Positions 1-64,000 of a stretch of DNA of 64,000 nt are shown piece after piece. A model generated the notes under the pieces. It did not search any database, was not told where the DNA came from, and saw only the letters and a list, made by a program, of their open reading frames with translations. Location: positions 26,841 through 90,840 of the forward strand of contig CAWARC010000042.1 in NCBI GenBank assembly GCA_963784325.1. The letters run 5' to 3'. The first letter of the stretch is position 1. Every line of letters begins with the position of its first letter. The position numbers and the translations under genes are program-made. Origin of the DNA: an uncultured Alphaproteobacteria bacterium (GTDB lineage: Bacteria; Pseudomonadota; Alphaproteobacteria; Rhizobiales; Xanthobacteraceae).

Positions 1-388
1 TTGCGCCTCGAACTGCGGGAAGGGATCCGGGTGTGGAGTATCAGTGCGTTGCTGCGTGGATCAACGCCCCATCAATGGCCTGAACATCTGCCGTTTAGCG
101 TTTAGTGGCTCTACGCCGAGTGTTCAACGCAGGATTTATCTGCCGGTGAAGATTTGGACGTCCCGTCTTCGGACAGCGGATCATAAGCATGTCCATACAG
201 TCCGCTCCTTTCGTGGTTGTACATCGCGAGGGACGTAGGTCCTGCTGTGCGAAGAAACCATAATAACTCGGTGCCAATTCGGCGACTTTGTTGAGGCGAC
301 GCAAACGCTCTCGTCCTTTAGTGACGCGCCTGTGCTTTTGCGCTACAATACTGATGGCTGGAGGGCCTCCAATCGAGGAGCGTCACCG

Positions 389-792
389 ATGTGCGACTAT
401 AGCCTTCACGATGTGGCGTCACGACCAGCAAGAGTAGGCGACAAACTGACCACGCGGGACTTCGGCACTGGTACGCGCGGATTCGCTGGCGCGGATGATG
501 CTCGGGTTGCTGTTTGCGTTCTTCCGGGAACCGAATTGGCATTTGCCGAGCCGGTCGAATGCGGACACAGAAGTCTTCTGAAATGGGGCCGGAAGACGTT
601 CAATCACCGAACGGCAATTTTCCGGCAGATCAATAAAGAACGCGCCGCAGCGCATCATGACGCTCTGGAGTTCCGGACGGGCAGTTTGTACTGCTGACCA
701 GCCTGTGGGAAGGTCAGGAGGCCGTAGTGCTTCCGTTGCCGGCGCAGCCCACGACAGCGGCGGAGATAGGGACCCAGAAGCGCGCTGTTTAG
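389..792 (+). pseudogene. Conserved hypothetical protein starting MCDYSL, disrupted by a -1 frame break near 673 and with its 3' end displaced by an IS insertion
   Basis: GAGGAG at 375-380, ATG at 389. ORF 332..697 reads MCDYSLHDVASRPARVGDKL...HDALEF and then stops. The sequence continues in the -1 frame from 673 as PDGQFVLLTSLWEGQEAVVLPLPAQP... to TAG 790-792, which sits at the IS junction. Confidence 0.5.
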
Positions 793-2312
793 TCGTCGGT
801 GAACAACGGCTAAGGGTTTGAATGTGAGTCTGTTTTTGGGCTTTGCGTGATTTGAGATTGCAGGATTTTGCTGTTTGAGTGCCGAGAACCTTGCAATTTC
901 ACTTTTGGATTTCCTTGAGCCGCGAACCATGATTCTCTGGCTGCATCGGAGGGGACGATGCGGCCGAAGCAACACGAGACGACGGGATCAGGCGATCTGT
1001 TCCGAGCCAGGCTCGATCAGATCATCAACCTGAAGCACGAGCTGGTGCAGCTCGCCAGCAAGATCGACTGGGAGTGGATCGATGGCGAGATCGCGCCGCT
1101 CTACAGCGACCAGGGCCGGCCCGGGATAGCGACCCGCTTCGTGATCGGACTTCTGCTGCTCAAGCACATCTATGGACTGTCCGACGAGGACGTGTGTGAG
1201 CGCTGGGTCCATGACCCGTATTTCCAGTATTTCACTGGCGAAGAGTTCTTCCAGCACAGCTTCCCGCACGAGCGCTCGGACCTCAGCCACTGGCGCAAGC
1301 GCCTCGGCGACAAGCTGGAACTGCTGCTAGCCGAGAGCCTGCGGGTGGCACACGCGAGCGGCGCACTGCGGACGAAGGACCTGGCGCGGGTCACGGTCGA
1401 CACCACCGTGCAGCCCAAGGCGATCACCTTCCCGACCGATGCCAAGCTGCTGCACGCGGCGATCAAGGGGCTCAACCGCCTGGCCAGGAAGCATGGAGTG
1501 CAGCTGCGACAATCTTATCTGCGCATCGCCAAGCAGGCGGCGATGATGGCCGGGCGCTACGCCCATGCCAAGCAGTTCAACCGCCATCGCCGGCAGTTAC
1601 GCATCCTGCGCACGCGGCTCGGCCGCATCATCCGCGACATCGGCCGCAAGATCGCAGGCAAGACGGACCTTGAGGCAACATTCGCTTGGCCACTCGCGCG
1701 CGCCAGCCAGATCCGCTCACAGCAGCATCGCCAGCGCGGCTGGAAGCTGTATTCCTTCCATGCCCCGGAGGTCGAATGCATTGGCAAAGGCAAGGCCAGC
1801 GCGCCCTATGAGTTCGGCGTCAAGGTCTCGATCGCCACCACCAACGCCCGCGCGCCGGGCGGCCAGTTCGTGCTGCACGCCAAGGCGCAGCCAGGTAATC
1901 CGTATGACGGGCACACGCTGCGGTCCGCGATCGAGGACACCGAGAGACGCACCGAGCGCGAGATCGAGCGTGCCTATGTCGACAAGGGATACCGCGGCCA
2001 CGATGCGCAGAACCCGCATCGCATCTTCATCTCCGGGCAGAAGCGCGGCGTGTTCGGTGCCATCAAGCGCGAATTGCGACGCCGCTCTGCCATCGAGCCC
2101 GTGATCGGACACATGAAGGCCGAGGGCCATCTCGGCCGCTGCTATCTCAAGGGAACCGCCGGCGACGCCGCCAACGCCATCCTCACCGCCGTCGGCCACA
2201 ACCTCCGACGCGTCCTCGCCTGGCTGAAGTTTCTTTTGTGCCTGATCGTCGTCGCCCTACGCAGCGCCCTCGCAACCCATCCCACACTCAAATTGGCTTC
2301 TTAACGGACGAC
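792..2312 (+). mobile_element. IS5-family insertion sequence (about 1.5 kb, single transposase gene)
   Basis: Imperfect terminal inverted repeats: left end 792- GTCGTCGGTGAACAACGG...TTTGAATGTG; right end read as reverse complement from 2312, GTCGTCCGTTAAGAAGCC...TTTGAGTGTG. Flanked by the direct repeat TGTTTA at 786-791 and 2313-2318. Confidence 0.7.
958..2304 (+). CDS. IS5-family (IS5/IS1182-like) DDE transposase
   Basis: 448 aa. N-terminal InsH/DUF772-like region (DLFRARLDQIINLKHELVQLA, RPGIATRFVIGLLLLKHIYGLSDEDV) and a C-terminal DDE region (YVDKGYRGHD...SAIEPVIGHMKAEGHLGRCYLKG). Confidence 0.85.
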   Translation: MRPKQHETTGSGDLFRARLDQIINLKHELVQLASKIDWEWIDGEIAPLYSDQGRPGIATRFVIGLLLLKHIYGLSDEDVCERWVHDPYFQYFTGEEFFQHSFPHERSDLSHWRKRLGDKLELLLAESLRVAHASGALRTKDLARVTVDTTVQPKAITFPTDAKLLHAAIKGLNRLARKHGVQLRQSYLRIAKQAAMMAGRYAHAKQFNRHRRQLRILRTRLGRIIRDIGRKIAGKTDLEATFAWPLARASQIRSQQHRQRGWKLYSFHAPEVECIGKGKASAPYEFGVKVSIATTNARAPGGQFVLHAKAQPGNPYDGHTLRSAIEDTERRTEREIERAYVDKGYRGHDAQNPHRIFISGQKRGVFGAIKRELRRRSAIEPVIGHMKAEGHLGRCYLKGTAGDAANAILTAVGHNLRRVLAWLKFLLCLIVVALRSALATHPTLKLAS

Positions 2313-2350
2313 TGTTTACGCTGGATGAGGCTGTCGATTACGCGACGTCA

Positions 2351-2380
2351 CGGTAGGCCGCCGCGCGAGGCGGCCTACCG
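2351..2380. terminator. Perfect 12-bp-stem hairpin between convergent genes (candidate bidirectional terminator)
   Basis: CGGTAGGCCGCC-GCGCGA-GGCGGCCTACCG. It lies downstream of the reconstructed end of the MCDYSL gene (+) and of the phasin-like gene (-). No clear T-tract. Confidence 0.45.
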
Positions 2381-2521
2381 ACTCACGTCACATCTTCTTC
2401 CGTTCTTGTAAATAGGTGTCCGCGACTGTCTTCCCTGTTTGGGACAATCGCTCTCCCGCGGGCATCCTTCGCAAACGCCCGAGGTTCACTGCCTCACATT
2501 GAGGCTAGCTGCGCGAAAAAA

Positions 2522-2908
2522 CTACGCGCCAACTCCAACGCTCGACCAACCATTCGAAAGTAGGCGCGTGCTGGTGTCCATAAATTTCTGACTGTTGGTC
2601 ATGAGCCGACGAGCATTTTCAGCACGTGTACTCATTCCCTCGCTAAGCCATTCCTGATACGCCGCCAAGGCATCAGGAACCGAATGCGCCTCGGTCAGCT
2701 TTTTGGATAGTGTGAGACTGATTTCGGTCTCGGCTGTAGCGCATGACACAAGTTCCCGGCCTAGCTCCTCGAGTGCCTTGAATAACTCTTTCTGGGCGCG
2801 AAGCGTTGCCTCGCCAATTTTCTTCCCAGTTTCGGCAAATTGCGCCTGGGTCGTCCTCGACACCATCGGATCGGTGAAGCGGTCCGAGCTATTTTCCTCC
2901 TTGGGCAT
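2522..2908 (-). CDS. Phasin-like (PHA granule-associated) family protein
   Basis: ORF 2522..2947 trimmed to ATG 2908 (MPKEENSS...), preceded by AGGAAC. Small helical protein with ...ALAAYQEWLSEGMSTRAENARRLMTNSQKFMDTSTRLL, resembling phasin_2-type proteins. Family assignment is by eye only. Confidence 0.45.
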   Translation of the reverse strand: MPKEENSSDRFTDPMVSRTTQAQFAETGKKIGEATLRAQKELFKALEELGRELVSCATAETEISLTLSKKLTEAHSVPDALAAYQEWLSEGMSTRAENARRLMTNSQKFMDTSTRLLSNGWSSVGVGA

Positions 2909-3114
2909 GTTCTGGTTCCTTTTTCTTGGCGGGAACCCAGCCGTCACTCTGCTACCGCACTCATGAGTGCTTACAGGGTGCCCACCCGAAAAAAAAGTTA
3001 CGCGGACTTTTGGGCTTCAATGTGGAAGATTGGCGGGCCGAGTCAGGGATAAGCGAAATTTTCTCGGTGGGCGCAATTGTCACAGCTGGCAGCCGTCAAA
3101 CAGTAGGCGAACGC

Positions 3115-3139
3115 GGAACCGAAAGCGGCAATAACCGTT
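3115..3139 (+). promoter_or_regulatory. Sigma-EcfG-type (general stress response) promoter motif GGAAC-N16-CGTT
   Basis: GGAAC at 3115-3119, 16-nt spacer, CGTT at 3136-3139. It lies 73 nt upstream of the SPW-repeat gene ATG (3212), same strand. Confidence 0.6.
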
Positions 3140-3211
3140 GGGCGGTAAAAGGTGGCCGGTGGTTCCGCGCTAGCCGATCGGATCATCGGCACTTTTGCGA
3201 TGGAGGTCGCT

Positions 3212-3574
3212 ATGGACAAGTGGAGAAATGCGGCAGCTTGTGATGTCGCCAATCTGATCCTCGGCGTGTTCCTGATCCTTAGCCCTTGGCTTCTTCATTT
3301 TGCGCCCGGGGTCCAAAGTTGGAACGCTTGGGCCGGCGGCGGCGTAATTGCCGTTCTATCGATTGCTGCCCTATTCGCTTTCGCGGAATGGGAGGAGTGG
3401 CTCAATCTCATCGTTGGCCTGTGGATCCTGGTCTCGCCCTGGGTACTCAAATTCTCCAGCAGCACTGACGCGATGCGAACCGCCGTCATTGTCGGGCTGA
3501 TCGTTGCCGTGATCGCCGCGATTGAGCTCTGGATGTTCCATCGCTCACCGCCGCGCCTGACCGCGTCACAGTAG
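3212..3574 (+). CDS. SPW repeat membrane protein
   Basis: GGAGG 5 nt upstream of ATG 3212. Two copies of the diagnostic LILSPWLL / LVSPWVL motifs in four predicted TM helices (MDKWRNAAACDVANLILGVFLILSPWLLHF...LWILVSPWVLKF). Confidence 0.8.
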   Translation: MDKWRNAAACDVANLILGVFLILSPWLLHFAPGVQSWNAWAGGGVIAVLSIAALFAFAEWEEWLNLIVGLWILVSPWVLKFSSSTDAMRTAVIVGLIVAVIAAIELWMFHRSPPRLTASQ

Positions 3575-3612
3575 TTGTAAGCGGCCACGGAACCCGCGCG
3601 CGCTAAGCCAGT

Positions 3613-3631
3613 AGGCCGCGTTAAGCGGCCT
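3613..3631 (+). terminator. Short GC hairpin downstream of the SPW gene
   Basis: AGGCCGC-GTTAA-GCGGCCT, 39 nt after the stop codon. No T-tract. Confidence 0.3.
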
Positions 3632-3901
3632 GCACGCGCGTGTGTCCGAATTGTCAGCACACGTGGGTGACTACCTCACGTTCAAGTGCGCTTTTGTGGA
3701 AGGAAGATTGTCGCAGGGTCGAGTGGACTCGTCCCCATGACCAAGTTCGGAACTTCAAAAACAGACAAGTTATAGACGTCCAGGAGCGAACCACAGGCTA
3801 GTCCGTCGCACCCGGCCAGATGGAACGAAGCGGTTCACGATGTCTTTCCCATTCGCACGCCCGGGTGATTGTGGCATAAAGATTTTAGAGAAGAATTTAG
3901 G

Positions 3902-4216
3902 ATGACCAACCTCAAAAGTCTCGCGATTGTCACTGGACTTCTTCTTGCTGGAGGAACTTCCATCGCAATGGCGCAAAACGGTCCCCCCACGCCACCCGCG
4001 GCCAGAGGCGCGGCAGGCAATGCCGCGGCACCTGGGCCGAACTATCTTTGGTCAGCAACTCCATCTCAGTACGTTCCCGGGCAATATTACAATTTTTATC
4101 CAGGTCAGGGGCCGGCGGCTGGCAACACGGCCTGGTGCGAGAACCATTACCGTTCGTACGACCCGGCCACGGGAATGTATCGCGGGTTTGATGGCCGCAT
4201 GCGCCCGTGTCGATGA
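3902..4216 (+). CDS. BA14K family secreted protein
   Basis: Signal peptide MTNLKSLAIVTGLLLAGGTSIAMAQ. C-terminal BA14K signature WCENHYRSYDPATGMYRGFDGRMRPC. The ORF-track start at 3869 is TTG; ATG 3902 is preferred. Confidence 0.8.
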   Translation: MTNLKSLAIVTGLLLAGGTSIAMAQNGPPTPPAARGAAGNAAAPGPNYLWSATPSQYVPGQYYNFYPGQGPAAGNTAWCENHYRSYDPATGMYRGFDGRMRPCR

Positions 4217-4235
4217 GGCAACGATTGTGTCGCGT

Positions 4236-4261
4236 GCCGCCTGTCAGTTTCGGCAGGCGGC
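4236..4261 (+). terminator. Hairpin downstream of the BA14K gene
   Basis: GCCGCCTG-N10-CAGGCGGC, starting 20 nt after the stop. No T-tract. Confidence 0.3.
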
Positions 4262-4398
4262 TCGCGTCGCGGGCAGCGGTGCCGCAGGATTGTAGGTCGT
4301 CGCAGCCGAGAACAACTCGCACTTGCCGGAGAGCGCCCGTCTGTCGGATGGCGGACACGCTGTCGTCATTGGCGTCACAATCCAAGGAGCCTCCAGCC

Positions 4399-4902
4399 AT
4401 GAACCGAAGAATGATCCTTCTTGCCGCGGCCGTAGTGACAGCCTCCCCCGCGCTCGCGCAAACCTCGTCGCAATCGCAAATGGGCGAGGCGGAGAAGACC
4501 CACGCAGAAAAGACTGCCGCAATCGGTGGGGCCTCATTGCAGATGGCCGACATTGCCATGCAGAAAGCCACTCATCCGAAGGTCAGGGAGTTCGCCAAAT
4601 TCGAACACGACGAGCAAACCACGGTGGCTGCGATCCTCAAATCGATGGATCCCAGTTTAAATCCGCCCGCGCCGCCGTCGGATGTAGCTGCAGCTCTTGA
4701 TAAGCTCAAGCAAATGAGAGCAGGCTCGGCCTTCGATCGCGAGTTCATTTCCGCTCCAACCGAAGGCCAGGAGATGCTGCGCACTATCCAGGAGGATTAC
4801 CTGAAAGTGAGACGGAATGACGCGCGATGGATGACGGCAATACAAATGACGATCAAATCGTCGAAAGCGCCGCAATTAATGAAATTTCCGACCAGGATCT
4901 AA
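4399..4902 (+). CDS. DUF4142 domain periplasmic protein
   Basis: AAGGAG at 4385-4390, ATG at 4399. Signal peptide MNRRMILLAAAVVTASPALAQ. ...HPKVREFAKFEHDEQTTVAAILKSM...AGSAFDREFI... is typical of DUF4142. The C-terminal 40 aa look atypical and may be degraded. Confidence 0.6.
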   Translation: MNRRMILLAAAVVTASPALAQTSSQSQMGEAEKTHAEKTAAIGGASLQMADIAMQKATHPKVREFAKFEHDEQTTVAAILKSMDPSLNPPAPPSDVAAALDKLKQMRAGSAFDREFISAPTEGQEMLRTIQEDYLKVRRNDARWMTAIQMTIKSSKAPQLMKFPTRI

Positions 4903-5107
4903 AAGCCGCTACGCATTCCGGTCGGCTCCGTGCCAACTTTGCTGCTCGTCACTTACTGCTTCGCTTGTCCGGCCGTAGTTCCGAGCATCACGATAGGCGC
5001 GACGCGGTAGCCAGTTGCGCCCATGTAGGCTTCAAGGTTGGACGACCTCGGGGTCACCGGCGCTTACATTCTCGAGCATGCGCAATGTTTTTCATCAAAA
5101 CAAAATT

Positions 5108-5203
5108 GAGACGTAAATGGCAGAGACGTAAATAGCAGAGACGTAAATAGCAGAGATGTAAATAGCAGAGACGTAAATAGCAGAGACGTAAATAGCAGAG
5201 ATG
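5108..5203. repeat. Tandem direct repeat, 15-bp unit GAGACGTAAATAGCA x ~6.4
   Basis: Units start at 5108, 5123, 5138, 5153, 5168 and 5183, with a partial unit at 5198. Variants: copy 1 has ..AAATGGCA, copy 4 has GAGATG... This produces the artefactual LCYLRLCYLR ORF on the minus strand. Confidence 0.95.
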
Positions 5204-5354
5204 GGTCACGAACGTCGGATTTTGGCTTTCCTCGGCACGTCCGCTGTCACCCTGAACGCCGACATTTCCTGGCGCCGCGAGGCCACAAAGAGACTTATGC
5301 ACTGTAGCAAACTTGGAAGATTCAACCGCAGCGCATGCGGGGAGCAGCTAAGCA

Positions 5355-5531
5355 TTAGTCGTCGTCATTCGGACCCAGCACATTGCCATTTTCGGGATTG
5401 ACCAAGTGGACATTGCCACAGGCCGTGCAGGTGATCGCCTCATAAAATCCCTCGTCCTTTTCGGGATCGTCAGCCATCCACCCTTGCACCTGCAAGCCGG
5501 TAGTGGGGCAGCGGTAAAGAAACGTGGCCAC
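5355..5531 (-). CDS. Small zinc-ribbon-like conserved hypothetical protein
   Basis: ORF 5355..5606 trimmed to GTG 5531: (M)ATFLYRCPTTGLQVQGWMADDPEKDEGFYEAITCTACGNVHLVNPENG. It has a CPxxG...CxxC pair. The start codon is uncertain. Confidence 0.45.
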   Translation of the reverse strand: MATFLYRCPTTGLQVQGWMADDPEKDEGFYEAITCTACGNVHLVNPENGNVLGPNDDD

Positions 5532-5783
5532 GTCTAGACCGCACCCGTGATTGCCAGGGCGTAAACGAACACGGCCATAAGCCCGAGCGCGGTGACTACT
5601 TCCCACTCCATGGTCGACAATCGACTAACAGGGATGGTGTTTCCCCAGGCCATGCTCGGACATAATGTCACTGCCCGCACGGATGGCCCCGGATTGGGGT
5701 CCAGAGGGGGCTCGTGGACTGTCCGGGGCCAAGGCTACGCTGGTTGTTGCCAAGCCCAACGTGCCCATTGCGGAATTTCGCTA

Positions 5784-5915
5784 TTACGACGGTGTTCCCG
5801 CTTGATTTTGTCGCAACAAGTTCGGCGCCTTCGCGATGTTCTCCGCAATGCGCCTCGCCTCGTCTTTGGTAAGCAGCTTTGCCGCTGATGGTATATGTCC
5901 AGTGTCATGGGCCAT
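5784..5915 (-). CDS. Small hypothetical protein (43 aa)
   Basis: MAHDTGHIPSAAKLLTKDEARRIAENIAKAPNLLRQNQ; weak RBS. It recalls small LLTKDEARRIAxNIAKLPELL proteins of rhizobia, from memory only. Confidence 0.25.
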   Translation of the reverse strand: MAHDTGHIPSAAKLLTKDEARRIAENIAKAPNLLRQNQAGTPS

Positions 5916-6186
5916 ATCACGAAGACCCGTTTGACGATATGGGCACCTGACATGCCTGATCGCGCAGATCAATGGTTTTCTCAACCCGACGCGCTCGATC
6001 TGGCGATTGCCGCGAGAGAACGCGGCATGAGCCATTCAAAACGGCGCCAGCCATAGGCCAAGCGCGAGGACAAAGACGCCTGCCCACAGCGCGGCATTGG
6101 TGATGATCTCGAATAGGTGGCTCACGGTGAGATGATCCACTCTTGCAGATAGGTCAAGCCAAATAGCGCCACACCGGTGACGCTGA

Positions 6187-6425
6187 ATACTAATAGTTCC
6201 GGTACACACAGGCCTTTCGGCGCTCGAGGACAATCTTGCTGTCGTCGGAAACCTGATCTACTTCAGCTTCGTGACTCTGACGTCGGTGAGCTATGGCGAC
6301 ATCGTCACGCTGCATCCGTTTGCGCGTGGTCTTGCGAATGTCGAGGCCATCATAGGCCAACTCTACCCGCAACCCTGTTGGCGCGGCTCGTTACGCTGGA
6401 GCTAGAAAGTCGGCGTGGCAAATAA
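6187..6425 (+). pseudogene. Two-TM potassium-channel fragment (pore loop plus inner helix), 5'-truncated and frameshifted
   Basis: The open frame reads ...NLIYFSFVTLTSVSYGDIVTLHPFARGLANVEAIIGQLYP (selectivity-filter-like TLTSVSYGD). No TM1 or start lies upstream (stops are present). After 6368 the tail ATLLARLVTLELESRRGK is in another frame. Confidence 0.55.
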
Positions 6426-6439
6426 GCCTACGCCCGGAT

Positions 6440-6742
6440 ATGATTTTCGGAAAGGACAGTCATGTGCCGCGCGGTGATGTCCGGATCGAGAACGTGCCCA
6501 ATGCCACGATTGTGCATCCGACTGACGCGGTTATCCGCGTGACACGCGCCTGCGTCTGCGAAAGCGATCTTTGGCGCTACAATGAGCTGGAACCTACGCC
6601 AGGAGGCCGCCCTATGGGCCGCGAGGCGATCGGCGTGGTTGAAGCCATGGGCGCCAATGTGCGCATCATTGGTCGGCTCTATCCGGCGACGCTCCTGGCG
6701 CAACTCGTCACTCTCGTACTTGAGGGTCTGCGCAGCAAATAG
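6440..6742 (+). pseudogene. Chimeric remnant: Zn-dependent alcohol dehydrogenase N-terminal fragment fused to a second copy of the channel C-terminal tail
   Basis: GDVRIENVPNATIVHPTDAVIRVTRACVCESDLW...MGREAIGVVEAMGANVR is a GroES-like ADH N-terminus with degraded CGSD and GHE motifs. It is followed in frame by IIGRLYPATLLAQLVTLVLEGLRSK. Confidence 0.5.
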
Positions 6743-6870
6743 CGTGGCCGCACTGATTTGTAGTATCAAACAGAGACCTACGGAATTATGCGGACGTAGT
6801 TTGGCGGATCGCGCCGGAAAACCTCGCCAGGTACGAGATGTGCAAACCTGACTAGGTTTTTATATGAGTA

Positions 6871-7731
6871 TTACGGTAGGCTACCGAGCGCGTAAGCTGC
6901 ACGATTCAATGTCCCAGGCTCCAGGCCGATCTGGCTAAACCACTTTTTGAACTCGTCATAAATCAACCCGCTGCGGAAGATTTGAGCTAGACCAGTATTG
7001 ACTGCCAACCGCAGGGCCCAATCTCCTCGGGGTAGGACAATGGCATAGGCCTCCATCGACAGATCATCGGGCAACATCATCAACGCTGAGGCATTTTTCA
7101 CCTGTGTGCCAAGCAAGAGCAATTTGTCTCCCGCATAGCCATCCACCTTGCCGGCCTCTAAGGCGGCGACGCCTTCATCCCTGTTATTAACAGGGACCAA
7201 GGTGACACCTAAATTGTCGTGGTTACTTTGCGCCATGACGGCGTCGCCGTTAGTTGTCCCGGACACGACTGCAATCTTTTTCCCTGCCATATCCGAAAAG
7301 GCATGAATGTTAGCGGCTTGGGATACCAGGACGCCCGTCGATTCGACGAAGATAATGTTGGAAAAATCGACTTCCTTCATGCGCGCCAACGTTACAGTGC
7401 TAGATCCGCATTCTATGTCTGCCCGGCCACTTGATACGGCAGTCAAACGCGAATGCACATCCACTGGTACCCATTGGATTTTCAGATCTGCCAAACCGAC
7501 CTGTTGCGCGATCGATTTTGTGACCGATTGGCATACGTCGACCGAGAAACCCACGGCTTCGTGTTTGTCGTTGGCAAATGCGAACGGCGTCGCATCAGTG
7601 CGATAGGCTATACGGATAGTCTTACTGTCGCTGATCGTTTTAAGGCGGCTGTCGGACGGATATTGTGGCTGCGCAGATGCCGTCGCCAAAAATCCGAAAA
7701 TCGCAACCAAGAGTCCAATAACTCGAAACAT
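6871..7731 (-). CDS. Amino-acid ABC transporter substrate-binding protein (family 3), orphan
   Basis: 286 aa. Signal peptide MFRVIGLLVAIFGFLATASA. IRIAYRTDATPFAF...GFSVDVC...ADIECGSSTVTLARMKEVDFS is typical of SBP_bac_3. No permease or ATPase gene is adjacent. Confidence 0.8.
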   Translation of the reverse strand: MFRVIGLLVAIFGFLATASAQPQYPSDSRLKTISDSKTIRIAYRTDATPFAFANDKHEAVGFSVDVCQSVTKSIAQQVGLADLKIQWVPVDVHSRLTAVSSGRADIECGSSTVTLARMKEVDFSNIIFVESTGVLVSQAANIHAFSDMAGKKIAVVSGTTNGDAVMAQSNHDNLGVTLVPVNNRDEGVAALEAGKVDGYAGDKLLLLGTQVKNASALMMLPDDLSMEAYAIVLPRGDWALRLAVNTGLAQIFRSGLIYDEFKKWFSQIGLEPGTLNRAAYALGSLP

Positions 7732-8067
7732 TTTCGTACTCCCCAGAAACCATTACTTGCGACTAAGCTAGCGGCTCATATCCGAACAACCGAAAGGAAA
7801 CCTAGTGGCACGGCACCAGTTTCCACTGGCCAAGCGTTCGGACCAAACATACCATCGCCGCGCTCGTCCATGTCGCGAGACCGACCAGACGGCGTATTAA
7901 TTTCAATGCCATAGCCGTCACCCCTTTAAAGCTATGAAACTAAGCTCGCCGCCGTCCGGTATCGCAAAATGTGTGGCCTTTCCCCCTGGAGATGCTTGAG
8001 AGAAGTATTGTCAGTATACTGGAATGCTCTATCGTCAGCATGGCAAAAGTTGGCGCAGGGCGGTCTA

Positions 8068-8240
8068 AATTCCCTGTTCTGAAGATTTCTTTCCCTGTTA
8101 TCGCTTCAGAATTCCCTGTTCTGGTACGCAGGGAATTGGATCAAAATTCCCCATCGCATCGACACTATTCGGGACTTCCGGAGCCGCGGGCAGCCAAGTT
8201 TTGCGAAATTCCCTGTATTTTTCCCTGTTATCAGGGAATT
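8068..8240. promoter_or_regulatory. Array of TTCCCTG(T) motifs forming direct repeats and two perfect palindromes (candidate operator region)
   Basis: TTCCCTGT at 8070, 8091, 8112, 8209 and 8221; CAGGGAAT(T) at 8129 and 8232. Palindromes: ATTCCCTG-N10-CAGGGAAT (8111-8136) and AATTCCCTG-N16-CAGGGAATT (8207-8240, with nested TTCCCTG-TTAT-CAGGGAA). AATTCCCTGTTCTG is repeated 42 bp apart. Confidence 0.5.
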
Positions 8241-8362
8241 CAGCGCGGAGACCGGTTCGAGATACACTGGGTCGTCAGCCAGGCAATGATTTACCCGCTT
8301 CAGGGGAAGCTTGATCTCGCTTACCTGTCGGCGCAGTCTTTCCCAAAACTGGAGGAAACGCT

Positions 8363-9574
8363 GTGAGCATTGCCGAATTGCGGCCGGCCTCCGCGCCGGG
8401 AAACATTCCGAGCGCCGAAGAACTCGTGGCGCGGGCCCGCGCGCTGGCGCCGAAATTGCGCGAACGTGCCGTGCGCGCCGAGCGCGACCGCAATATCCCG
8501 CAGGATTCGGTCGACGAATTTATCGAAGCCGGGCTTATTCACACGCTGCAGCCTAAACGCTGGGGCGGTTACGAGCACGACCACGAAGTGGCGTTTGATA
8601 TCGCGGTCGAGCTCGGCAAATCCACCTGCGGCTCATCGGCGTGGTGCCTGAATTATCTTGCCGACCACGCCTGTATGCTGGCGCTGTTCCCTGAAGAAGC
8701 CCAGCACGATGTCTGGAGCCGCAACAACGCCGCCTGCATCGCCACCTCGGCGGCGCCGACCGGGAAAGTCGCGCCGGCGGCCGGCGGCTACCGCCTCGAC
8801 GGCCGCTGGTCGTGGTGCTCGGGCCTGCGCCATTCGCAGTGGATCATGATCGGCGGACTGGTGCAGCGTCCGGGTGAGGATCATCCCGACATGCGGCTCT
8901 ATCTCGTGCCGGTCTCGGAGCTGAAACAGGACGATACTTGGTACTGCGCGGGGCTCCGCGCCAGCGGCTCCAACACGGCCGTGCTCGACAATGTGTTCGT
9001 GCCCGAGCATCGCAGCGTTTCCTTCTCGGTGCTGCGCGAAGGTTGCTCGCCGGGATCGAAAGTCAACACCAATCCTATGTACCGCGCGCCCTTCATCGCG
9101 CTGCACAGCTATGCGCTGCTCGGACCCGTGCTCGGCGTCGCTCGCGGCGGCTACACCGAATTCGTGCAGTGGACGCGACAGCGCTATCTGACCTACACGC
9201 AGCTTGCCATCGCCCAGCACGTGCCGGTGCAGATCCGCGTCGCCGAGATCGCCGCGCCGATCGACGCTGCAGAGCTATTGGCGCGGCGCGCCTTCGCCAT
9301 GGCGCGGGCCGATTACGCCGGCATGCCGCTTGCGACCCGCACGCTGCTGCGTCGCGATTTTACTTACGCGCTACGCGTATTGCGCGAAGCGCTGGACGAT
9401 CTGGTCAAGATCTCCGGCTCCAGCGGACTGATGGACGACAATCCGGTGCAGCGCTGCTGGCGCGACGCCCACGCCATTTCCTCCCACGTGGTGATGAACT
9501 GGGACGTGCCGGCGGAAAACTTCGGGCGCACCGAATTCGGGCTGCCGCTCAACCCGGCCTATCCGATGTTCTGA
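8363..9574 (+). CDS. Acyl-CoA dehydrogenase-fold flavin-dependent monooxygenase, oxygenase component (group D, HpaH/HsaA/DszC-like)
   Basis: GGAGGA at 8351-8356, GTG at 8363. 403 aa: ...LVARARALAPKLRERAVRAERDRNIPQDSVDEFIEAGLIHTLQPKRWGGYE...GGYRLDGRWSWCSG... matches the pattern of two-component phenol/steroid hydroxylases. Confidence 0.7.
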   Translation: MSIAELRPASAPGNIPSAEELVARARALAPKLRERAVRAERDRNIPQDSVDEFIEAGLIHTLQPKRWGGYEHDHEVAFDIAVELGKSTCGSSAWCLNYLADHACMLALFPEEAQHDVWSRNNAACIATSAAPTGKVAPAAGGYRLDGRWSWCSGLRHSQWIMIGGLVQRPGEDHPDMRLYLVPVSELKQDDTWYCAGLRASGSNTAVLDNVFVPEHRSVSFSVLREGCSPGSKVNTNPMYRAPFIALHSYALLGPVLGVARGGYTEFVQWTRQRYLTYTQLAIAQHVPVQIRVAEIAAPIDAAELLARRAFAMARADYAGMPLATRTLLRRDFTYALRVLREALDDLVKISGSSGLMDDNPVQRCWRDAHAISSHVVMNWDVPAENFGRTEFGLPLNPAYPMF

Positions 9575-9590
9575 TCGGCAGAACGCGGCC

Positions 9591-10625
9591 GTGAAGATTC
9601 ATTACATCACAGCAGCCTATCAAAGCCATCGTCGCGCCGGATTGGATTACATCGGCGCCCTGAAGGCACAGGGCGCGCATCTGGTCGAGGATCTCGCCGA
9701 GGCCGATGTCGTCATCATTCATGATGAGCCGGCGGCATTGCCGTATTATTATCAGAACTGGCCGATCCTGCAGCAGCGCTATGTGATTGCTTATGCCGTA
9801 TGCGAGACAAGCGTCATGGCGCCGGAGCGGCTTCGAGCGCTTGGCTATGTCAATGAGATCTGGACCTGTTCGGCATATTGCCGAACCGCGCTGGCCGCCG
9901 CGCAGCGGCCGGTCACAGTGATTCCGCATATTGTCTCGCCGATCGAAGCCGATGACGCGGCCGCGGCGCGGCTGCGGTTGCGGCTTGGTCTGTCCGCGGA
10001 CGCCTATATTTTCTATACGATCGCCCAATTTGAAGAGCGCAAGAATATCGAGGCCGGCATCCGCGCCTTCGCCAGGGTCGCTGCCCCGGATGTTCGCTAC
10101 ATCGTGAAATCGACTTTGCCTCTGTCGGACGAGATGCGCTCCGTCGCCGGTGTCATCAACCCGATGGATCATTTCAGCGATCATGACATCGCCGCGCTGC
10201 ACCGCATCGGGCATTGCTATGTGAGCCCGCATTGCGGCGAAGGCTGGGGACTTTGCATGTCGGACGCCATGGCGCTGGGGAATCTGGTCATAGCGACCGG
10301 CTACAGCGGCAATATGGATTACATGGACGCCGAGAGCGCGTTGCTGGCCCCCTACAGTCTTGAGTCGATCCGGCTGCCGGAGAGCCGGGAGCGCCTTGGC
10401 TTTGATCCGTCCACGGCGGCGCCGCAATGGGCCTATGTGGACGAAGGCGAACTTGGCAAGCTGATGTTGCGCGCGCGATGGTTTTGGGACGAGCTCGCGC
10501 CGATGCGCAAGGAGGCCAAGCGCCGCGCGGCGGAATATTCCCCCGCTCGTATCGGCGACATGATGATGCGCCGGCTCAACGCCATCGGCGCCAGCCTAAG
10601 GCCGCCGGCGGCAATGCCCGGGTAG
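9591..10625 (+). CDS. Glycosyltransferase (GT4/group 1-like)
   Basis: 344 aa; GTG start with weak RBS. C-terminal ...HRIGHCYVSPHCGEGWGLCMSDAMALGNLVIATGYSGNMDYM resembles the GT-B nucleotide-sugar binding region (E-x7-E-like). Confidence 0.5.
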   Translation: MKIHYITAAYQSHRRAGLDYIGALKAQGAHLVEDLAEADVVIIHDEPAALPYYYQNWPILQQRYVIAYAVCETSVMAPERLRALGYVNEIWTCSAYCRTALAAAQRPVTVIPHIVSPIEADDAAAARLRLRLGLSADAYIFYTIAQFEERKNIEAGIRAFARVAAPDVRYIVKSTLPLSDEMRSVAGVINPMDHFSDHDIAALHRIGHCYVSPHCGEGWGLCMSDAMALGNLVIATGYSGNMDYMDAESALLAPYSLESIRLPESRERLGFDPSTAAPQWAYVDEGELGKLMLRARWFWDELAPMRKEAKRRAAEYSPARIGDMMMRRLNAIGASLRPPAAMPG

Positions 10626-10645
10626 CAACTCGTGTGCAGGGGCGG

Positions 10646-11473
10646 TTAATTCCAGCGCCAGACGCCATAAGCGTGGCCGTTCTGCATCTGCGGCGCGACG
10701 TATGTGGGCTTGCGGTCGCCGATGGCGCCGAGCATGGCGATCCAATTGAGCAATTCGCCGCCGACATTGCCGGCTTTGAGCATCTGATGCTCCGTCGCTT
10801 CGGCGATCAGCCGGTCGATCTTCTGCTCCTCGAGCGACTTGATCACGCGCATCGCCCAGTCCGGGTCGGGCACACCGTCGGAGCGGCCCGGTGCCATGCG
10901 CGGTCCGCCGACTTCGAGCGAGAAGCTGCCCGAGCCCATGACCACCACACGGAGCGGATCGGGCCATGCTTCGATGGCCCTCGCCACCGCCTTGCCGAGG
11001 TCGTGGCAGCGCCGCGCCGACGGCAGCGGCGGCAGATGGCCGCTGACGAAGAACGGGATGACCGGGACCTGCATGTCGGGTGTGAGGAAATGCAGCGGCA
11101 CGGTAATCGAATGGTCGACCGAGAAATTCTGCGTCATGCCGACGTCATAGCCGGCGCCGATGGCGGCGGCGCGGATATGCGCGGCGAGAGCGGGCAGGGA
11201 CTTTACCGTGTAGTTCGGCACATCGCGCGGCTCGTCGTTCGGCGCCTTGAAACCCTTGTCGATGCCGACCGCGAAGATCGGCAGATCGTTGAGGAAGAAC
11301 GTGTTGAGATGGTCGGTGTCGAACATCACGATGAGATCGGGCCGCGTCGCGGCAAGTTGCTCCTTCTGCGCGCCGAATAATTTGGCGATTTCGCAATCGG
11401 GTCCGTCGCGTTTGACGAAATGCGGAAATATCGGCGTGTGCGGCACGCCGAACCCGGCAACGATCTGCGCCAT
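10646..11473 (-). CDS. Class III extradiol ring-cleavage dioxygenase, catalytic beta subunit (LigB family)
   Basis: 275 aa: MAQIVAGFGVPHTPIFP...MFDTDHLNTFF...FSVDHSITVPLHFL, with conserved LigB His motifs. Confidence 0.8.
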   Translation of the reverse strand: MAQIVAGFGVPHTPIFPHFVKRDGPDCEIAKLFGAQKEQLAATRPDLIVMFDTDHLNTFFLNDLPIFAVGIDKGFKAPNDEPRDVPNYTVKSLPALAAHIRAAAIGAGYDVGMTQNFSVDHSITVPLHFLTPDMQVPVIPFFVSGHLPPLPSARRCHDLGKAVARAIEAWPDPLRVVVMGSGSFSLEVGGPRMAPGRSDGVPDPDWAMRVIKSLEEQKIDRLIAEATEHQMLKAGNVGGELLNWIAMLGAIGDRKPTYVAPQMQNGHAYGVWRWN

Positions 11474-11502
11474 CTCTGTCCTCCCGTTAGCCGCTGCCGG
11501 CG

Positions 11503-11790
11503 TTACGCCACCGGCTGGCCGATCTCGTCGACTTTCACCGCGCGCATGCGTTCATTGTAGGTTTGCACGTTCAGCCCGCAGACCTCGAAGCGGGCCAGAT
11601 AGCCCATCAGAAAGCCGTTGACGCCCATCCGAAACAGCGTGCCGACGTCGCCGGCGATCAACGCACGCCGCTCGTCGTCGGTCAGATCGAGCGGCGCCAA
11701 TGCCTTGGCCGGGTCGGCTTTCATGGCGGCCCGGAAGGCATGATCGCGCAAAACCTCGCGGCACAGATAGTTCACGGCGAAGATCGACAT
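11503..11790 (-). CDS. Extradiol dioxygenase small alpha subunit (LigA family)
   Basis: ORF 11503..11916 trimmed to ATG 11790 (GGGAG upstream): MSIFAVNYLCREVLRDHAFRAAMKADPAKALAPLDLTDDERRALIAGDVGTLF... It sits directly upstream of the LigB-like gene. Confidence 0.7.
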   Translation of the reverse strand: MSIFAVNYLCREVLRDHAFRAAMKADPAKALAPLDLTDDERRALIAGDVGTLFRMGVNGFLMGYLARFEVCGLNVQTYNERMRAVKVDEIGQPVA

Positions 11791-11906
11791 GCCCGGCTCC
11801 CATTTCCGCTGACAATATTTCTTGCACGACCGGGCGGCGATTGCCACTGCGGCCTCGCCGTGGCTAAGCTTGCAGCCCTGTTCGGGAGGAATGCCGGAGG
11901 AGTGCC

Positions 11907-13040
11907 ATGGATGCAATTGTGAGCGCGCGGCAAGACCGCCGCCTGACTAACCCGGTCTTCAACGACCGCAAGCTCAAGCTCGGCACCTTTGGCACCAACC
12001 TAGACCGCGGCTGCGCGATCTCGACGATCGACGGGGTGCTTGAGATCAATTGGCCGAACACGCTGGAATTGGCCAAGACGTCCGAAGCCATGGAATTCGA
12101 GGCTCTCGTCCCGATCGGGCGCTGGCACGGTTTTGGCGGGGTGACGAATTTCAATGGGCCAGGCTTCGAGTGCTTTTCCTGGGCCGCGGCCATCGGCGCC
12201 TCGACGCATTATTCCGGCATCTTCGCCACCTCGCATGTGCCGACCATTCACCCGGTGATGGCGGCGAAGCAGGCCACAACCATCGATCACGTCACCGGCG
12301 GCCGCTTCGCGCTTAACATCGTGACCGGCTGGAACCGGCCGGAGATCGAAATGTTCGGCTCGCCGCTGATGGAGCATAACGACCGCTACGATTGCGCCGC
12401 CGAATGGCTGCATATCATGAAACAACTGTGGACCCGCGACGAGCCGTTCGATTTCGAAGGCCGCTTCTACAATATCAAGAAGGGTTATGTGGAGCCGAAG
12501 CCGATCCAGCGGCCGTTTCCCGCGGTGATGAACGCCGGCGGTTCCGAGAAGGGCCAGCATTTCGCCGCCAAGCATTGCGACATGGTCTATGTGGTGTTCG
12601 GCTCGCATGACTTTGACGACTGCAAGGCCAAGGTCAATTCCTACCGCGAGCTGGCGCGCAAGGAATATGGCCGCGAAATTCAGGTCTGGAGCTACGCTTA
12701 TGTGGTGCAGGGCGAGACCGAGACGGAGGCCAAGGACTATTTCCGGAACTACGTTCAGGAGAAGGGTGACTGGGAGGCGGTCAGCAACCTGGTCGACACC
12801 ATGATCGCCAATGCCAAGACCTTGCCGCCGCACGTGCTCGCCGAAATGAAGAAGCATTTCATCGCGGGCTGGGGCGGCTATCCGCTGATCGGCACGCCGG
12901 AGCAGATCGTCGATGGTCTCGTGCGGATGTCGAAAATGGGTCTCGACGGCACGCTCTTGAACTGGCCGCGCTACATCGAAGACCAGCATTGGTTCAAGGA
13001 TCGCGTCTATCCGCTGTTGCAACAGACCGGATTGCGGTGA
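11907..13040 (+). CDS. LLM-class (luciferase-like) flavin-dependent monooxygenase
   Basis: 377 aa: ...KLKLGTFGTNLDRGCAIS...IDHVTGGRFALNIVTGWNRPEIEMFG...FPAVMNAGGSEKGQHFAAKHCD. Confidence 0.8.
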   Translation: MDAIVSARQDRRLTNPVFNDRKLKLGTFGTNLDRGCAISTIDGVLEINWPNTLELAKTSEAMEFEALVPIGRWHGFGGVTNFNGPGFECFSWAAAIGASTHYSGIFATSHVPTIHPVMAAKQATTIDHVTGGRFALNIVTGWNRPEIEMFGSPLMEHNDRYDCAAEWLHIMKQLWTRDEPFDFEGRFYNIKKGYVEPKPIQRPFPAVMNAGGSEKGQHFAAKHCDMVYVVFGSHDFDDCKAKVNSYRELARKEYGREIQVWSYAYVVQGETETEAKDYFRNYVQEKGDWEAVSNLVDTMIANAKTLPPHVLAEMKKHFIAGWGGYPLIGTPEQIVDGLVRMSKMGLDGTLLNWPRYIEDQHWFKDRVYPLLQQTGLR

Positions 13041-13045
13041 GCGTA

Positions 13046-14230
13046 TCAGAAATACCGTCCGGTTGGCTCCGGACCGAGGCCAAGCTGCATGCGGCCGTAA
13101 TGCGCAAAATTGGTTTCGACGTTGAGGCTGATGTGCATTGACATGAAGTGGATATCGCGCCACGCCCGCTGCAACGGATGCGATGAGGCGAACCCGGCCG
13201 TGCCGCTCAAGGCGACCAGCGTGTCGATCGCGCCAATCATTAATTCGGATACGCGGGCGTAATCCCGCACCGATCGCGCCAAAAGGTGCGGCGAAAAGGC
13301 CTCCGGCGCCTCGGTCACATGCACGGCGCGTTGCAATAACAGCTCGGCCGCGTCGATATCAGCTGCAACGCGCGCCATCCGCACTTGAACCGAGGTTTTT
13401 TCAGCAAGCGGCGTGCCGTCCTGCGTTTTCCGTGTTTTGGTCCATTCGCGGAACATGTCATAGGCGCCCTGGGCCGCTCCCAGCATTGGTGGAGCGAATG
13501 AAATCGGCGCGTAATAGAAAAACGGCGTGCGATAGATGGTTTCGTTGTAGACGGCGCCGCCCGGAGTCTTGCCATCGCGCAAGGCGGTCAGCGACAACAC
13601 GCGGCTTTCCGGTACAAAAACGTTGTCGACGACAATGGTCTTGCTGCCGGTACCACGCATGCCGGCGGTGAACCAGGTGTCGCGGATGGTGCATTCGCCG
13701 GCGGGGACCAGAAAGAATTTCCATTCCGGAGCGGGCGCGTCTTGCGTCATGCCGCCGAGCATGACCCAGGAGCAGTGATCGACGCCGCTGGCAAAGGGCG
13801 AACCGGCGCTCGAGAGTCGGTAGCCGCCGTCGGTCGCGACGGCCTTCGCGCTTGGCGCGAATGACGCCGCAATCGGCACATCGAGATTGTCCGCCCAGAC
13901 CGCTTTTTGGCCGGCTTGCGGGTACTGCGCGATCAGGTGGGCATGATGAATGATCAGGCCGGCGCACCAGCCGTGCGATGCATCGGCCTTGCTGAGCTCC
14001 CGCGTCACCTCGTACCAGGTGCCGAAATCGAGGCCGTAACCGCCGATCTCTCGGGGCAGCAGGATGCGGGCGAAACCGGCATCGAGCATGTCCTTCGCGG
14101 ATGCTTCGGGAAGCCGGCGCGCCTCTTCCGCCGCTGCGGCGCGTTCGGTGAACCGCGGCGCCAGCGCGCGGGCCCGTTCGACCATCTCGTGCGCGGTGAC
14201 ATTTTGGTCGCGCGGCGGGGAGGGCGGCAT
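13046..14230 (-). CDS. Second acyl-CoA dehydrogenase-fold flavin monooxygenase, oxygenase component
   Basis: 394 aa; AGGAG upstream overlaps the stop of the preceding permease gene. ...MVERARALAPRFTERAAAAEEARRLPEASAKDMLDAGFARILLPREIGGYG...GGYRLSSAGSPFASG. Paralogous in pattern to 8363..9574. Confidence 0.7.
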   Translation of the reverse strand: MPPSPPRDQNVTAHEMVERARALAPRFTERAAAAEEARRLPEASAKDMLDAGFARILLPREIGGYGLDFGTWYEVTRELSKADASHGWCAGLIIHHAHLIAQYPQAGQKAVWADNLDVPIAASFAPSAKAVATDGGYRLSSAGSPFASGVDHCSWVMLGGMTQDAPAPEWKFFLVPAGECTIRDTWFTAGMRGTGSKTIVVDNVFVPESRVLSLTALRDGKTPGGAVYNETIYRTPFFYYAPISFAPPMLGAAQGAYDMFREWTKTRKTQDGTPLAEKTSVQVRMARVAADIDAAELLLQRAVHVTEAPEAFSPHLLARSVRDYARVSELMIGAIDTLVALSGTAGFASSHPLQRAWRDIHFMSMHISLNVETNFAHYGRMQLGLGPEPTGRYF

Positions 14231-14239
14231 ACTGTGCTC

Positions 14240-15292
14240 CTATCGCTTGGACGGCTCGTCGGACGGCTCAAGTTTGAGCCGCCGGCCGACCGGAAACAGT
14301 TGCAAGTCATAGCGGTGGATGACCCAGCCCCATATCCCCATCGGCGCTTTCAGCATAATGACGATGGCGAGAACGCCCAGGAGGATCAAATAATAGGTGC
14401 CATAATCCGCCAACAGCTCGCGCAGGGCGATATAGACCAGCATGCCGATGAACGGTCCTTCCAATGTGCCGATGCCGCCGATCACGACCATGAAAATGAC
14501 CACGACGGTCCAGTCATTGACGGAAAAGCCCGCCTCCGGCGAGATCCGCAGCTTCTGCAGGAAAATCAGGCCGCCGATAAGGCCGGTACAGGCGGCGGTC
14601 GCGACGTAGATAATGAATTTCGTGCGGAACGTATTGACGCCGAGGCTCGCGGAAGCCGGTTCCGAATCGCGTATTGCCGTCAACGCCAAGCCGTGCCGCG
14701 AGCGTAACAGCAAATAAACGATCGTGAACACCAACAGCGACACGGCGAGCGTCATCAAATACAGCATCGTGTCGCGCACATCGCGGTCGGGGGAGATTTC
14801 ACGCAGGATCGAAACGGTCAGCGACAGTCCGGAGCCCGCGCCAAGCACCAGAAAGAGGCTGGCGAAGAGGGAAAAGACCTCGGAGACGACCCAAGTGCCG
14901 ATGGCGAAATAGGCGCCGCGCAGGCGAAACACCGCGAATGAAACAGGGATCGACATCAGCCCCGCGAACGGACCGGCGAGGAGCAAAGCGAGGTAGACAT
15001 TCACATTCCAGACGCCGGTCAGATAGAACAACATGTAGCCGCCGAGCCCGACGTAGGCCTGTTGCCCGACGGACACCAAGCCGGCATAGCCGGCGAGCAA
15101 ATTCCACAGCTGCGCCAGCGCCACGTAGTAGGCCATCTCGGCGATAAGCCGCATCCAGCCAGCGTCACCCCACCAAGGTAGTGAGATCAGCGCAGCCAGT
15201 ACGACCGCCGCCAAAACCGCGAAGACGCGGCTCGCCTTGGTCGCACGCTCGACGCGGACCGGCTCCAATTCGGCGGTCGCATCACCAGCCAT
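14240..15292 (-). CDS. Branched-chain-amino-acid-type ABC transporter permease (LivM-like)
   Basis: 350 aa polytopic membrane protein: ...LAQLWNLLAGYAGLVSVGQQAYVGLGGY... In an operon with LivH/LivF/LivG-like genes. Confidence 0.8.
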   Translation of the reverse strand: MAGDATAELEPVRVERATKASRVFAVLAAVVLAALISLPWWGDAGWMRLIAEMAYYVALAQLWNLLAGYAGLVSVGQQAYVGLGGYMLFYLTGVWNVNVYLALLLAGPFAGLMSIPVSFAVFRLRGAYFAIGTWVVSEVFSLFASLFLVLGAGSGLSLTVSILREISPDRDVRDTMLYLMTLAVSLLVFTIVYLLLRSRHGLALTAIRDSEPASASLGVNTFRTKFIIYVATAACTGLIGGLIFLQKLRISPEAGFSVNDWTVVVIFMVVIGGIGTLEGPFIGMLVYIALRELLADYGTYYLILLGVLAIVIMLKAPMGIWGWVIHRYDLQLFPVGRRLKLEPSDEPSKR

Positions 15293-15293
15293 A

Positions 15294-16160
15294 TCAATCC
15301 CTCGTCCGCGGAAACAGCCCGTTCGGGCGGAGGATCAGAATGGCCAGAAACGCCAGGTGCCCGGCGAGTATTTGCCACGTCGGATCGAGCGCGGCGCCGA
15401 CGGATTGGGCGATGCCCAGCACCATGCCGCCGACCAGCGTGCCCCACATGCTGCCCAGCCCCCCAATGATCACGGCCTCGAAGGCGAGAATAAGCCGGAT
15501 CGGCCCCGCGGCAGGATCGAAAATAGTGCGAATGCCGAACAGCACGCCGGCGATCGCGGTGAAAATCATGGCGATGCCGAGCGCCAGCGCGTAGAGCTTG
15601 CGATTGTCGATGCCCATCAGTTCGGCGGTGTTGGCATCGTCGGAGACCGCGCGAAAGGCGCGGCCGAGGCCAGTGCGGTAGAACAGGAACTGCAGGCTGG
15701 CGATGGAAAGGACCGCAACCGCGAAAACCAGGAGCGGGTAGACGCCGACATCGATACCGCCCGGCAAGTGCAGGCTCGCGGTTTCGATGGCGCCTTCCTG
15801 GAGCCGGTGGTCGTAGGCGCCAAAACCTTGCAACAGCCCATTTTGAATGATGATCGATATGCCGAAGGTGACGAGCAGCGGCGGCAATAGCCCACCGCTG
15901 AGTGTCTGATTCAACAGACCGAGCTGCAGCGCGTAGCCGAGCGCAAACATCACCGGAACGACGATCGCCAGGCTGGAGAATGGATCGAGGCCGGTATTCT
16001 GCGTGACGACCAACGCGACGTAGCCCGACAGCACGATAAAATCGCCGTGGGCGATGTTGACGAGTCGCATGATGCCGAACGACATCGACAGGCCGATGGC
16101 GAACAGCGCGTAGATGCCACCGAGCAAGCTACCCTGAATAAAGATGTTGAGCCATTGCAT
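15294..16160 (-). CDS. Branched-chain-amino-acid-type ABC transporter permease (LivH-like)
   Basis: 288 aa: MQWLNIFIQGSLLGGIYALFAIGLSMSFGIMRLVNIAHGDF... Confidence 0.85.
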   Translation of the reverse strand: MQWLNIFIQGSLLGGIYALFAIGLSMSFGIMRLVNIAHGDFIVLSGYVALVVTQNTGLDPFSSLAIVVPVMFALGYALQLGLLNQTLSGGLLPPLLVTFGISIIIQNGLLQGFGAYDHRLQEGAIETASLHLPGGIDVGVYPLLVFAVAVLSIASLQFLFYRTGLGRAFRAVSDDANTAELMGIDNRKLYALALGIAMIFTAIAGVLFGIRTIFDPAAGPIRLILAFEAVIIGGLGSMWGTLVGGMVLGIAQSVGAALDPTWQILAGHLAFLAILILRPNGLFPRTRD

Positions 16161-16173
16161 CGCGGTGGCTGCC

Positions 16174-16872
16174 CTACATCCCGAAATAGGCCGCGGTCAG
16201 CGCCGCGCGGTCGAAATTCTTGGTCGGCGCGCTTAACGCCAGGCGGCCTTCCTGAAGGCAGTAGAAGCGCGTCGAGGCGTCGAGCGCCCGATTAATATCC
16301 TGTTCGACCAGCACGACCGTGGTGCCCTCGGCCGTGATGACGCCGAGACACTGGTAGATGTCGCGGATGACCACCGGCGCCAATCCCAACGACAGCTCGT
16401 CGCAGAGCAGCAGCCGGGGATTGGACATCAAGGCGCGGCCCACCGCGGCCATTTGCTGTTGCCCGCCCGACAGGGACGTCGCTGGCAGGCGGCGTAATTC
16501 ACGCAACCGCGGAAACAGCTCATAGACGCGCGTCAGGTTCCAGGGGCCGGCGCGGTTGCTGTGAGTGCCAAGCAACAGGTTTTCCTCTACCGATAGACTG
16601 GGGAACAGCCGCCGACCTTCCGGCACCATGGCGATGCCGAGCCGCACGATTTCGTGCGGGGTCCTGTGCCCGATCGGTTCGCCGTCGAACAGCACCGTGT
16701 CCGGCGCGGTCGCCAGCGCGCCGGCAATCGCGCGCAACAGCGTGGTCTTGCCGGCGCCATTGGCGCCGATGATAGCCACGGTCTCGCCTTGCTCGACGGT
16801 CACGTCGATTCCAAACAGCGCTTGGAAGTCGCCGTAGAACGCCGACAAATTCTGCGTGCGCAACAGCGTCAT
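16174..16872 (-). CDS. ABC transporter ATP-binding protein (LivF-like)
   Basis: 232 aa. Walker A GANGAGKTT, signature LSGGQQQM, Walker B LLLCDE. Confidence 0.85.
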   Translation of the reverse strand: MTLLRTQNLSAFYGDFQALFGIDVTVEQGETVAIIGANGAGKTTLLRAIAGALATAPDTVLFDGEPIGHRTPHEIVRLGIAMVPEGRRLFPSLSVEENLLLGTHSNRAGPWNLTRVYELFPRLRELRRLPATSLSGGQQQMAAVGRALMSNPRLLLCDELSLGLAPVVIRDIYQCLGVITAEGTTVVLVEQDINRALDASTRFYCLQEGRLALSAPTKNFDRAALTAAYFGM

Positions 16873-17594
16873 GATACCGGTATGCCCATGTAGACTTCAC
16901 GCACGCGCGGATCCCCCATCACTTGATGCGGATCGCCCTCCGCCAGTATCTGGCCGAAATCCATCACGATCAGCCGGCTCGCCACCGAGACCAAAGCATG
17001 CACGATGTGCTCGATCCAGACGATGGTAGTACCGCGACCGTGGATTTCCTTGATCGTCTTTACCAACTCGCCGCACTCGTACTCGGTCAGCCCGCCGGCG
17101 ATTTCATCGAGCAGCAGCAATTTGGGTTGCATGGCAAGCGCTCGCGCCATCTCCAGCCGCTTCCGCTGCAACAGCGTGAGCGTTCGCGCCGGCATGTTGG
17201 CCTTGTCATAAAGTCCGGTGACTTTAAGCACTTCGCTGCAACGTTTGTAGCTTTCCCGTTCTCCGGCGCCGCCGCCGAAAATCGCGCCGACCAGAAGATT
17301 CTCGAATACGCTCATGTTCGCGAACGGATGCGGAATTTGATACGAGCGGCCGATACCCAAGCGCGAGCGGGCGTGCGGCGGCAGTCCCGTCACGTCCGAT
17401 CCACCGAACTCGATACGTCCCTTGGTCGGCACGGCATCGCCGGTGATCAAATTGAACAGGGTAGTTTTGCCGGCCCCATTGGGCCCGATCACAGCCAGTG
17501 CTTCGCCGTCGGCGACGTCCACATTGACGCCGTCGACGGCTTTGAGCGCGCCGTAATGCTTGGACACCGCCTGAAGCTGGAGAAGGGCTGCCAT
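16869..17594 (-). CDS. ABC transporter ATP-binding protein (LivG-like)
   Basis: 241 aa. Walker A GPNGAGKTT, LLLLDE. 4-nt overlap with the downstream ATPase gene. Confidence 0.85.
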   Translation of the reverse strand: MAALLQLQAVSKHYGALKAVDGVNVDVADGEALAVIGPNGAGKTTLFNLITGDAVPTKGRIEFGGSDVTGLPPHARSRLGIGRSYQIPHPFANMSVFENLLVGAIFGGGAGERESYKRCSEVLKVTGLYDKANMPARTLTLLQRKRLEMARALAMQPKLLLLDEIAGGLTEYECGELVKTIKEIHGRGTTIVWIEHIVHALVSVASRLIVMDFGQILAEGDPHQVMGDPRVREVYMGIPVS

Positions 17595-17735
17595 GAATGA
17601 CTTTTGGTTGCGGCCGCCGCAGTTCGCTGCGGCGGCCGTTCTTCGTTTTTGCTGCAGACTTTATTCCCCGCCCTTGACTCCCGTCAGGAATACGAAATTG
17701 CAGAAAATGGCCGGTCAACCGGGATTTGCGGTGCG

Positions 17736-19013
17736 CTATCCGTTGAACACGATGTTGAGATCGTATTTCCATTTCGTGCCTTTTTCCCACTGACCGCCGA
17801 CGATCGGCGTCGTGCAGACATTCGGCACCGGATTGGTCGGACCGCCCTTCCAGGTGATGGGGCCGACGATCGACTGATAGTCGGTCTGGGCAATCGCATC
17901 GCGGATCGATTCGGCATTGAGCTTCTTGGCGCGCTTAAGCACGTCGATGGCGACTTCGAGATTGGCGTGCTTGAAGCCGAGTGGTTGGGTCCACTGCTTG
18001 CCGCTCGCCTTCTCGTAGGCGTCGCAGTACTGTTGCGCCGTCTGGCCGGTCAGGCCCGACTTGAACGGATGGTGATGCGACCACCAGACTTCCGTCGACA
18101 TGCCGGCGCCGCGATCACCCAGTGCCTCGACGGCGGTCGGGAACAATAGCGCCTTGGGCGGCGTCACGATCTTCGGTTGAAAACCCTGCTGCGCGCATTG
18201 GGTCCAAAAAATCGCGAATTGCGGCGGGTTGAAAATGCCGCAGGCGATGTCGGCGTTCATACTTTTCAACTGGCCGATCTGCGCCGAGAAGTCGTCAGAT
18301 AGCGGCGGATAGAGACCGAGGTAGTGCACGTCAAAACCGTGGCCCTTGATGGTCGCCGGCAGGCCGTGCTCGGGATTGCTGGCGGCGATGCCGTCGGGAT
18401 CGTTGGTCAGCATCACGCCGGCAATCTTGTTGGTCGGCAGCGTTAGCCACATCTCGGCGAACATATTGGCGACCATGTCGAAGCCCCAGAAGAAGTGGTA
18501 GGTCCACTCGAAACCCTTCTTGGGGTCGCCCTTGCGGCCGAAGAACCAGGACTGCCACGGATCGTCCGACGTGATGCATGGCACGCCGGCGAGTTCGCAC
18601 TGATCGGCGACCGGATTGGTCGTATCGCCGGTCGACGAGGCGATCATGATGTCGACCCGGTCATTATTGATGAGCTGCGCCGCAACCTCCGAGGCGCGGT
18701 TCGGATTCGATTGGCTGTCCCGGTTGAGAATTTCGACGCGATGTTTCTCGCCGGCGACGACGATGCCGTCACCCAAAAACTTGCTCACCTCCTCGGCAAC
18801 CCATTTCGAGGGCTCGCCGAATGCGGCGATTGGCCCGGTTTCCGGCGTGATCTGCCCGATCTTGATGGTCTTGGGCGCCGCGCGTGAGGACTGGAACGTC
18901 CACGGCGATGTGATGAGCCCGGCACTGCCGGCCGCAGCAAGCTTAAGAAGCTTGCGGCGTTGCTTGTCGATTTTGCCGGCGCGCGATGCGGCGCCCCCCC
19001 ATTTGACGGTCAT
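17736..19013 (-). CDS. ABC transporter periplasmic substrate-binding protein (LivK/Peripla_BP_6-like)
   Basis: 425 aa; GGGAGGA RBS. Tat-like leader ...KQRRKLLKLAAAGSAGLI...SRAAP. IKIGQITPETGPIAAFGEP is typical of this family. Confidence 0.8.
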   Translation of the reverse strand: MTVKWGGAASRAGKIDKQRRKLLKLAAAGSAGLITSPWTFQSSRAAPKTIKIGQITPETGPIAAFGEPSKWVAEEVSKFLGDGIVVAGEKHRVEILNRDSQSNPNRASEVAAQLINNDRVDIMIASSTGDTTNPVADQCELAGVPCITSDDPWQSWFFGRKGDPKKGFEWTYHFFWGFDMVANMFAEMWLTLPTNKIAGVMLTNDPDGIAASNPEHGLPATIKGHGFDVHYLGLYPPLSDDFSAQIGQLKSMNADIACGIFNPPQFAIFWTQCAQQGFQPKIVTPPKALLFPTAVEALGDRGAGMSTEVWWSHHHPFKSGLTGQTAQQYCDAYEKASGKQWTQPLGFKHANLEVAIDVLKRAKKLNAESIRDAIAQTDYQSIVGPITWKGGPTNPVPNVCTTPIVGGQWEKGTKWKYDLNIVFNG

Positions 19014-19139
19014 GATCGCTTCCTCCCTAATTTATTGTGGTGAGATTATAGCCCGGTGGGCGTTCGCCCCACAAAGGCCCATCATCGCAGACTGAGCCGA
19101 GCTAGGCTACTGAGACGATGGACTAAATCTGCAGGCAAC

Positions 19140-20021
19140 CTAGGCGAAATTCTGCAGCATCGCCTCGCGCAGGAATTTCGGCAGTTCGGCCAGATCGCCG
19201 CTGCCGTAATCGTCGGCGACCGCCGCCGAAAGCGAAACCAGCGTGGCCGCCGACAGCGGCATCGGCACGCCGGTGAGCGCACCGGTCGCCACAGCCGACA
19301 TCAAATCCTTGCGCAACGTGCGGATGTCGAGGGTCATCTCGGCCGGCGCGCCCTTGAGCACGTCGATCTTGCTCTTCAGCCAGCCGCTGGCATAGGGCGC
19401 CTCCTGCAACACATCGAGCATCTGATCGAGCGTGAGGCCTTGCCTTAGGCCGAGCGCCAGCGATTCCGACACCGCTTGGATATAGGCGCCGAGACCGAGA
19501 TTGACGGCGAGCTTCATTGCGTAACCGGCGCCGTTCGGTCCCATATGCACGATACGGCGCGTCATTTTTTCCAGCACCGGACGGGCGCGGTCGAGGTCTT
19601 CAGCGCGGCCGCCGACCATGGCGAATAGCTTGCCGTCGCGCACTTGCGGAATGGTGCCGAGCACCGGCGATTCGATGAGCCGCGCGCCTTTGCCATCGAC
19701 CAGGGGCGCTAATTCGCGGCCGGTCATCGGCTGCAACGTGCTCATTTCGATGAACAGCTTGCCCTTGACGTCGCCGCTGAGAAAACCGTCCGGCCCGTTG
19801 AAGATGCGCCGGATGCCGTGATCCTCGGTGATGATGGAAATCACGATTTCGGCCTGGGCGGCGATCTCACGCGGATTGGCGGCGATCCCCAATCCGCCCG
19901 CCGCCAGCGCGCGGTTCGCCTCTGCGTTGTGGTCCCAGCCCACGACGTTGAAGCCTTGCTGACGCAAACGCTGTGATATCGCGCTGCCCATGCGGCCCAA
20001 TCCGACAATTCCAATTTTCAT
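19140..20021 (-). CDS. NAD(P)-dependent beta-hydroxyacid dehydrogenase family oxidoreductase (3-hydroxyisobutyrate dehydrogenase-like)
   Basis: Trimmed to ATG 20021 (GGGAG upstream): MKIGIVGLGRMGSAISQRL..., with the GxGxxG Rossmann motif. Confidence 0.75.
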   Translation of the reverse strand: MKIGIVGLGRMGSAISQRLRQQGFNVVGWDHNAEANRALAAGGLGIAANPREIAAQAEIVISIITEDHGIRRIFNGPDGFLSGDVKGKLFIEMSTLQPMTGRELAPLVDGKGARLIESPVLGTIPQVRDGKLFAMVGGRAEDLDRARPVLEKMTRRIVHMGPNGAGYAMKLAVNLGLGAYIQAVSESLALGLRQGLTLDQMLDVLQEAPYASGWLKSKIDVLKGAPAEMTLDIRTLRKDLMSAVATGALTGVPMPLSAATLVSLSAAVADDYGSGDLAELPKFLREAMLQNFA

Positions 20022-20200
20022 GACGTACTCCCTGATCCGCACAACGCGCGGTTATGATGAGCGCTCGCACTTTTGTCGCACTATAATTGACAGCATTTTG
20101 TGCTGGGATACTGTGTCGCCGTCAACGGCACCGTCGTTAGCGCAGGCGGCGAGCATAAAACAAATGAGCGCGGAAAATCGCCGCGGCTGGGGAGGCCAAT

Positions 20201-21220
20201 ATGCGACATCGCTTTCTGCTTGCTCTGTTACCGTTTGCGCTGGGGGTGCCGCTTGCGTTCGCCATCGTGCCCAAGGCCGTCTCGGCGGCGCAATACGTGC
20301 TGAAATGGGCCGTCGTGACGCGCGGCGACATGCAAGAGAAATTCGGCCACAAGCTGGCGGAGGTGCTGCCGCAAGCAACCAATGGCCGCGTCGAAGTCCA
20401 GGTCTTTGCCGGCGGCCAGCTCGGCAGCCCGTCGGCGATGATCGAAGGCTTGCAGCTCGGCACCATCGAGGCTTACGAAAATCCCGCCGACTTCTTCACC
20501 GGTGTCGATCCGCGCTTCGGCGTTTTCAGCATTCCGTTCCTGTTCAAGAGCACCGAGCAAGCCAACAAGGTTCTCGCCGATCCGGAATACAATGACTTCG
20601 TGATGCACATGGCCGAGGCCAAGGGGCTGGTCGGCGTCAACCTCGCGGTGGCGGCGGAGTTGCTCTATTTCGGCGTCAAGAAGCCGCTGCGGACGCTCGA
20701 TGATTTCAAGGGCATGAAAATTCGCGTCAATGCGACGCCCGCCGAACGCGCGCGCATGGCGGCGCTCGGCGCCACGGCGGTGCCGATGGGCCTGCCGGAA
20801 ATGATCACCTCGCTGCAGAACGGCGTGATCGACGGCACCATGAGCGGCATGTCGATCTTCACCAATTTCAACCTGCAGAATGTCGGCAAAGTGCTGCTTG
20901 AAACCCACGACACGCTCTTGGTCTCCTTTGGCGCCATGAGCAAGCCGTGGCTCGACAAGCTACCGCCCGATCTCAGCAAGACCGTCGTCGATGAGGCGCG
21001 CAAGCTGCAGCCTTGGGCGCGGCAGACCGCGATCGATGAGGTCGCCCAACTACGCCAGGTATGGCTGCAGCGCGGCGGCGAGATCGTGCATCTGTCGCCG
21101 GCCGACCAGGCGGAACTGGAAAAGCGGCTCAAGCCGATCGGCGCCGAAGTGACCAAGGACGATCCGGTGCTCAAGGCGTTCTACGACAAGACCGAGGCGC
21201 TGGCGGCGAAGTACCAGTAA
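20201..21220 (+). CDS. TRAP transporter substrate-binding protein (DctP family)
   Basis: 339 aa; GGGGAGG RBS; signal peptide. ...LKWAVVTRGDMQEKFGHKLAEVLPQATNGRVEVQVFAGGQLG... Confidence 0.8.
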   Translation: MRHRFLLALLPFALGVPLAFAIVPKAVSAAQYVLKWAVVTRGDMQEKFGHKLAEVLPQATNGRVEVQVFAGGQLGSPSAMIEGLQLGTIEAYENPADFFTGVDPRFGVFSIPFLFKSTEQANKVLADPEYNDFVMHMAEAKGLVGVNLAVAAELLYFGVKKPLRTLDDFKGMKIRVNATPAERARMAALGATAVPMGLPEMITSLQNGVIDGTMSGMSIFTNFNLQNVGKVLLETHDTLLVSFGAMSKPWLDKLPPDLSKTVVDEARKLQPWARQTAIDEVAQLRQVWLQRGGEIVHLSPADQAELEKRLKPIGAEVTKDDPVLKAFYDKTEALAAKYQ

Positions 21221-21352
21221 TTGCGATGCCTAAGGCCGGAGCGTTACCGCGGCCGCGGAGCGCTTCGGCAAAATCCGGCCGGGGCGAATTGTGGGGCGCC
21301 GTCGCGCGTGACGGGATGACGTTTTGCGCGTGCCGGCTGCGAGGGTGGTGAA

Positions 21353-21859
21353 ATGGCGGACGCAAAGCCGCTGTCGCGGCGACGGCAGATCGAAGAGTTC
21401 ATTTTCGTCAGAGTTCCGCACGTCTTGTCCGGCACGCTGTTCCTGATCGCCGTCGTGCTTAACATCGTCAACGTCATCGGCCGTTACGTGTTCGGCATGC
21501 CGGTGTTCTGGGCCGAAGAGGCGCTGACCTTTACCGTGATTTGGATCGTGTTCCTGGTCGTCGGCACCATCACCTACCGCGGCGCGCACCTGAATATGGA
21601 TCTGCTCTATTCCCGGATGCCGGCCGGCCTGCAGCTCGTCGTCAGGGTTGCTATCGCGCTGGCGCTGATTGTCTGCGCCGTCTACACCGCGATCCAGTCA
21701 TGGGCGGTGGTCAAACTGCACTACATGACCAGCGGCGTCACGGCGGGCACCAATATTCCTCTGGTCATACCGCATTCGGCGCTGCTGTTCGGCTTCAGCT
21801 TCATGGCCGCGGCGGCGATCGTCCGGCTGCCGTCGTATATTTCCGGCAAGTTCGATTGA
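21353..21859 (+). CDS. TRAP transporter small permease (DctQ family)
   Basis: 168 aa, four TM segments. Lies between the DctP- and DctM-like genes. Confidence 0.75.
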   Translation: MADAKPLSRRRQIEEFIFVRVPHVLSGTLFLIAVVLNIVNVIGRYVFGMPVFWAEEALTFTVIWIVFLVVGTITYRGAHLNMDLLYSRMPAGLQLVVRVAIALALIVCAVYTAIQSWAVVKLHYMTSGVTAGTNIPLVIPHSALLFGFSFMAAAAIVRLPSYISGKFD

Positions 21860-21872
21860 GCGGGGCGCGGCC

Positions 21873-23153
21873 ATGTATTGGGTAATGGCGATCCTGCCGT
21901 TCGCGCTGCTGCTGCTGGGCTTTCCAATCTTTCTGCTGCTTCTGATTACTTCTCTGGTCATCCTGCTCGGCTTTTTCGATATTCCGATGACCGTGGTGCC
22001 GCAGGACATCTTCAACAGTCTCAACAAATACGCGCTGCTAGCGGTGCCGTTCTTCGTCTTCGCCGGCAATGTCATGTCGCGCGGCGGCATCTCGGTGCGG
22101 TTGCTGCGTTTCGTCAGTTCGCTGATCGGCGGCTTCCGCGCCAATGTTCCGTTCACGTCGCTTGGTTTTGCCGCGCTGTTCGGGGCGACCTCGGGCGTGA
22201 CCACCGCTGCGACCGCTGCGATCGGCACGCTGACTTATCCGAAAATGCGCGAAGCCGGCTATAGCGAGAGTTTCGCCGCGGCCCTTATCACCTCCGAAGG
22301 CGCGCTGGACAATCTCATTCCGCCGTCGATTGCGATGATCATCTACGGCATCGCCTCGGATACCTCGATCGTTCAGCTCTGGACCGCCGGTATCGGCCCT
22401 TGCCTTTTGTTGGCAAGTTTCTTCGGCGCCTACATCTATTATCATTCGGTCAAAGTCGGCATTTCCGACACCGGGCGCTTTTCGCTCAAGGAACTGTTCC
22501 AGGCGACGCGTGACGGCGCCTGGTCGCTCGGCGCCATCGTCGTGATCATCGGCGGCATCTATTCCGGCGTGTTCTCGCCGACCGAAGCCGCCGGCGTCGC
22601 CAGCGTCTATGCCATCGTCGTCAGCTATTTCATTTATCGCGAAGTGACGCTCGCCGATCTGTTCGATATTGCAGCGCGTTCGATGTACTTGACCGGTCTC
22701 ATTTTCATCATCGTGGCGATCGCCGGTCTCTATTCGTGGCTGCTCACGATCAGCGGCATCGCCCAGGCCATCGTGACGGTGATCACCAGCCTACATTCCG
22801 AGCGCTGGGTGGTGCTGTTGGTAATCAATTTGTTCCTGCTGTTCATCGGCTGCTTCCTCGATCCAGCCTCCGGCCTGATCATGCTGACGCCGCTCTTGGC
22901 GCCTGTCGCCGCGTCGCTCGGCGTCGATCCGATTCATTTTGGCGTCATCGTGGTGATGAATTTGACGATCGGGACTTTTCATCCGCCTTTCGGCTTGAAC
23001 ATTTTCGTCATTCAAGCTTTGTTCAAGACGCCGTCGGAGACGCTCTATCGCGGCCTGATCCCGTTCGTGATTCTGGCGGTGATCGCGCTACAGATCGTCA
23101 CCTATGTGCCGGCGATCTCGCTGACGCTCGAGCATCTGTTGTTCCGCGGCTAG
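21873..23153 (+). CDS. TRAP transporter large permease (DctM family)
   Basis: 426 aa polytopic: ...ALLAVPFFVFAGNVMSRGGIS... Confidence 0.85.
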   Translation: MYWVMAILPFALLLLGFPIFLLLLITSLVILLGFFDIPMTVVPQDIFNSLNKYALLAVPFFVFAGNVMSRGGISVRLLRFVSSLIGGFRANVPFTSLGFAALFGATSGVTTAATAAIGTLTYPKMREAGYSESFAAALITSEGALDNLIPPSIAMIIYGIASDTSIVQLWTAGIGPCLLLASFFGAYIYYHSVKVGISDTGRFSLKELFQATRDGAWSLGAIVVIIGGIYSGVFSPTEAAGVASVYAIVVSYFIYREVTLADLFDIAARSMYLTGLIFIIVAIAGLYSWLLTISGIAQAIVTVITSLHSERWVVLLVINLFLLFIGCFLDPASGLIMLTPLLAPVAASLGVDPIHFGVIVVMNLTIGTFHPPFGLNIFVIQALFKTPSETLYRGLIPFVILAVIALQIVTYVPAISLTLEHLLFRG

Positions 23154-23164
23154 CGGATTAGACG

Positions 23165-24262
23165 TCACGGGGCCTCGATCATCCCGGCGACGTTCTTGAG
23201 CGCCGCACGCAGGTTGTCGAACATGGCGATGCCTTCCGCGGCTGTTTTTCGCTTGACTGCGTGGCCGCGGGCGCCGGGCAGCCGTGGCGGTTCGGCGCCA
23301 GCCATCGGCTTGGCTTTGCCGACCATGTCGGCGATATGCGTCATACGAGCGTCATAGGCTGCGGCACCGGCAAAGCCTTGCGGATTGAGCACCAGGAAGA
23401 AATGGCAGATGTTGCTCGGCCGTTTGACCACGTTCTCGTAAGTCACCTGGAAGCCGGGCTCGCCGTCGGAGAGGGCGCTGCACAGAACTTCGACCATCAA
23501 TGACAACGCATAGCCCTTCGGTCCGCCGATCGGCAGCACCGATCCTTTCACCGCTGCGGCGGGATCGGTGGTCGGTTGGCCCTGCGGGTCGAGCGCCCAG
23601 CCTTCCGGAATGTTTTTTTGTCCGGCCGCGAGCATATGGCGAATGCGCGAGCGCGCCACCATGGCAGTTGCCATGTCGGCGACGATCGGCTCGGCATTGT
23701 GCAGCGGAAAGCCGACGCCGATCGGATTGGTGCCGAACAGGCCTTCGGTGCCACCCGTCGGCGCAATCGCCGGGCTGGCATTGGTAAATGCCAAGCCGAT
23801 CAGGCCCTGCGCCGCGGCGTGATCGACGTAATAGCCGGCGGCGCCGAAATGGCTGGAATTACGCACAGTGACTGCGCCAACGCCGTACGTCTTGGCGATT
23901 TCGATCGCCAGGTCCATCGCGCGCCGGCTCGCCACCAAGCCCAGCGCATGATCGGCATCCATCACGGCGGAGCAGGGCAGCGGCTGCACCGTGGCGATAG
24001 CCGGATTGCTCTTGATGGTGCCGTCAAGGAGACCGCGCGTATAGAGCGGCAAATGCACGACGCCGTGCGAGTCCGAACCGTGGGTCTGCGCCCAGAGCGC
24101 GACTTCGGCGCCGATCTCAGCGTCTGCGCGCGGCACGCCGCAATGCGTAAAGACGTCAACGACCAAAGCCGCGAGCGCGGCCGGCGTCACCTTGTCGGTT
24201 GCGGCCATCTGCCGGAGTTTTGCCGCGAGTGCCGCCGCGTCCTGCATCGATCTGCCCATCAC
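23165..24262 (-). CDS. Ldh_2 family (malate/L-lactate/ureidoglycolate dehydrogenase-type) oxidoreductase
   Basis: 365 aa: ...HGSDSHGVVHLPLYTRGLLDG...VRNSSHFGAAGYY...FTNASPAIAPTGG... 4-nt overlap with the upstream gene. Confidence 0.75.
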   Translation of the reverse strand: MMGRSMQDAAALAAKLRQMAATDKVTPAALAALVVDVFTHCGVPRADAEIGAEVALWAQTHGSDSHGVVHLPLYTRGLLDGTIKSNPAIATVQPLPCSAVMDADHALGLVASRRAMDLAIEIAKTYGVGAVTVRNSSHFGAAGYYVDHAAAQGLIGLAFTNASPAIAPTGGTEGLFGTNPIGVGFPLHNAEPIVADMATAMVARSRIRHMLAAGQKNIPEGWALDPQGQPTTDPAAAVKGSVLPIGGPKGYALSLMVEVLCSALSDGEPGFQVTYENVVKRPSNICHFFLVLNPQGFAGAAAYDARMTHIADMVGKAKPMAGAEPPRLPGARGHAVKRKTAAEGIAMFDNLRAALKNVAGMIEAP

Positions 24263-25134
24263 TTCGGTGCTGCGCCAGGAAAGAAAGCCTCGGCGTTGCG
24301 GTGGAACACTTTTTCATAGACGTCTTCGGAATAGCTGAGCGAACGCCAGTCGTCGACCAGCCGCTCATGCGTGAGGGTGGGCCAATCCCAGCCGAACAGA
24401 ATGCGGTCTTGCAGCCGGCCGCCGATTTCCTTCTTCAGGGCCGGTGTAAAATATTTCGGCGACCAGCCGTGCAGCTCGTAGCGGACGTTCGATTTGTGCA
24501 ACAGGATAGCGATCATGTCGTCCTGCCACGGCCAAGCCGGCCGGCCGGCGAGGATTTTCAGTTCCGGAAATCGCGCGGCGACAAGATCGACGTGGCGCGG
24601 ATGCCCGTCCTCAAGCACGACGCCCATGCCGCCGGGCATGCCTTGACCGATGCCGGTGAGGCCGGTCATCAGCAGCACCGGCACGTCGGCCTCGATCGAT
24701 AGCTTGTAGAACGGATCCCAGATCGGATCGCTGGGCGGAAACCGTAAGCTGTTCTGGCTCTGGCAGAAGCCGAGAAAGCCGCAATCGGCCGCTTTAAGAC
24801 GCGCATATTCCTTGAGCCAGAAATCCTTCAAGGTCGGATTGGCGGCGAGCCAGTTGCCATAGACGACGTCACGATTGTCGCGGGCGAATCCGGTTGCGTA
24901 ATCGTTGGAGGCGCGGATTTCGTCTTCATCGGTCATCCGCCAGGTGCGGTAGATATCGAGGATGCTGCGGACGTTGCGCTGACGGAAATCCTCCGCCATC
25001 TCCGCCTCGGTCTGAAAGCTGCGCTTCCGCTTGAAAATGCGCTCGGCATTGGCGAGTTCCTCGGCGCTGCGATGATGCAAGCCGGCGCGGGTGGAGAAAT
25101 GCGAATGGCAATCGAAATAGCGCACGGAATTCAC
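24259..25134 (-). CDS. Amidohydrolase_2 family protein (LigI/LigJ/ACMSD-like metal-dependent hydrolase or decarboxylase)
   Basis: The chosen GTG at 25134 overlaps the upstream stop codon (GTGA). VRYFDCHSHF...VLEDGHPRHVDLVAARFPELKILAGRPAWPW...ILFGWDWP. Confidence 0.7.
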   Translation of the reverse strand: MNSVRYFDCHSHFSTRAGLHHRSAEELANAERIFKRKRSFQTEAEMAEDFRQRNVRSILDIYRTWRMTDEDEIRASNDYATGFARDNRDVVYGNWLAANPTLKDFWLKEYARLKAADCGFLGFCQSQNSLRFPPSDPIWDPFYKLSIEADVPVLLMTGLTGIGQGMPGGMGVVLEDGHPRHVDLVAARFPELKILAGRPAWPWQDDMIAILLHKSNVRYELHGWSPKYFTPALKKEIGGRLQDRILFGWDWPTLTHERLVDDWRSLSYSEDVYEKVFHRNAEAFFPGAAPK

Positions 25135-26583
25135 TTCTTGTCGTAGCGCTGATCGAGAATCCGCTTCGGCTTGCCTTCGCGGCCGCGGTTCGACCATTCC
25201 ATGAGTGCGTCCTCAGGCACAAGCTCGACATCGAGCTTCAGCCCAAGATCCGAATGCAGCCGCTTCTCGATGTACTCCTTCAAGCCCTCCCAGCCCGGCG
25301 CGTCCTCGCGCACCTCGACCTTGACCGTCATCTCGTCGCGGATGACGCCATCGCGCACGTTTCGCTCGGCGATGCATAGCCATTCGCCGGTGGTGCGATT
25401 GTCGCTCTTGATCGCCGGCAGGCAGGCCTGCGGCCAGATGCTCACGCCGCGGATGCGTACCATGGTGTCGCTGCGGCCGAGCATTTTCTGCATGCGGCGG
25501 AAGCAGCTGCCGCATTCGCAGCGGTCGGTGGCGACGATGCGGGTGAGATCGCGCAGATTGAAGCGGATCATCGGCTGCTGGCGGCGATGCAGGATGGTGC
25601 ACACCATGTTGCCGATCTCGCCGTTCGGGACCGGCTTGTTATCTTCGATGCCGACGATTTCAAAGAAGGTCGAAATCCTCGTGAAAATGCAGGCCGTTCT
25701 GCTGCTGGCACTCGAAGGCGCCCATGCCCATCTCGTGTGTGCCGTACATGTCGTAGACCTTGCAGCCCCATAACTCTTCGAGCTGATGGCGGAAGGTGTT
25801 CTCGGTGTCCGGGCCCAGCCCGCAGCCGAGGAATTTGGTTTTCAGATCGCGCACGTCGAATTTGAGCTCGTCGCGCGCGACTTTGGCGAGCTGGGTGGCG
25901 TATTCGGGACGCACGTACCAGACATTGGTGCCCCATTCCTGGGCGATCTCGATCTGCCGCCGCGACGATGTGACTGCGCCGGTCCCGGTGGTGAGCGGCA
26001 GCGCGCCGAGATAATCGTGGCAGGCCTTGTAACAGCACCAGCCGGCATTGCCGAGCGAGCAGGTGTGTGGAATTTGCACGCGGTCGCCGGGCCGCACGCC
26101 GCAGATATACAGCACGCGCGCATGGGTGAGGCCATTGAGCTCCCATTCGAGCGGGGCGTAAAGCGTCGGCCGCGGCTTGCCGGTGGTGCCGCCGGAAGTC
26201 TGCAGCTTGAGCGGCTGTGTCTTGAGTATTTCATCGACATTGCCGTTGATCAGGCCGAACGGCGGGTTCTCCTCCTGGTCTTTCTTGATGTCGGCGGAAT
26301 CGAAGGTCGGCAGCTTGACGATGTCGTCGATGCTTTTGATGTCGCCGGGCTCGAGGCCGGCCGCTTTCCAGCGCCGCTGGTAGAAGCCGTTCCGCCAGCC
26401 GGTTTTCATCAGATCGAGGAATTGCTCGTTCTGGAATTTTCGGATTTCGTCCGCCGACCATTTCCATCGCGTCTTGGCGAACACGTCCGGCACCGGATAG
26501 CGCCGATACAGCGCGTCCCAGTCGATCGAGCGGTGATAGATCGGCAGCGTCGTCTCGGTGACGCTGCGCTCCATGACGGACAT
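25131..26583 (-). pseudogene. Phenylacetate-CoA ligase-like (PaaK / F390 synthetase family) adenylate-forming enzyme, reading frame split by a +1 shift at 25660-25668
   Basis: N-part (ATG 26583 after GGAG): ...LKLQTSGGTTGKPRP...GLHFHEDFDLL*. It continues in the +1 frame as EIVGIEDNKPVPNGEIGNMVCTILHRRQQPMIRFNLRDL...GRSDTMVRIRGVSIWP... Together these give a full-length PaaK-like protein. Confidence 0.7.
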
Positions 26584-26653
26584 TGTCGTCTCCATATTCA
26601 TTCCAGGCGCAACGCGGCGGACCGCGGCGCTAGCTACCGGCGGCCGCCGGCGC

Positions 26654-27430
26654 TTAGGTTTTGTAGTCAGGCGCGTCGCGGTCAAGCTTGCGAAGAAGCG
26701 CGCGCCAGGTCATTTGATTGAAGGGCTGATTGCCATCGGTGATGATCTTGGCTTGACCGATGGTCGCGTCCAGCACCCCTTGCGGCGGCACGTAAGGCTT
26801 GACCGCGCCGGCCGACGAGCGGACTTGGGTTTCGCAAGCGCGGATAACGAGGAACGCCAGCATATAGGCTTCGTGCACGCTGTGCCCCCACAGCACGAAG
26901 CCATGGCCGCGCTGCAGCACGATCTGCTTGTCGCCAAAATTCTTGGCCAGCCGCCGGCCTTCCTCGTCGGTGGAAATCAGGCCCTCGTAATCATGATAGC
27001 CAACCGGCCCAAGCCACAGCGCGTATTGGTTGCCGGGAATGATGCCGTGCTCCTGCATCGCCACGGCGGTCGCATATTTGGTGTGCAGATGCATGACGCA
27101 TTGCGCCTGCGGAAAGGCGTCGTAGATGCCTTTGTGAAACGGGAACGCGAATTTGTGTGGCATCTCGTCGCTCGGCTCGACGTGATTGCAGTTCTCGTCG
27201 AGCTTATGCAGGTTCGAGGCGGTGACCTCCTCGAACAAAATGGCCGCCGGATGCATCAGGAACTGGTTCGGATGGTTGGGTACGCGGGCCGACAAATGGG
27301 CGAACAGCAATTCATCCCAGTCCTGTAGCGCGGCCAGCCGGAAGGCGGCGGCGAGATCGACGCGGACCTTCCATTCGGCGGGATCCATACCCGGCTTGAG
27401 CGCCCGGGCGGTGCTCGTTGCGGCGTTCAC
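26654..27430 (-). CDS. Class II aldolase/adducin N-terminal domain protein
   Basis: 258 aa; GAGGGAGA RBS, GTG start. ...HLSARVPN...VMHLHTKYATAV...LQRGHGFVLWGHSVHEAY. Confidence 0.75.
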   Translation of the reverse strand: MNAATSTARALKPGMDPAEWKVRVDLAAAFRLAALQDWDELLFAHLSARVPNHPNQFLMHPAAILFEEVTASNLHKLDENCNHVEPSDEMPHKFAFPFHKGIYDAFPQAQCVMHLHTKYATAVAMQEHGIIPGNQYALWLGPVGYHDYEGLISTDEEGRRLAKNFGDKQIVLQRGHGFVLWGHSVHEAYMLAFLVIRACETQVRSSAGAVKPYVPPQGVLDATIGQAKIITDGNQPFNQMTWRALLRKLDRDAPDYKT

Positions 27431-27596
27431 GGCGTCTCTCCCTCAAGCAGCGCCGTTCTGCGGCGCGACTGTTGGTGCAAAGTATGTCCGTGCGCAGCTA
27501 CATTGTCCATTGCCGCTCGTAGCACCCGCATTGGGCTATTGCCCGCAGGGTTGAAGCGATCTTCAGCCAATGCTTGCGCTATGCTAAAATCATTCA

Positions 27597-28748
27597 ATGA
27601 CAGACGCTGTACTGCTCGATCGGTCATCCCGCCGCGCACCGCCGCGGGTTGATGAAAGCAAGCTTTCACAACCGCTGCAGGATTTGTTCGCAAGCTGGCG
27701 GCAGGAGTTAAAGCACGAGTTCAAGGGTCTCGCCGCCGAAGGTGAGATCGAGACAAATCTGTTTCCGCTGCGCGCGACCGGGGCCTCGACACAGCCGTTG
27801 CTTGCCGCCGTCAATGACTTTTTGGCCTCTCTCGATGCCAAGCAACGCGCCGCCGTGAGCTACCCCGCGGATAGCGAAGTCTGGCGGCATTGGAGCAATA
27901 TCCACCGCAATGTGATGCGGCATGGGCTGTGTTTTGCTGAATTGAGCGATCGCCAGCTCGAGCTCGCTTACGGCATCATGCGGGTGGCACTGGGCACGCG
28001 GGCTTACGAGACCGCGCGCAATGCCATGCGGCTCAATGAGCATCTGGCCGAGCTCACCGGCCTGCCCGACGAGTTCGGCGAGTTTTTCTACTGGATCAGC
28101 ATTTTTGGAACGCCGGCTGCCGATGCGCCCTGGGGTTTCCAGATCGACGGCCATCACTGCAACATCAATTGCTTCGTGCTCGGCGACCAGATGGTGCTGA
28201 CGCCGATGCTGCTGGGATCGGAGCCGGTTACGGCGGAATCCGGAAAATACAGGGGCACCACGGTGCTGCGCGAGGAAGAGGCGCGAGGCTGGGCGTTCAT
28301 GAATTCCCTGACGCCCGAACAGCGCGCCAAGGCGACGATCGGCTACGATCTGCCGTTTGACGGCTTCGCGTCAGGCTTCAAGGATAATGTCGTTATCCCC
28401 TATGACGGCCTGCGCGTGGCCGATATGACGCCAGCGCAACGGACTTTGCTCGCCGACTTGATCAAGCTCTATACCGACCGGCTGCCGTCTGCACATGCGA
28501 AAGTGCGGTTCGACGAAGTCAACCAGCATCTCGGCGAAACGATCTTCGCCTGGATCGGGCAGTTCGATCCGGTGGCGCCGTTCTATTATCGCATCTACAG
28601 CCCGGTGATCTTCATCGAGTTCTACCACCAGCCCGGCGTGGCGCTGCCGAATACCGGCTATAACCGCCGCCACGCCCATGCGCTGGTTCGCACGCCAAAC
28701 GGCAACGACTACGGCCGTGTACTGCTGCGGCAGTTCGAGGCAGATTAG
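27597..28748 (+). CDS. DUF3500 domain protein
   Basis: 383 aa: ...FYWISIFGTPAADAPWGFQIDGHHCNINCFVLGDQMVLTPMLLGSEP... No signal peptide and no obvious RBS, so the start is uncertain. Confidence 0.65.
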   Translation: MTDAVLLDRSSRRAPPRVDESKLSQPLQDLFASWRQELKHEFKGLAAEGEIETNLFPLRATGASTQPLLAAVNDFLASLDAKQRAAVSYPADSEVWRHWSNIHRNVMRHGLCFAELSDRQLELAYGIMRVALGTRAYETARNAMRLNEHLAELTGLPDEFGEFFYWISIFGTPAADAPWGFQIDGHHCNINCFVLGDQMVLTPMLLGSEPVTAESGKYRGTTVLREEEARGWAFMNSLTPEQRAKATIGYDLPFDGFASGFKDNVVIPYDGLRVADMTPAQRTLLADLIKLYTDRLPSAHAKVRFDEVNQHLGETIFAWIGQFDPVAPFYYRIYSPVIFIEFYHQPGVALPNTGYNRRHAHALVRTPNGNDYGRVLLRQFEAD

Positions 28749-29926
28749 CCTTTGCCGGCTGGATTGCCGCCCAAAACTTCCGCGATCCAGTCGCAGATGA
28801 ATTCGCGTGTCGGCGCAACATTGTCGACGCCGCAGTGCTCGGCGCCGCCGTCGGCTAGCGTCTGCACGTGAAGCTCGGCTTTGGGACTGGACGTGCAATC
28901 GGCGATCAATTGCTTCGCCTGGCTCAGCGGAATCTGGCGATCGTTTTCGCCGTGAATGCAGAGGATGGGGCATTTGATCTGATGCAGGATGCCTCGCAGC
29001 GATAGTTTCTCCGAGACCGCAACCACCTCCTCGACCGAGGACTTGCCGAACACCCAGCCGACATGGTCCCAGTAGTGCGGTACCGGCAGCCGCTGATCCT
29101 TCGATTCATAGCGCCGCCGCTGCGTCTCGCCCCAATCGTAATTGGCGCCCCAGGCAACGGCGCATTTGAACCGTGGCTCGAACGCGGCCGCGCGCGGCGC
29201 GTGATAGCCGCCAAGTGACAGCGCCATGATGCCGATGCGGTTGCGATCGATACCGGCCGTCGATTGCAGGAAATCAACCGCGGCCCCGGCTGGAATTTCC
29301 GCCTCGGGGCCGTTGTGCAGCCCACGCAGGCGCAGCGACTCGCCGACGCCCGGATTGTCGACCACGAGGGTCGCAATGCCGCGCTCCGCCAGCGCCCCCG
29401 GCACGCCGACGAGATAGATGATCTCCTTGGTGACATCGAGGCCGTCAAAATGAACCATGCAGGGTGTATCGCCCGCCGCGTTCTGCGGTACCACGAGAAG
29501 TGCGGGCAGGGACGTACTGAGATAGGGCACGTCGACGCGGCGGCAGTTCTGTCGCGTCAGCGCCAGGAAACGGGAAAAACAGTCGAGCGCCTCGCGGTAG
29601 GCTTCCTGGCGCGGTGCGAAATCCGGCCGCTGCATCCGCTCCGCTTGAATGAGCGCAATGAAGGCGCGGCGATATTTAGCGCCGGCGCTGAGCAGCCGCC
29701 CGTGCGCCTCGTCCGCCGCCGCCTGATGCTTGAGCTTGGCGCCGAGCGCGGTCCAATTCTCGAAGAACTTTTCCGCGGCGGCATCGTCGCGTTGCTTCGC
29801 CAAAGGCCGCAGCGCCCGCGAGGCGTCATCGATGTCGCCGATGCTGCCGCCCATGCCGAGCGCAAGATTGACCGCCATGTTCCAGGTGTAGTTATCCTCG
29901 AAGTATTCGAACATTTTTTCATTCAT
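28745..29926 (-). CDS. Alpha/beta hydrolase (2,6-dihydroxypseudooxynicotine-hydrolase-like C-C/ester hydrolase family)
   Basis: 393 aa: ...FDGLDVTKE...VVDNPGVGES...IGIMALSLGGYHA (nucleophile elbow)...IHGENDRQIP. Confidence 0.65.
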   Translation of the reverse strand: MNEKMFEYFEDNYTWNMAVNLALGMGGSIGDIDDASRALRPLAKQRDDAAAEKFFENWTALGAKLKHQAAADEAHGRLLSAGAKYRRAFIALIQAERMQRPDFAPRQEAYREALDCFSRFLALTRQNCRRVDVPYLSTSLPALLVVPQNAAGDTPCMVHFDGLDVTKEIIYLVGVPGALAERGIATLVVDNPGVGESLRLRGLHNGPEAEIPAGAAVDFLQSTAGIDRNRIGIMALSLGGYHAPRAAAFEPRFKCAVAWGANYDWGETQRRRYESKDQRLPVPHYWDHVGWVFGKSSVEEVVAVSEKLSLRGILHQIKCPILCIHGENDRQIPLSQAKQLIADCTSSPKAELHVQTLADGGAEHCGVDNVAPTREFICDWIAEVLGGNPAGKG

Positions 29927-29959
29927 GGCGCGGTCAGCGTGCCATCCCCCGTTGTTTAA

Positions 29960-31297
29960 TTAAATCGCCATAGCACGAGTTAAATCCTGCATGGTCGACA
30001 AAAGCGACTGGCGTGAGCGCAGGACCGACATGCTGGATCGCCATAGAGGCTCGGCGCTGTCGCCGCCGAGGACGGAGCCGACATTGTTCAGAAACTTGCT
30101 CCGGACGTCTGCTTCGGCGAACGGCCGTGCCGGATCGCCGGGAACGTCGCGCACGCGCCGCTCATGGCGGCCGGACGGCGTGGTGACGACCACGCGTGCG
30201 GGCCACGCACTCGGGTAATCGGTAAGAAGAGCATCATCGGCGGTAACCCGCACGAGCGCCATGAAGGACTGGAGCGCCGGCAGTGACTGCACGGCGGGCT
30301 CGCCAAGGCCGAGCATTGCGTCCGGATGCAGCGCCATCATCGCCAGCTGATAGGGCAGGCTGGTCAGAAACGACGCTCTGTTGCCGGGATGGATTCCATG
30401 ATCGATCATTTTCAGATGCGGCGGCGGCACGTAAGCAGTGATTTCCGAAATTTTGGTAGCGGCAACGCCGCCGTCGAGGATTTCGCGCAGCGCCTGCGTC
30501 GCCGCCATGGTTTGGCGCGCCGCGCACCACGGCTTGAAGGAAACGTGCGCTAGCGCCGCGGCGGCATTTGGCTCGCTCATCGCCGCAATATCGGGCTCGA
30601 TGCCATAGACGTCCGGAAATAGCCGGGATCGCAGCACGCCGGTGTCGGCGGTGAAACCGGCCTGCGCGGCGTAGGCAGCCGTCAAGCCCTCACGCGCGGC
30701 ATTGCCGGCTAAGAGCCATCTGGCCGTGCTTGCGGCGTGATGCTGACCGACCGCGGGCGCTGCCATATTAAGCGCCAAGGCAAGAGCGTGGGCGGTTCGC
30801 GCCTCGTCGAGATGCAGTAGCCGCGCCGCCACTGCCGCGGCGGCGAAGCCGGCGCCGAAATAAGTCGGCCAGATGCCGCGGTAGAGAATGTTTGGGCCCT
30901 TAAGGGCAAGACCCAACCGGACCATCGCCTCATAGCCGGCGAGCATCGCGGCCGCGACATCACCCACATCCGCATCCGGTAATGTCGCAGCCAAAGTCAT
31001 CGCCGCGGGGATGACAATCGAGCCGGGCGTCGTCATCGACGCCAGATGAATGTCGTCGAGTTCGCTCAGGCGGGTCAGAGCACAATGGGTGGCGAGATCG
31101 TCCGCCACGGTGTCACCGGCCGCAGGCTGTCGACGACGAAAGGCCAGGAGCAGCTTGCCTTCAGGCGTCCTTGTCGCCGCGATCCAGGCGCCGATGGTAT
31201 CGGCCACATGAAGGCGCAGCTTGTCCAGCGTTGCCGCTGCTACGTCTGCGGTTCGCAGCCGGACGATCAGCGCGGCCAACTCATCGATGCCATTCAT
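29960..31297 (-). CDS. MmgE/PrpD family protein
   Basis: Trimmed to ATG 31297, which forms an ATGA overlap with the upstream stop. MNGIDELAALIVRLRTADVAAATLDKLRLHVADTIGAWIAA... Confidence 0.7.
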   Translation of the reverse strand: MNGIDELAALIVRLRTADVAAATLDKLRLHVADTIGAWIAATRTPEGKLLLAFRRRQPAAGDTVADDLATHCALTRLSELDDIHLASMTTPGSIVIPAAMTLAATLPDADVGDVAAAMLAGYEAMVRLGLALKGPNILYRGIWPTYFGAGFAAAAVAARLLHLDEARTAHALALALNMAAPAVGQHHAASTARWLLAGNAAREGLTAAYAAQAGFTADTGVLRSRLFPDVYGIEPDIAAMSEPNAAAALAHVSFKPWCAARQTMAATQALREILDGGVAATKISEITAYVPPPHLKMIDHGIHPGNRASFLTSLPYQLAMMALHPDAMLGLGEPAVQSLPALQSFMALVRVTADDALLTDYPSAWPARVVVTTPSGRHERRVRDVPGDPARPFAEADVRSKFLNNVGSVLGGDSAEPLWRSSMSVLRSRQSLLSTMQDLTRAMAI

Positions 31298-32421
31298 GGC
31301 TTTGCGCAGTCCCTCCACAGTACGTCGGAGCCGCCCGCGGTCATCGCGACAACGACCGATGAGATTGCGCCCGCTCCCGTTTCGTCGAGCAGGCCCGCGC
31401 GCAGCGTATAGACCGCTCCTGCCTCAAGCCTCGCATTGCTGTCGCGCGCCAAGATCGGCGGTTCATCCAGCGCCAACCCAATGGAGCTGCCGAAAACGTT
31501 ATCGGCCAGGGGATGGAGCCGGAAGCCGCCGCGTTCTGCGTCGATTACTCTTGCAAGATCGCGGCACGACAGGCCAGGTTCGGCCGCGGCGACCATAGAA
31601 TTCAGAATGCCGTCGATCGTTGCTTGTAGCGTATCGCCCACCGGCGCGACGCGGATAAAACCATCGGCCCAGTAGCCGCTCTGCCGCGTGGCGAAATAAG
31701 CCTGGAGCGGATCGCACCGTTCGGCAACCGGGATATCGAACGGCCGGAGCGTGCGGCCGCCGTCCAGGCTGAACAAGCTGCGCACATCCTGCGCACCGCG
31801 CTGCAAGGCTGCATGTTCGGCAAGCAGAATGCAGTCGGTCACGCTCTCGCGGTTATGTGAAGCGGCGCGCAACGCCTGCGCCGCCGCCTCGAGCGTAGCG
31901 CAGGCCTCGCGTAAGGCATGCAGCTCACGCGGGCGCTTTATCGCCATAGACGTCCGCAAAGTAGCGTCCGCCGTCTCGGTTTTGCGGTCGGCACCGAGCG
32001 CCTGATTGAAGGCGCGGTGCATGTCCGTTGGCATCGCATCCCCGCCGATCAATAGAATATCGCCGGCGGGAAGAGTGTGTGCCCAGGCAGCGGCCGCCTT
32101 TGCCGCTTCGCGCAGCGGCGCCAGATTTTCGAGGAAGGTCAAAGGTTTTGCCGCCGGCACCATGTTGACGCCGCCGCCGATGAGAAGCCGCGCTTCGCCG
32201 CGGCGCGGTATGAACGCCAGAGCGGCTTCAAGCTTCGGCGTGAAATTGGTGAGGTAAGCGAGCGCGGCATGGTCGCCGCTGTTGCCGTAGACGACAGCGC
32301 CGCTGGCGTTAGGGTGGTCGCGCCATAGGTCCGTCAGCCGCTCGTCAAATTCCTCGCGCGGCATCTGCTTCGGCTCCCAATCGGCCGGACCGACCAGAAG
32401 GGTAGGGTGCATGGTTTGCAT
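31294..32421 (-). CDS. M24-fold (creatinase/Xaa-Pro peptidase-like) protein with apparently degenerate metal site
   Basis: 375 aa with a creatinase-like N-domain and pita-bread C-domain (...GYWADGFIRVAP...GSSIGLALDEPPIL...). The canonical D/D/H/E/E positions look substituted when read by eye. Confidence 0.6.
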   Translation of the reverse strand: MQTMHPTLLVGPADWEPKQMPREEFDERLTDLWRDHPNASGAVVYGNSGDHAALAYLTNFTPKLEAALAFIPRRGEARLLIGGGVNMVPAAKPLTFLENLAPLREAAKAAAAWAHTLPAGDILLIGGDAMPTDMHRAFNQALGADRKTETADATLRTSMAIKRPRELHALREACATLEAAAQALRAASHNRESVTDCILLAEHAALQRGAQDVRSLFSLDGGRTLRPFDIPVAERCDPLQAYFATRQSGYWADGFIRVAPVGDTLQATIDGILNSMVAAAEPGLSCRDLARVIDAERGGFRLHPLADNVFGSSIGLALDEPPILARDSNARLEAGAVYTLRAGLLDETGAGAISSVVVAMTAGGSDVLWRDCAKP

Positions 32422-32439
32422 CGTGATCGTTCTTGTCCG

Positions 32440-33546
32440 TCAGACCGCGATTTCCGCCAAGGCAGCCTGCTGCCGCGTGAGCACCTCGACGCCTTGCGCC
32501 GTCATCACCACCGGCTCGCCGCAGAGGAGATATCCGGTCTCTGGCAAATATTGGTTCGGGTGAATCATGAATAGCATGTCGGGCTCGAGCACGATCTTGT
32601 TGTCGAGCGCGACGTCGCCCGGCCCGATCGAGCCAAACCCGAGACCGTGGCCGCGGCGCCGGATATGCGGCGGATGACAGAATTCACCGTAGCCTTCTGC
32701 CTCCAGCACAGTATTGATCGCAGCGCAGACGTCGGCCATCACGGCGCCCGGTTTTGCCGCGGCGAAACCCGCTTTCATGGCGGTCGCCACCAGATCGTAT
32801 TTTTCGCGGAGCAGCGCCGGCGCTTCCCCGAGCACGATGGTGCGGCAGATTTGCGCGAGCTGGCCGCGATAGCTCGGCGTGAGTTCGCACACAATAATGT
32901 CGCCTTTCTGCATCCGCCTGCCATTCGACGGCGCCACCGCTTTGTTGTGCGGACCGGCGCAGAGCAGGACGAAATTGTCCTCCGCGCCGAGCGATTTCGA
33001 GTGCCAGCGCAGTTCGCTCGCCAATTCGTCCTCGCTCATTCCGGGCCGCGCCAGCTCGAGCAAATGCTGGAAGCCAAGCTCGGCGATGCGTGTTGCCTCG
33101 CGTGCATAGGCGAGCTCGGTATCGATCTTGCGCCGTGCCGGTTCGAATATGATGGCATCGGCCGGTCGCGCACGGGGCAAGAGGTCGCTCAGGCGCTTGC
33201 CGATGCGGTATGGCGCCGCTGCCAGTCCGGCGGTGCCGATTTCATCGGGAGACGATCCGAGCGCCGCCTCGATTCCACCAATGACATCGTCGGCAGGAAT
33301 GACCTTCGCGCCGGGGCAGCATTCGCGCGCCCGCTCGACATCCCATCGCGGCGTCACCACAAGGCTGACCGCACCCCCCCGGTCAAGCATGGCTGCGGCC
33401 GGGCCGAGCGCCTTGAATCCGGTCAGCACTTTGACCGGGTCAGGCTTCTCGATGAAATGCGCGCCGTCGTGCACCGCCACGACGTGGTCGAGCGAGGTCG
33501 CGCATAGCCGTTCGCGAATTTCGGCGAGGCGTTGTTCGAACGTCAT
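32440..33546 (-). CDS. M24-fold (creatinase/Xaa-Pro dipeptidase-like) protein
   Basis: 368 aa: ...GDIIVCELTPSYRGQLAQICRTIVLG...GHGLGFG...LEPDMLFMIHPN...GEPVVMT. Confidence 0.65.
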   Translation of the reverse strand: MTFEQRLAEIRERLCATSLDHVVAVHDGAHFIEKPDPVKVLTGFKALGPAAAMLDRGGAVSLVVTPRWDVERARECCPGAKVIPADDVIGGIEAALGSSPDEIGTAGLAAAPYRIGKRLSDLLPRARPADAIIFEPARRKIDTELAYAREATRIAELGFQHLLELARPGMSEDELASELRWHSKSLGAEDNFVLLCAGPHNKAVAPSNGRRMQKGDIIVCELTPSYRGQLAQICRTIVLGEAPALLREKYDLVATAMKAGFAAAKPGAVMADVCAAINTVLEAEGYGEFCHPPHIRRRGHGLGFGSIGPGDVALDNKIVLEPDMLFMIHPNQYLPETGYLLCGEPVVMTAQGVEVLTRQQAALAEIAV

Positions 33547-33552
33547 GGTCGC

Positions 33553-34536
33553 TCAGAACTCTTCGCTGCCGCCGGCGTCGCCGAGATCGGTATCGGCGAA
33601 CAGCTCGTCAAGCGGGGCAATCGTGCCGATCAAGCCTTGCTGGTGACAGTAGCGCTGCACCGTCTGCAAGTTCTTGCGGTTGACTACGGTCAGTCCATAA
33701 GCCCACGGGTCCTTGCCGAGGGTGGCCTCCTGCTCCTCGACTGCGGTCCGCACGAATGCAAGCGGCACCATGCGCGGATTGGCGAGCCGCCGGTAGGCGA
33801 GCTGTTTTGACTGCTCGAAGGCTTTGACCAGATTGGTCGCCACCCAGGGATATTTATCGGCGATCTCCTGCTTGACCGTGGTGACGTGCATAATGGGAAA
33901 GATGCCGGTGTCCTTGAAATAAGCGAGCTCGACCTCTTTGTGATTGGGAAACAGGCGGGCGATGCGCTTGTCGCCCTCGACGAATGGCCGCGGCAAAGTC
34001 GGCGAGATCATCGCCGGAATATCGCCGTCGGCCAGCATGTCGCTCAGCGGCTTGTCGGTTTTCTTCATCTCGATACGCAAGCCGGGCGGCGGCTTGAACG
34101 CTACGTCTTCGGAGCGGTCGACGAGCCAAGTGATCGAACGATGGTCGAGACCGTAATGCTCGTCGAGGATGCCGCGGATCCAGATGCTGGCGGCAGGCTG
34201 GAAATTGGTGCCGCCGACCACCTTGCCGTTGAGATCCTTCGGCGTCTTGATCCCGGCCGCGGAGTTGACGAAGACAAAGCCGTGGCGGAAACGGCGATGC
34301 AGGAAGACCGGAATGGCGGTGAGCGACTCGCCTTGGTCGCGGATCATGAAATAGGCGCCGACATTCTCTTCGCAGACGTCGAATTCGTGCTTGCGGCCCA
34401 TGCGCCAGTGCCGTTCGCGCGGACCCATCTCGGAGAGAAAAATGAGCTCGAGGCCGTCGGCCTCCACCGTTCCCTCCTTGAGCGGGCGCACGATGTCGTA
34501 GTCGCCGCAGGCCACCGTCAATCTGAGCTTGGTCAT
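33553..34536 (-). CDS. Cytoplasmic SBP-fold (NMT1/THI5-like) protein of the type annotated as 4,5-dihydroxyphthalate decarboxylase
   Basis: 327 aa, no signal peptide: MTKLRLTVACGDYDIVRPLKEGTVEADGLELIFL...VFLHRRFRHGFVFVN...FPIMHVTTVKQEI. Confidence 0.6.
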   Translation of the reverse strand: MTKLRLTVACGDYDIVRPLKEGTVEADGLELIFLSEMGPRERHWRMGRKHEFDVCEENVGAYFMIRDQGESLTAIPVFLHRRFRHGFVFVNSAAGIKTPKDLNGKVVGGTNFQPAASIWIRGILDEHYGLDHRSITWLVDRSEDVAFKPPPGLRIEMKKTDKPLSDMLADGDIPAMISPTLPRPFVEGDKRIARLFPNHKEVELAYFKDTGIFPIMHVTTVKQEIADKYPWVATNLVKAFEQSKQLAYRRLANPRMVPLAFVRTAVEEQEATLGKDPWAYGLTVVNRKNLQTVQRYCHQQGLIGTIAPLDELFADTDLGDAGGSEEF

Positions 34537-34558
34537 TTTCTTTTCCCGGATATGCCGC

Positions 34559-35374
34559 TTAGTCCCGCCACCGCGCGTAATGCAGCTCGATACGGCGAAC
34601 AGACTCGTTGAGAGCGATCGCGATCGCCGCCAGCACCGAAACGAGGCCCATCAGCTTGGTTGCATCGAAGTTCTGCGTGAAGATGCTGGTGAAATAACCG
34701 ATGCCCGCAGTGGAAACATAGAGCTCGGCCAGCAGCACGCCGAGCAAGACGCCGCTCATGCCGAGGCGCAGCCCGGTGAAGAAACTCGGAACCAAGTGCG
34801 GGAAGATCACATACCGCAGCAGGTGCCAGCGGCTCGCGCCCATCGAGCGTGCACTGTTGAAATACACCGGCTCGATCTTTTGCACGCCGGCTGCCACCGC
34901 GATCATGATCGGAAACATGCCATGGCTGACGCCGAAAGCAATCTTCGACGCGACGCCGATGCCGAAGACCAGCACGAATATCGGCAGGATGGTGATCTGC
35001 GGCAAGCCATAGAGCAAAAGTATGATCGGCATGAAGCTTTGATGGGCGAAGCGGCTGAGCCCGACGGCAAGCCCCATCGCGGCGCCGATAATCGCCGACA
35101 AGATGAAGCCGATGGTAATCTCATATAATGTCAGCCACAGCGCCGATGGTACGCCGGGGGTGCGGAACAACTCGCCGAGCGAGGTCAATACCGTCGAAGG
35201 CGGGCTGACGAAATCCCGGTCGAGAAAGAAACGCGCCGCGATCTCCCAGACGACGACGAGCAGGATCACGATACCGGCACGAGCGACGCCAGGGTGGCGC
35301 ATGAGCCAGCGCCGAAAGCCGGCGGCGGCCGGCCCTGCGGCCGGACGTGCAGTCTGAGCGCTGGTCACCGCCAT
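34559..35374 (-). CDS. ABC transporter permease (NitT/TauT family)
   Basis: 271 aa; BPD_transp_1-like ...SARSMGASRWHLLRYVIFPHLVPSFFTGLRLG. Confidence 0.8.
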   Translation of the reverse strand: MAVTSAQTARPAAGPAAAGFRRWLMRHPGVARAGIVILLVVVWEIAARFFLDRDFVSPPSTVLTSLGELFRTPGVPSALWLTLYEITIGFILSAIIGAAMGLAVGLSRFAHQSFMPIILLLYGLPQITILPIFVLVFGIGVASKIAFGVSHGMFPIMIAVAAGVQKIEPVYFNSARSMGASRWHLLRYVIFPHLVPSFFTGLRLGMSGVLLGVLLAELYVSTAGIGYFTSIFTQNFDATKLMGLVSVLAAIAIALNESVRRIELHYARWRD

Positions 35375-36138
35375 CGTGCCCGTCCTTCGATTTTCGACAC
35401 CACGGCGTTGAGAAATGCCACGATCGCAATGACGACCGCGATGTAAGCGAACATCCGCGCCGTATCCATGTTCTCGGCGAGGTCGACGATGTGATGGCCA
35501 AGGCCGGCGAACGAGGCGATGGTCTCGCTCGCTATGACCGATAGGAGGGCGACGGTGAAACCCAGGCGCAATCCGGCGAGGATCACTGGCAGCGCGGCGG
35601 GCAGCAGCACGTGCCGAAACATCTGAATATTATTTGCCCCCATCGAGCGGGCCGCGGTCAACAGCCGGCGATCGACGTGACCGAATCCGACGATGGTGCT
35701 GAGCACAATCGGAAAGAAGCTGATTGTGGCGCCCAGCGCGATCTTCGACGCCGGGCCGAGGCCGAGCAGCAAGACATAGAGCGGCAGGAACAGGATGATC
35801 GGGATCGCATAGATCGCCGAGAGCAAGGGTTCGAACACCCTGATCCAATATCGCGAGCGGCTGATCAGATAGCCGATCGTGATGCCAAGCGACATCGCGA
35901 TTGCGAAGGCAGCCGCGAGCTCGCCGAGCGTCACACGCAGGTCCGGAATGAACGCGCCGGTGGCGACGATATCGACAAGCTGATGCCAGACATTGACCGG
36001 ATTAGGCAGCAATATGCGGCTGACGCCCCACTTTGTCGTGGCCAGAAACCAGAGTAGCAGCACAATCGCCAGGAATGCGGTCTGCACCAGCGCGCTCGAC
36101 AACCGGTGCGAGGCGTTCATTCGTCCGTCGCCGTTCAT
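35365..36138 (-). CDS. ABC transporter permease (NitT/TauT family), second subunit
   Basis: 257 aa: ...AARSMGANNIQMFRHVLLPAALPVILAGLRLG. Overlaps both neighbouring genes. Confidence 0.8.
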   Translation of the reverse strand: MNGDGRMNASHRLSSALVQTAFLAIVLLLWFLATTKWGVSRILLPNPVNVWHQLVDIVATGAFIPDLRVTLGELAAAFAIAMSLGITIGYLISRSRYWIRVFEPLLSAIYAIPIILFLPLYVLLLGLGPASKIALGATISFFPIVLSTIVGFGHVDRRLLTAARSMGANNIQMFRHVLLPAALPVILAGLRLGFTVALLSVIASETIASFAGLGHHIVDLAENMDTARMFAYIAVVIAIVAFLNAVVSKIEGRARWR

Positions 36139-36995
36139 GCGTGCCCCCCGTCCGTCTCGGCTGAGCCGGCTTGGCCATAGCGGCGGCGCGGCTGCGCACT
36201 CTCCGATATGGCTTTGCGGATTTCGTCATGCAGCAGGCCATAGAGTTGGTCGCGCAGCGCATGGAATTTTGGCGCCGTCATGAAGGACGGCTTGCGCGGA
36301 TGCGGCTCGTCGACGGGGATGATTTGCTTGATCGTCCCGGGCCGCGCCGAGAACACGGCCACGCGGTCGGCCAGGAACACGGCCTCGCCGAGACTATGGG
36401 TGACGAAGACGATGGTCTTGTTCGATCGCGACAGCAGCACCGAAAGATCTTCGCCGAGCACCATGCGCGTTTGCTCGTCGAGCGCGCCAAACGGCTCGTC
36501 CATCAACAGAATGTCAGTCTCCAGGCTGAGCGCGCGGGCAAGCGCGGCGCGCTGGCGCATGCCGCCCGACAATTGGGCCGGATAATGCTCGGTGAAGTCG
36601 AGGAGACCGACAGCCTCCAGTGCGCGGCGGGCGCGCGGACCGCGCTCGGCCTTGGCGACGCCCTGGAACGTCATCCCAAGCACGACGTTTTCAAGCACCG
36701 TATTCCATGGAAACAGCGCGCTTTCCTGAAACACGAAGGCGAGGTCGCGCGGCATCGGCCCGCGCACCGGCGTGCCCGCGACCGCGACCGTGCCGGTGGT
36801 CGGCGCAAATAGTCCTCCCATAATGCCGAGCAACGTCGACTTGCCGCATCCCGAGGGTCCGATCAGGCACAACAATTCGCCGCGCGCGACATCGAGCGAC
36901 GTATCGAGGAGCGCCTGCACATGACGTGCTTCGCCTGGCTCGCCAAACTGATGCGAGACGCCGTTGACGCGGATGGCGGGCTGCGCGGATGCCAT
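36135..36995 (-). CDS. ABC transporter ATP-binding protein (NitT/TauT family)
   Basis: 286 aa. Walker A GPSGCGKST, signature LSGGMRQR, Walker B LLMDEPFGALD. Confidence 0.85.
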   Translation of the reverse strand: MASAQPAIRVNGVSHQFGEPGEARHVQALLDTSLDVARGELLCLIGPSGCGKSTLLGIMGGLFAPTTGTVAVAGTPVRGPMPRDLAFVFQESALFPWNTVLENVVLGMTFQGVAKAERGPRARRALEAVGLLDFTEHYPAQLSGGMRQRAALARALSLETDILLMDEPFGALDEQTRMVLGEDLSVLLSRSNKTIVFVTHSLGEAVFLADRVAVFSARPGTIKQIIPVDEPHPRKPSFMTAPKFHALRDQLYGLLHDEIRKAISESAQPRRRYGQAGSAETDGGHA

Positions 36996-37030
36996 GCAGT
37001 CTCGATGTTGAACGAGCCGGGCCGCAACAC

Positions 37031-38008
37031 CTATTTCGGCAGGAACTGCTCGGTGTAGAGCGTTTTCAGATCTGGCGGCTCTTTCAGCATGCCGAGTTCG
37101 ATCCAGGACCGCGACAGTCCCTCCAGGGCCGCCTGCGAGAATTTGCCGTTGTCGGAGAACATCGGCATGATCTCGTCATAGCTGCGGCTGGTGATATCCT
37201 CGTCCTTGCCGGTGATCGGCCCTGCGATCTTCACCGTTTCGGCCTTATTCGCGCGCATGAAGGCGATGGTCTCGAACCAGCCTTTGAGGAAGTTGCGCAG
37301 ATCGTCGGGCTTGCTGGCGATATCCTTGTCGGTCGCGTAGATCACATGAATCATGAAATCCTTCATCTGCGTGAAACGCACCAGGATGCGGCCTTCGCCC
37401 TTTTTCTCCAGTTCGAATGCATTGCCGACGTCCATAATAATACCGTCGATATCGCCGCGCTTGAGCGCCGCGATCTGGCCCGGCATGGCGCCCATCGGTT
37501 CGATATTAATGCCGTTCGGCCCCCAGCCCTGGCTGCGCGATGTTTCGCTGACAAGGAAGTAAGTCAGCGATCCGGCGGTGGAGACACTGACCTTTTTGCC
37601 CTTGAGATCGGCGACCGTCTTCGGCCCATCGGGACGGACCACGATCGCGAGCAAGAGCGGCGGCCCGGCCATCGCGGCGATGGCCTTCACCGGCGAGCCC
37701 TTGGCGATAAACGCCATCGCCGGGCCCGATCCTATACCCACGTCGATACTGTCGGCGGCCATGGCCTGCTGCAGTTTTGCATCGCCGCCGAACGCGGTTT
37801 CCTGGATGGTGAGGCCGTGTTCTTTGAAGAAGCCTTTCTGCATGCCGATATCGAGCGGCGTAAACGAGAAGGGCTCCGGCACCGACTTGCCGACCCGGAG
37901 CATGTCGTCGGCCTTGGCAGTGGCGGAGATGCCGGCCATGCCGGCGGCGATGATGGCCACTGCCACAACTCGGCGCAGCGGTTTGAACGTGGCGAGCATA
38001 TTGCGCAT
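37031..38008 (-). CDS. Periplasmic substrate-binding protein (NMT1-like), paralog 2
   Basis: 325 aa; GGAGGAG RBS; signal peptide ...AAGMAGISATAKA. Shares long blocks with 38050..39036 (GGDAK.QQAMAADSIDVG.GSGP..AFI.KGSPVK.IAAMAGPPL; FLKGWFETIAFMR). Confidence 0.75.
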   Translation of the reverse strand: MRNMLATFKPLRRVVAVAIIAAGMAGISATAKADDMLRVGKSVPEPFSFTPLDIGMQKGFFKEHGLTIQETAFGGDAKLQQAMAADSIDVGIGSGPAMAFIAKGSPVKAIAAMAGPPLLLAIVVRPDGPKTVADLKGKKVSVSTAGSLTYFLVSETSRSQGWGPNGINIEPMGAMPGQIAALKRGDIDGIIMDVGNAFELEKKGEGRILVRFTQMKDFMIHVIYATDKDIASKPDDLRNFLKGWFETIAFMRANKAETVKIAGPITGKDEDITSRSYDEIMPMFSDNGKFSQAALEGLSRSWIELGMLKEPPDLKTLYTEQFLPK

Positions 38009-38049
38009 GACGGTTACTTCTCCTCCGGTCGCGCGAGATTGGAGCGTCT

Positions 38050-39036
38050 TTACTGTGTGGGCAGAAACGCCTCGGTGATGAGTTTTGTCATATCGGGTTC
38101 CTGCGGCAGCGTCTTCATCTCGACAAAGGATCGCCGCAACACCGCCAGGGCCTGCGGGTCGAAACGGCCGTCGTCGGAGAACATCGGCATCAGTTCGTCG
38201 TAGATCTGGGCCGTGAGAGTGGCGTCGGTATCCAACACCGGCATGGCGATCTTGACGGTTTCGTCCTTGTGGGTGCGCATGAAGGCGATGGTTTCGAACC
38301 AGCCCTTGAGGAAGCGGCGCAAATCGTCAGGCCTCTCCTTGATTGCCTTATCGGTGGCGAAGATCACATGGGCATGGAAATGCTTTGCTATGTCGCCGAA
38401 CCGTAAAATGATGCGCCCGTCGCCGTGATCGGCATAGTTGAGCGCAACCGCGAGATTGACGACGGCGGCGTCGATGGCCTTGGACTTCAGCGCCGCGACC
38501 CGCGCACCGTCCTCGCCGATCGGCACCGCCGTCATACCGTCGTTGCCCCAGCCCTTTTGCCGTGAAACCTCGTCAACGAGCCAACTCGTTATCGAGCCGA
38601 CGGTGGAGATGCCGACTTTCCTGCCCTTAAGATCGTCGGCCGATTTAACGTCGCCGTCATTGCGCGCGACCAGCGCGAAGATCAGCGGCGGCCCGGCCAT
38701 GGCGGCGATGCCCTTGACCGGTGAGCCTTTGACGATGAAGGCCAGACCCGGTCCCGAGCCCAATCCGACGTCGATGCTGTCCGCCGCCATCGCCTGCTGC
38801 ACCTTGGCGTCGCCGCCAAAGCTCGCAACCTGCAGATCGAGCCCGTTGCGTTTGAAGATGCCGGTCTGGCTGCCGACGTCGACCGGGACGAAGGAGAACG
38901 CCGTTCGGCCGGCCTTGCCGACCCGCAACACCTCGGCATGGGCGGAATCCGGAAAGCCGAACGCCAGCGCCATGAGCCCGGCCAAGCCAAGCAATAGGCC
39001 GCGCGCCGCGCGTCCTGCACTTGCTCGACCCATCAT
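38050..39036 (-). CDS. Periplasmic substrate-binding protein (NMT1-like), paralog 1
   Basis: ORF 38050..39081 trimmed to ATG 39036 (GGAAGGA upstream). Leader MMGRASAGRAARGLLLGLAGLMALAFGFPDSAHA. Confidence 0.7.
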   Translation of the reverse strand: MMGRASAGRAARGLLLGLAGLMALAFGFPDSAHAEVLRVGKAGRTAFSFVPVDVGSQTGIFKRNGLDLQVASFGGDAKVQQAMAADSIDVGLGSGPGLAFIVKGSPVKGIAAMAGPPLIFALVARNDGDVKSADDLKGRKVGISTVGSITSWLVDEVSRQKGWGNDGMTAVPIGEDGARVAALKSKAIDAAVVNLAVALNYADHGDGRIILRFGDIAKHFHAHVIFATDKAIKERPDDLRRFLKGWFETIAFMRTHKDETVKIAMPVLDTDATLTAQIYDELMPMFSDDGRFDPQALAVLRRSFVEMKTLPQEPDMTKLITEAFLPTQ

Positions 39037-39089
39037 GTGACCGTTCCTTCCCTTAAGCCGCATCTTATGTCTGACGCGCACTTCCTATT

Positions 39090-40910
39090 CTAGCTTGCCG
39101 TGCCGCCGTGGCGACCGGCTTTTCGCTTCATTTCGCCGCGCAGCGCCTCAGTTGCGGCGGCGTCGAGCTTGAAATCGTCGCTCATCACGACGCCATAAAG
39201 ATCGTACGCCGCGTCGCGCGAAATGAACTCCTCGCGCACGTCGTCGACCACCTTCGCCGGATCGCGGTCGCAAGGGTCGCCCCAGCCGCCACCGCCGCCG
39301 GTGCGCACGACAGCGACCGCGTCTAGAGGTACCGGCAGCCGAGCGCCGGCCAGTTGACGAAAATCGGCCTCGTCCGGCAACCGCAACAGGTAGCCGCCGG
39401 TCTCGCCCGGCGTGCCGCCGCGCAATCCCCAGGGCGGACACTGTGTGCGCCGCGTCTGTTCGAAATTCCACAACCCCTCGACCAGATTGCGAACTTTCAT
39501 GTCGATGCCCAGGCCGCCGCGATATTTGCCGGCGCCGCATGAATCGGCGCGCAGCGCGCGGCTTTCCACCAGCACGGGGCATTTCAGCTCGATGCCTTCG
39601 ATGGAGCCGTTGCGGACGTCGCCCTGGCACACCGAAACCGTGCCGGATTCGCCGTCTTCGTATGGCCGGCCGCCCCAGCCGCCGCCCTCCAGGCTTTGCA
39701 CGACGAAGCGCCGTCCGGTCTTCGGATGCATGCCGAAAAACACCACGGCGCCGCCGAGGAGGCCGTGATGACCGGCCGGCACCCGGTCGGGCATCGCCGG
39801 CGCCAGCGCCGCGACGATGCAGTCGACCACCGTCGGCACGATCGCGCTCCAGCCCGCCATCGGCGCCGGGAAACGCGCCATCATGATATTGCCTTCCGGA
39901 ATGATCACGTCGAGCGCGCGAAACGAGCCCTCGTTCACCGGATCGAGCGGACCGGTCAGCGCCTTGTATGCGACGCGCGCGCCGGCGAGCGTGCGCGAAT
40001 TGATGCCGGCCTTGCGCTCGGCCGAGCAGGCTGACAAATCGATGGTCATCGACGAGCCTTTGACCGTGACCTTGGCATGGATCGGCACGCGCTCCCCTTT
40101 GCGCACGCCGTCGTCGTCGATCGAGGCCGAGGCTTCGTAGATTCCATCGGGAAGCAGCGCCACGACATTCCGGCACTTCTGTTCGGTCTCGTCGAAAATG
40201 CGCACGATCGCCGCCAAAATCGTGTCGCGGCCGTATTTATCGAATAGTTCGTCCATGCGCCGGGCGGCAAGGCGGCAGGCCGCCATTTGCGATTTCATGT
40301 CGCCGAGCGAGGATTCGGGAAAACGAATGTTGTCCTTGATGACACGGTAGAGCGTCTCGTCGAGCACACCCTTGCGGTAGATCTTGAGCTGATCGAGTTG
40401 CATGCCCTCGAGCCAGGGGTCGGCGACTTGGGGGCCGGCGCCGAAGCCGGTCGAGGTGCCGCCGACGTCGATCCAATGGGCGCGCACCATGGCGAACATC
40501 AGAAGCTCGCCGCGGTAGAAGTACGGCATGTAAATGACGATGTTGTTGAGATGCTGGCCCGCGACCGCCTGATGATTGGTGATGATCACGTCGCCCGGTT
40601 CAAAACCCTTGGTGCCGTAGCGCTTCATGCCGTCGGTGATGATGACGCCAAGGTCGGCGACAAAGTGCGAAACGCCGCCGACATTCTGCGAGATCAGTTG
40701 GCCCTTGGGATCGACCAGCGCGGTGCAAAAGTCGCGCACTTCGTAGATCATCATATTGTAGGAGGTACGCTGCAGATCGGCGGCCATCTCGTTGGCGATC
40801 GCGGGCAGGGCGTTGCGAATGACTTCGAGTGTCACCGGATCGAGCGATACGCGCGCACGCCGGATAGATTTCGCGGCCTTGGCTTTTATGGCTTTCGGTT
40901 TTCGGCTCAT
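39090..40910 (-). CDS. Hydantoinase B/oxoprolinase family protein (HyuB-like)
   Basis: 606 aa: ...DPVTLEVIRNALPAIANEMAADLQRTSYNMMIYEVRDF...AGHHGLLGG... Confidence 0.85.
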   Translation of the reverse strand: MSRKPKAIKAKAAKSIRRARVSLDPVTLEVIRNALPAIANEMAADLQRTSYNMMIYEVRDFCTALVDPKGQLISQNVGGVSHFVADLGVIITDGMKRYGTKGFEPGDVIITNHQAVAGQHLNNIVIYMPYFYRGELLMFAMVRAHWIDVGGTSTGFGAGPQVADPWLEGMQLDQLKIYRKGVLDETLYRVIKDNIRFPESSLGDMKSQMAACRLAARRMDELFDKYGRDTILAAIVRIFDETEQKCRNVVALLPDGIYEASASIDDDGVRKGERVPIHAKVTVKGSSMTIDLSACSAERKAGINSRTLAGARVAYKALTGPLDPVNEGSFRALDVIIPEGNIMMARFPAPMAGWSAIVPTVVDCIVAALAPAMPDRVPAGHHGLLGGAVVFFGMHPKTGRRFVVQSLEGGGWGGRPYEDGESGTVSVCQGDVRNGSIEGIELKCPVLVESRALRADSCGAGKYRGGLGIDMKVRNLVEGLWNFEQTRRTQCPPWGLRGGTPGETGGYLLRLPDEADFRQLAGARLPVPLDAVAVVRTGGGGGWGDPCDRDPAKVVDDVREEFISRDAAYDLYGVVMSDDFKLDAAATEALRGEMKRKAGRHGGTAS

Positions 40911-42943
40911 CGTCCGCGTCCTACTGCAATGATCAGTTCACCGGATGGCGCGACCCGGCAGTTGTCGCCCCGATAGAGCACTGTCGTGGTGCCGTGCTCC
41001 TCGATCAGCGCCGGGCCCTTCACGCGCGATCCGGCCGCGAGCGCCTGGCGCGCATAGACCGGGCAGGAGACCGGCTTGTCAGCTTTGCCGAGATAGACCG
41101 GGCGGCGACGCGCCGGCGGCAGCTTGCCGGCGCGCTTGCGTGGGAATTTCAGCTTGGGCCGCTTGCCGATAACGGCGAGCCGGACATTGACCATCTCCAC
41201 CGGTTCCTCCGGCGAGTGGTGGGCGTAGCGTTGCTCGTAAAGACGGTTGAAGGCGGTGCGGATGCCGCGGCGGTCGCCTTTCTTCAGCTGAGCCAGCGTC
41301 ACCGGCACCGGCAAGGTGAATTCCTGACCGGTATAACGCAGATCGAGATGGATTTGCCGCACCGCGCCGCGCGCGTGCCGCAACCCGGTCTCAGCCTCCG
41401 TCGCCATCTCGTCGTGCACTTGCAGCAGGTTCTCGAAATCGATCGCCCCGAGATCGGCGTAGTAGGTGCGAATGAAATCGTGGCGCTCGTCGGCGAGCAA
41501 CATGCCAAGCGCGGAAAAGTGTGATGGGAACAGCGGCACGATCACCGTCGGGATATGCAGTTCGCGCGCAATGTCGAGGACGTGCAGCGGACCGGCGCCG
41601 CCGGAGGCGACCAGGACGAAATCGCGCGGGTCGTAGCCTTTCTCCACCGACACCTCGCGCACCGCGAGCGACATTTTATTGACCGCGATTTCGAGAATGG
41701 CCTGCGCTGCCTGGGTTACCGTTATGCTGAGGGGCTTGGCGATTTTGTCCTCGATACCCCGCGCCGCGCCGTCCGCATCGAGCTCCATGGTGCCGCCGAG
41801 AAAGTTATGCGGGTCAAGCCGGCCTAGCACCACGTTGGCGTCGGTGATGGTCGGTTCGGTGCCGCCGCCGCGATAGCAGATTGGCCCCGGGTCTGCGCCG
41901 GCGCTCTGCGGACCGACTTTCAGCGCGCCGATCTCATCGCGCCAGGCGATGGAACCGCCGCCGGCGCCGATCTCGACCACGTCGATCATCGGCACCATGA
42001 CCGGATGGCCGCTGGCATAGCCGCCGACGTAATAGCCCGGCGCCATGGTCGGTTCGCCGTCGCGGATCAGGCTTGCCTTGGCGGTGGTGCCGCCCATGTC
42101 GAAAGAGATGACGTTGCCGTAACCGAGCTTTTCGCCGACCCGCGCCGAGGCGATGATGCCGCCGACTGGGCCCGACTCCATCATCGCCGCCGGCCGCTCC
42201 TGCGCGACTTCCGGCGTCATCACGCCACCGTTGGAGCGCATGATGGAGAGATTGCCCTTAAATCCGATCGCCTTTAGCTTGCCCTTCAAGTCGCGCACAT
42301 AACCGCCGACCTTGCGGCCGACATAGGCGTTCACCACCGTAGTCGAGGTGCGCTCGAATTCGCGGTATTCGCGAAGAATCTCATGAGACAGCGAAAGGTA
42401 GGCATCCGGCAGGATGGCGCGGATGATGTCGCCGGCCGCGCGCTCATGATCCGGGTTCACGTAGGAATGCAGAAAGCAGACGGCGACCGCCTCGACGCCC
42501 TCTGCGGCGAGCGCCCGCGCCGCCGCCTCGACGCTGTCCCGGTCGAGCTTCTCGTGTACCGCGCCGGACGCCAACACGCGCTCGGAAACCTCGCGGGTAA
42601 GATACCGCGGCACCAGCGGACGGTGCCGATGAAAGAAGAGGTTGTAAGCCTCCGGCCGGTTGCCGCGGCCGATGCTGTAAACATCACGGGTTCCGGCGGT
42701 AACGACAAGGCCGGTCTTGGCGCCGGTGCGCTCGATCAGCGTGTTGATGGCGATGGTCGAGCCATGAATCAGTTCATCGATGCCGCTCGCGGTGAGCCCG
42801 CTCTTGCGCAGACAATCGATGATGCCCTGGACCAGATCGGCCGGCGTCGTGAGGCTCTTGGCGTCGACAAAGCGTCCGGCACGATCGTCGAAGCCAACTA
42901 AATCGGTAAATGTGCCGCCGATATCGATGGCAACGGCAATCAC
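40907..42943 (-). CDS. Hydantoinase A/oxoprolinase family protein (HyuA-like, ATP-binding)
   Basis: 678 aa: MIAVAIDIGGTFTDLVGFD...ISFDMGGTTAKASLI... 4-nt overlap with the HyuB-like gene. Confidence 0.85.
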   Translation of the reverse strand: MIAVAIDIGGTFTDLVGFDDRAGRFVDAKSLTTPADLVQGIIDCLRKSGLTASGIDELIHGSTIAINTLIERTGAKTGLVVTAGTRDVYSIGRGNRPEAYNLFFHRHRPLVPRYLTREVSERVLASGAVHEKLDRDSVEAAARALAAEGVEAVAVCFLHSYVNPDHERAAGDIIRAILPDAYLSLSHEILREYREFERTSTTVVNAYVGRKVGGYVRDLKGKLKAIGFKGNLSIMRSNGGVMTPEVAQERPAAMMESGPVGGIIASARVGEKLGYGNVISFDMGGTTAKASLIRDGEPTMAPGYYVGGYASGHPVMVPMIDVVEIGAGGGSIAWRDEIGALKVGPQSAGADPGPICYRGGGTEPTITDANVVLGRLDPHNFLGGTMELDADGAARGIEDKIAKPLSITVTQAAQAILEIAVNKMSLAVREVSVEKGYDPRDFVLVASGGAGPLHVLDIARELHIPTVIVPLFPSHFSALGMLLADERHDFIRTYYADLGAIDFENLLQVHDEMATEAETGLRHARGAVRQIHLDLRYTGQEFTLPVPVTLAQLKKGDRRGIRTAFNRLYEQRYAHHSPEEPVEMVNVRLAVIGKRPKLKFPRKRAGKLPPARRRPVYLGKADKPVSCPVYARQALAAGSRVKGPALIEEHGTTTVLYRGDNCRVAPSGELIIAVGRGR

Positions 42944-43253
42944 GCTTTGATCTCCCTACCGTGCGGTTTTTCCCGGTAGATAGTTGCGCAGCCCGGGTCA
43001 GGCGAATTGACTATAGTCTCCTTGCGATTTTGACCAGCGATCGTACCGCATGGCGGCAAGCCGGCATCAATGGCCTCGACACGGTCCGTATCGACAGCGT
43101 TGAGAAAATCAGCTTGCGAGCGGGTGGGCTGGCCGGTGAGCTTCGCGCCTTGCAGTCTGAATTGGCTGCAGTTATTTGCATCGAGGTCGCGCATAGGTAG
43201 TCGACGTTACTGGCAGCACCCGTGGCCGTCGGCGGCCCGGAGGTTGGTTTAAG

Positions 43254-44237
43254 ATGCAGGCGATGGTGTTGGAGCGGATAGGCGAGCCGCTCCGGCTGGT
43301 TGAACGGCCCGAGCCTGAACCGGGCGACGGTGAAGTGCGGGTGCGGGTCGCAGCCTGTGGGGTGTGCCGCACCGACCTGCATGTCGTCGATGGCGAATTG
43401 CCGAACCCTAAATTGCCGATCGTGCCGGGCCACGAGATCGTCGGCCGCATCGATGCGGTCGGCGCTGGAGTCGATGCGCTTGCGGTCGGCATGCGAGTCG
43501 GCATCCCCTGGCTCGGCAAGACCTGCGGTCATTGCCGCTATTGCCGCGAAGGCCGGGAGAATCTTTGCGATCATCCACTGTTCACCGGTTATACGCGCGA
43601 CGGCGGCTATGCCACCCATGTCGTTGCCGATGCGCGCTACGTATTCCGGCTGGCCGATGTCGGCGACGATGTTGCCGACGCGCCGTTATTGTGCGCCGGC
43701 CTGATCGGCTGGCGCTCGCTGCAAATGGCCGGCGACGGCAAGAACATCGGCTTCTACGGCTTCGGCGCCGCGGCCCACATCGTCGCCCAGTTGGCGCGGT
43801 GGCAGGGTCGTGATGTCTATGCGTTCACACGGTCGGGCGACAGCGCCGCACAGGTCTTCGCCCGGAAGCTCGGCGCGCACTGGGCCGGCAGCTCCGACGA
43901 GGCGCCGCCCGACGAGCTGGATTGCGCCATTATCTATGCGCCGGTCGGTGCGCTCGTGCCCGCGGCGCTGCGTGCGGTGCGCAAGGGCGGACGCGTAATT
44001 TGTGCCGGCATCCACATGAGCGATATTCCAAGCTTTCCTTACAGTATCCTCTGGGAGGAACGTGAGCTTAAGTCGGTCGCCAACCTCACCCGCAAAGACG
44101 GCGAAGAGTTTTTCGCCATCGTGCCGCAAGCCGGCATCGTGACGCAGACCGTGCCTTATCCACTCATCCGCGCCAACGAGGCGCTGGCGGATTTACGGTC
44201 AGGGAGGTTGCAGGGCGCCGCGGTGTTGGTGCCATAG
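43254..44237 (+). CDS. Zinc-dependent alcohol dehydrogenase family protein
   Basis: 327 aa: ...[18 protein letters not shown]...PGHEIVGRI...[15 protein letters not shown]...GFGAAAH. Confidence 0.85.
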
Positions 44238-44243
44238 CACGTC

Positions 44244-45797
44244 TTATTTTGTCGCCATGGCCGCGCGCGCATTGGCTAGCGTTTGTTCCGGCGTGCCCGA
44301 GGCATCGACGATCGTCCACGTCACCGTGCCGATATCGAACGCGGCCTGCATGCGTGCGACCCGGGCGTCGGCATCCGACGCGTCGGGTCCGCGCGATCCC
44401 ACCCGGCTAAGCCGCGTCGGCAAATCGGCAACCAGGAACAGTCCGCGGAATTTCGCGTGCGCGGCTGCAGCGGCGGCCTCGATCGCGGCGCGCTCCTCCG
44501 GCCTGGCGAAGACGGCGTCGACGATGACGGAATAACCGGCGCGCGCGACGCGCACCGCCTTATCGGTCAAGCTGCGATAGATTCTGTCGGATATTTCCGG
44601 ACGATAGGCCTCGGCCGGCAACCGATCGAATTCGGCCACGCCGTAAAGCGCTTTGCGTTCCACGTCCGAGCGGAATATCAGCGCGCCGGGCGCTGGAGCG
44701 ACGTAGGGTGCAAGCGCCCGCGCCAGCAGCGATTTGCCGGTGCCCGATAAGCCCCCGGTGCAAATGATCACCGGCTCGGTGGCAGCTAGCAGCCCGCGCG
44801 CCAGATCGAAATAGCGCTTCGCCGATTGCGTGAGATCGTCCCTGTCGGCGGCGCTGGCGAGGTCGCGCCGTGTGGCGGTGACTTTGGCGCGGATAGCCGC
44901 GCGAAGCGACATGAAGAACGGCAACGCGGCAATGCCGTCGTAGTCTTCGCTACGCCGCGACGCGGCAAAATATCCGTTCAACACAATATTCGCGGCGCGC
45001 GGCAAACCGCGTTCGACCACATCCATCAAGAGGAACGCCAGGTCGTAGAGCACATCGCCTTCGGCGATGATCGGATCGAATTCCAGCGCGTCGAAGGCGA
45101 CCGGCTCGCCGTCGAGGATCGCGATATTGCCGAGATGGAGGTCGCCATGGCCGCGCCTGATCAGGCCCGCCGCGCCGCGCGCCTTAAGGAGAGACTGCAA
45201 TTTCGCGAAGGCTGCCTGCGATTCCCCTTCGAGCGCCACGACCGCTTGCGTTGGAAACAGATCGCCGTGGTCGCGGAATGCCGCTGTGTTGTCCGAAATG
45301 AACTGGGAAACCGCGGCAAGCCACGGCGCGGCTTCGACCGGCTCGGCACGGTCATGCATGGCGGCGACGGCAAGCGCGAGCTTGGCGCCGAGCGCATCGT
45401 CAAGCTCGCCGCGCTCGGCGACATGGTCGAGCGTATTGTTCTCGTCGAAGCGCGTCATCTCGACCGCCCATTCGACGGCTTCGCCGCCGCCGTCCAGGGC
45501 GAGCGAACCACCGGCTTGGCGCGTGATCGGCACGATGCGGCGATAGAGCTGCGGCGCAAATTTGCGATTGACGTCGAGTTCCGCCTGGCAGGCGGCCTTG
45601 CGCTTATCCAGCGTCGAATAATCGAGAAACGGGTAGCGCACCGCGCGCTTGACCTTGATGGCGCGTTCGCCCGCCAGGAACACGACCGCGGCATGGGTCT
45701 CGCAGCGCCGCACGGCGTCGCCTCCATAAGTCGCCGGATCGCCGAGCAGGGCGAAAACAGCATCTTGAGAAACGGCTGGTTTCGCGATCGCTGCCAT
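44244..45797 (-). CDS. Bifunctional aminoglycoside-phosphotransferase-like / P-loop ATP-binding protein
   Basis: 517 aa. N-terminal APH-like kinase fold (...HGDLHLGNIAILDGEPVAFDALEF...) and C-terminal AAA/kinase P-loop (GGLSGTGKSLLAR). Confidence 0.7.
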   Translation of the reverse strand: MAAIAKPAVSQDAVFALLGDPATYGGDAVRRCETHAAVVFLAGERAIKVKRAVRYPFLDYSTLDKRKAACQAELDVNRKFAPQLYRRIVPITRQAGGSLALDGGGEAVEWAVEMTRFDENNTLDHVAERGELDDALGAKLALAVAAMHDRAEPVEAAPWLAAVSQFISDNTAAFRDHGDLFPTQAVVALEGESQAAFAKLQSLLKARGAAGLIRRGHGDLHLGNIAILDGEPVAFDALEFDPIIAEGDVLYDLAFLLMDVVERGLPRAANIVLNGYFAASRRSEDYDGIAALPFFMSLRAAIRAKVTATRRDLASAADRDDLTQSAKRYFDLARGLLAATEPVIICTGGLSGTGKSLLARALAPYVAPAPGALIFRSDVERKALYGVAEFDRLPAEAYRPEISDRIYRSLTDKAVRVARAGYSVIVDAVFARPEERAAIEAAAAAAHAKFRGLFLVADLPTRLSRVGSRGPDASDADARVARMQAAFDIGTVTWTIVDASGTPEQTLANARAAMATK

Positions 45798-45880
45798 CCC
45801 AAACGATAGCCGCGGGCGCAGAAATCCGAAAGCGGTTCAGCCCGGCGTGGCCTCGCTTAAGTGGCGGTATTTTGATTGAG

Positions 45881-46102
45881 CTAGCAATCCATCGCAGATT
45901 CTCCAGCGGGTCGCCCGTGCAAGGACCTCGCATGTAGAACGGCTTCGCTACTTCGTTCAGCTTGGTCGGCCAATTTGAGCCAGTCGCGGGCCATGCTGAG
46001 GAGGAAGACCCTGCGGTCCACGTCGCCGATGTGCTCCGCAAGTTCGATGCAGTTGGCGGCATAGAGTTGGTAGCAAGCAATAGCTTCGCGAGTTACAGAC
46101 AT
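45881..46102 (-). CDS. Small hypothetical protein (73 aa)
   Basis: Trimmed to ATG 46102 (GGGGA upstream): MSVTREAIACYQLYAANCIELAEHIGDVDRRVFLLSMARDWLKLADQAE... Confidence 0.35.
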   Translation of the reverse strand: MSVTREAIACYQLYAANCIELAEHIGDVDRRVFLLSMARDWLKLADQAERSSEAVLHARSLHGRPAGESAMDC

Positions 46103-46246
46103 TCCCCCGAATGTCGCTGAGCGCCCCCATGCGTCTTTTGACATAAGCGGGAATCCCGACATTTGTTCCGGGTTAAACGGTTGGCCAAAGCAGCCGGGGC
46201 GGGAACGGGCGGGGCAAGAAAATTTTTACTTTTGCTGCCTTTTGCC

Positions 46247-46271
46247 GGAACCATACTCCCCGGACCGCGTT
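46247..46271 (+). promoter_or_regulatory. Sigma-EcfG-type promoter motif GGAAC-N16-CGTT upstream of the poly-HAMP kinase operon
   Basis: GGAAC at 46247-46251, spacer CATACTCCCCGGACCG, CGTT at 46268-46271. It lies 172 nt upstream of ATG 46443, same strand. Confidence 0.55.
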
Positions 46272-46442
46272 TGGGCTCAAGGCATAGAAGGTTGAGGGAC
46301 CGATCGTTGAGGGGGATCCCACGTCGGCTTAAAAACTTCTCGCCGCGGGATTTGATCCCGTGTGGCGCGATTTGCCGTGCCCGCTCCATCACCCGTTGTA
46401 TCGTAAGCTGCCAACCTGAAAGGGCTGGCTCTGGAGAGATTT

Positions 46443-52763
<6,321 letters not shown>

Positions 52764-52773
52764 GCGGGACAAG

Positions 52774-54675
52774 ATGAACAAGACCGTTATGGCCGAGAAA
52801 GTCAACGTTCTGCTGGTCGACGATCAGCCCGATAAGCTTATGGCCTACGAGGTCATCCTCGGCGACCTCGATGAGAATCTGGTCAAAACCGCGTCGGCGC
52901 GCGAGGCCTTGCAGTTTCTGCTCAAGAACGACGTTGCCGTTGTTCTCATCGACGTGTGCATGCCGGAACTCGACGGCTTTCAATTGGCGGCGATGATCCG
53001 CGAGCACCCACGGTTTCGCAAGACGGCGATCATCTTCATCTCGGCCATTCATCTGACCGACGTCGATCGGCTGCGCGGCTATGAGATGGGTGCGGTCGAC
53101 TACGTGCCGGTTCCGGTCGTGCCCGAAGTCCTACGCGCCAAGGTGCGAGTGTTCGCCGAATTGTTCCGCAAGACGCGCGAGCTCGAGCGGCTGAATTCGA
53201 CGCTCGAACGCCACGTCGCCGAGCGGACCGCCGAGTTGCAAGCCTCCAACGCGCGACTGCTCGAAAGCGAGCAGCAATTGCGGCTGGCGACCGAGGCCGC
53301 CGAAATCGGCTTGTGGGACGTCGACACGGTCACCGATACGCTGTTCTGGCCGCCACGCGTCAAGGCCATGTTCGGGATCGCGCCGGACGTGTCCGTGAGC
53401 ATGGCGGATTTCTATGAAGGTTTGCATCCCGACGATAAGGAGACAATCATCGCGGCCTTTGCCGCAGCTTGCGACCCGCAAAAGCGCGCACTCTACGATG
53501 TCGAGTATCGCACTGTCGGCAAGGAAGACGGCGTTATTCGCTGGGTCGCGGCCAAGGGCCGCGCAGTCTTTGACGCCGATGGAAAATGCGTTCGCGTGAT
53601 CGGCACCGCACTTGATATTTCCAAACGCAAGGAAGCGGAGGAGCGTCAAGTGTTGCTGGCGCGCGAGGTCGATCATCGCGCCCGCAACGCGCTCGCCGTG
53701 ATCCAATCGATCATCCGGCTCACGCGCGCCAAAACCGTCGACGATTACGTGCAGGCAATCGAGGGCCGCATCAAGGCGCTGGCGCGTGCGCACACGTTGT
53801 TGTCGGATTCGCGCTGGCACGGCGCCGATCTGGCGACTTTGGTCACCGAGGAACTCGCGCCCTATCGCGGCGGCGACAAGATCACGATCCGCGGGCCCGA
53901 TATCTCGCTGCAGCCGGCGACTGCGCAGGGACTGGCGCTGGCGCTGCACGAGCTTGCCACCAACGCCGCCAAGCACGGCGCGCTGTCCTCGCCCAGCGGC
54001 AAGATTACGCTCGACTGGCAATTGCATAGCGACTCCTTGGCGCTGAATTGGGCGGAAACCGGCGGCCCCGACATCGCCTCGCCGTCGTCGCGAAGCTTCG
54101 GCCTCAAGGTCATCGTCGCCAGCATCGAGCAGCAGCTTGGCGGCAAAGCGGCATTCGACTGGGATCCAAAAGGTCTGCGCTGCGCATTCTCGATACCGCG
54201 CAGCGAGCTGACGAAGTCGCGGGCACTCAATGCCTTGCGCGATAACGGTCAAGCCAATGGCGCCGTCATCGGGCTCAAACGCGACGAGAAGCCGCGCGTG
54301 CTTCTGGTCGAAGACGAAGCACTGGTCGCCATGATGATCCAGGAAACGATGACCGAGTTCGGCTTCCAGGTGATCGGTCCCGTCAGCACGGCGTCCGAGG
54401 CTTTGGCCGCGGCGCGCAACAGCCAGTTCGAGGCCGCCGTGCTCGACATCAATCTCGGCGACGGCATGGTCTATACAGTCGCCGAGATATTGAGCAAACG
54501 CGGCGTACCATTCGTGTTTGTCACCGGCTATGACGCCGAGAGCGTCGACAGCCGTTTCACCGGCGTGCCGGTCCTGCAAAAGCCCATCGAACGCAATATG
54601 CTGCAGAAGGTCTTTCTGCTCGGTGCCGGGGACACGGTGGCCGCCGACGAACCCCGATCGGCGGCGCGCGCCTGA
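52774..54675 (+). CDS. REC-PAS-HWE/HisKA_2 histidine kinase-REC protein
   Basis: 633 aa, 10 nt after the poly-HAMP gene. N-REC (VLLVDDQPD...VLIDVCMPELDG), PAS (...LWDVDTVTDTLFWPPRVKAMFG...), H-box EVDHRARNALAVIQSI, N-box HELATNAAKHGA, W-x-E (LNWAETGGP) and C-REC (VLLVEDEALV...AVLDINLGDG). Confidence 0.85.
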   Translation: MNKTVMAEKVNVLLVDDQPDKLMAYEVILGDLDENLVKTASAREALQFLLKNDVAVVLIDVCMPELDGFQLAAMIREHPRFRKTAIIFISAIHLTDVDRLRGYEMGAVDYVPVPVVPEVLRAKVRVFAELFRKTRELERLNSTLERHVAERTAELQASNARLLESEQQLRLATEAAEIGLWDVDTVTDTLFWPPRVKAMFGIAPDVSVSMADFYEGLHPDDKETIIAAFAAACDPQKRALYDVEYRTVGKEDGVIRWVAAKGRAVFDADGKCVRVIGTALDISKRKEAEERQVLLAREVDHRARNALAVIQSIIRLTRAKTVDDYVQAIEGRIKALARAHTLLSDSRWHGADLATLVTEELAPYRGGDKITIRGPDISLQPATAQGLALALHELATNAAKHGALSSPSGKITLDWQLHSDSLALNWAETGGPDIASPSSRSFGLKVIVASIEQQLGGKAAFDWDPKGLRCAFSIPRSELTKSRALNALRDNGQANGAVIGLKRDEKPRVLLVEDEALVAMMIQETMTEFGFQVIGPVSTASEALAAARNSQFEAAVLDINLGDGMVYTVAEILSKRGVPFVFVTGYDAESVDSRFTGVPVLQKPIERNMLQKVFLLGAGDTVAADEPRSAARA

Positions 54676-54687
54676 TCGCTTGGCCCG

Positions 54688-56568
54688 TTACGTGTCCAGC
54701 ACCGTGCGCACCTTGGCGGCGAGCTGATCGAGCGTGAACGGCTTGGAGATGAAGTTGACGCCGGTGTCGAGCACCCCGCCGTGCACCACGGCATTGGCGG
54801 TGTAGCCGGTCGTGAACAAAACCTTCAGTCCAGGCCGCCGGCGCACCGCCTCGTCGGCAAGCTTCTTGCCGTTGATGTCCGGCATCACGACGTCGGTGAA
54901 CAGAAGTTTCACGTCGGTTACACGGTCGAGCGTCGCCAGCGCATTCGCGGCGCCGTCGCAGTCGAACACCGTATAGCCGAGCTCGTGCAACGCCTCGGTG
55001 GCCAGCCGGCGCATCAGCGGGTCGTCCTCGACCACCAAGATGATTTCATTGCGATCGCCGGTGCGCATCGGTTCGAGCGTCGTGCGCTTGATATCTTTGG
55101 CGTCGGCGATGAGGCGGGGCAGATAAATCTTCACGGTGGTGCCGGAGCCGGGCTCGCTATAGATCTTGATGTGCCCGCTCGACTGCTTGACGAAGCCGTA
55201 GACCTGGCTCAGCCCGAGGCCGGTGCCTTTGCCGGTGGGTTTGGTGGTGAAAAACGGGTCGAATACGCGCGCGGCGACGTCGGCAGACATGCCGATGCCG
55301 GTGTCTGTCACGGCAATCAATGCGAATTGTCCCGGCTTTACTTCCGGATTCTGTGCGCAATAGGCTTGGTCGAGATGGGCGTTGCCGGTTTCGATCGTGA
55401 GCTTGCCGCCGTCGGGCATGGCGTCGCGGCCGTTGATGGCGATGTTGAGGATGGCGTTCTCGAGTTGCTGGGAATCGGCGAGCACCGTCCATAAGCCTGC
55501 CGCGGTTACCGTCTCGATCTGGATATGCTCGCCCAAGGTGGAATGCAGCAGATCGGACATGGCGGCGATCATCTTGTTGGCATCGAGCGGCTGCGGGGCC
55601 AATGGCTGCTGCCGCGCGAAAGCAAGCAGCCGCTGGGTCAGCGTAGCGGCGCGCTCGCTGGCGATGGTGGCGGCATCGAGAAAACGCTCGATGGCGTAGT
55701 CGCCCTTGGCGATGCGGCGTTTGACCAGATCGAGCGCGCCCATGATGACGCCCAGCATATTGTTGAAGTCGTGGGCGATGCCGCCGGTTAGCTGGCCGAG
55801 GGCCTCCATCTTTTGCGCCTGACGCAGCTGACTTTCGGCCGCTTCGCGGCGTGTCACCTGATCGAGGAGCTGGCGGTTGGCGAGCGCAAGCCGGTCGCGG
55901 GCCGCGGTGAGTGCCGTGAAAGACTCGCGGGTAAATCGAGCCATCAGAAAGCCGGCGGCACAAATCAGCAGAAAGGCGATGGCGACTCCCGCTTGCAGCA
56001 ACATCCCGGAGCGCGCCGCGACCGTCTGGCGCGTCGTCAAAAGCTGGTCCTCCTCCGACTGCATATTGCCGATGCTGCGGCGGATTTCCTGCATCAGTTG
56101 GAAACCCTTATCGCTATTGACGATGGCGAGCGCCGCGTCGTTGTGGCCGGCCTTGTATGCGTCGACGGTGGCGCCCAGCTCAGCGAGCTTGTCTTGGATG
56201 AGCTGACGAAGCTGCGCCAGATTTTTGATTTGCTCCGGATTGTCGCTCGCCAGATCCTGTGTACGCTGCAGGACACCGGGCAGTTGACCTAGCGCCATCT
56301 GATAGGGTCCAAGGTAAAGGTCCTGGCCGGTCAGCAGATAGCCGCGTTGTCCGGTCTCCGCGCTTTGCACGAGGCTCAGAACACGCACCAATTGCGCGCG
56401 CACTTCGAGCGAATGCTGTACCCACTCATCGTCGCTTTCATTGCGCGCGCCCAGCCAAAATGCGGCGCCCACGATGAGGGCCGCGAGCATCGTGGTGACG
56501 ACCAGACTGCGGTTCAGCAGAGCCAGCGGTTTTGGCTCCGACCTTGGCTCGGATGTTGGGTCGGACAA
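54688..56568 (-). CDS. CHASE3 domain hybrid sensor histidine kinase/response regulator
   Basis: 626 aa. TM, then CHASE3 (WVQHSLEVRAQLVRVLSLVQSAETGQRGYLLTG), TM, HisKA (GGIAHDFNNML), HATPase and REC (ILVVEDDPLM...LFTDVVMPDING). The start at 56568 is TTG with a poor RBS, so the start is uncertain. Confidence 0.8.
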   Translation of the reverse strand: MSDPTSEPRSEPKPLALLNRSLVVTTMLAALIVGAAFWLGARNESDDEWVQHSLEVRAQLVRVLSLVQSAETGQRGYLLTGQDLYLGPYQMALGQLPGVLQRTQDLASDNPEQIKNLAQLRQLIQDKLAELGATVDAYKAGHNDAALAIVNSDKGFQLMQEIRRSIGNMQSEEDQLLTTRQTVAARSGMLLQAGVAIAFLLICAAGFLMARFTRESFTALTAARDRLALANRQLLDQVTRREAAESQLRQAQKMEALGQLTGGIAHDFNNMLGVIMGALDLVKRRIAKGDYAIERFLDAATIASERAATLTQRLLAFARQQPLAPQPLDANKMIAAMSDLLHSTLGEHIQIETVTAAGLWTVLADSQQLENAILNIAINGRDAMPDGGKLTIETGNAHLDQAYCAQNPEVKPGQFALIAVTDTGIGMSADVAARVFDPFFTTKPTGKGTGLGLSQVYGFVKQSSGHIKIYSEPGSGTTVKIYLPRLIADAKDIKRTTLEPMRTGDRNEIILVVEDDPLMRRLATEALHELGYTVFDCDGAANALATLDRVTDVKLLFTDVVMPDINGKKLADEAVRRRPGLKVLFTTGYTANAVVHGGVLDTGVNFISKPFTLDQLAAKVRTVLDT

Positions 56569-56730
56569 ATTCGCGCCTGGGCTGATTGGCTCTCATCCAA
56601 AGCATGAAAGCCAAGTGGAAGCTAAGCCGCGATGGCCCCACGCGTGGGTGCCCCAGCGGCAGGTCGGAACATTATCGTAGACGCTTCGAAATTGCCTACA
56701 GCAAAAGACGCAACGCCCATATTCCGACGT

Positions 56731-56755
56731 GGAACTCTGTTCCGTGAGGTGCGTT
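56731..56755 (+). promoter_or_regulatory. Sigma-EcfG-type promoter motif GGAAC-N16-CGTT upstream of the Crp/Fnr-family gene
   Basis: GGAAC at 56731-56735, spacer TCTGTTCCGTGAGGTG, CGTT at 56752-56755. It lies 118 nt upstream of ATG 56873. Confidence 0.55.
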
Positions 56756-56872
56756 TTCCTTCGGAATGACTGATCTGGAAGAATGGATTTTGTAGGCTTC
56801 CATGCAATTTACTCGTCGTAATGTCTGCTCTCTGACATAACAATTCAGCTTAAGCTCTTGAGGACCGCTGGG

Positions 56873-57601
56873 ATGCAGCTCAGTTGCTACCAATGTGAAT
56901 TGCGCGCCTGCGGGTTGTTCAAGCCAATCACGGCGGATGAACTCGCCACCATCGACGCGCTGAAGAAGCAGCACGTAAAGCTGCCGGCCGGCGCCGAAAT
57001 CATTCACGCCGGTGAGGACAGCCCGGAGCTTTACACGCTCTATTCCGGCTGGGCGTTCCGTTTCAAGGCACTGCCTGACGGCCGCAGGCAGATTTTGAAT
57101 TTCCTGTTGCCTGGGGATTTGCTTGGCCTGCAGGCCGCCATGTTCGACGCGGCGCAACACGGCATCGAGGCGCTGACCGACGTGCAGCTCTGCGTCCTGC
57201 CGCGGCGCGACGTCTGGGCGCTGTTCGGTGAAATGCCGGGTCTCGCCTTCGACCTCACTTGGCTCGGCGCGCGCGAAGAAAGCATCGTCGATGAAAACCT
57301 TACCAGCGTCGGGCGGCGCGCCGCCTTGGAGCGCGTAGCTGCCCTGATCATTGCGCTCTACAAGCGCGCCAAGCTATTGGGCCTCGTTAACGACGACAGT
57401 TTCGCTTTTCCGCTGAACCAGCAGCACATTGCCGATGCGCTCGGTCTATCGCTCGTTCACACCAATAAGACCTTGGCGAAGTTGCGGCGCCTGGGGATGT
57501 TCACCAGCAGCAATGGCACGCTGACGCTTACCAATCCGCACGTGCTCGAGCGCGTCGGCCAATTTTTCGACGAGGAAATTCCGCAGCGGCCGCTGATTTG
57601 A
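56873..57601 (+). CDS. Crp/Fnr family transcriptional regulator with N-terminal Cys cluster (Fnr/FnrN-like)
   Basis: The ORF-track start at 56858 is TTG; ATG 56873 gives MQLSCYQCELRACGLF... (C-x2-C-x4-C) plus a central Cys (VQLCVLP). It has a cNMP-binding-like fold and a C-terminal HTH ...IADALGLSLVHTNKTLAKLRRLGM. Confidence 0.75.
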   Translation: MQLSCYQCELRACGLFKPITADELATIDALKKQHVKLPAGAEIIHAGEDSPELYTLYSGWAFRFKALPDGRRQILNFLLPGDLLGLQAAMFDAAQHGIEALTDVQLCVLPRRDVWALFGEMPGLAFDLTWLGAREESIVDENLTSVGRRAALERVAALIIALYKRAKLLGLVNDDSFAFPLNQQHIADALGLSLVHTNKTLAKLRRLGMFTSSNGTLTLTNPHVLERVGQFFDEEIPQRPLI

Positions 57602-57660
57602 TTGCAGCGAAAAAGCCCCGGCCAGTGGCCGGGGCTTTCGCCGAACGAGACATGCTTGCG

Positions 57661-58077
57661 TTATTCGCTGGACTTGTCGGGTACCCAAGTCGTCTTGGTG
57701 CTGTCGTATTTGAAACCGGGCGCCTTCTTGAGTGCGTCCTTGGTCGTAGCCAATGTCAGATAGACCTTGTCGTCTTTCATGGTCTTTTTGATGGAGTTGA
57801 AGCTGACGGCGACATCCTTCTCGCCAGCACCGAGGAATCCGCCGACGCCGACGATCGCGGCCTGGACCTGCCCGTCTTTGGCGACCAGTACGTCCATAAT
57901 TTCGCCGATCTTGGCGTTGGACGGATCGTAGACGTCCTGCTTGTACCAGTCGGTGACCGTCAGGCTCGACGACGGAACGCTGGTCATGAGTCCGGAGCCG
58001 CCGGCCGCCATCGGCTGGGCGAAAGCCGCCGTGGAAAGCAGGAGCGCGCCGGTGGATAGAGCAACTAGCATTTTCAT
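57661..58077 (-). CDS. PRC-barrel domain periplasmic protein
   Basis: ORF 57661..58344 trimmed to ATG 58077 (GGAGG upstream). Signal peptide MKMLVALSTGALLLSTAAFAQ. ...DVYDPSNAKIGEIMDVLVAKDGQVQAAIVGVGGFLGAGEKDVAV. Confidence 0.8.
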   Translation of the reverse strand: MKMLVALSTGALLLSTAAFAQPMAAGGSGLMTSVPSSSLTVTDWYKQDVYDPSNAKIGEIMDVLVAKDGQVQAAIVGVGGFLGAGEKDVAVSFNSIKKTMKDDKVYLTLATTKDALKKAPGFKYDSTKTTWVPDKSSE

Positions 58078-58361
58078 TGTGTGAAATCCTCCAAGGGTGT
58101 GGATTGTGATACAAAACAACGTCCGAAATTGGCATTTGGCTCCAGCTCGCAAAAAAATATTCCACGACGGAACGAAACGTCGTTGAACTGATCGCGCCCT
58201 ACGTGGAAAGCAGACTTCGGTCGAATCGGCCCCGGGCACGCCTGCTGAGGGCGATTCAATATTTCTGGCGACGGATGGCGGCTGTCGTTGTTCCGGGACA
58301 TGCCGACCCCAAGGAGGCCCGTGTTCGAAACGGAACAAAGGCACCCCTAGGGCATTGGCTT

Positions 58362-58445
58362 TTCACGGAAATTGCTCGCCCGGGACAGCGCTGACATTCG
58401 ATCCACAAGGAGATGAAATCCCTCGGCTTCGACCGGGGATTTTTA
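58362..58445 (+). ncRNA. Candidate small RNA (~85 nt) bounded by a near-consensus EcfG-type promoter and an intrinsic terminator
   Basis: GGAAC (58332-58336)-N16-CATT (58353-58356). Terminator hairpin AAATCCCTCGG-CTTCGA-CCGGGGATTT followed by TTTTA (58416-58445). It sits in the 466-bp divergent intergenic region. Ends are predicted, not observed. Confidence 0.25.
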
Positions 58446-58543
58446 TCCTTAAGGCTCCTAGTCTAGCGAAAGAGAGGAACGATTCGCATCGAGCGGCGTA
58501 GTTCAGACGACTTTTACATCGACGCACGAAATCGAAAACCGAC

Positions 58544-59629
58544 ATGAAGCTTTTTAAATGCCAGCATTGCGAGCAGTTGCTCTACTTCGAGAACATCGTG
58601 TGCAAGAAATGCTCGCACCGGCTCGGCTTCATTCCCGAAATCATGAACCTGTCCGCGCTGGAGCAAAACGGCGACGCTTGGCGCGCGCTGGCGGTCGACA
58701 AGAAGAGGTATCGTTTTTGCGCCAACGCCGAATTCAACGTCTGCAACTGGATGGTCGAGGCCGGTTCACCTGACGCCTATTGTGCGGCCTGTCGGCATAA
58801 TCGCACTATTCCTGACACCGGCATCCTGGAAAATCTCTTGGCGTGGCAAAAGATCGAGGTGGCCAAGCATCGGCTGTTCTACACGCTGATGAAGCTCAAT
58901 CTGCCGCTCGACGAGCGCAACGAGAGGGGCGGCGAGCGCCTGGCGTTCGATTTTCTGGCAAGCGCACCGCATGTCGGTGGACCGCGGGTGATGACGGGTC
59001 ACGATAACGGCCTGATCACGCTGGCGCTTGAAGAGGCCGATGACGCCGAGCGCGAGAAGCGTCGTACCATTATGCACGAGCCGTACCGTACGCTGCTCGG
59101 CCATTTCCGCCATGAGGTCGGCCATTATTTTTGGGACCTTCTGGTGCGCGATGGCGGCCTCACTGAGGACTGTCGCAAGATTTTCGGCGACGAGAGTGCG
59201 GATTACGGCGCCGCGCTGCAGTCGTATTACGCCAACGGTGCGCCTTCGAACTGGCAGGACAATTTCATTAGTGCCTACGCTACGTCGCATCCGTGGGAAG
59301 ATTTCGCCGAAACATGGGCGCATTACCTGCATATCGTCGATACGCTGGAAATGGCCCGCGCCTTCGGCATGTATGTGCATCCGCGGCTGGCGCGGCCGGG
59401 CGAGCTCGATGCCCAGGTCGATTTCGATCCATACACCGTGCGCGACCCGTCGCCGCTGATCGAGACTTGGATTCCGTTGAGCAACGCGCTCAACAGCCTC
59501 AACCGGACCATGGGATTATTGGACGTCTATCCGTTCATCCTGTCGCCGCCGGTCGTCGAAAAGCTGAGCGCCATCCACGACCTTATCCACGGCAACAAGC
59601 TGCCGGTGCGGGAAGTGAAAGCGGCTTAA
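58544..59629 (+). CDS. Zinc-ribbon plus putative zinc-binding metallopeptidase family protein
   Basis: 361 aa. MKLFKCQHCEQLLYFENIVCKKCSHRLGF (zinc ribbon). HExxH motif in FRHEVGHYFWD. Confidence 0.7.
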   Translation: MKLFKCQHCEQLLYFENIVCKKCSHRLGFIPEIMNLSALEQNGDAWRALAVDKKRYRFCANAEFNVCNWMVEAGSPDAYCAACRHNRTIPDTGILENLLAWQKIEVAKHRLFYTLMKLNLPLDERNERGGERLAFDFLASAPHVGGPRVMTGHDNGLITLALEEADDAEREKRRTIMHEPYRTLLGHFRHEVGHYFWDLLVRDGGLTEDCRKIFGDESADYGAALQSYYANGAPSNWQDNFISAYATSHPWEDFAETWAHYLHIVDTLEMARAFGMYVHPRLARPGELDAQVDFDPYTVRDPSPLIETWIPLSNALNSLNRTMGLLDVYPFILSPPVVEKLSAIHDLIHGNKLPVREVKAA

Positions 59630-59708
59630 ACATGATCCCAAAACGAAGTGACGTGGCACGGCCTGCGCCGGGTTGCCGACGCAGGCCGCCACGTGGCGGG
59701 GTCTTCAG

Positions 59709-60437
59709 TTAGGCCGGAATGATATCGACGATTTCCAATGTATCCGGATCGATGATCAGGATGTTGTCGCCGACTATGATATAATCAAAGCCCTCGAATT
59801 GCGGGACGACTTCCACAATATCTTGAGGCAGCACTTCGACGTGAACCGTGCGCGGTATCGCGACGCCCACTTCCACGTTGAAGTTCACATTGGTGACGCG
59901 AGCCGCCGAGCTGTGGCCGATGACGGCCTGAATCTTAGTGCGCTGCGTTTGTGACAGCTGAACTTTGGCGCCGCGTGAACCGGTATTCTTGCTGGCGTTC
60001 TGCTCATTGGCCTTCGTGCCGGACTTGCTGTTCTCTTCCTGCGCGCCACGCTGCTCCTGGGTACCGGACTTTTCTTCCTGAGCACCGCGCTGTTGTTCAG
60101 TGCCGCGCTTTTCTTCCTGCGCGCCGCGTTCTTCCTGCGCTCCAGGTTTCTCTTCCTGCGCGCCGCGCTGCGGCATAGTTTGCTTTTGCTCGTCCTGGCC
60201 CATGCGCTGGTCCGGCTTTGCGCCTTGCGCGGGCGTTTGCGCCGATTTGGCGGCGCCAGCTCCGTTGATGTTGCCCTTAAGCGCTCCGCCCATGGCGCCC
60301 GGGGCCTGGTGCTCGGTGCTTTCCGGTTTCGCGGCGGTGCCGCCGCTCGGGGTTTGCATCGTTTGCGCCGACGCTAAGCCGGCGACTCCCACGACTGCCG
60401 CCGCGGCGACCGTCGTCAGCAATAACTTTCTCATCAT
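59709..60437 (-). CDS. DUF1236 domain secreted protein with RGAQEE-rich low-complexity linker
   Basis: 242 aa; signal peptide MMRKLLLTTVAAAAVVGVAGLASAQ. Repeats GAQEEKPGAQEERGAQEEKRG...RGAQEEKSG...RGAQEE. C-terminal ...ARVTNVNFNVEVGVAIPRTVHVEVLPQDIVEVVPQFEGFDYIIVGDNILIIDP. Confidence 0.8.
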   Translation of the reverse strand: MMRKLLLTTVAAAAVVGVAGLASAQTMQTPSGGTAAKPESTEHQAPGAMGGALKGNINGAGAAKSAQTPAQGAKPDQRMGQDEQKQTMPQRGAQEEKPGAQEERGAQEEKRGTEQQRGAQEEKSGTQEQRGAQEENSKSGTKANEQNASKNTGSRGAKVQLSQTQRTKIQAVIGHSSAARVTNVNFNVEVGVAIPRTVHVEVLPQDIVEVVPQFEGFDYIIVGDNILIIDPDTLEIVDIIPA

Positions 60438-60595
60438 GCGTCTCCTGTTTTTCCCTCAAAATCGAGGGACGGCGCTTTGCACCGGCAAACCGCGTTCCCG
60501 ATCGATCATGCACTGCTGCCACAACTCGGATGCAACGCTGGCGTTCCGACGTTGAATGCCGAGATTTGCAGCAATTGGGTGTCGGAAGTGCAGGA

Positions 60596-60621
60596 GGAAC
60601 TTTCATCAGCTAGCCGACGTT
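60596..60621 (+). promoter_or_regulatory. Sigma-EcfG-type promoter motif GGAAC-N17-CGTT
   Basis: GGAAC at 60596-60600, spacer TTTCATCAGCTAGCCGA, CGTT at 60618-60621. It lies 59 nt upstream of ATG 60680. Confidence 0.6.
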
Positions 60622-60679
60622 TATTTGATGACGCCCTTGCCATTCGCCGTGATTGCACTCCAACAAGGAGAACCACGCC

Positions 60680-60844
60680 ATGAGCTCTCCATCCGACCGG
60701 CAGCCGGTCGAGCCGCACCCCGTCGTGCCGACGCAGCAAGCGAGACAGGGCGTCACCGGACATAACGTGCGCTACGTGCTCGGCTTCGGCATTGCCGCGA
60801 TCGTTATCCTGTTCGTGATTATCTGGCTGGCTTACTTCGCGTAG
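60680..60844 (+). CDS. Small single-TM membrane protein (54 aa)
   Basis: AAGGAG at 60665-60670, ATG at 60680: MSSPSDRQPVEPHPVVPTQQARQGVTGHNVRYVLGFGIAAIVILFVIIWLAYFA. Confidence 0.55.
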   Translation: MSSPSDRQPVEPHPVVPTQQARQGVTGHNVRYVLGFGIAAIVILFVIIWLAYFA

Positions 60845-60865
60845 AGATGGTCGCGGCGCGGTCTG

Positions 60866-62143
60866 TCAGTCGTTGCGCTCGACCAGCGCGGCGCGTTCCT
60901 TGCCGACTGTGTCGGCGCTTACGGCCGGTGCGGCATTGCCCCAGGAATTGCGGATATAAGTTACCAGCGCAGCCACTTGGTCGTCCTTCAGTACCCAGGC
61001 GAAAGCCGGCATTCCCGCCCCGGTCGGCGCCGGTTTAGTGGCGACGCTGAGCCCGCCGCGCAGCACGATGTGGATGAGCGTGGTCGGATCGGTCTGCTGC
61101 ACCACGGGCGTGCCGTTCAGCGACGGGAACAGCCCAGGCGTCCCCTTGCCGTCCGCACCGTGGCAACCGGAGCATTCGTCGGCATAAATTTGCGTGCCCG
61201 CTCTCATGGTCGCAGCATCTGGCACGGGCGGGTTTTCCACCTGGCTCTGCTGACCGCTGTCGTCTCCAGGCCGATCCTTCAAGTAAGTCGCGATGGCCTT
61301 GAGATCGTCGTCGCTCATCTTGGACGTTGAGAGATTGATGGTCTCTGCCATCAGGCCGTTGCCGGCAGTGGTCTTGTTATGCCCGGTCTTCAGATAAGCG
61401 GCGACGTCGTCGACCGACCATGAGCCAAGGCCGCGGCGTGGGTCGTTGCTGATATTGGGCGCGAACCAGCCCTGCAGGGCATAGCCCTGCAAAGCTTCGC
61501 TTGTTTTGTCGGCGCCAAGCACATTTTTCGGCGTGTGGCATAGGCCGCAATGGCCGAGGCCTTCGGTCAGATAGGCGCCGCGATTCCACTGTGCGCTCTT
61601 GTTGTGGTCCGGCTCGAACGGCGCGGCTTTGAAGAAGAGTTTATCCCACACCCCCATGCTGGCGCGTATGTTGAGCGGAAACGGCAATTGATCGGCCTTG
61701 ACCGGATTGTGCACCGCCGGAATGGTGTCGAGGTAAGCGCGGATGGCGAGTGCGTCGTCGTGCCTGAGTTTCGTGTAATAAGTATAAGGCATCGCCGGAT
61801 AGAGGCGCTCGCCATGACGCCCGGTGCCCTTGGTTAAGGCGTTGACGAATTCATCGTCCGTCCAGGCGCCGATGCCGGTGACCGGATCGGGTGTGATATT
61901 CGGCGCCATGAGATTGCCGAACGGCGTCTCGATCAGGCGGCCGCCGGCAAAATCGTGGCCGCTGCCCGGCAGCGTATGGCACGCCGCGCAATCGCCGACG
62001 ATGGCGAGGTAACGGCCACGTTCGATCTGGTTGAAATCCTGCTTGTCGATGCCCGCCGCGCTGGCGGCGCAAGGCAAACCGAGCGCGGCGCCAAGCAACA
62101 GCGCACGCGACAGCCTCGGCAAATATGAATTGTCCTCACGCAT
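60866..62143 (-). CDS. Triheme cytochrome c subunit of a membrane-bound FAD dehydrogenase (gluconate 2-dehydrogenase cytochrome c-like)
   Basis: Trimmed to ATG 62143. Three CxxCH motifs (CAACH, CGLCH, CSGCH). Signal peptide ...LLLGAALGLPCAASAAG. Confidence 0.8.
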   Translation of the reverse strand: MREDNSYLPRLSRALLLGAALGLPCAASAAGIDKQDFNQIERGRYLAIVGDCAACHTLPGSGHDFAGGRLIETPFGNLMAPNITPDPVTGIGAWTDDEFVNALTKGTGRHGERLYPAMPYTYYTKLRHDDALAIRAYLDTIPAVHNPVKADQLPFPLNIRASMGVWDKLFFKAAPFEPDHNKSAQWNRGAYLTEGLGHCGLCHTPKNVLGADKTSEALQGYALQGWFAPNISNDPRRGLGSWSVDDVAAYLKTGHNKTTAGNGLMAETINLSTSKMSDDDLKAIATYLKDRPGDDSGQQSQVENPPVPDAATMRAGTQIYADECSGCHGADGKGTPGLFPSLNGTPVVQQTDPTTLIHIVLRGGLSVATKPAPTGAGMPAFAWVLKDDQVAALVTYIRNSWGNAAPAVSADTVGKERAALVERND

Positions 62144-63914
62144 GGACGAGCGGTCCGGGGTTCTTGAGATATTGCGAACGGATCGCGCCGGCCGCCCAGT
62201 AGGCAAGGGCGCCTACCGTGCCGGTCGGGTTGTAGCCGGCGTTCTGCGGAAACGCGCTCGCGCCCATCACGAACAGATTGGGCACGTCCCAGCTCTGCAG
62301 ATAGCGGTTGAGCGCGCTGTTACCCGGATTGTCGCCCATGATGGCACCGCCGTTGAGATGCGAGGTCTGATAGGCCGTGACGTCGTAAGGCGGCTTGCGC
62401 GGACGCTTGACGATTTGCTTCGCGCCCATTGCTTTGAGGATGTCCGCAAACTTGTCGGTGAGGAAGGCGCTCATTTTGATTTCGTTGTCGTGGAAATCGA
62501 GCGTGATGCGGACCAGCGGCCGGCCGAAGCGGTCTTTATAGGTCGGATCGAGGCTCAGATAGTTGTCACGATAGCTGTACATCGAGGCGTGGCACGCCCC
62601 GGGCGAATTGATGGTCGAGAGATAATTGTCCTTGAGAGCCTGTTTCCATTTCGAACCCCAGGCCGGCGTATCCGGAGGCACCGCGGTGGTTTGGATCGGC
62701 CGGCCGCCGGTCTGCACCTCGCCGATATAGCCGCCGCCGACGAAGCCGAGCGGGCCGTGGTCAAAATTGTCGCCGTTGAACTCATCGATGCACATGCCGA
62801 TCGCGCCCGAGGCGACGAATGGATTGAAATTGTATTTGTCCTTGTCGAAGAAGCCGAGCGCGTCCGACATGGTTTGATGGGTGAAATTGCGCCCGATCTG
62901 GCCTTGCCCGGTCGCCGGATCGTACGGCTTACCGATGCCGGACAAGAGCAGAAGCTGCACGTTGAACAGCGAAAATGCGCAAAGCAGTACGAGATCGGCC
63001 GGCTGCTCGAACTCCTCGCCCGAGGAATCGACATAGGTGACGCCGGTCGCCCGTTTGCCCGTGTTGTCGAGATTGATGCGCGTCACCTCGCTGTCGGTGC
63101 GCGCCTCGAAATTCGATTTACGCAACAGCACCGGCAGCACGGTGGTCTGCGGACTCGCCTTAGAATAATTGGCGCAGCCGAACCATTCGCAAAACCCGCA
63201 ATAGGTGCATTGTCCCATCGTGACGCCGAGCGGATTGGTATAGGCTTGCGACAGATTTCCGGACGGTTGCGGGAATGGCTTGTAACCGAGCTGTTGCGCG
63301 GCTTGCGCAAACAGCATGTGGCCATAGCCTTGCTTTTGCGGCGGCGTCGGATAAGGCCGCGACCGCGAACCTTCGAACGGATTGCCACCCTCTTGAATCT
63401 GACCGTTGAGATTGCCGGCCCGGCCGGAGGTGCCGCATAGATATTCAAAGGCGTCGTAATGCGGTTCGAGATCGTCGAAGCTGACGCCAAAATCCTGAAT
63501 TGTCATGTCGGCGGGCAGAAAATTCGCGCCATAGCGCTGCGTCAAATGACTCTTGAGCTTAAAGTCGGTCGGCAGGAAGCGCCACGTCTCGGCATTCCAG
63601 TGCACGCCGGCGCCGCCCGTGCCGTTGCCGAGCATAAACGCGCCCCAGCTTCGCACCGGCAGCGCCGTCTGATTGACGTTGTTGCGGAAGGTCACCGACA
63701 TCTGAGAATTGCGCAGAAACAGCTCATGCTGGATCCGGTAACGCAACTCGTCCTGCATGTAGGAGATCGGAAAGTCGGTCGCGGTGTCGCGCCACGGGCC
63801 GCGCTCGATCGCCACCACGTCGAGACCGGCATCGGTCAGCTCATTGGCGAGAATAGAGCCGGTCCAACCCATGCCGATGATAACGACATCTTTAGAGGGA
63901 AGCTTTCGCGCCAT
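62136..63914 (-). CDS. GMC family FAD-dependent oxidoreductase, large flavoprotein subunit (gluconate 2-dehydrogenase alpha-like)
   Basis: 592 aa. N-terminal FAD fold DVVIIGMGWTGSILANELTDAGLDVVAIERG. 8-nt overlap with the cytochrome c gene. Confidence 0.85.
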   Translation of the reverse strand: MARKLPSKDVVIIGMGWTGSILANELTDAGLDVVAIERGPWRDTATDFPISYMQDELRYRIQHELFLRNSQMSVTFRNNVNQTALPVRSWGAFMLGNGTGGAGVHWNAETWRFLPTDFKLKSHLTQRYGANFLPADMTIQDFGVSFDDLEPHYDAFEYLCGTSGRAGNLNGQIQEGGNPFEGSRSRPYPTPPQKQGYGHMLFAQAAQQLGYKPFPQPSGNLSQAYTNPLGVTMGQCTYCGFCEWFGCANYSKASPQTTVLPVLLRKSNFEARTDSEVTRINLDNTGKRATGVTYVDSSGEEFEQPADLVLLCAFSLFNVQLLLLSGIGKPYDPATGQGQIGRNFTHQTMSDALGFFDKDKYNFNPFVASGAIGMCIDEFNGDNFDHGPLGFVGGGYIGEVQTGGRPIQTTAVPPDTPAWGSKWKQALKDNYLSTINSPGACHASMYSYRDNYLSLDPTYKDRFGRPLVRITLDFHDNEIKMSAFLTDKFADILKAMGAKQIVKRPRKPPYDVTAYQTSHLNGGAIMGDNPGNSALNRYLQSWDVPNLFVMGASAFPQNAGYNPTGTVGALAYWAAGAIRSQYLKNPGPLVHA

Positions 63915-63930
63915 GCTGTCTCCTCGGCGG

Positions 63931-63950
63931 CGCTCGTCGGCGGACGAGCG
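63931..63950 (-). other. Intercistronic GC hairpin between the small-subunit and flavoprotein genes
   Basis: CGCTCGTC-GGCG-GACGAGCG, a perfect 8-bp stem located between the stop at 63951-63953 and the ATG at 63914. Confidence 0.4.
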
Positions 63951-64000
63951 TCAGGATTTCTGCGTCCAGTTCGGATGGTTGGCGATGCCGACCGTCGGCA
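63951..64000 (-). CDS. 3' end of an upstream ORF (position fits the small gamma subunit of the three-subunit dehydrogenase), partial
   Basis: Only 16 codons are visible (...PTVGIANHPNWTQKS*). The assignment rests on gene order only. Confidence 0.3.
   Translation of the reverse strand, partial: PTVGIANHPNWTQKS

What the first reader, a model, noticed from the sequence alone, without database searches (positions are those of the whole stretch)
3115..60621. Four exact sigma-EcfG (general stress response) promoter motifs, all intergenic and correctly oriented
Seen: exact GGAAC-N16/17-CGTT at 3115-3139 (upstream of the SPW-repeat gene), 46247-46271 (poly-HAMP kinase operon), 56731-56755 (Fnr-like regulator) and 60596-60621 (54-aa membrane protein). 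Each lies 59-172 nt upstream of a same-strand start codon. Near matches sit upstream of the PRC-barrel gene (GGAGC-N17-CGTT, minus strand, 58118-58143), the DUF1236 gene (GGAAC-N16-AGTT, minus strand, 60523-60547), the metallopeptidase-like gene (GGAAC-N16-CGTA, 58476-58500), a candidate sRNA (GGAAC-N16-CATT, 58332-58356) and the 73-aa ORF (GGAAC-N16-GCTT, minus strand, 46145-46169). Simple arithmetic (9 fixed bases, 2 spacers, 2 strands, 64 kb) predicts about one exact hit in the whole window, and far fewer within the ~10% that is intergenic and in the right orientation. Established: GGAAC-N16-17-CGTT is the EcfG/SigT/RpoE2 promoter consensus of Alphaproteobacteria, and SPW, PRC-barrel, DUF1236 and BA14K-type small envelope proteins are typical regulon members. 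Inference: this window is a dense patch of the GSR regulon that includes signalling genes. I scanned only intergenic regions by eye.
Basis: partly seen in the sequence, partly recalled or inferred. Interest (0 to 1): 0.7.

Follow-up and report, generated by a model that had tools for sequence, protein, structure and literature searches.

The report
General-stress (EcfG-type) promoters, soil Xanthobacteraceae
The four motifs are real, evolutionarily conserved promoters of the kind read by the alphaproteobacterial general-stress sigma factor EcfG, so this stretch of an uncultured soil bacterium's genome is a dense but textbook patch of its stress regulon.

Summary
Observation confirmed. The whole window holds 6 exact GGAAC-N16/17-CGTT sites, against about 1 expected. 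The four reported sites are the only intergenic ones, and all four point at a start codon 59-172 nt downstream. Intergenic expectation is 0.15, and none of 2000 shuffles reached 4. The two extra exact hits lie antisense inside coding sequence, consistent with chance.

Interpretation supported. In orthologous loci from other uncultured Xanthobacteraceae and relatives, both boxes stay fixed while the spacer drifts:
- poly-HAMP/HWE kinase operon: exact in 7 of 7 loci.
- 54-aa membrane protein: exact in 9 of 9.
- SPW gene: 3 of 3 at the same distance in three different genomic contexts.
- Fnr-like gene: GGAAC plus xxTT in 5 of 5.

The near matches (DUF1236, peptidase, PRC-barrel, BA14K) are conserved too. 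In relatives the same promoter drives CsbD and DUF892, and PRC-barrel, Crp-like, BA14K and kinase genes are published EcfG targets.

The patch continues past the right edge of the window. No ecfG/nepR/phyR gene lies in the window and there are no expression data, so the identity of the sigma factor is inferred. This is a known kind of system with new members, of modest interest.

The parts
3115..3139 (+). Exact EcfG-type promoter (GGAAC-N16-CGTT) of the SPW gene. Predicted TSS about 3146-3148.
   Evidence: The same motif sits at the same distance in L168 and L170 (exact) and in L172 (TGTT), in three different genomic contexts. In Bradyrhizobium sp. LHD-71 (L174) SPW follows DUF892, which carries the exact motif.
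3212..3574 (+). SPW-repeat membrane protein gene (120 aa).
   Evidence: Pfam PF03779, E = 2e-25. 960 homologues found.
3822..3847 (+). One-mismatch promoter (GGAAC-N17-CTTT) of the BA14K gene.
   Evidence: Orthologues: exact CGTT in L175/L176, CTTT in L179, shortened spacer in L177.
3902..4216 (+). BA14K-like secreted small protein gene.
   Evidence: Pfam PF07886. ba14K is among the top three EcfG targets in Brucella abortus (PMC12354254).
46247..46271 (+). Exact EcfG-type promoter of the poly-HAMP / HWE kinase operon, preceded by an A/T-rich block.
   Evidence: GGAAC and GCGTT are invariant in 8 sequences with a variable 16-nt spacer (alignment A2).
46443..52763 (+). 2106-aa hybrid histidine kinase: about 11 HAMP units, GAF, HisKA, HATPase, 3 REC.
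   Evidence: Pfam. In L094 it is reduced to a 47-codon stub, and the promoter then feeds the HWE kinase directly.
52774..54675 (+). REC-PAS-HWE_HK-REC histidine kinase, second gene of the operon. It belongs to the kinase family that controls PhyR in known GSR systems.
   Evidence: Pfam PF07536 HWE_HK. The NCBIfam kinase core is LovK-like and the C-terminal REC is PhyR-like, both below the family cut-offs.
46145..46169 (-). Weak candidate promoter (GGAAC-N16-GCTT, 2 mismatches) of the 73-aa ORF. It is followed at once by the palindromic box at 46130-46145.
   Evidence: The L116 counterpart is GGAAC-N16-AGTT plus a similar box, separated from its gene by an IS insertion.
45881..46102 (-). 73-aa ORF with no known family.
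   Evidence: No Pfam or NCBIfam hit. A 40%-identical homologue lies next to the same operon in L116.
56731..56755 (+). Exact EcfG-type promoter of the Fnr-like regulator gene.
   Evidence: GGAAC is invariant in 6 genomes, and the -10 element is CGTT, AGTT, CATT, GGTT, AGTT or GGTT.
56697..56712 (.). Conserved 16-bp palindromic box (consensus TAyGTCAwwwGAyryA), about 19 bp upstream of the -35 element. Possible operator of the Fnr-like regulator.
   Evidence: Alignment A1. In 2.0 Mb of fetched DNA the box occurs only upstream of the orthologous Fnr-like genes and at 46130-46145.
56873..57601 (+). Crp/Fnr-family regulator with Cys5, Cys8, Cys13 and Cys107.
   Evidence: Pfam cNMP_binding plus HTH_Crp_2. 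The best NCBIfam match is FnrL, below cut-off. Translation.
58118..58143 (-). PRC-barrel gene promoter with a variant -35 element (GGAGC-N17-CGTT).
   Evidence: Orthologues have GGAGC-N16-CGTT (L091/L093) and GGCAC-N16-CGTT (L094).
57661..58077 (-). PRC-barrel protein gene with a signal peptide.
   Evidence: Pfam PF05239. PRC-barrel genes are EcfG/RpoE2 targets in S. melonis and S. meliloti.
58332..58356 (+). One-mismatch motif (GGAAC-N16-CATT) in front of the candidate small RNA.
   Evidence: An equivalent motif occurs only in L088 among 7 lineages.
58364..58447 (+). Candidate 80-90-nt small transcript. Its conserved 3' module is GATCCACAAGGA plus an intrinsic terminator (58421-58438 followed by a T-run).
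   Evidence: Terminator. The 3' module is conserved in 7 lineages, the 5' part is not. No Rfam family. Fold z-score -0.33.
58476..58500 (+). Peptidase_Mx gene promoter (GGAACGATTCGC-...-CGTA).
   Evidence: GGAACGAT-N13-CGT[A/C/T] is conserved in L089-L094 and L096, and in distant homologues L145, L149, L153, L158, L161 and L165. It is an exact CGTT in L153 and L165.
58544..59629 (+). Zinc-ribbon plus putative zinc metallopeptidase (Peptidase_Mx) gene.
   Evidence: Pfam PF15887, E = 1e-105, and PF10005.
60523..60547 (-). DUF1236 gene promoter (GGAAC-N16-AGTT), divergent from the 54-aa gene promoter.
   Evidence: GGAACG-N15-AGTT occurs in L088, L090, L094, L097, L098, L181 and L183, and an exact CGTT in L185.
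59709..60437 (-). Secreted DUF1236 protein gene.
   Evidence: Pfam PF06823.
60596..60621 (+). Exact EcfG-type promoter (N17) of the 54-aa membrane protein gene.
   Evidence: Exact in 9 of 9 other genomes (L001, L088, L090, L094, L097, L098, L181, L183, L185). In L088, L097 and L098 a CsbD-like gene sits between the promoter and the gene.
60680..60844 (+). 54-aa tail-anchored small membrane protein.
   Evidence: At least 928 homologous clusters, no Pfam family, annotated only as hypothetical.
60866..63914 (-). Cytochrome c and GMC oxidoreductase genes: the distal part of a three-subunit dehydrogenase operon whose exact EcfG-type promoter lies just beyond the window's end.
   Evidence: Pfam. L081, a closely related strain that differs from the window by indels, has an exact motif 38 nt upstream of the Gluconate_2-dh3 gene (window-equivalent about 64.7 kb), another before DUF892, and a one-mismatch site before a 336-aa ORF. 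A one-mismatch counterpart occurs in L001.
36665..36689 (+). Exact motif inside and antisense to a coding gene. Judged a chance match.
   Evidence: The coding-region count of 2 against 0.84 expected is not significant.
46482..46507 (-). Exact motif antisense inside the 5' end of the poly-HAMP ORF. Judged a chance match.
   Evidence: It is made by the codons for [10 protein letters not shown], and orthologues use other synonymous codons that lose the motif.

Best explanation
The four exact sites are promoters recognised by the ECF15-type general-stress sigma factor (EcfG/SigT/RpoE2) of an uncultured soil Xanthobacteraceae bacterium. So are the variants in front of the BA14K, PRC-barrel, Peptidase_Mx and DUF1236 genes.

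Proposed mechanism, inferred from the established PhyR-NepR-EcfG model:
1. Under stress, HWE/HisKA2-family kinases phosphorylate PhyR.
2. Phosphorylated PhyR sequesters the anti-sigma factor NepR.
3. Free EcfG directs RNA polymerase to GGAAC (-35) and CGTT (-10), 16-17 bp apart.
4. Transcription starts about 7-9 nt downstream of the -10 element.

In this window that would co-induce two groups of genes:
- Small envelope proteins: SPW, BA14K, PRC-barrel, DUF1236 and the 54-aa membrane protein, together with a putative zinc peptidase and a membrane dehydrogenase operon.
- A second regulatory tier: a poly-HAMP hybrid kinase with a REC-PAS-HWE kinase, and an Fnr-like transcription factor.

Shown here: the motifs exist, are enriched only in intergenic sense positions, and are conserved as a bipartite element across orthologous promoters. 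Inferred: which sigma factor reads them, the start sites, and stress induction.
For: Statistics:
- 4 intergenic exact hits against 0.15 expected, with 0 of 2000 shuffles reaching 4.
- Permuted control motifs give a mean of 0.11 and a maximum of 2 in intergenic DNA.
- All 4 point at a gene start.
- In 262 kb of related loci there are 44 exact hits, against a mean of 4.7 and a maximum of 25 for 359 permuted motifs.

Footprints:
- poly-HAMP promoter: GGAAC and GCGTT are invariant in 8 sequences with variable spacers.
- 54-aa gene: exact in 9 of 9 other genomes.
- SPW: conserved at an identical distance in three unrelated genomic contexts.
- Fnr-like gene: GGAAC is invariant in 6 genomes.
- DUF1236: 8 of 8.
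- BA14K: 3 of 4.

Gene content:
- In relatives the same promoters drive CsbD, DUF892, a Gly/Gln-rich hydrophilin and a CoxS-like gene.

Literature:
- GGAAC-N16-CGTT is the R. etli EcfG1 motif (PMC3892343).
- The S. melonis EcfG regulon includes a Crp-like gene and a PRC-barrel gene, and tolerates xGTT or CATT at -10 (PMC6599016).
- S. meliloti RpoE2 directly drives a PRC-barrel gene, the exsG/exsF two-component genes and seven sRNAs, with mapped TSSs 7-9 nt after the -10 element (PMC6180224).
- ba14K is a top EcfG target in Brucella (PMC12354254).

Host and context:
- The host is Xanthobacteraceae.
- Almost no sigma-70-like promoters are seen in 56.5-61 kb: 2 weak sites against 1.5 expected.
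Against: - No ecfG, nepR or phyR gene lies in the window or in the fetched flanks, so the presence of the sigma factor in this genome is assumed from taxonomy.
- There are no TSS or expression data.
- ECF promoters share AAC/CGT features, and cross-recognition between ECF groups is documented: RpoE6 (ECF26) overlaps the RpoE2 regulon in S. meliloti (PMC6180224).
- The whole-window count of 6 is tied by 2 of 359 permuted motifs.
- Several sites deviate from the consensus: GGAGC at -35, and AGTT, CGTA, CATT or CTTT at -10.
- No held paper names SPW or DUF1236 as regulon members.
Confidence: 0.85

Rival explanations
1. The sites are genuine ECF-type promoters, but they are read by another ECF sigma factor rather than by the PhyR/NepR-controlled master EcfG. 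Candidates are a second, non-canonical EcfG paralogue or an ECF26-like factor with overlapping specificity.
For: Many alphaproteobacteria carry several EcfG copies with distinct or overlapping regulons (PMC3892343; PMC7083833, listed). S. meliloti RpoE6 (ECF26) activates 27 RpoE2 targets (PMC6180224). No sigma factor gene is in the window.
Against: The ECF26 consensus is GGAATA/GT rather than GGAAC/CGTT. The downstream genes (CsbD, DUF892, PRC-barrel, BA14K, an HWE kinase) are the classical GSR set.
Confidence: 0.1
2. The conserved GGAAC...CGTT pairs are not promoters. They would be binding sites for a transcription factor, or conserved parts of 5' leader RNAs.
For: The leaders downstream of the SPW and poly-HAMP motifs also contain conserved blocks. 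No TSS data exist.
Against: Two short invariant boxes at a fixed 16-17 bp spacing, with a freely varying spacer, upstream of about ten unrelated genes, are the signature of a sigma-factor promoter. The motif is not palindromic. The predicted RNA structure in the leader is weak.
Confidence: 0.04
3. The four sites are chance matches in a GC-rich genome.
For: About one exact match per 64 kb is expected. Two exact matches in coding DNA are indeed best explained by chance. Two permuted motifs also reach 6 hits in the window.
Against: The intergenic expectation is 0.15 against 4 observed, with 0 of 2000 shuffles reaching 4. All four are in sense orientation. Every one is conserved in orthologous promoters of genomes whose flanking non-coding DNA no longer aligns.
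Confidence: 0.01

Closest known systems
Sinorhizobium meliloti RpoE2 (ECF15) general stress regulon
   Same: Same bipartite motif, with TSSs mapped 7-9 nt after the -10 element. Direct targets include a PRC-barrel protein, a histidine kinase/response regulator pair (exsG/exsF), further regulators and small RNAs, and most targets are small proteins of unknown function (PMC6180224).
   Different: That regulon is defined experimentally (transcriptomes, 5' RACE); here everything is sequence-based. The poly-HAMP kinase, Peptidase_Mx and the 54-aa protein are not named among the targets in the passages I read. The host is a different family.
Sphingomonas melonis Fr1 EcfG regulon
   Same: The top EcfG-dependent genes include a Crp-like 'cAMP-binding' regulator, a PRC-barrel protein, small secreted and membrane proteins and CoxSML-like dehydrogenases. 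Motifs accumulate within about 100 bp of start codons, and -10 variants (GGTT, AGTT, CATT) are accepted (PMC6599016).
   Different: The published motif there is looser (GGAAC-N17-20-GTT). The kinases that feed PhyR (the Paks) are characterised there and unknown here.
Bradyrhizobium diazoefficiens PhyR-EcfG regulon
   Same: Same GTDB family as the window's organism. The regulon exceeds 100 genes (PMC8092242). In Bradyrhizobium sp. LHD-71 the SPW orthologue sits in a DUF892-SPW unit behind an exact motif.
   Different: The primary regulon paper (Gourion et al. 2009) is not in the held library, so orthologue-by-orthologue membership could not be checked.
GsrN / ReC64-type EcfG-dependent small RNAs
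   Same: A short intergenic transcript with an EcfG-like promoter and an intrinsic terminator, like the candidate at 58364-58447 (PMC5869019; PMC3892343).
   Different: GsrN-like RNAs lie next to the ecfG-phyR locus and have a conserved C-rich 5' loop. The candidate here lies next to a peptidase gene, its conserved part is the 3' box GATCCACAAGGA, and the EcfG-like promoter is present in only 2 of 7 lineages.

Membership tests
EcfG (ECF15)-dependent promoter / alphaproteobacterial GSR regulon | Bipartite consensus GGAAC-N16/17-CGTT. | tested here: met
   Four exact intergenic sites. Consensus as published for R. etli EcfG1 (PMC3892343).
EcfG (ECF15)-dependent promoter / alphaproteobacterial GSR regulon | Located upstream of a gene on the same strand, at promoter distance. 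| tested here: met
   58-171 nt lie between motif and ATG, and none is in antisense orientation. This is comparable to the distances in S. melonis Table 1.
EcfG (ECF15)-dependent promoter / alphaproteobacterial GSR regulon | Enrichment over chance in non-coding sense positions. | tested here: met
   4 observed against 0.15 expected, with 0 of 2000 shuffles reaching 4. Permuted controls reach at most 2. Coding hits are at chance level.
EcfG (ECF15)-dependent promoter / alphaproteobacterial GSR regulon | Both boxes conserved in orthologous promoters while the spacer sequence varies. | tested here: met
   poly-HAMP 7 of 7 other loci (8 sequences aligned, window included), 54-aa gene 9 of 9, SPW 3 of 3 plus one operon variant, Fnr-like 5 of 5 (-35 invariant, -10 xxTT), DUF1236 8 of 8, BA14K 3 of 4.
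EcfG (ECF15)-dependent promoter / alphaproteobacterial GSR regulon | Downstream genes belong to families shown to be EcfG-dependent elsewhere. | tested here: inconclusive
   Met for PRC-barrel, the Crp-like regulator, BA14K and two-component kinases. For CsbD and DUF892, which the same promoters drive in relatives, the stress-gene status rests on my own knowledge; CsbD had 0 occurrences in the two regulon papers where I searched for it. No held paper lists SPW, DUF1236, Peptidase_Mx or the 54-aa protein.
EcfG (ECF15)-dependent promoter / alphaproteobacterial GSR regulon | The host is an alphaproteobacterium that encodes ecfG, nepR and phyR. | tested here: inconclusive
   The taxon is Xanthobacteraceae. 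The three genes are not in the window or the fetched flanks, and the rest of the genome could not be read with these tools.
EcfG (ECF15)-dependent promoter / alphaproteobacterial GSR regulon | A TSS 6-10 nt downstream of the -10 element, and loss of expression in ecfG or phyR mutants. | not testable with these tools
   This needs dRNA-seq, 5' RACE or reporter fusions. The organism is uncultured.
GsrN-like EcfG-dependent sRNA | Near-consensus EcfG promoter, intergenic transcript with terminator, proximity to the ecfG-phyR locus, and a conserved C-rich 5' loop. | tested here: not met
   The terminator is present. The promoter is one mismatch from consensus and is found in only 2 of 7 lineages. 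The 5' part is not conserved and shows no C-rich loop. No Rfam hit. No GSR locus is nearby.

The most novel reading that the evidence does not exclude
The patch is more than a list of stress genes. It would be a portable 'GSR island' with its own second regulatory tier, made of two EcfG-driven parts:
- A giant poly-HAMP hybrid kinase with a REC-PAS-HWE kinase, which would feed back on PhyR.
- An Fnr-like regulator, possibly sensing oxygen or redox state, with a conserved non-FNR-type palindromic operator (TAyGTCAwwwGAyryA) at its own promoter and at the start site of the 73-aa ORF.

Together these would couple the general stress response to a redox signal. A small RNA with the conserved box GATCCACAAGGA might add a post-transcriptional arm. 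Genes such as csbD would be swapped in and out behind fixed EcfG promoters.
Probability: 0.25. Interest if true: 0.5.

Novelty: new member of a known kind. Interest (0 to 1): 0.3.

Why it matters
The finding gives a confident, conservation-backed promoter annotation for about ten transcription units in an uncultured, peat- and soil-dwelling Xanthobacteraceae lineage.

It also nominates several uncharacterised families as core general-stress genes:
- the SPW protein
- DUF1236
- the Peptidase_Mx zinc peptidase
- a 54-aa membrane protein family with at least 928 clusters and no Pfam entry

It further shows that an HWE kinase operon and an Fnr-like regulator are conserved EcfG-type targets, which suggests feedback and cascade control.

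None of this changes the current picture of the alphaproteobacterial general stress response. It extends that picture to new genes and a new lineage.

Tried and rejected
1. A genome-contig scan with the CHASE3 kinase as anchor returned mostly paralogous kinases. Only L001 (71% identity) was partly syntenic, so the Peptidase_Mx gene was used as the anchor in metagenome contigs instead.
2. Rfam searches found no known RNA family, either on the whole window at gathering thresholds or on 58080-58560 at E <= 10. The only hit was a spurious U12 match.
3. The candidate sRNA folds no better than shuffles (z = -0.33) and only its 3' module is conserved. It is not accepted as an EcfG-dependent sRNA and is kept only as a lead.
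4. The conserved poly-HAMP leader was tested for a consensus structure. Only one downstream hairpin shows a little covariation (covariation term -1.1 kcal/mol), so no riboswitch-like element is claimed.
5. The antisense exact hit at 46482 is rejected as a promoter because orthologues lose it through synonymous codon changes. The hit at 36665 could not be tested comparatively and is treated as chance.
6. Literature searches for SPW or DUF1236 in GSR regulons found nothing direct. The only related item is an aluminium-stress-induced DUF1236 gene in Rhizobium phaseoli (PMC8909678).
7. The review PMC4710059 and the Bradyrhizobium regulon paper (Gourion et al. 2009) are not held.
8. The palindromic box upstream of the Fnr-like gene does not match the canonical FNR box TTGAT-N4-ATCAA, judged from my own knowledge of that consensus. 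Assigning it to this regulator is therefore speculative.

Full report
**Observation**

A pattern search over both strands of the whole window finds six exact GGAAC-N16/17-CGTT sites. Dinucleotide-preserving shuffles predict 1.04, with a largest value of 4 in 100 shuffles.

I built a gene map from codon-usage scoring and checked it with Pfam. On that map these four are the only exact sites in intergenic DNA. Each points at a start codon on the same strand, with 72, 171, 117 and 58 nt between the motif and the ATG.

- an SPW-repeat protein;
- a 2106-aa kinase with about 11 HAMP units, then GAF, HisKA, HATPase and 3 REC domains, followed by a REC-PAS-HWE_HK-REC kinase;
- a Crp/Fnr-family regulator with an Fnr-like cysteine pattern (Cys5, Cys8, Cys13, Cys107);
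- a 54-aa protein with no known family.

The five near matches are also as described. GGAAC-N16-GCTT before the 73-aa ORF is two mismatches from the consensus, not one.

**Is it more than chance?**

Intergenic DNA makes up 13% of the window (8.4 kb). Shuffling each intergenic segment gives 0.15 exact hits on average, and none of 2000 shuffles reaches 4. Coding DNA holds 2 hits against 0.84 expected (P = 0.2).

As a second control I counted all 359 composition-matched permutations of the two boxes. In intergenic DNA they average 0.11 hits with a maximum of 2. Over the whole window two permuted motifs also reach 6. The signal therefore lies in position and orientation, not in the raw count.

Allowing one mismatch gives 32 sites. 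Twelve of these lie in the 13% that is intergenic, and ten of those are in sense orientation.

Both exact hits in coding DNA are antisense to the gene that contains them.
- The one at 46482-46507 is spelled by the codons for [10 protein letters not shown] at the start of the poly-HAMP protein. Orthologues encode the same peptide with other synonymous codons and lose the motif, so it is a by-product of coding.
- The one at 36665 could not be tested and is consistent with the chance expectation.

**Source organism**

Exact-protein look-ups place the window in ENA soil metagenome assemblies. Cluster members that carry names are all 'Xanthobacteraceae bacterium' MAGs. The closest species-representative genome has only 71-84% protein identity (L001). 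The host is therefore an uncultured member of the family that, in GTDB, also contains Bradyrhizobium.

**Phylogenetic footprinting**

This is the main evidence. I fetched orthologous loci in three ways: 80 metagenome loci anchored on the Peptidase_Mx gene at 57-87% identity, L001, and contigs encoding homologues of the SPW, BA14K and 54-aa proteins.

- *poly-HAMP/HWE operon.* In an alignment of eight promoters, GGAAC and GCGTT are invariant, the 16-nt spacer varies, and an A/T-rich block lies upstream. In L094 the poly-HAMP gene is reduced to a 47-codon stub and the same promoter feeds the HWE kinase directly.
- *54-aa gene.* The exact motif is present in nine of nine other genomes. In three of them a CsbD-like gene is inserted between the promoter and the 54-aa gene.
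- *DUF1236.* The divergent promoter is GGAAC-N16-AGTT in seven genomes and an exact CGTT in an eighth.
- *SPW.* The motif lies at the same distance from the ATG in three orthologues sitting in three unrelated gene neighbourhoods. In Bradyrhizobium sp. LHD-71 the SPW gene follows DUF892, which carries the exact motif.
- *Fnr-like gene.* GGAAC is invariant in six genomes, and the -10 element is CGTT, AGTT, CATT, GGTT, AGTT or GGTT.
- *Peptidase_Mx.* GGAACGAT-N13-CGT[A/C/T] recurs in close homologues and in some distant ones, and is an exact CGTT in two of the distant ones.
- *PRC-barrel.* CGTT is kept, with GGAGC or GGCAC at -35.
- *BA14K.* GGAAC-N17-C[G/T]TT occurs in three of four lineages and is exact in one.

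In 262 kb of these related loci the true motif occurs 44 times. The 359 permuted motifs average 4.7 with a maximum of 25.

**What the promoters drive**

In relatives, exact motifs precede several other genes:
- CsbD;
- DUF892, which in L185 instead lies just downstream of the 54-aa gene;
- a Gly/Gln-rich hydrophilin;
- a CoxS-like subunit.

The Gluconate_2-dh3/GMC/cytochrome c dehydrogenase operon has an exact motif in L081 and a one-mismatch counterpart in L001.

L081 is a closely related strain that differs from the window by indels. It shows that the patch continues past the window's right edge:
- an exact motif 38 nt upstream of the dehydrogenase operon, whose distal genes occupy 60866-63914;
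- a one-mismatch site before a 336-aa ORF;
- an exact motif before DUF892.

From about 56.7 kb to a window-equivalent of about 66.4 kb, essentially every transcription unit carries the motif. By contrast, the metabolic operons between about 8 and 45 kb have no intergenic site within one mismatch. Only two weak sigma-70-like matches are found in 56.5-61 kb.

**Comparison with what is known**

- GGAAC-N16-CGTT is the published motif of R. etli EcfG1 (PMC3892343).
- In Sphingomonas melonis the top EcfG-dependent genes include a Crp-like regulator and a PRC-barrel protein, and -10 variants such as GGTT, AGTT and CATT are common (PMC6599016).
- In S. meliloti, RpoE2 directly drives a PRC-barrel gene, the exsG/exsF two-component genes, other regulators and seven sRNAs. 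5' RACE places the start 7-9 nt after the -10 element (PMC6180224).
- ba14K is among the three strongest EcfG targets in Brucella abortus (PMC12354254).
- HWE/HisKA2 kinases are the known inputs to PhyR (abstracts listed).

The window therefore fits the known system in motif, architecture and gene content. I could not verify from held papers that SPW and DUF1236 are established regulon members. For those two the evidence is the conservation shown here, plus stress induction of a DUF1236 gene in R. phaseoli.

**What remains inferred**

No ecfG, nepR or phyR gene lies in the window or the fetched flanks, and there are no TSS or expression data. The identity of the sigma factor rests on the motif, the gene set and the taxonomy. 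A paralogous or cross-reacting ECF sigma factor cannot be excluded, and I give that about 10%.

Predicted start sites are 3146-3148, 46278-46280, 56762-56764 and 60628-60630.

**Side observations**

1. A 16-bp palindromic box (TAyGTCAwwwGAyryA) lies about 19 bp upstream of the -35 element of the Fnr-like gene in all six genomes.
   - In 2.0 Mb of fetched DNA it occurs otherwise only at 46130-46145, directly after the weak promoter of the 73-aa ORF.
   - L116 has a similar arrangement.
   - It may be the operator of the Fnr-like regulator, although it is not a canonical FNR box.
2. The candidate sRNA has a conserved 3' module, GATCCACAAGGA plus a terminator, in seven lineages.
   - Its 5' part and its EcfG-like promoter are not conserved: the promoter is present in 2 of 7 lineages.
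   - It has no Rfam match.
   - Its fold is unexceptional.
3. The poly-HAMP leader has conserved sequence blocks but weak structural support.
4. Gene content behind fixed promoters is fluid among relatives.
   - A csbD gene is inserted in some.
   - The poly-HAMP gene is deleted to a stub in L094.
   - The whole 46-58 kb block is absent in L096.
   - An IS element is inserted in L116.

**Verdict**

This is a well-understood kind of regulatory element in a new, uncultured lineage. Its value lies in annotation and in nominating new conserved regulon members. It is not a surprise for specialists.

Noticed in passing
window 56697-56712 (+) and 46130-46145 (-); orthologous sites in L089, L093, L094, L097, L098: A conserved 16-bp palindromic box, TAyGTCAwwwGAyryA. 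It lies about 19 bp upstream of the -35 element of the Fnr-like gene in six genomes, and once more directly downstream of the weak promoter of the 73-aa ORF. In 2.0 Mb of fetched DNA it occurs nowhere else. It may be the operator of the Fnr-like regulator, but it is not a canonical FNR box.
   Followed up: partly
window 58402-58447 (within the candidate sRNA 58364-58447): The box GATCCACAAGGA followed by an intrinsic terminator is conserved about 30-90 nt upstream of the Peptidase_Mx promoter in seven lineages and travels with that gene into different neighbourhoods. The sequence 5' of the box is not conserved, and there is no Rfam family.
   Followed up: partly
window 46272-46442 (poly-HAMP 5' leader): A 170-260-nt leader with blocks conserved in eight genomes (TCAtGGCA..GGTGAG..GTGnGGGGGAT.C.ACgTCGG). 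RNAalifold gives only weak structural support.
   Followed up: partly
L081 16181-16205 (-), 16536-16560 (+), 17795-17819 (+); window-equivalent about 64.7-66.4 kb: The motif-rich patch continues beyond the window's right edge. There are exact motifs before the Gluconate_2-dh3/GMC/cytochrome c operon and before DUF892, and a one-mismatch site before a 336-aa ORF. The distal genes of that dehydrogenase operon are at window 60866-63914.
   Followed up: yes
L088 3437-3800, L097 8007-8440, L098 5771-6160; L094 1-450; L096 1605-3292; L116 7073-9172: Gene content behind the fixed promoters is fluid among relatives. A CsbD-like gene is inserted between the promoter and the 54-aa gene in three genomes. 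The poly-HAMP gene is reduced to a 47-codon stub in L094. In L096 the ADH, AAA_33/APH and Peptidase_Mx genes are adjacent, so the window's 46-58 kb block is an indel. In L116 an IS element separates the 73-aa ORF homologue from its presumed promoter.
   Followed up: partly
window 60680-60844: The 54-aa tail-anchored membrane protein belongs to a large family (at least 928 clusters at 90% identity). It has no Pfam or NCBIfam model and is annotated only as 'hypothetical'. In every genome examined it is preceded by the exact motif.
   Followed up: partly
window 958-8000: A low-GC stretch (56-59% against about 62% elsewhere) lies next to an IS5-like transposase (958-2304). It holds the phasin, SPW, BA14K and DUF4142 genes. 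The DUF4142 ORF (4402-4902) matches only positions 3-102 of the 138-position profile and may be truncated. Codon usage here is atypical for the window.
   Followed up: no
window 5108-5201: A 15-bp tandem repeat (GAGACGTAAATAGCA, 6.3 copies, 96% matches) in non-coding DNA.
   Followed up: no
L102, L104-L112, L114-L116, L099, L107: about 350 nt upstream of their Peptidase_Mx genes: In the homologues at about 70% identity, an exact or one-mismatch GGAACCAA...GTT motif drives a 60-70-aa Gly/Gln-rich hydrophilin (MANMNQNQGGQQGGQ...) with its own terminator. This is another likely stress protein next to the peptidase gene.
   Followed up: partly
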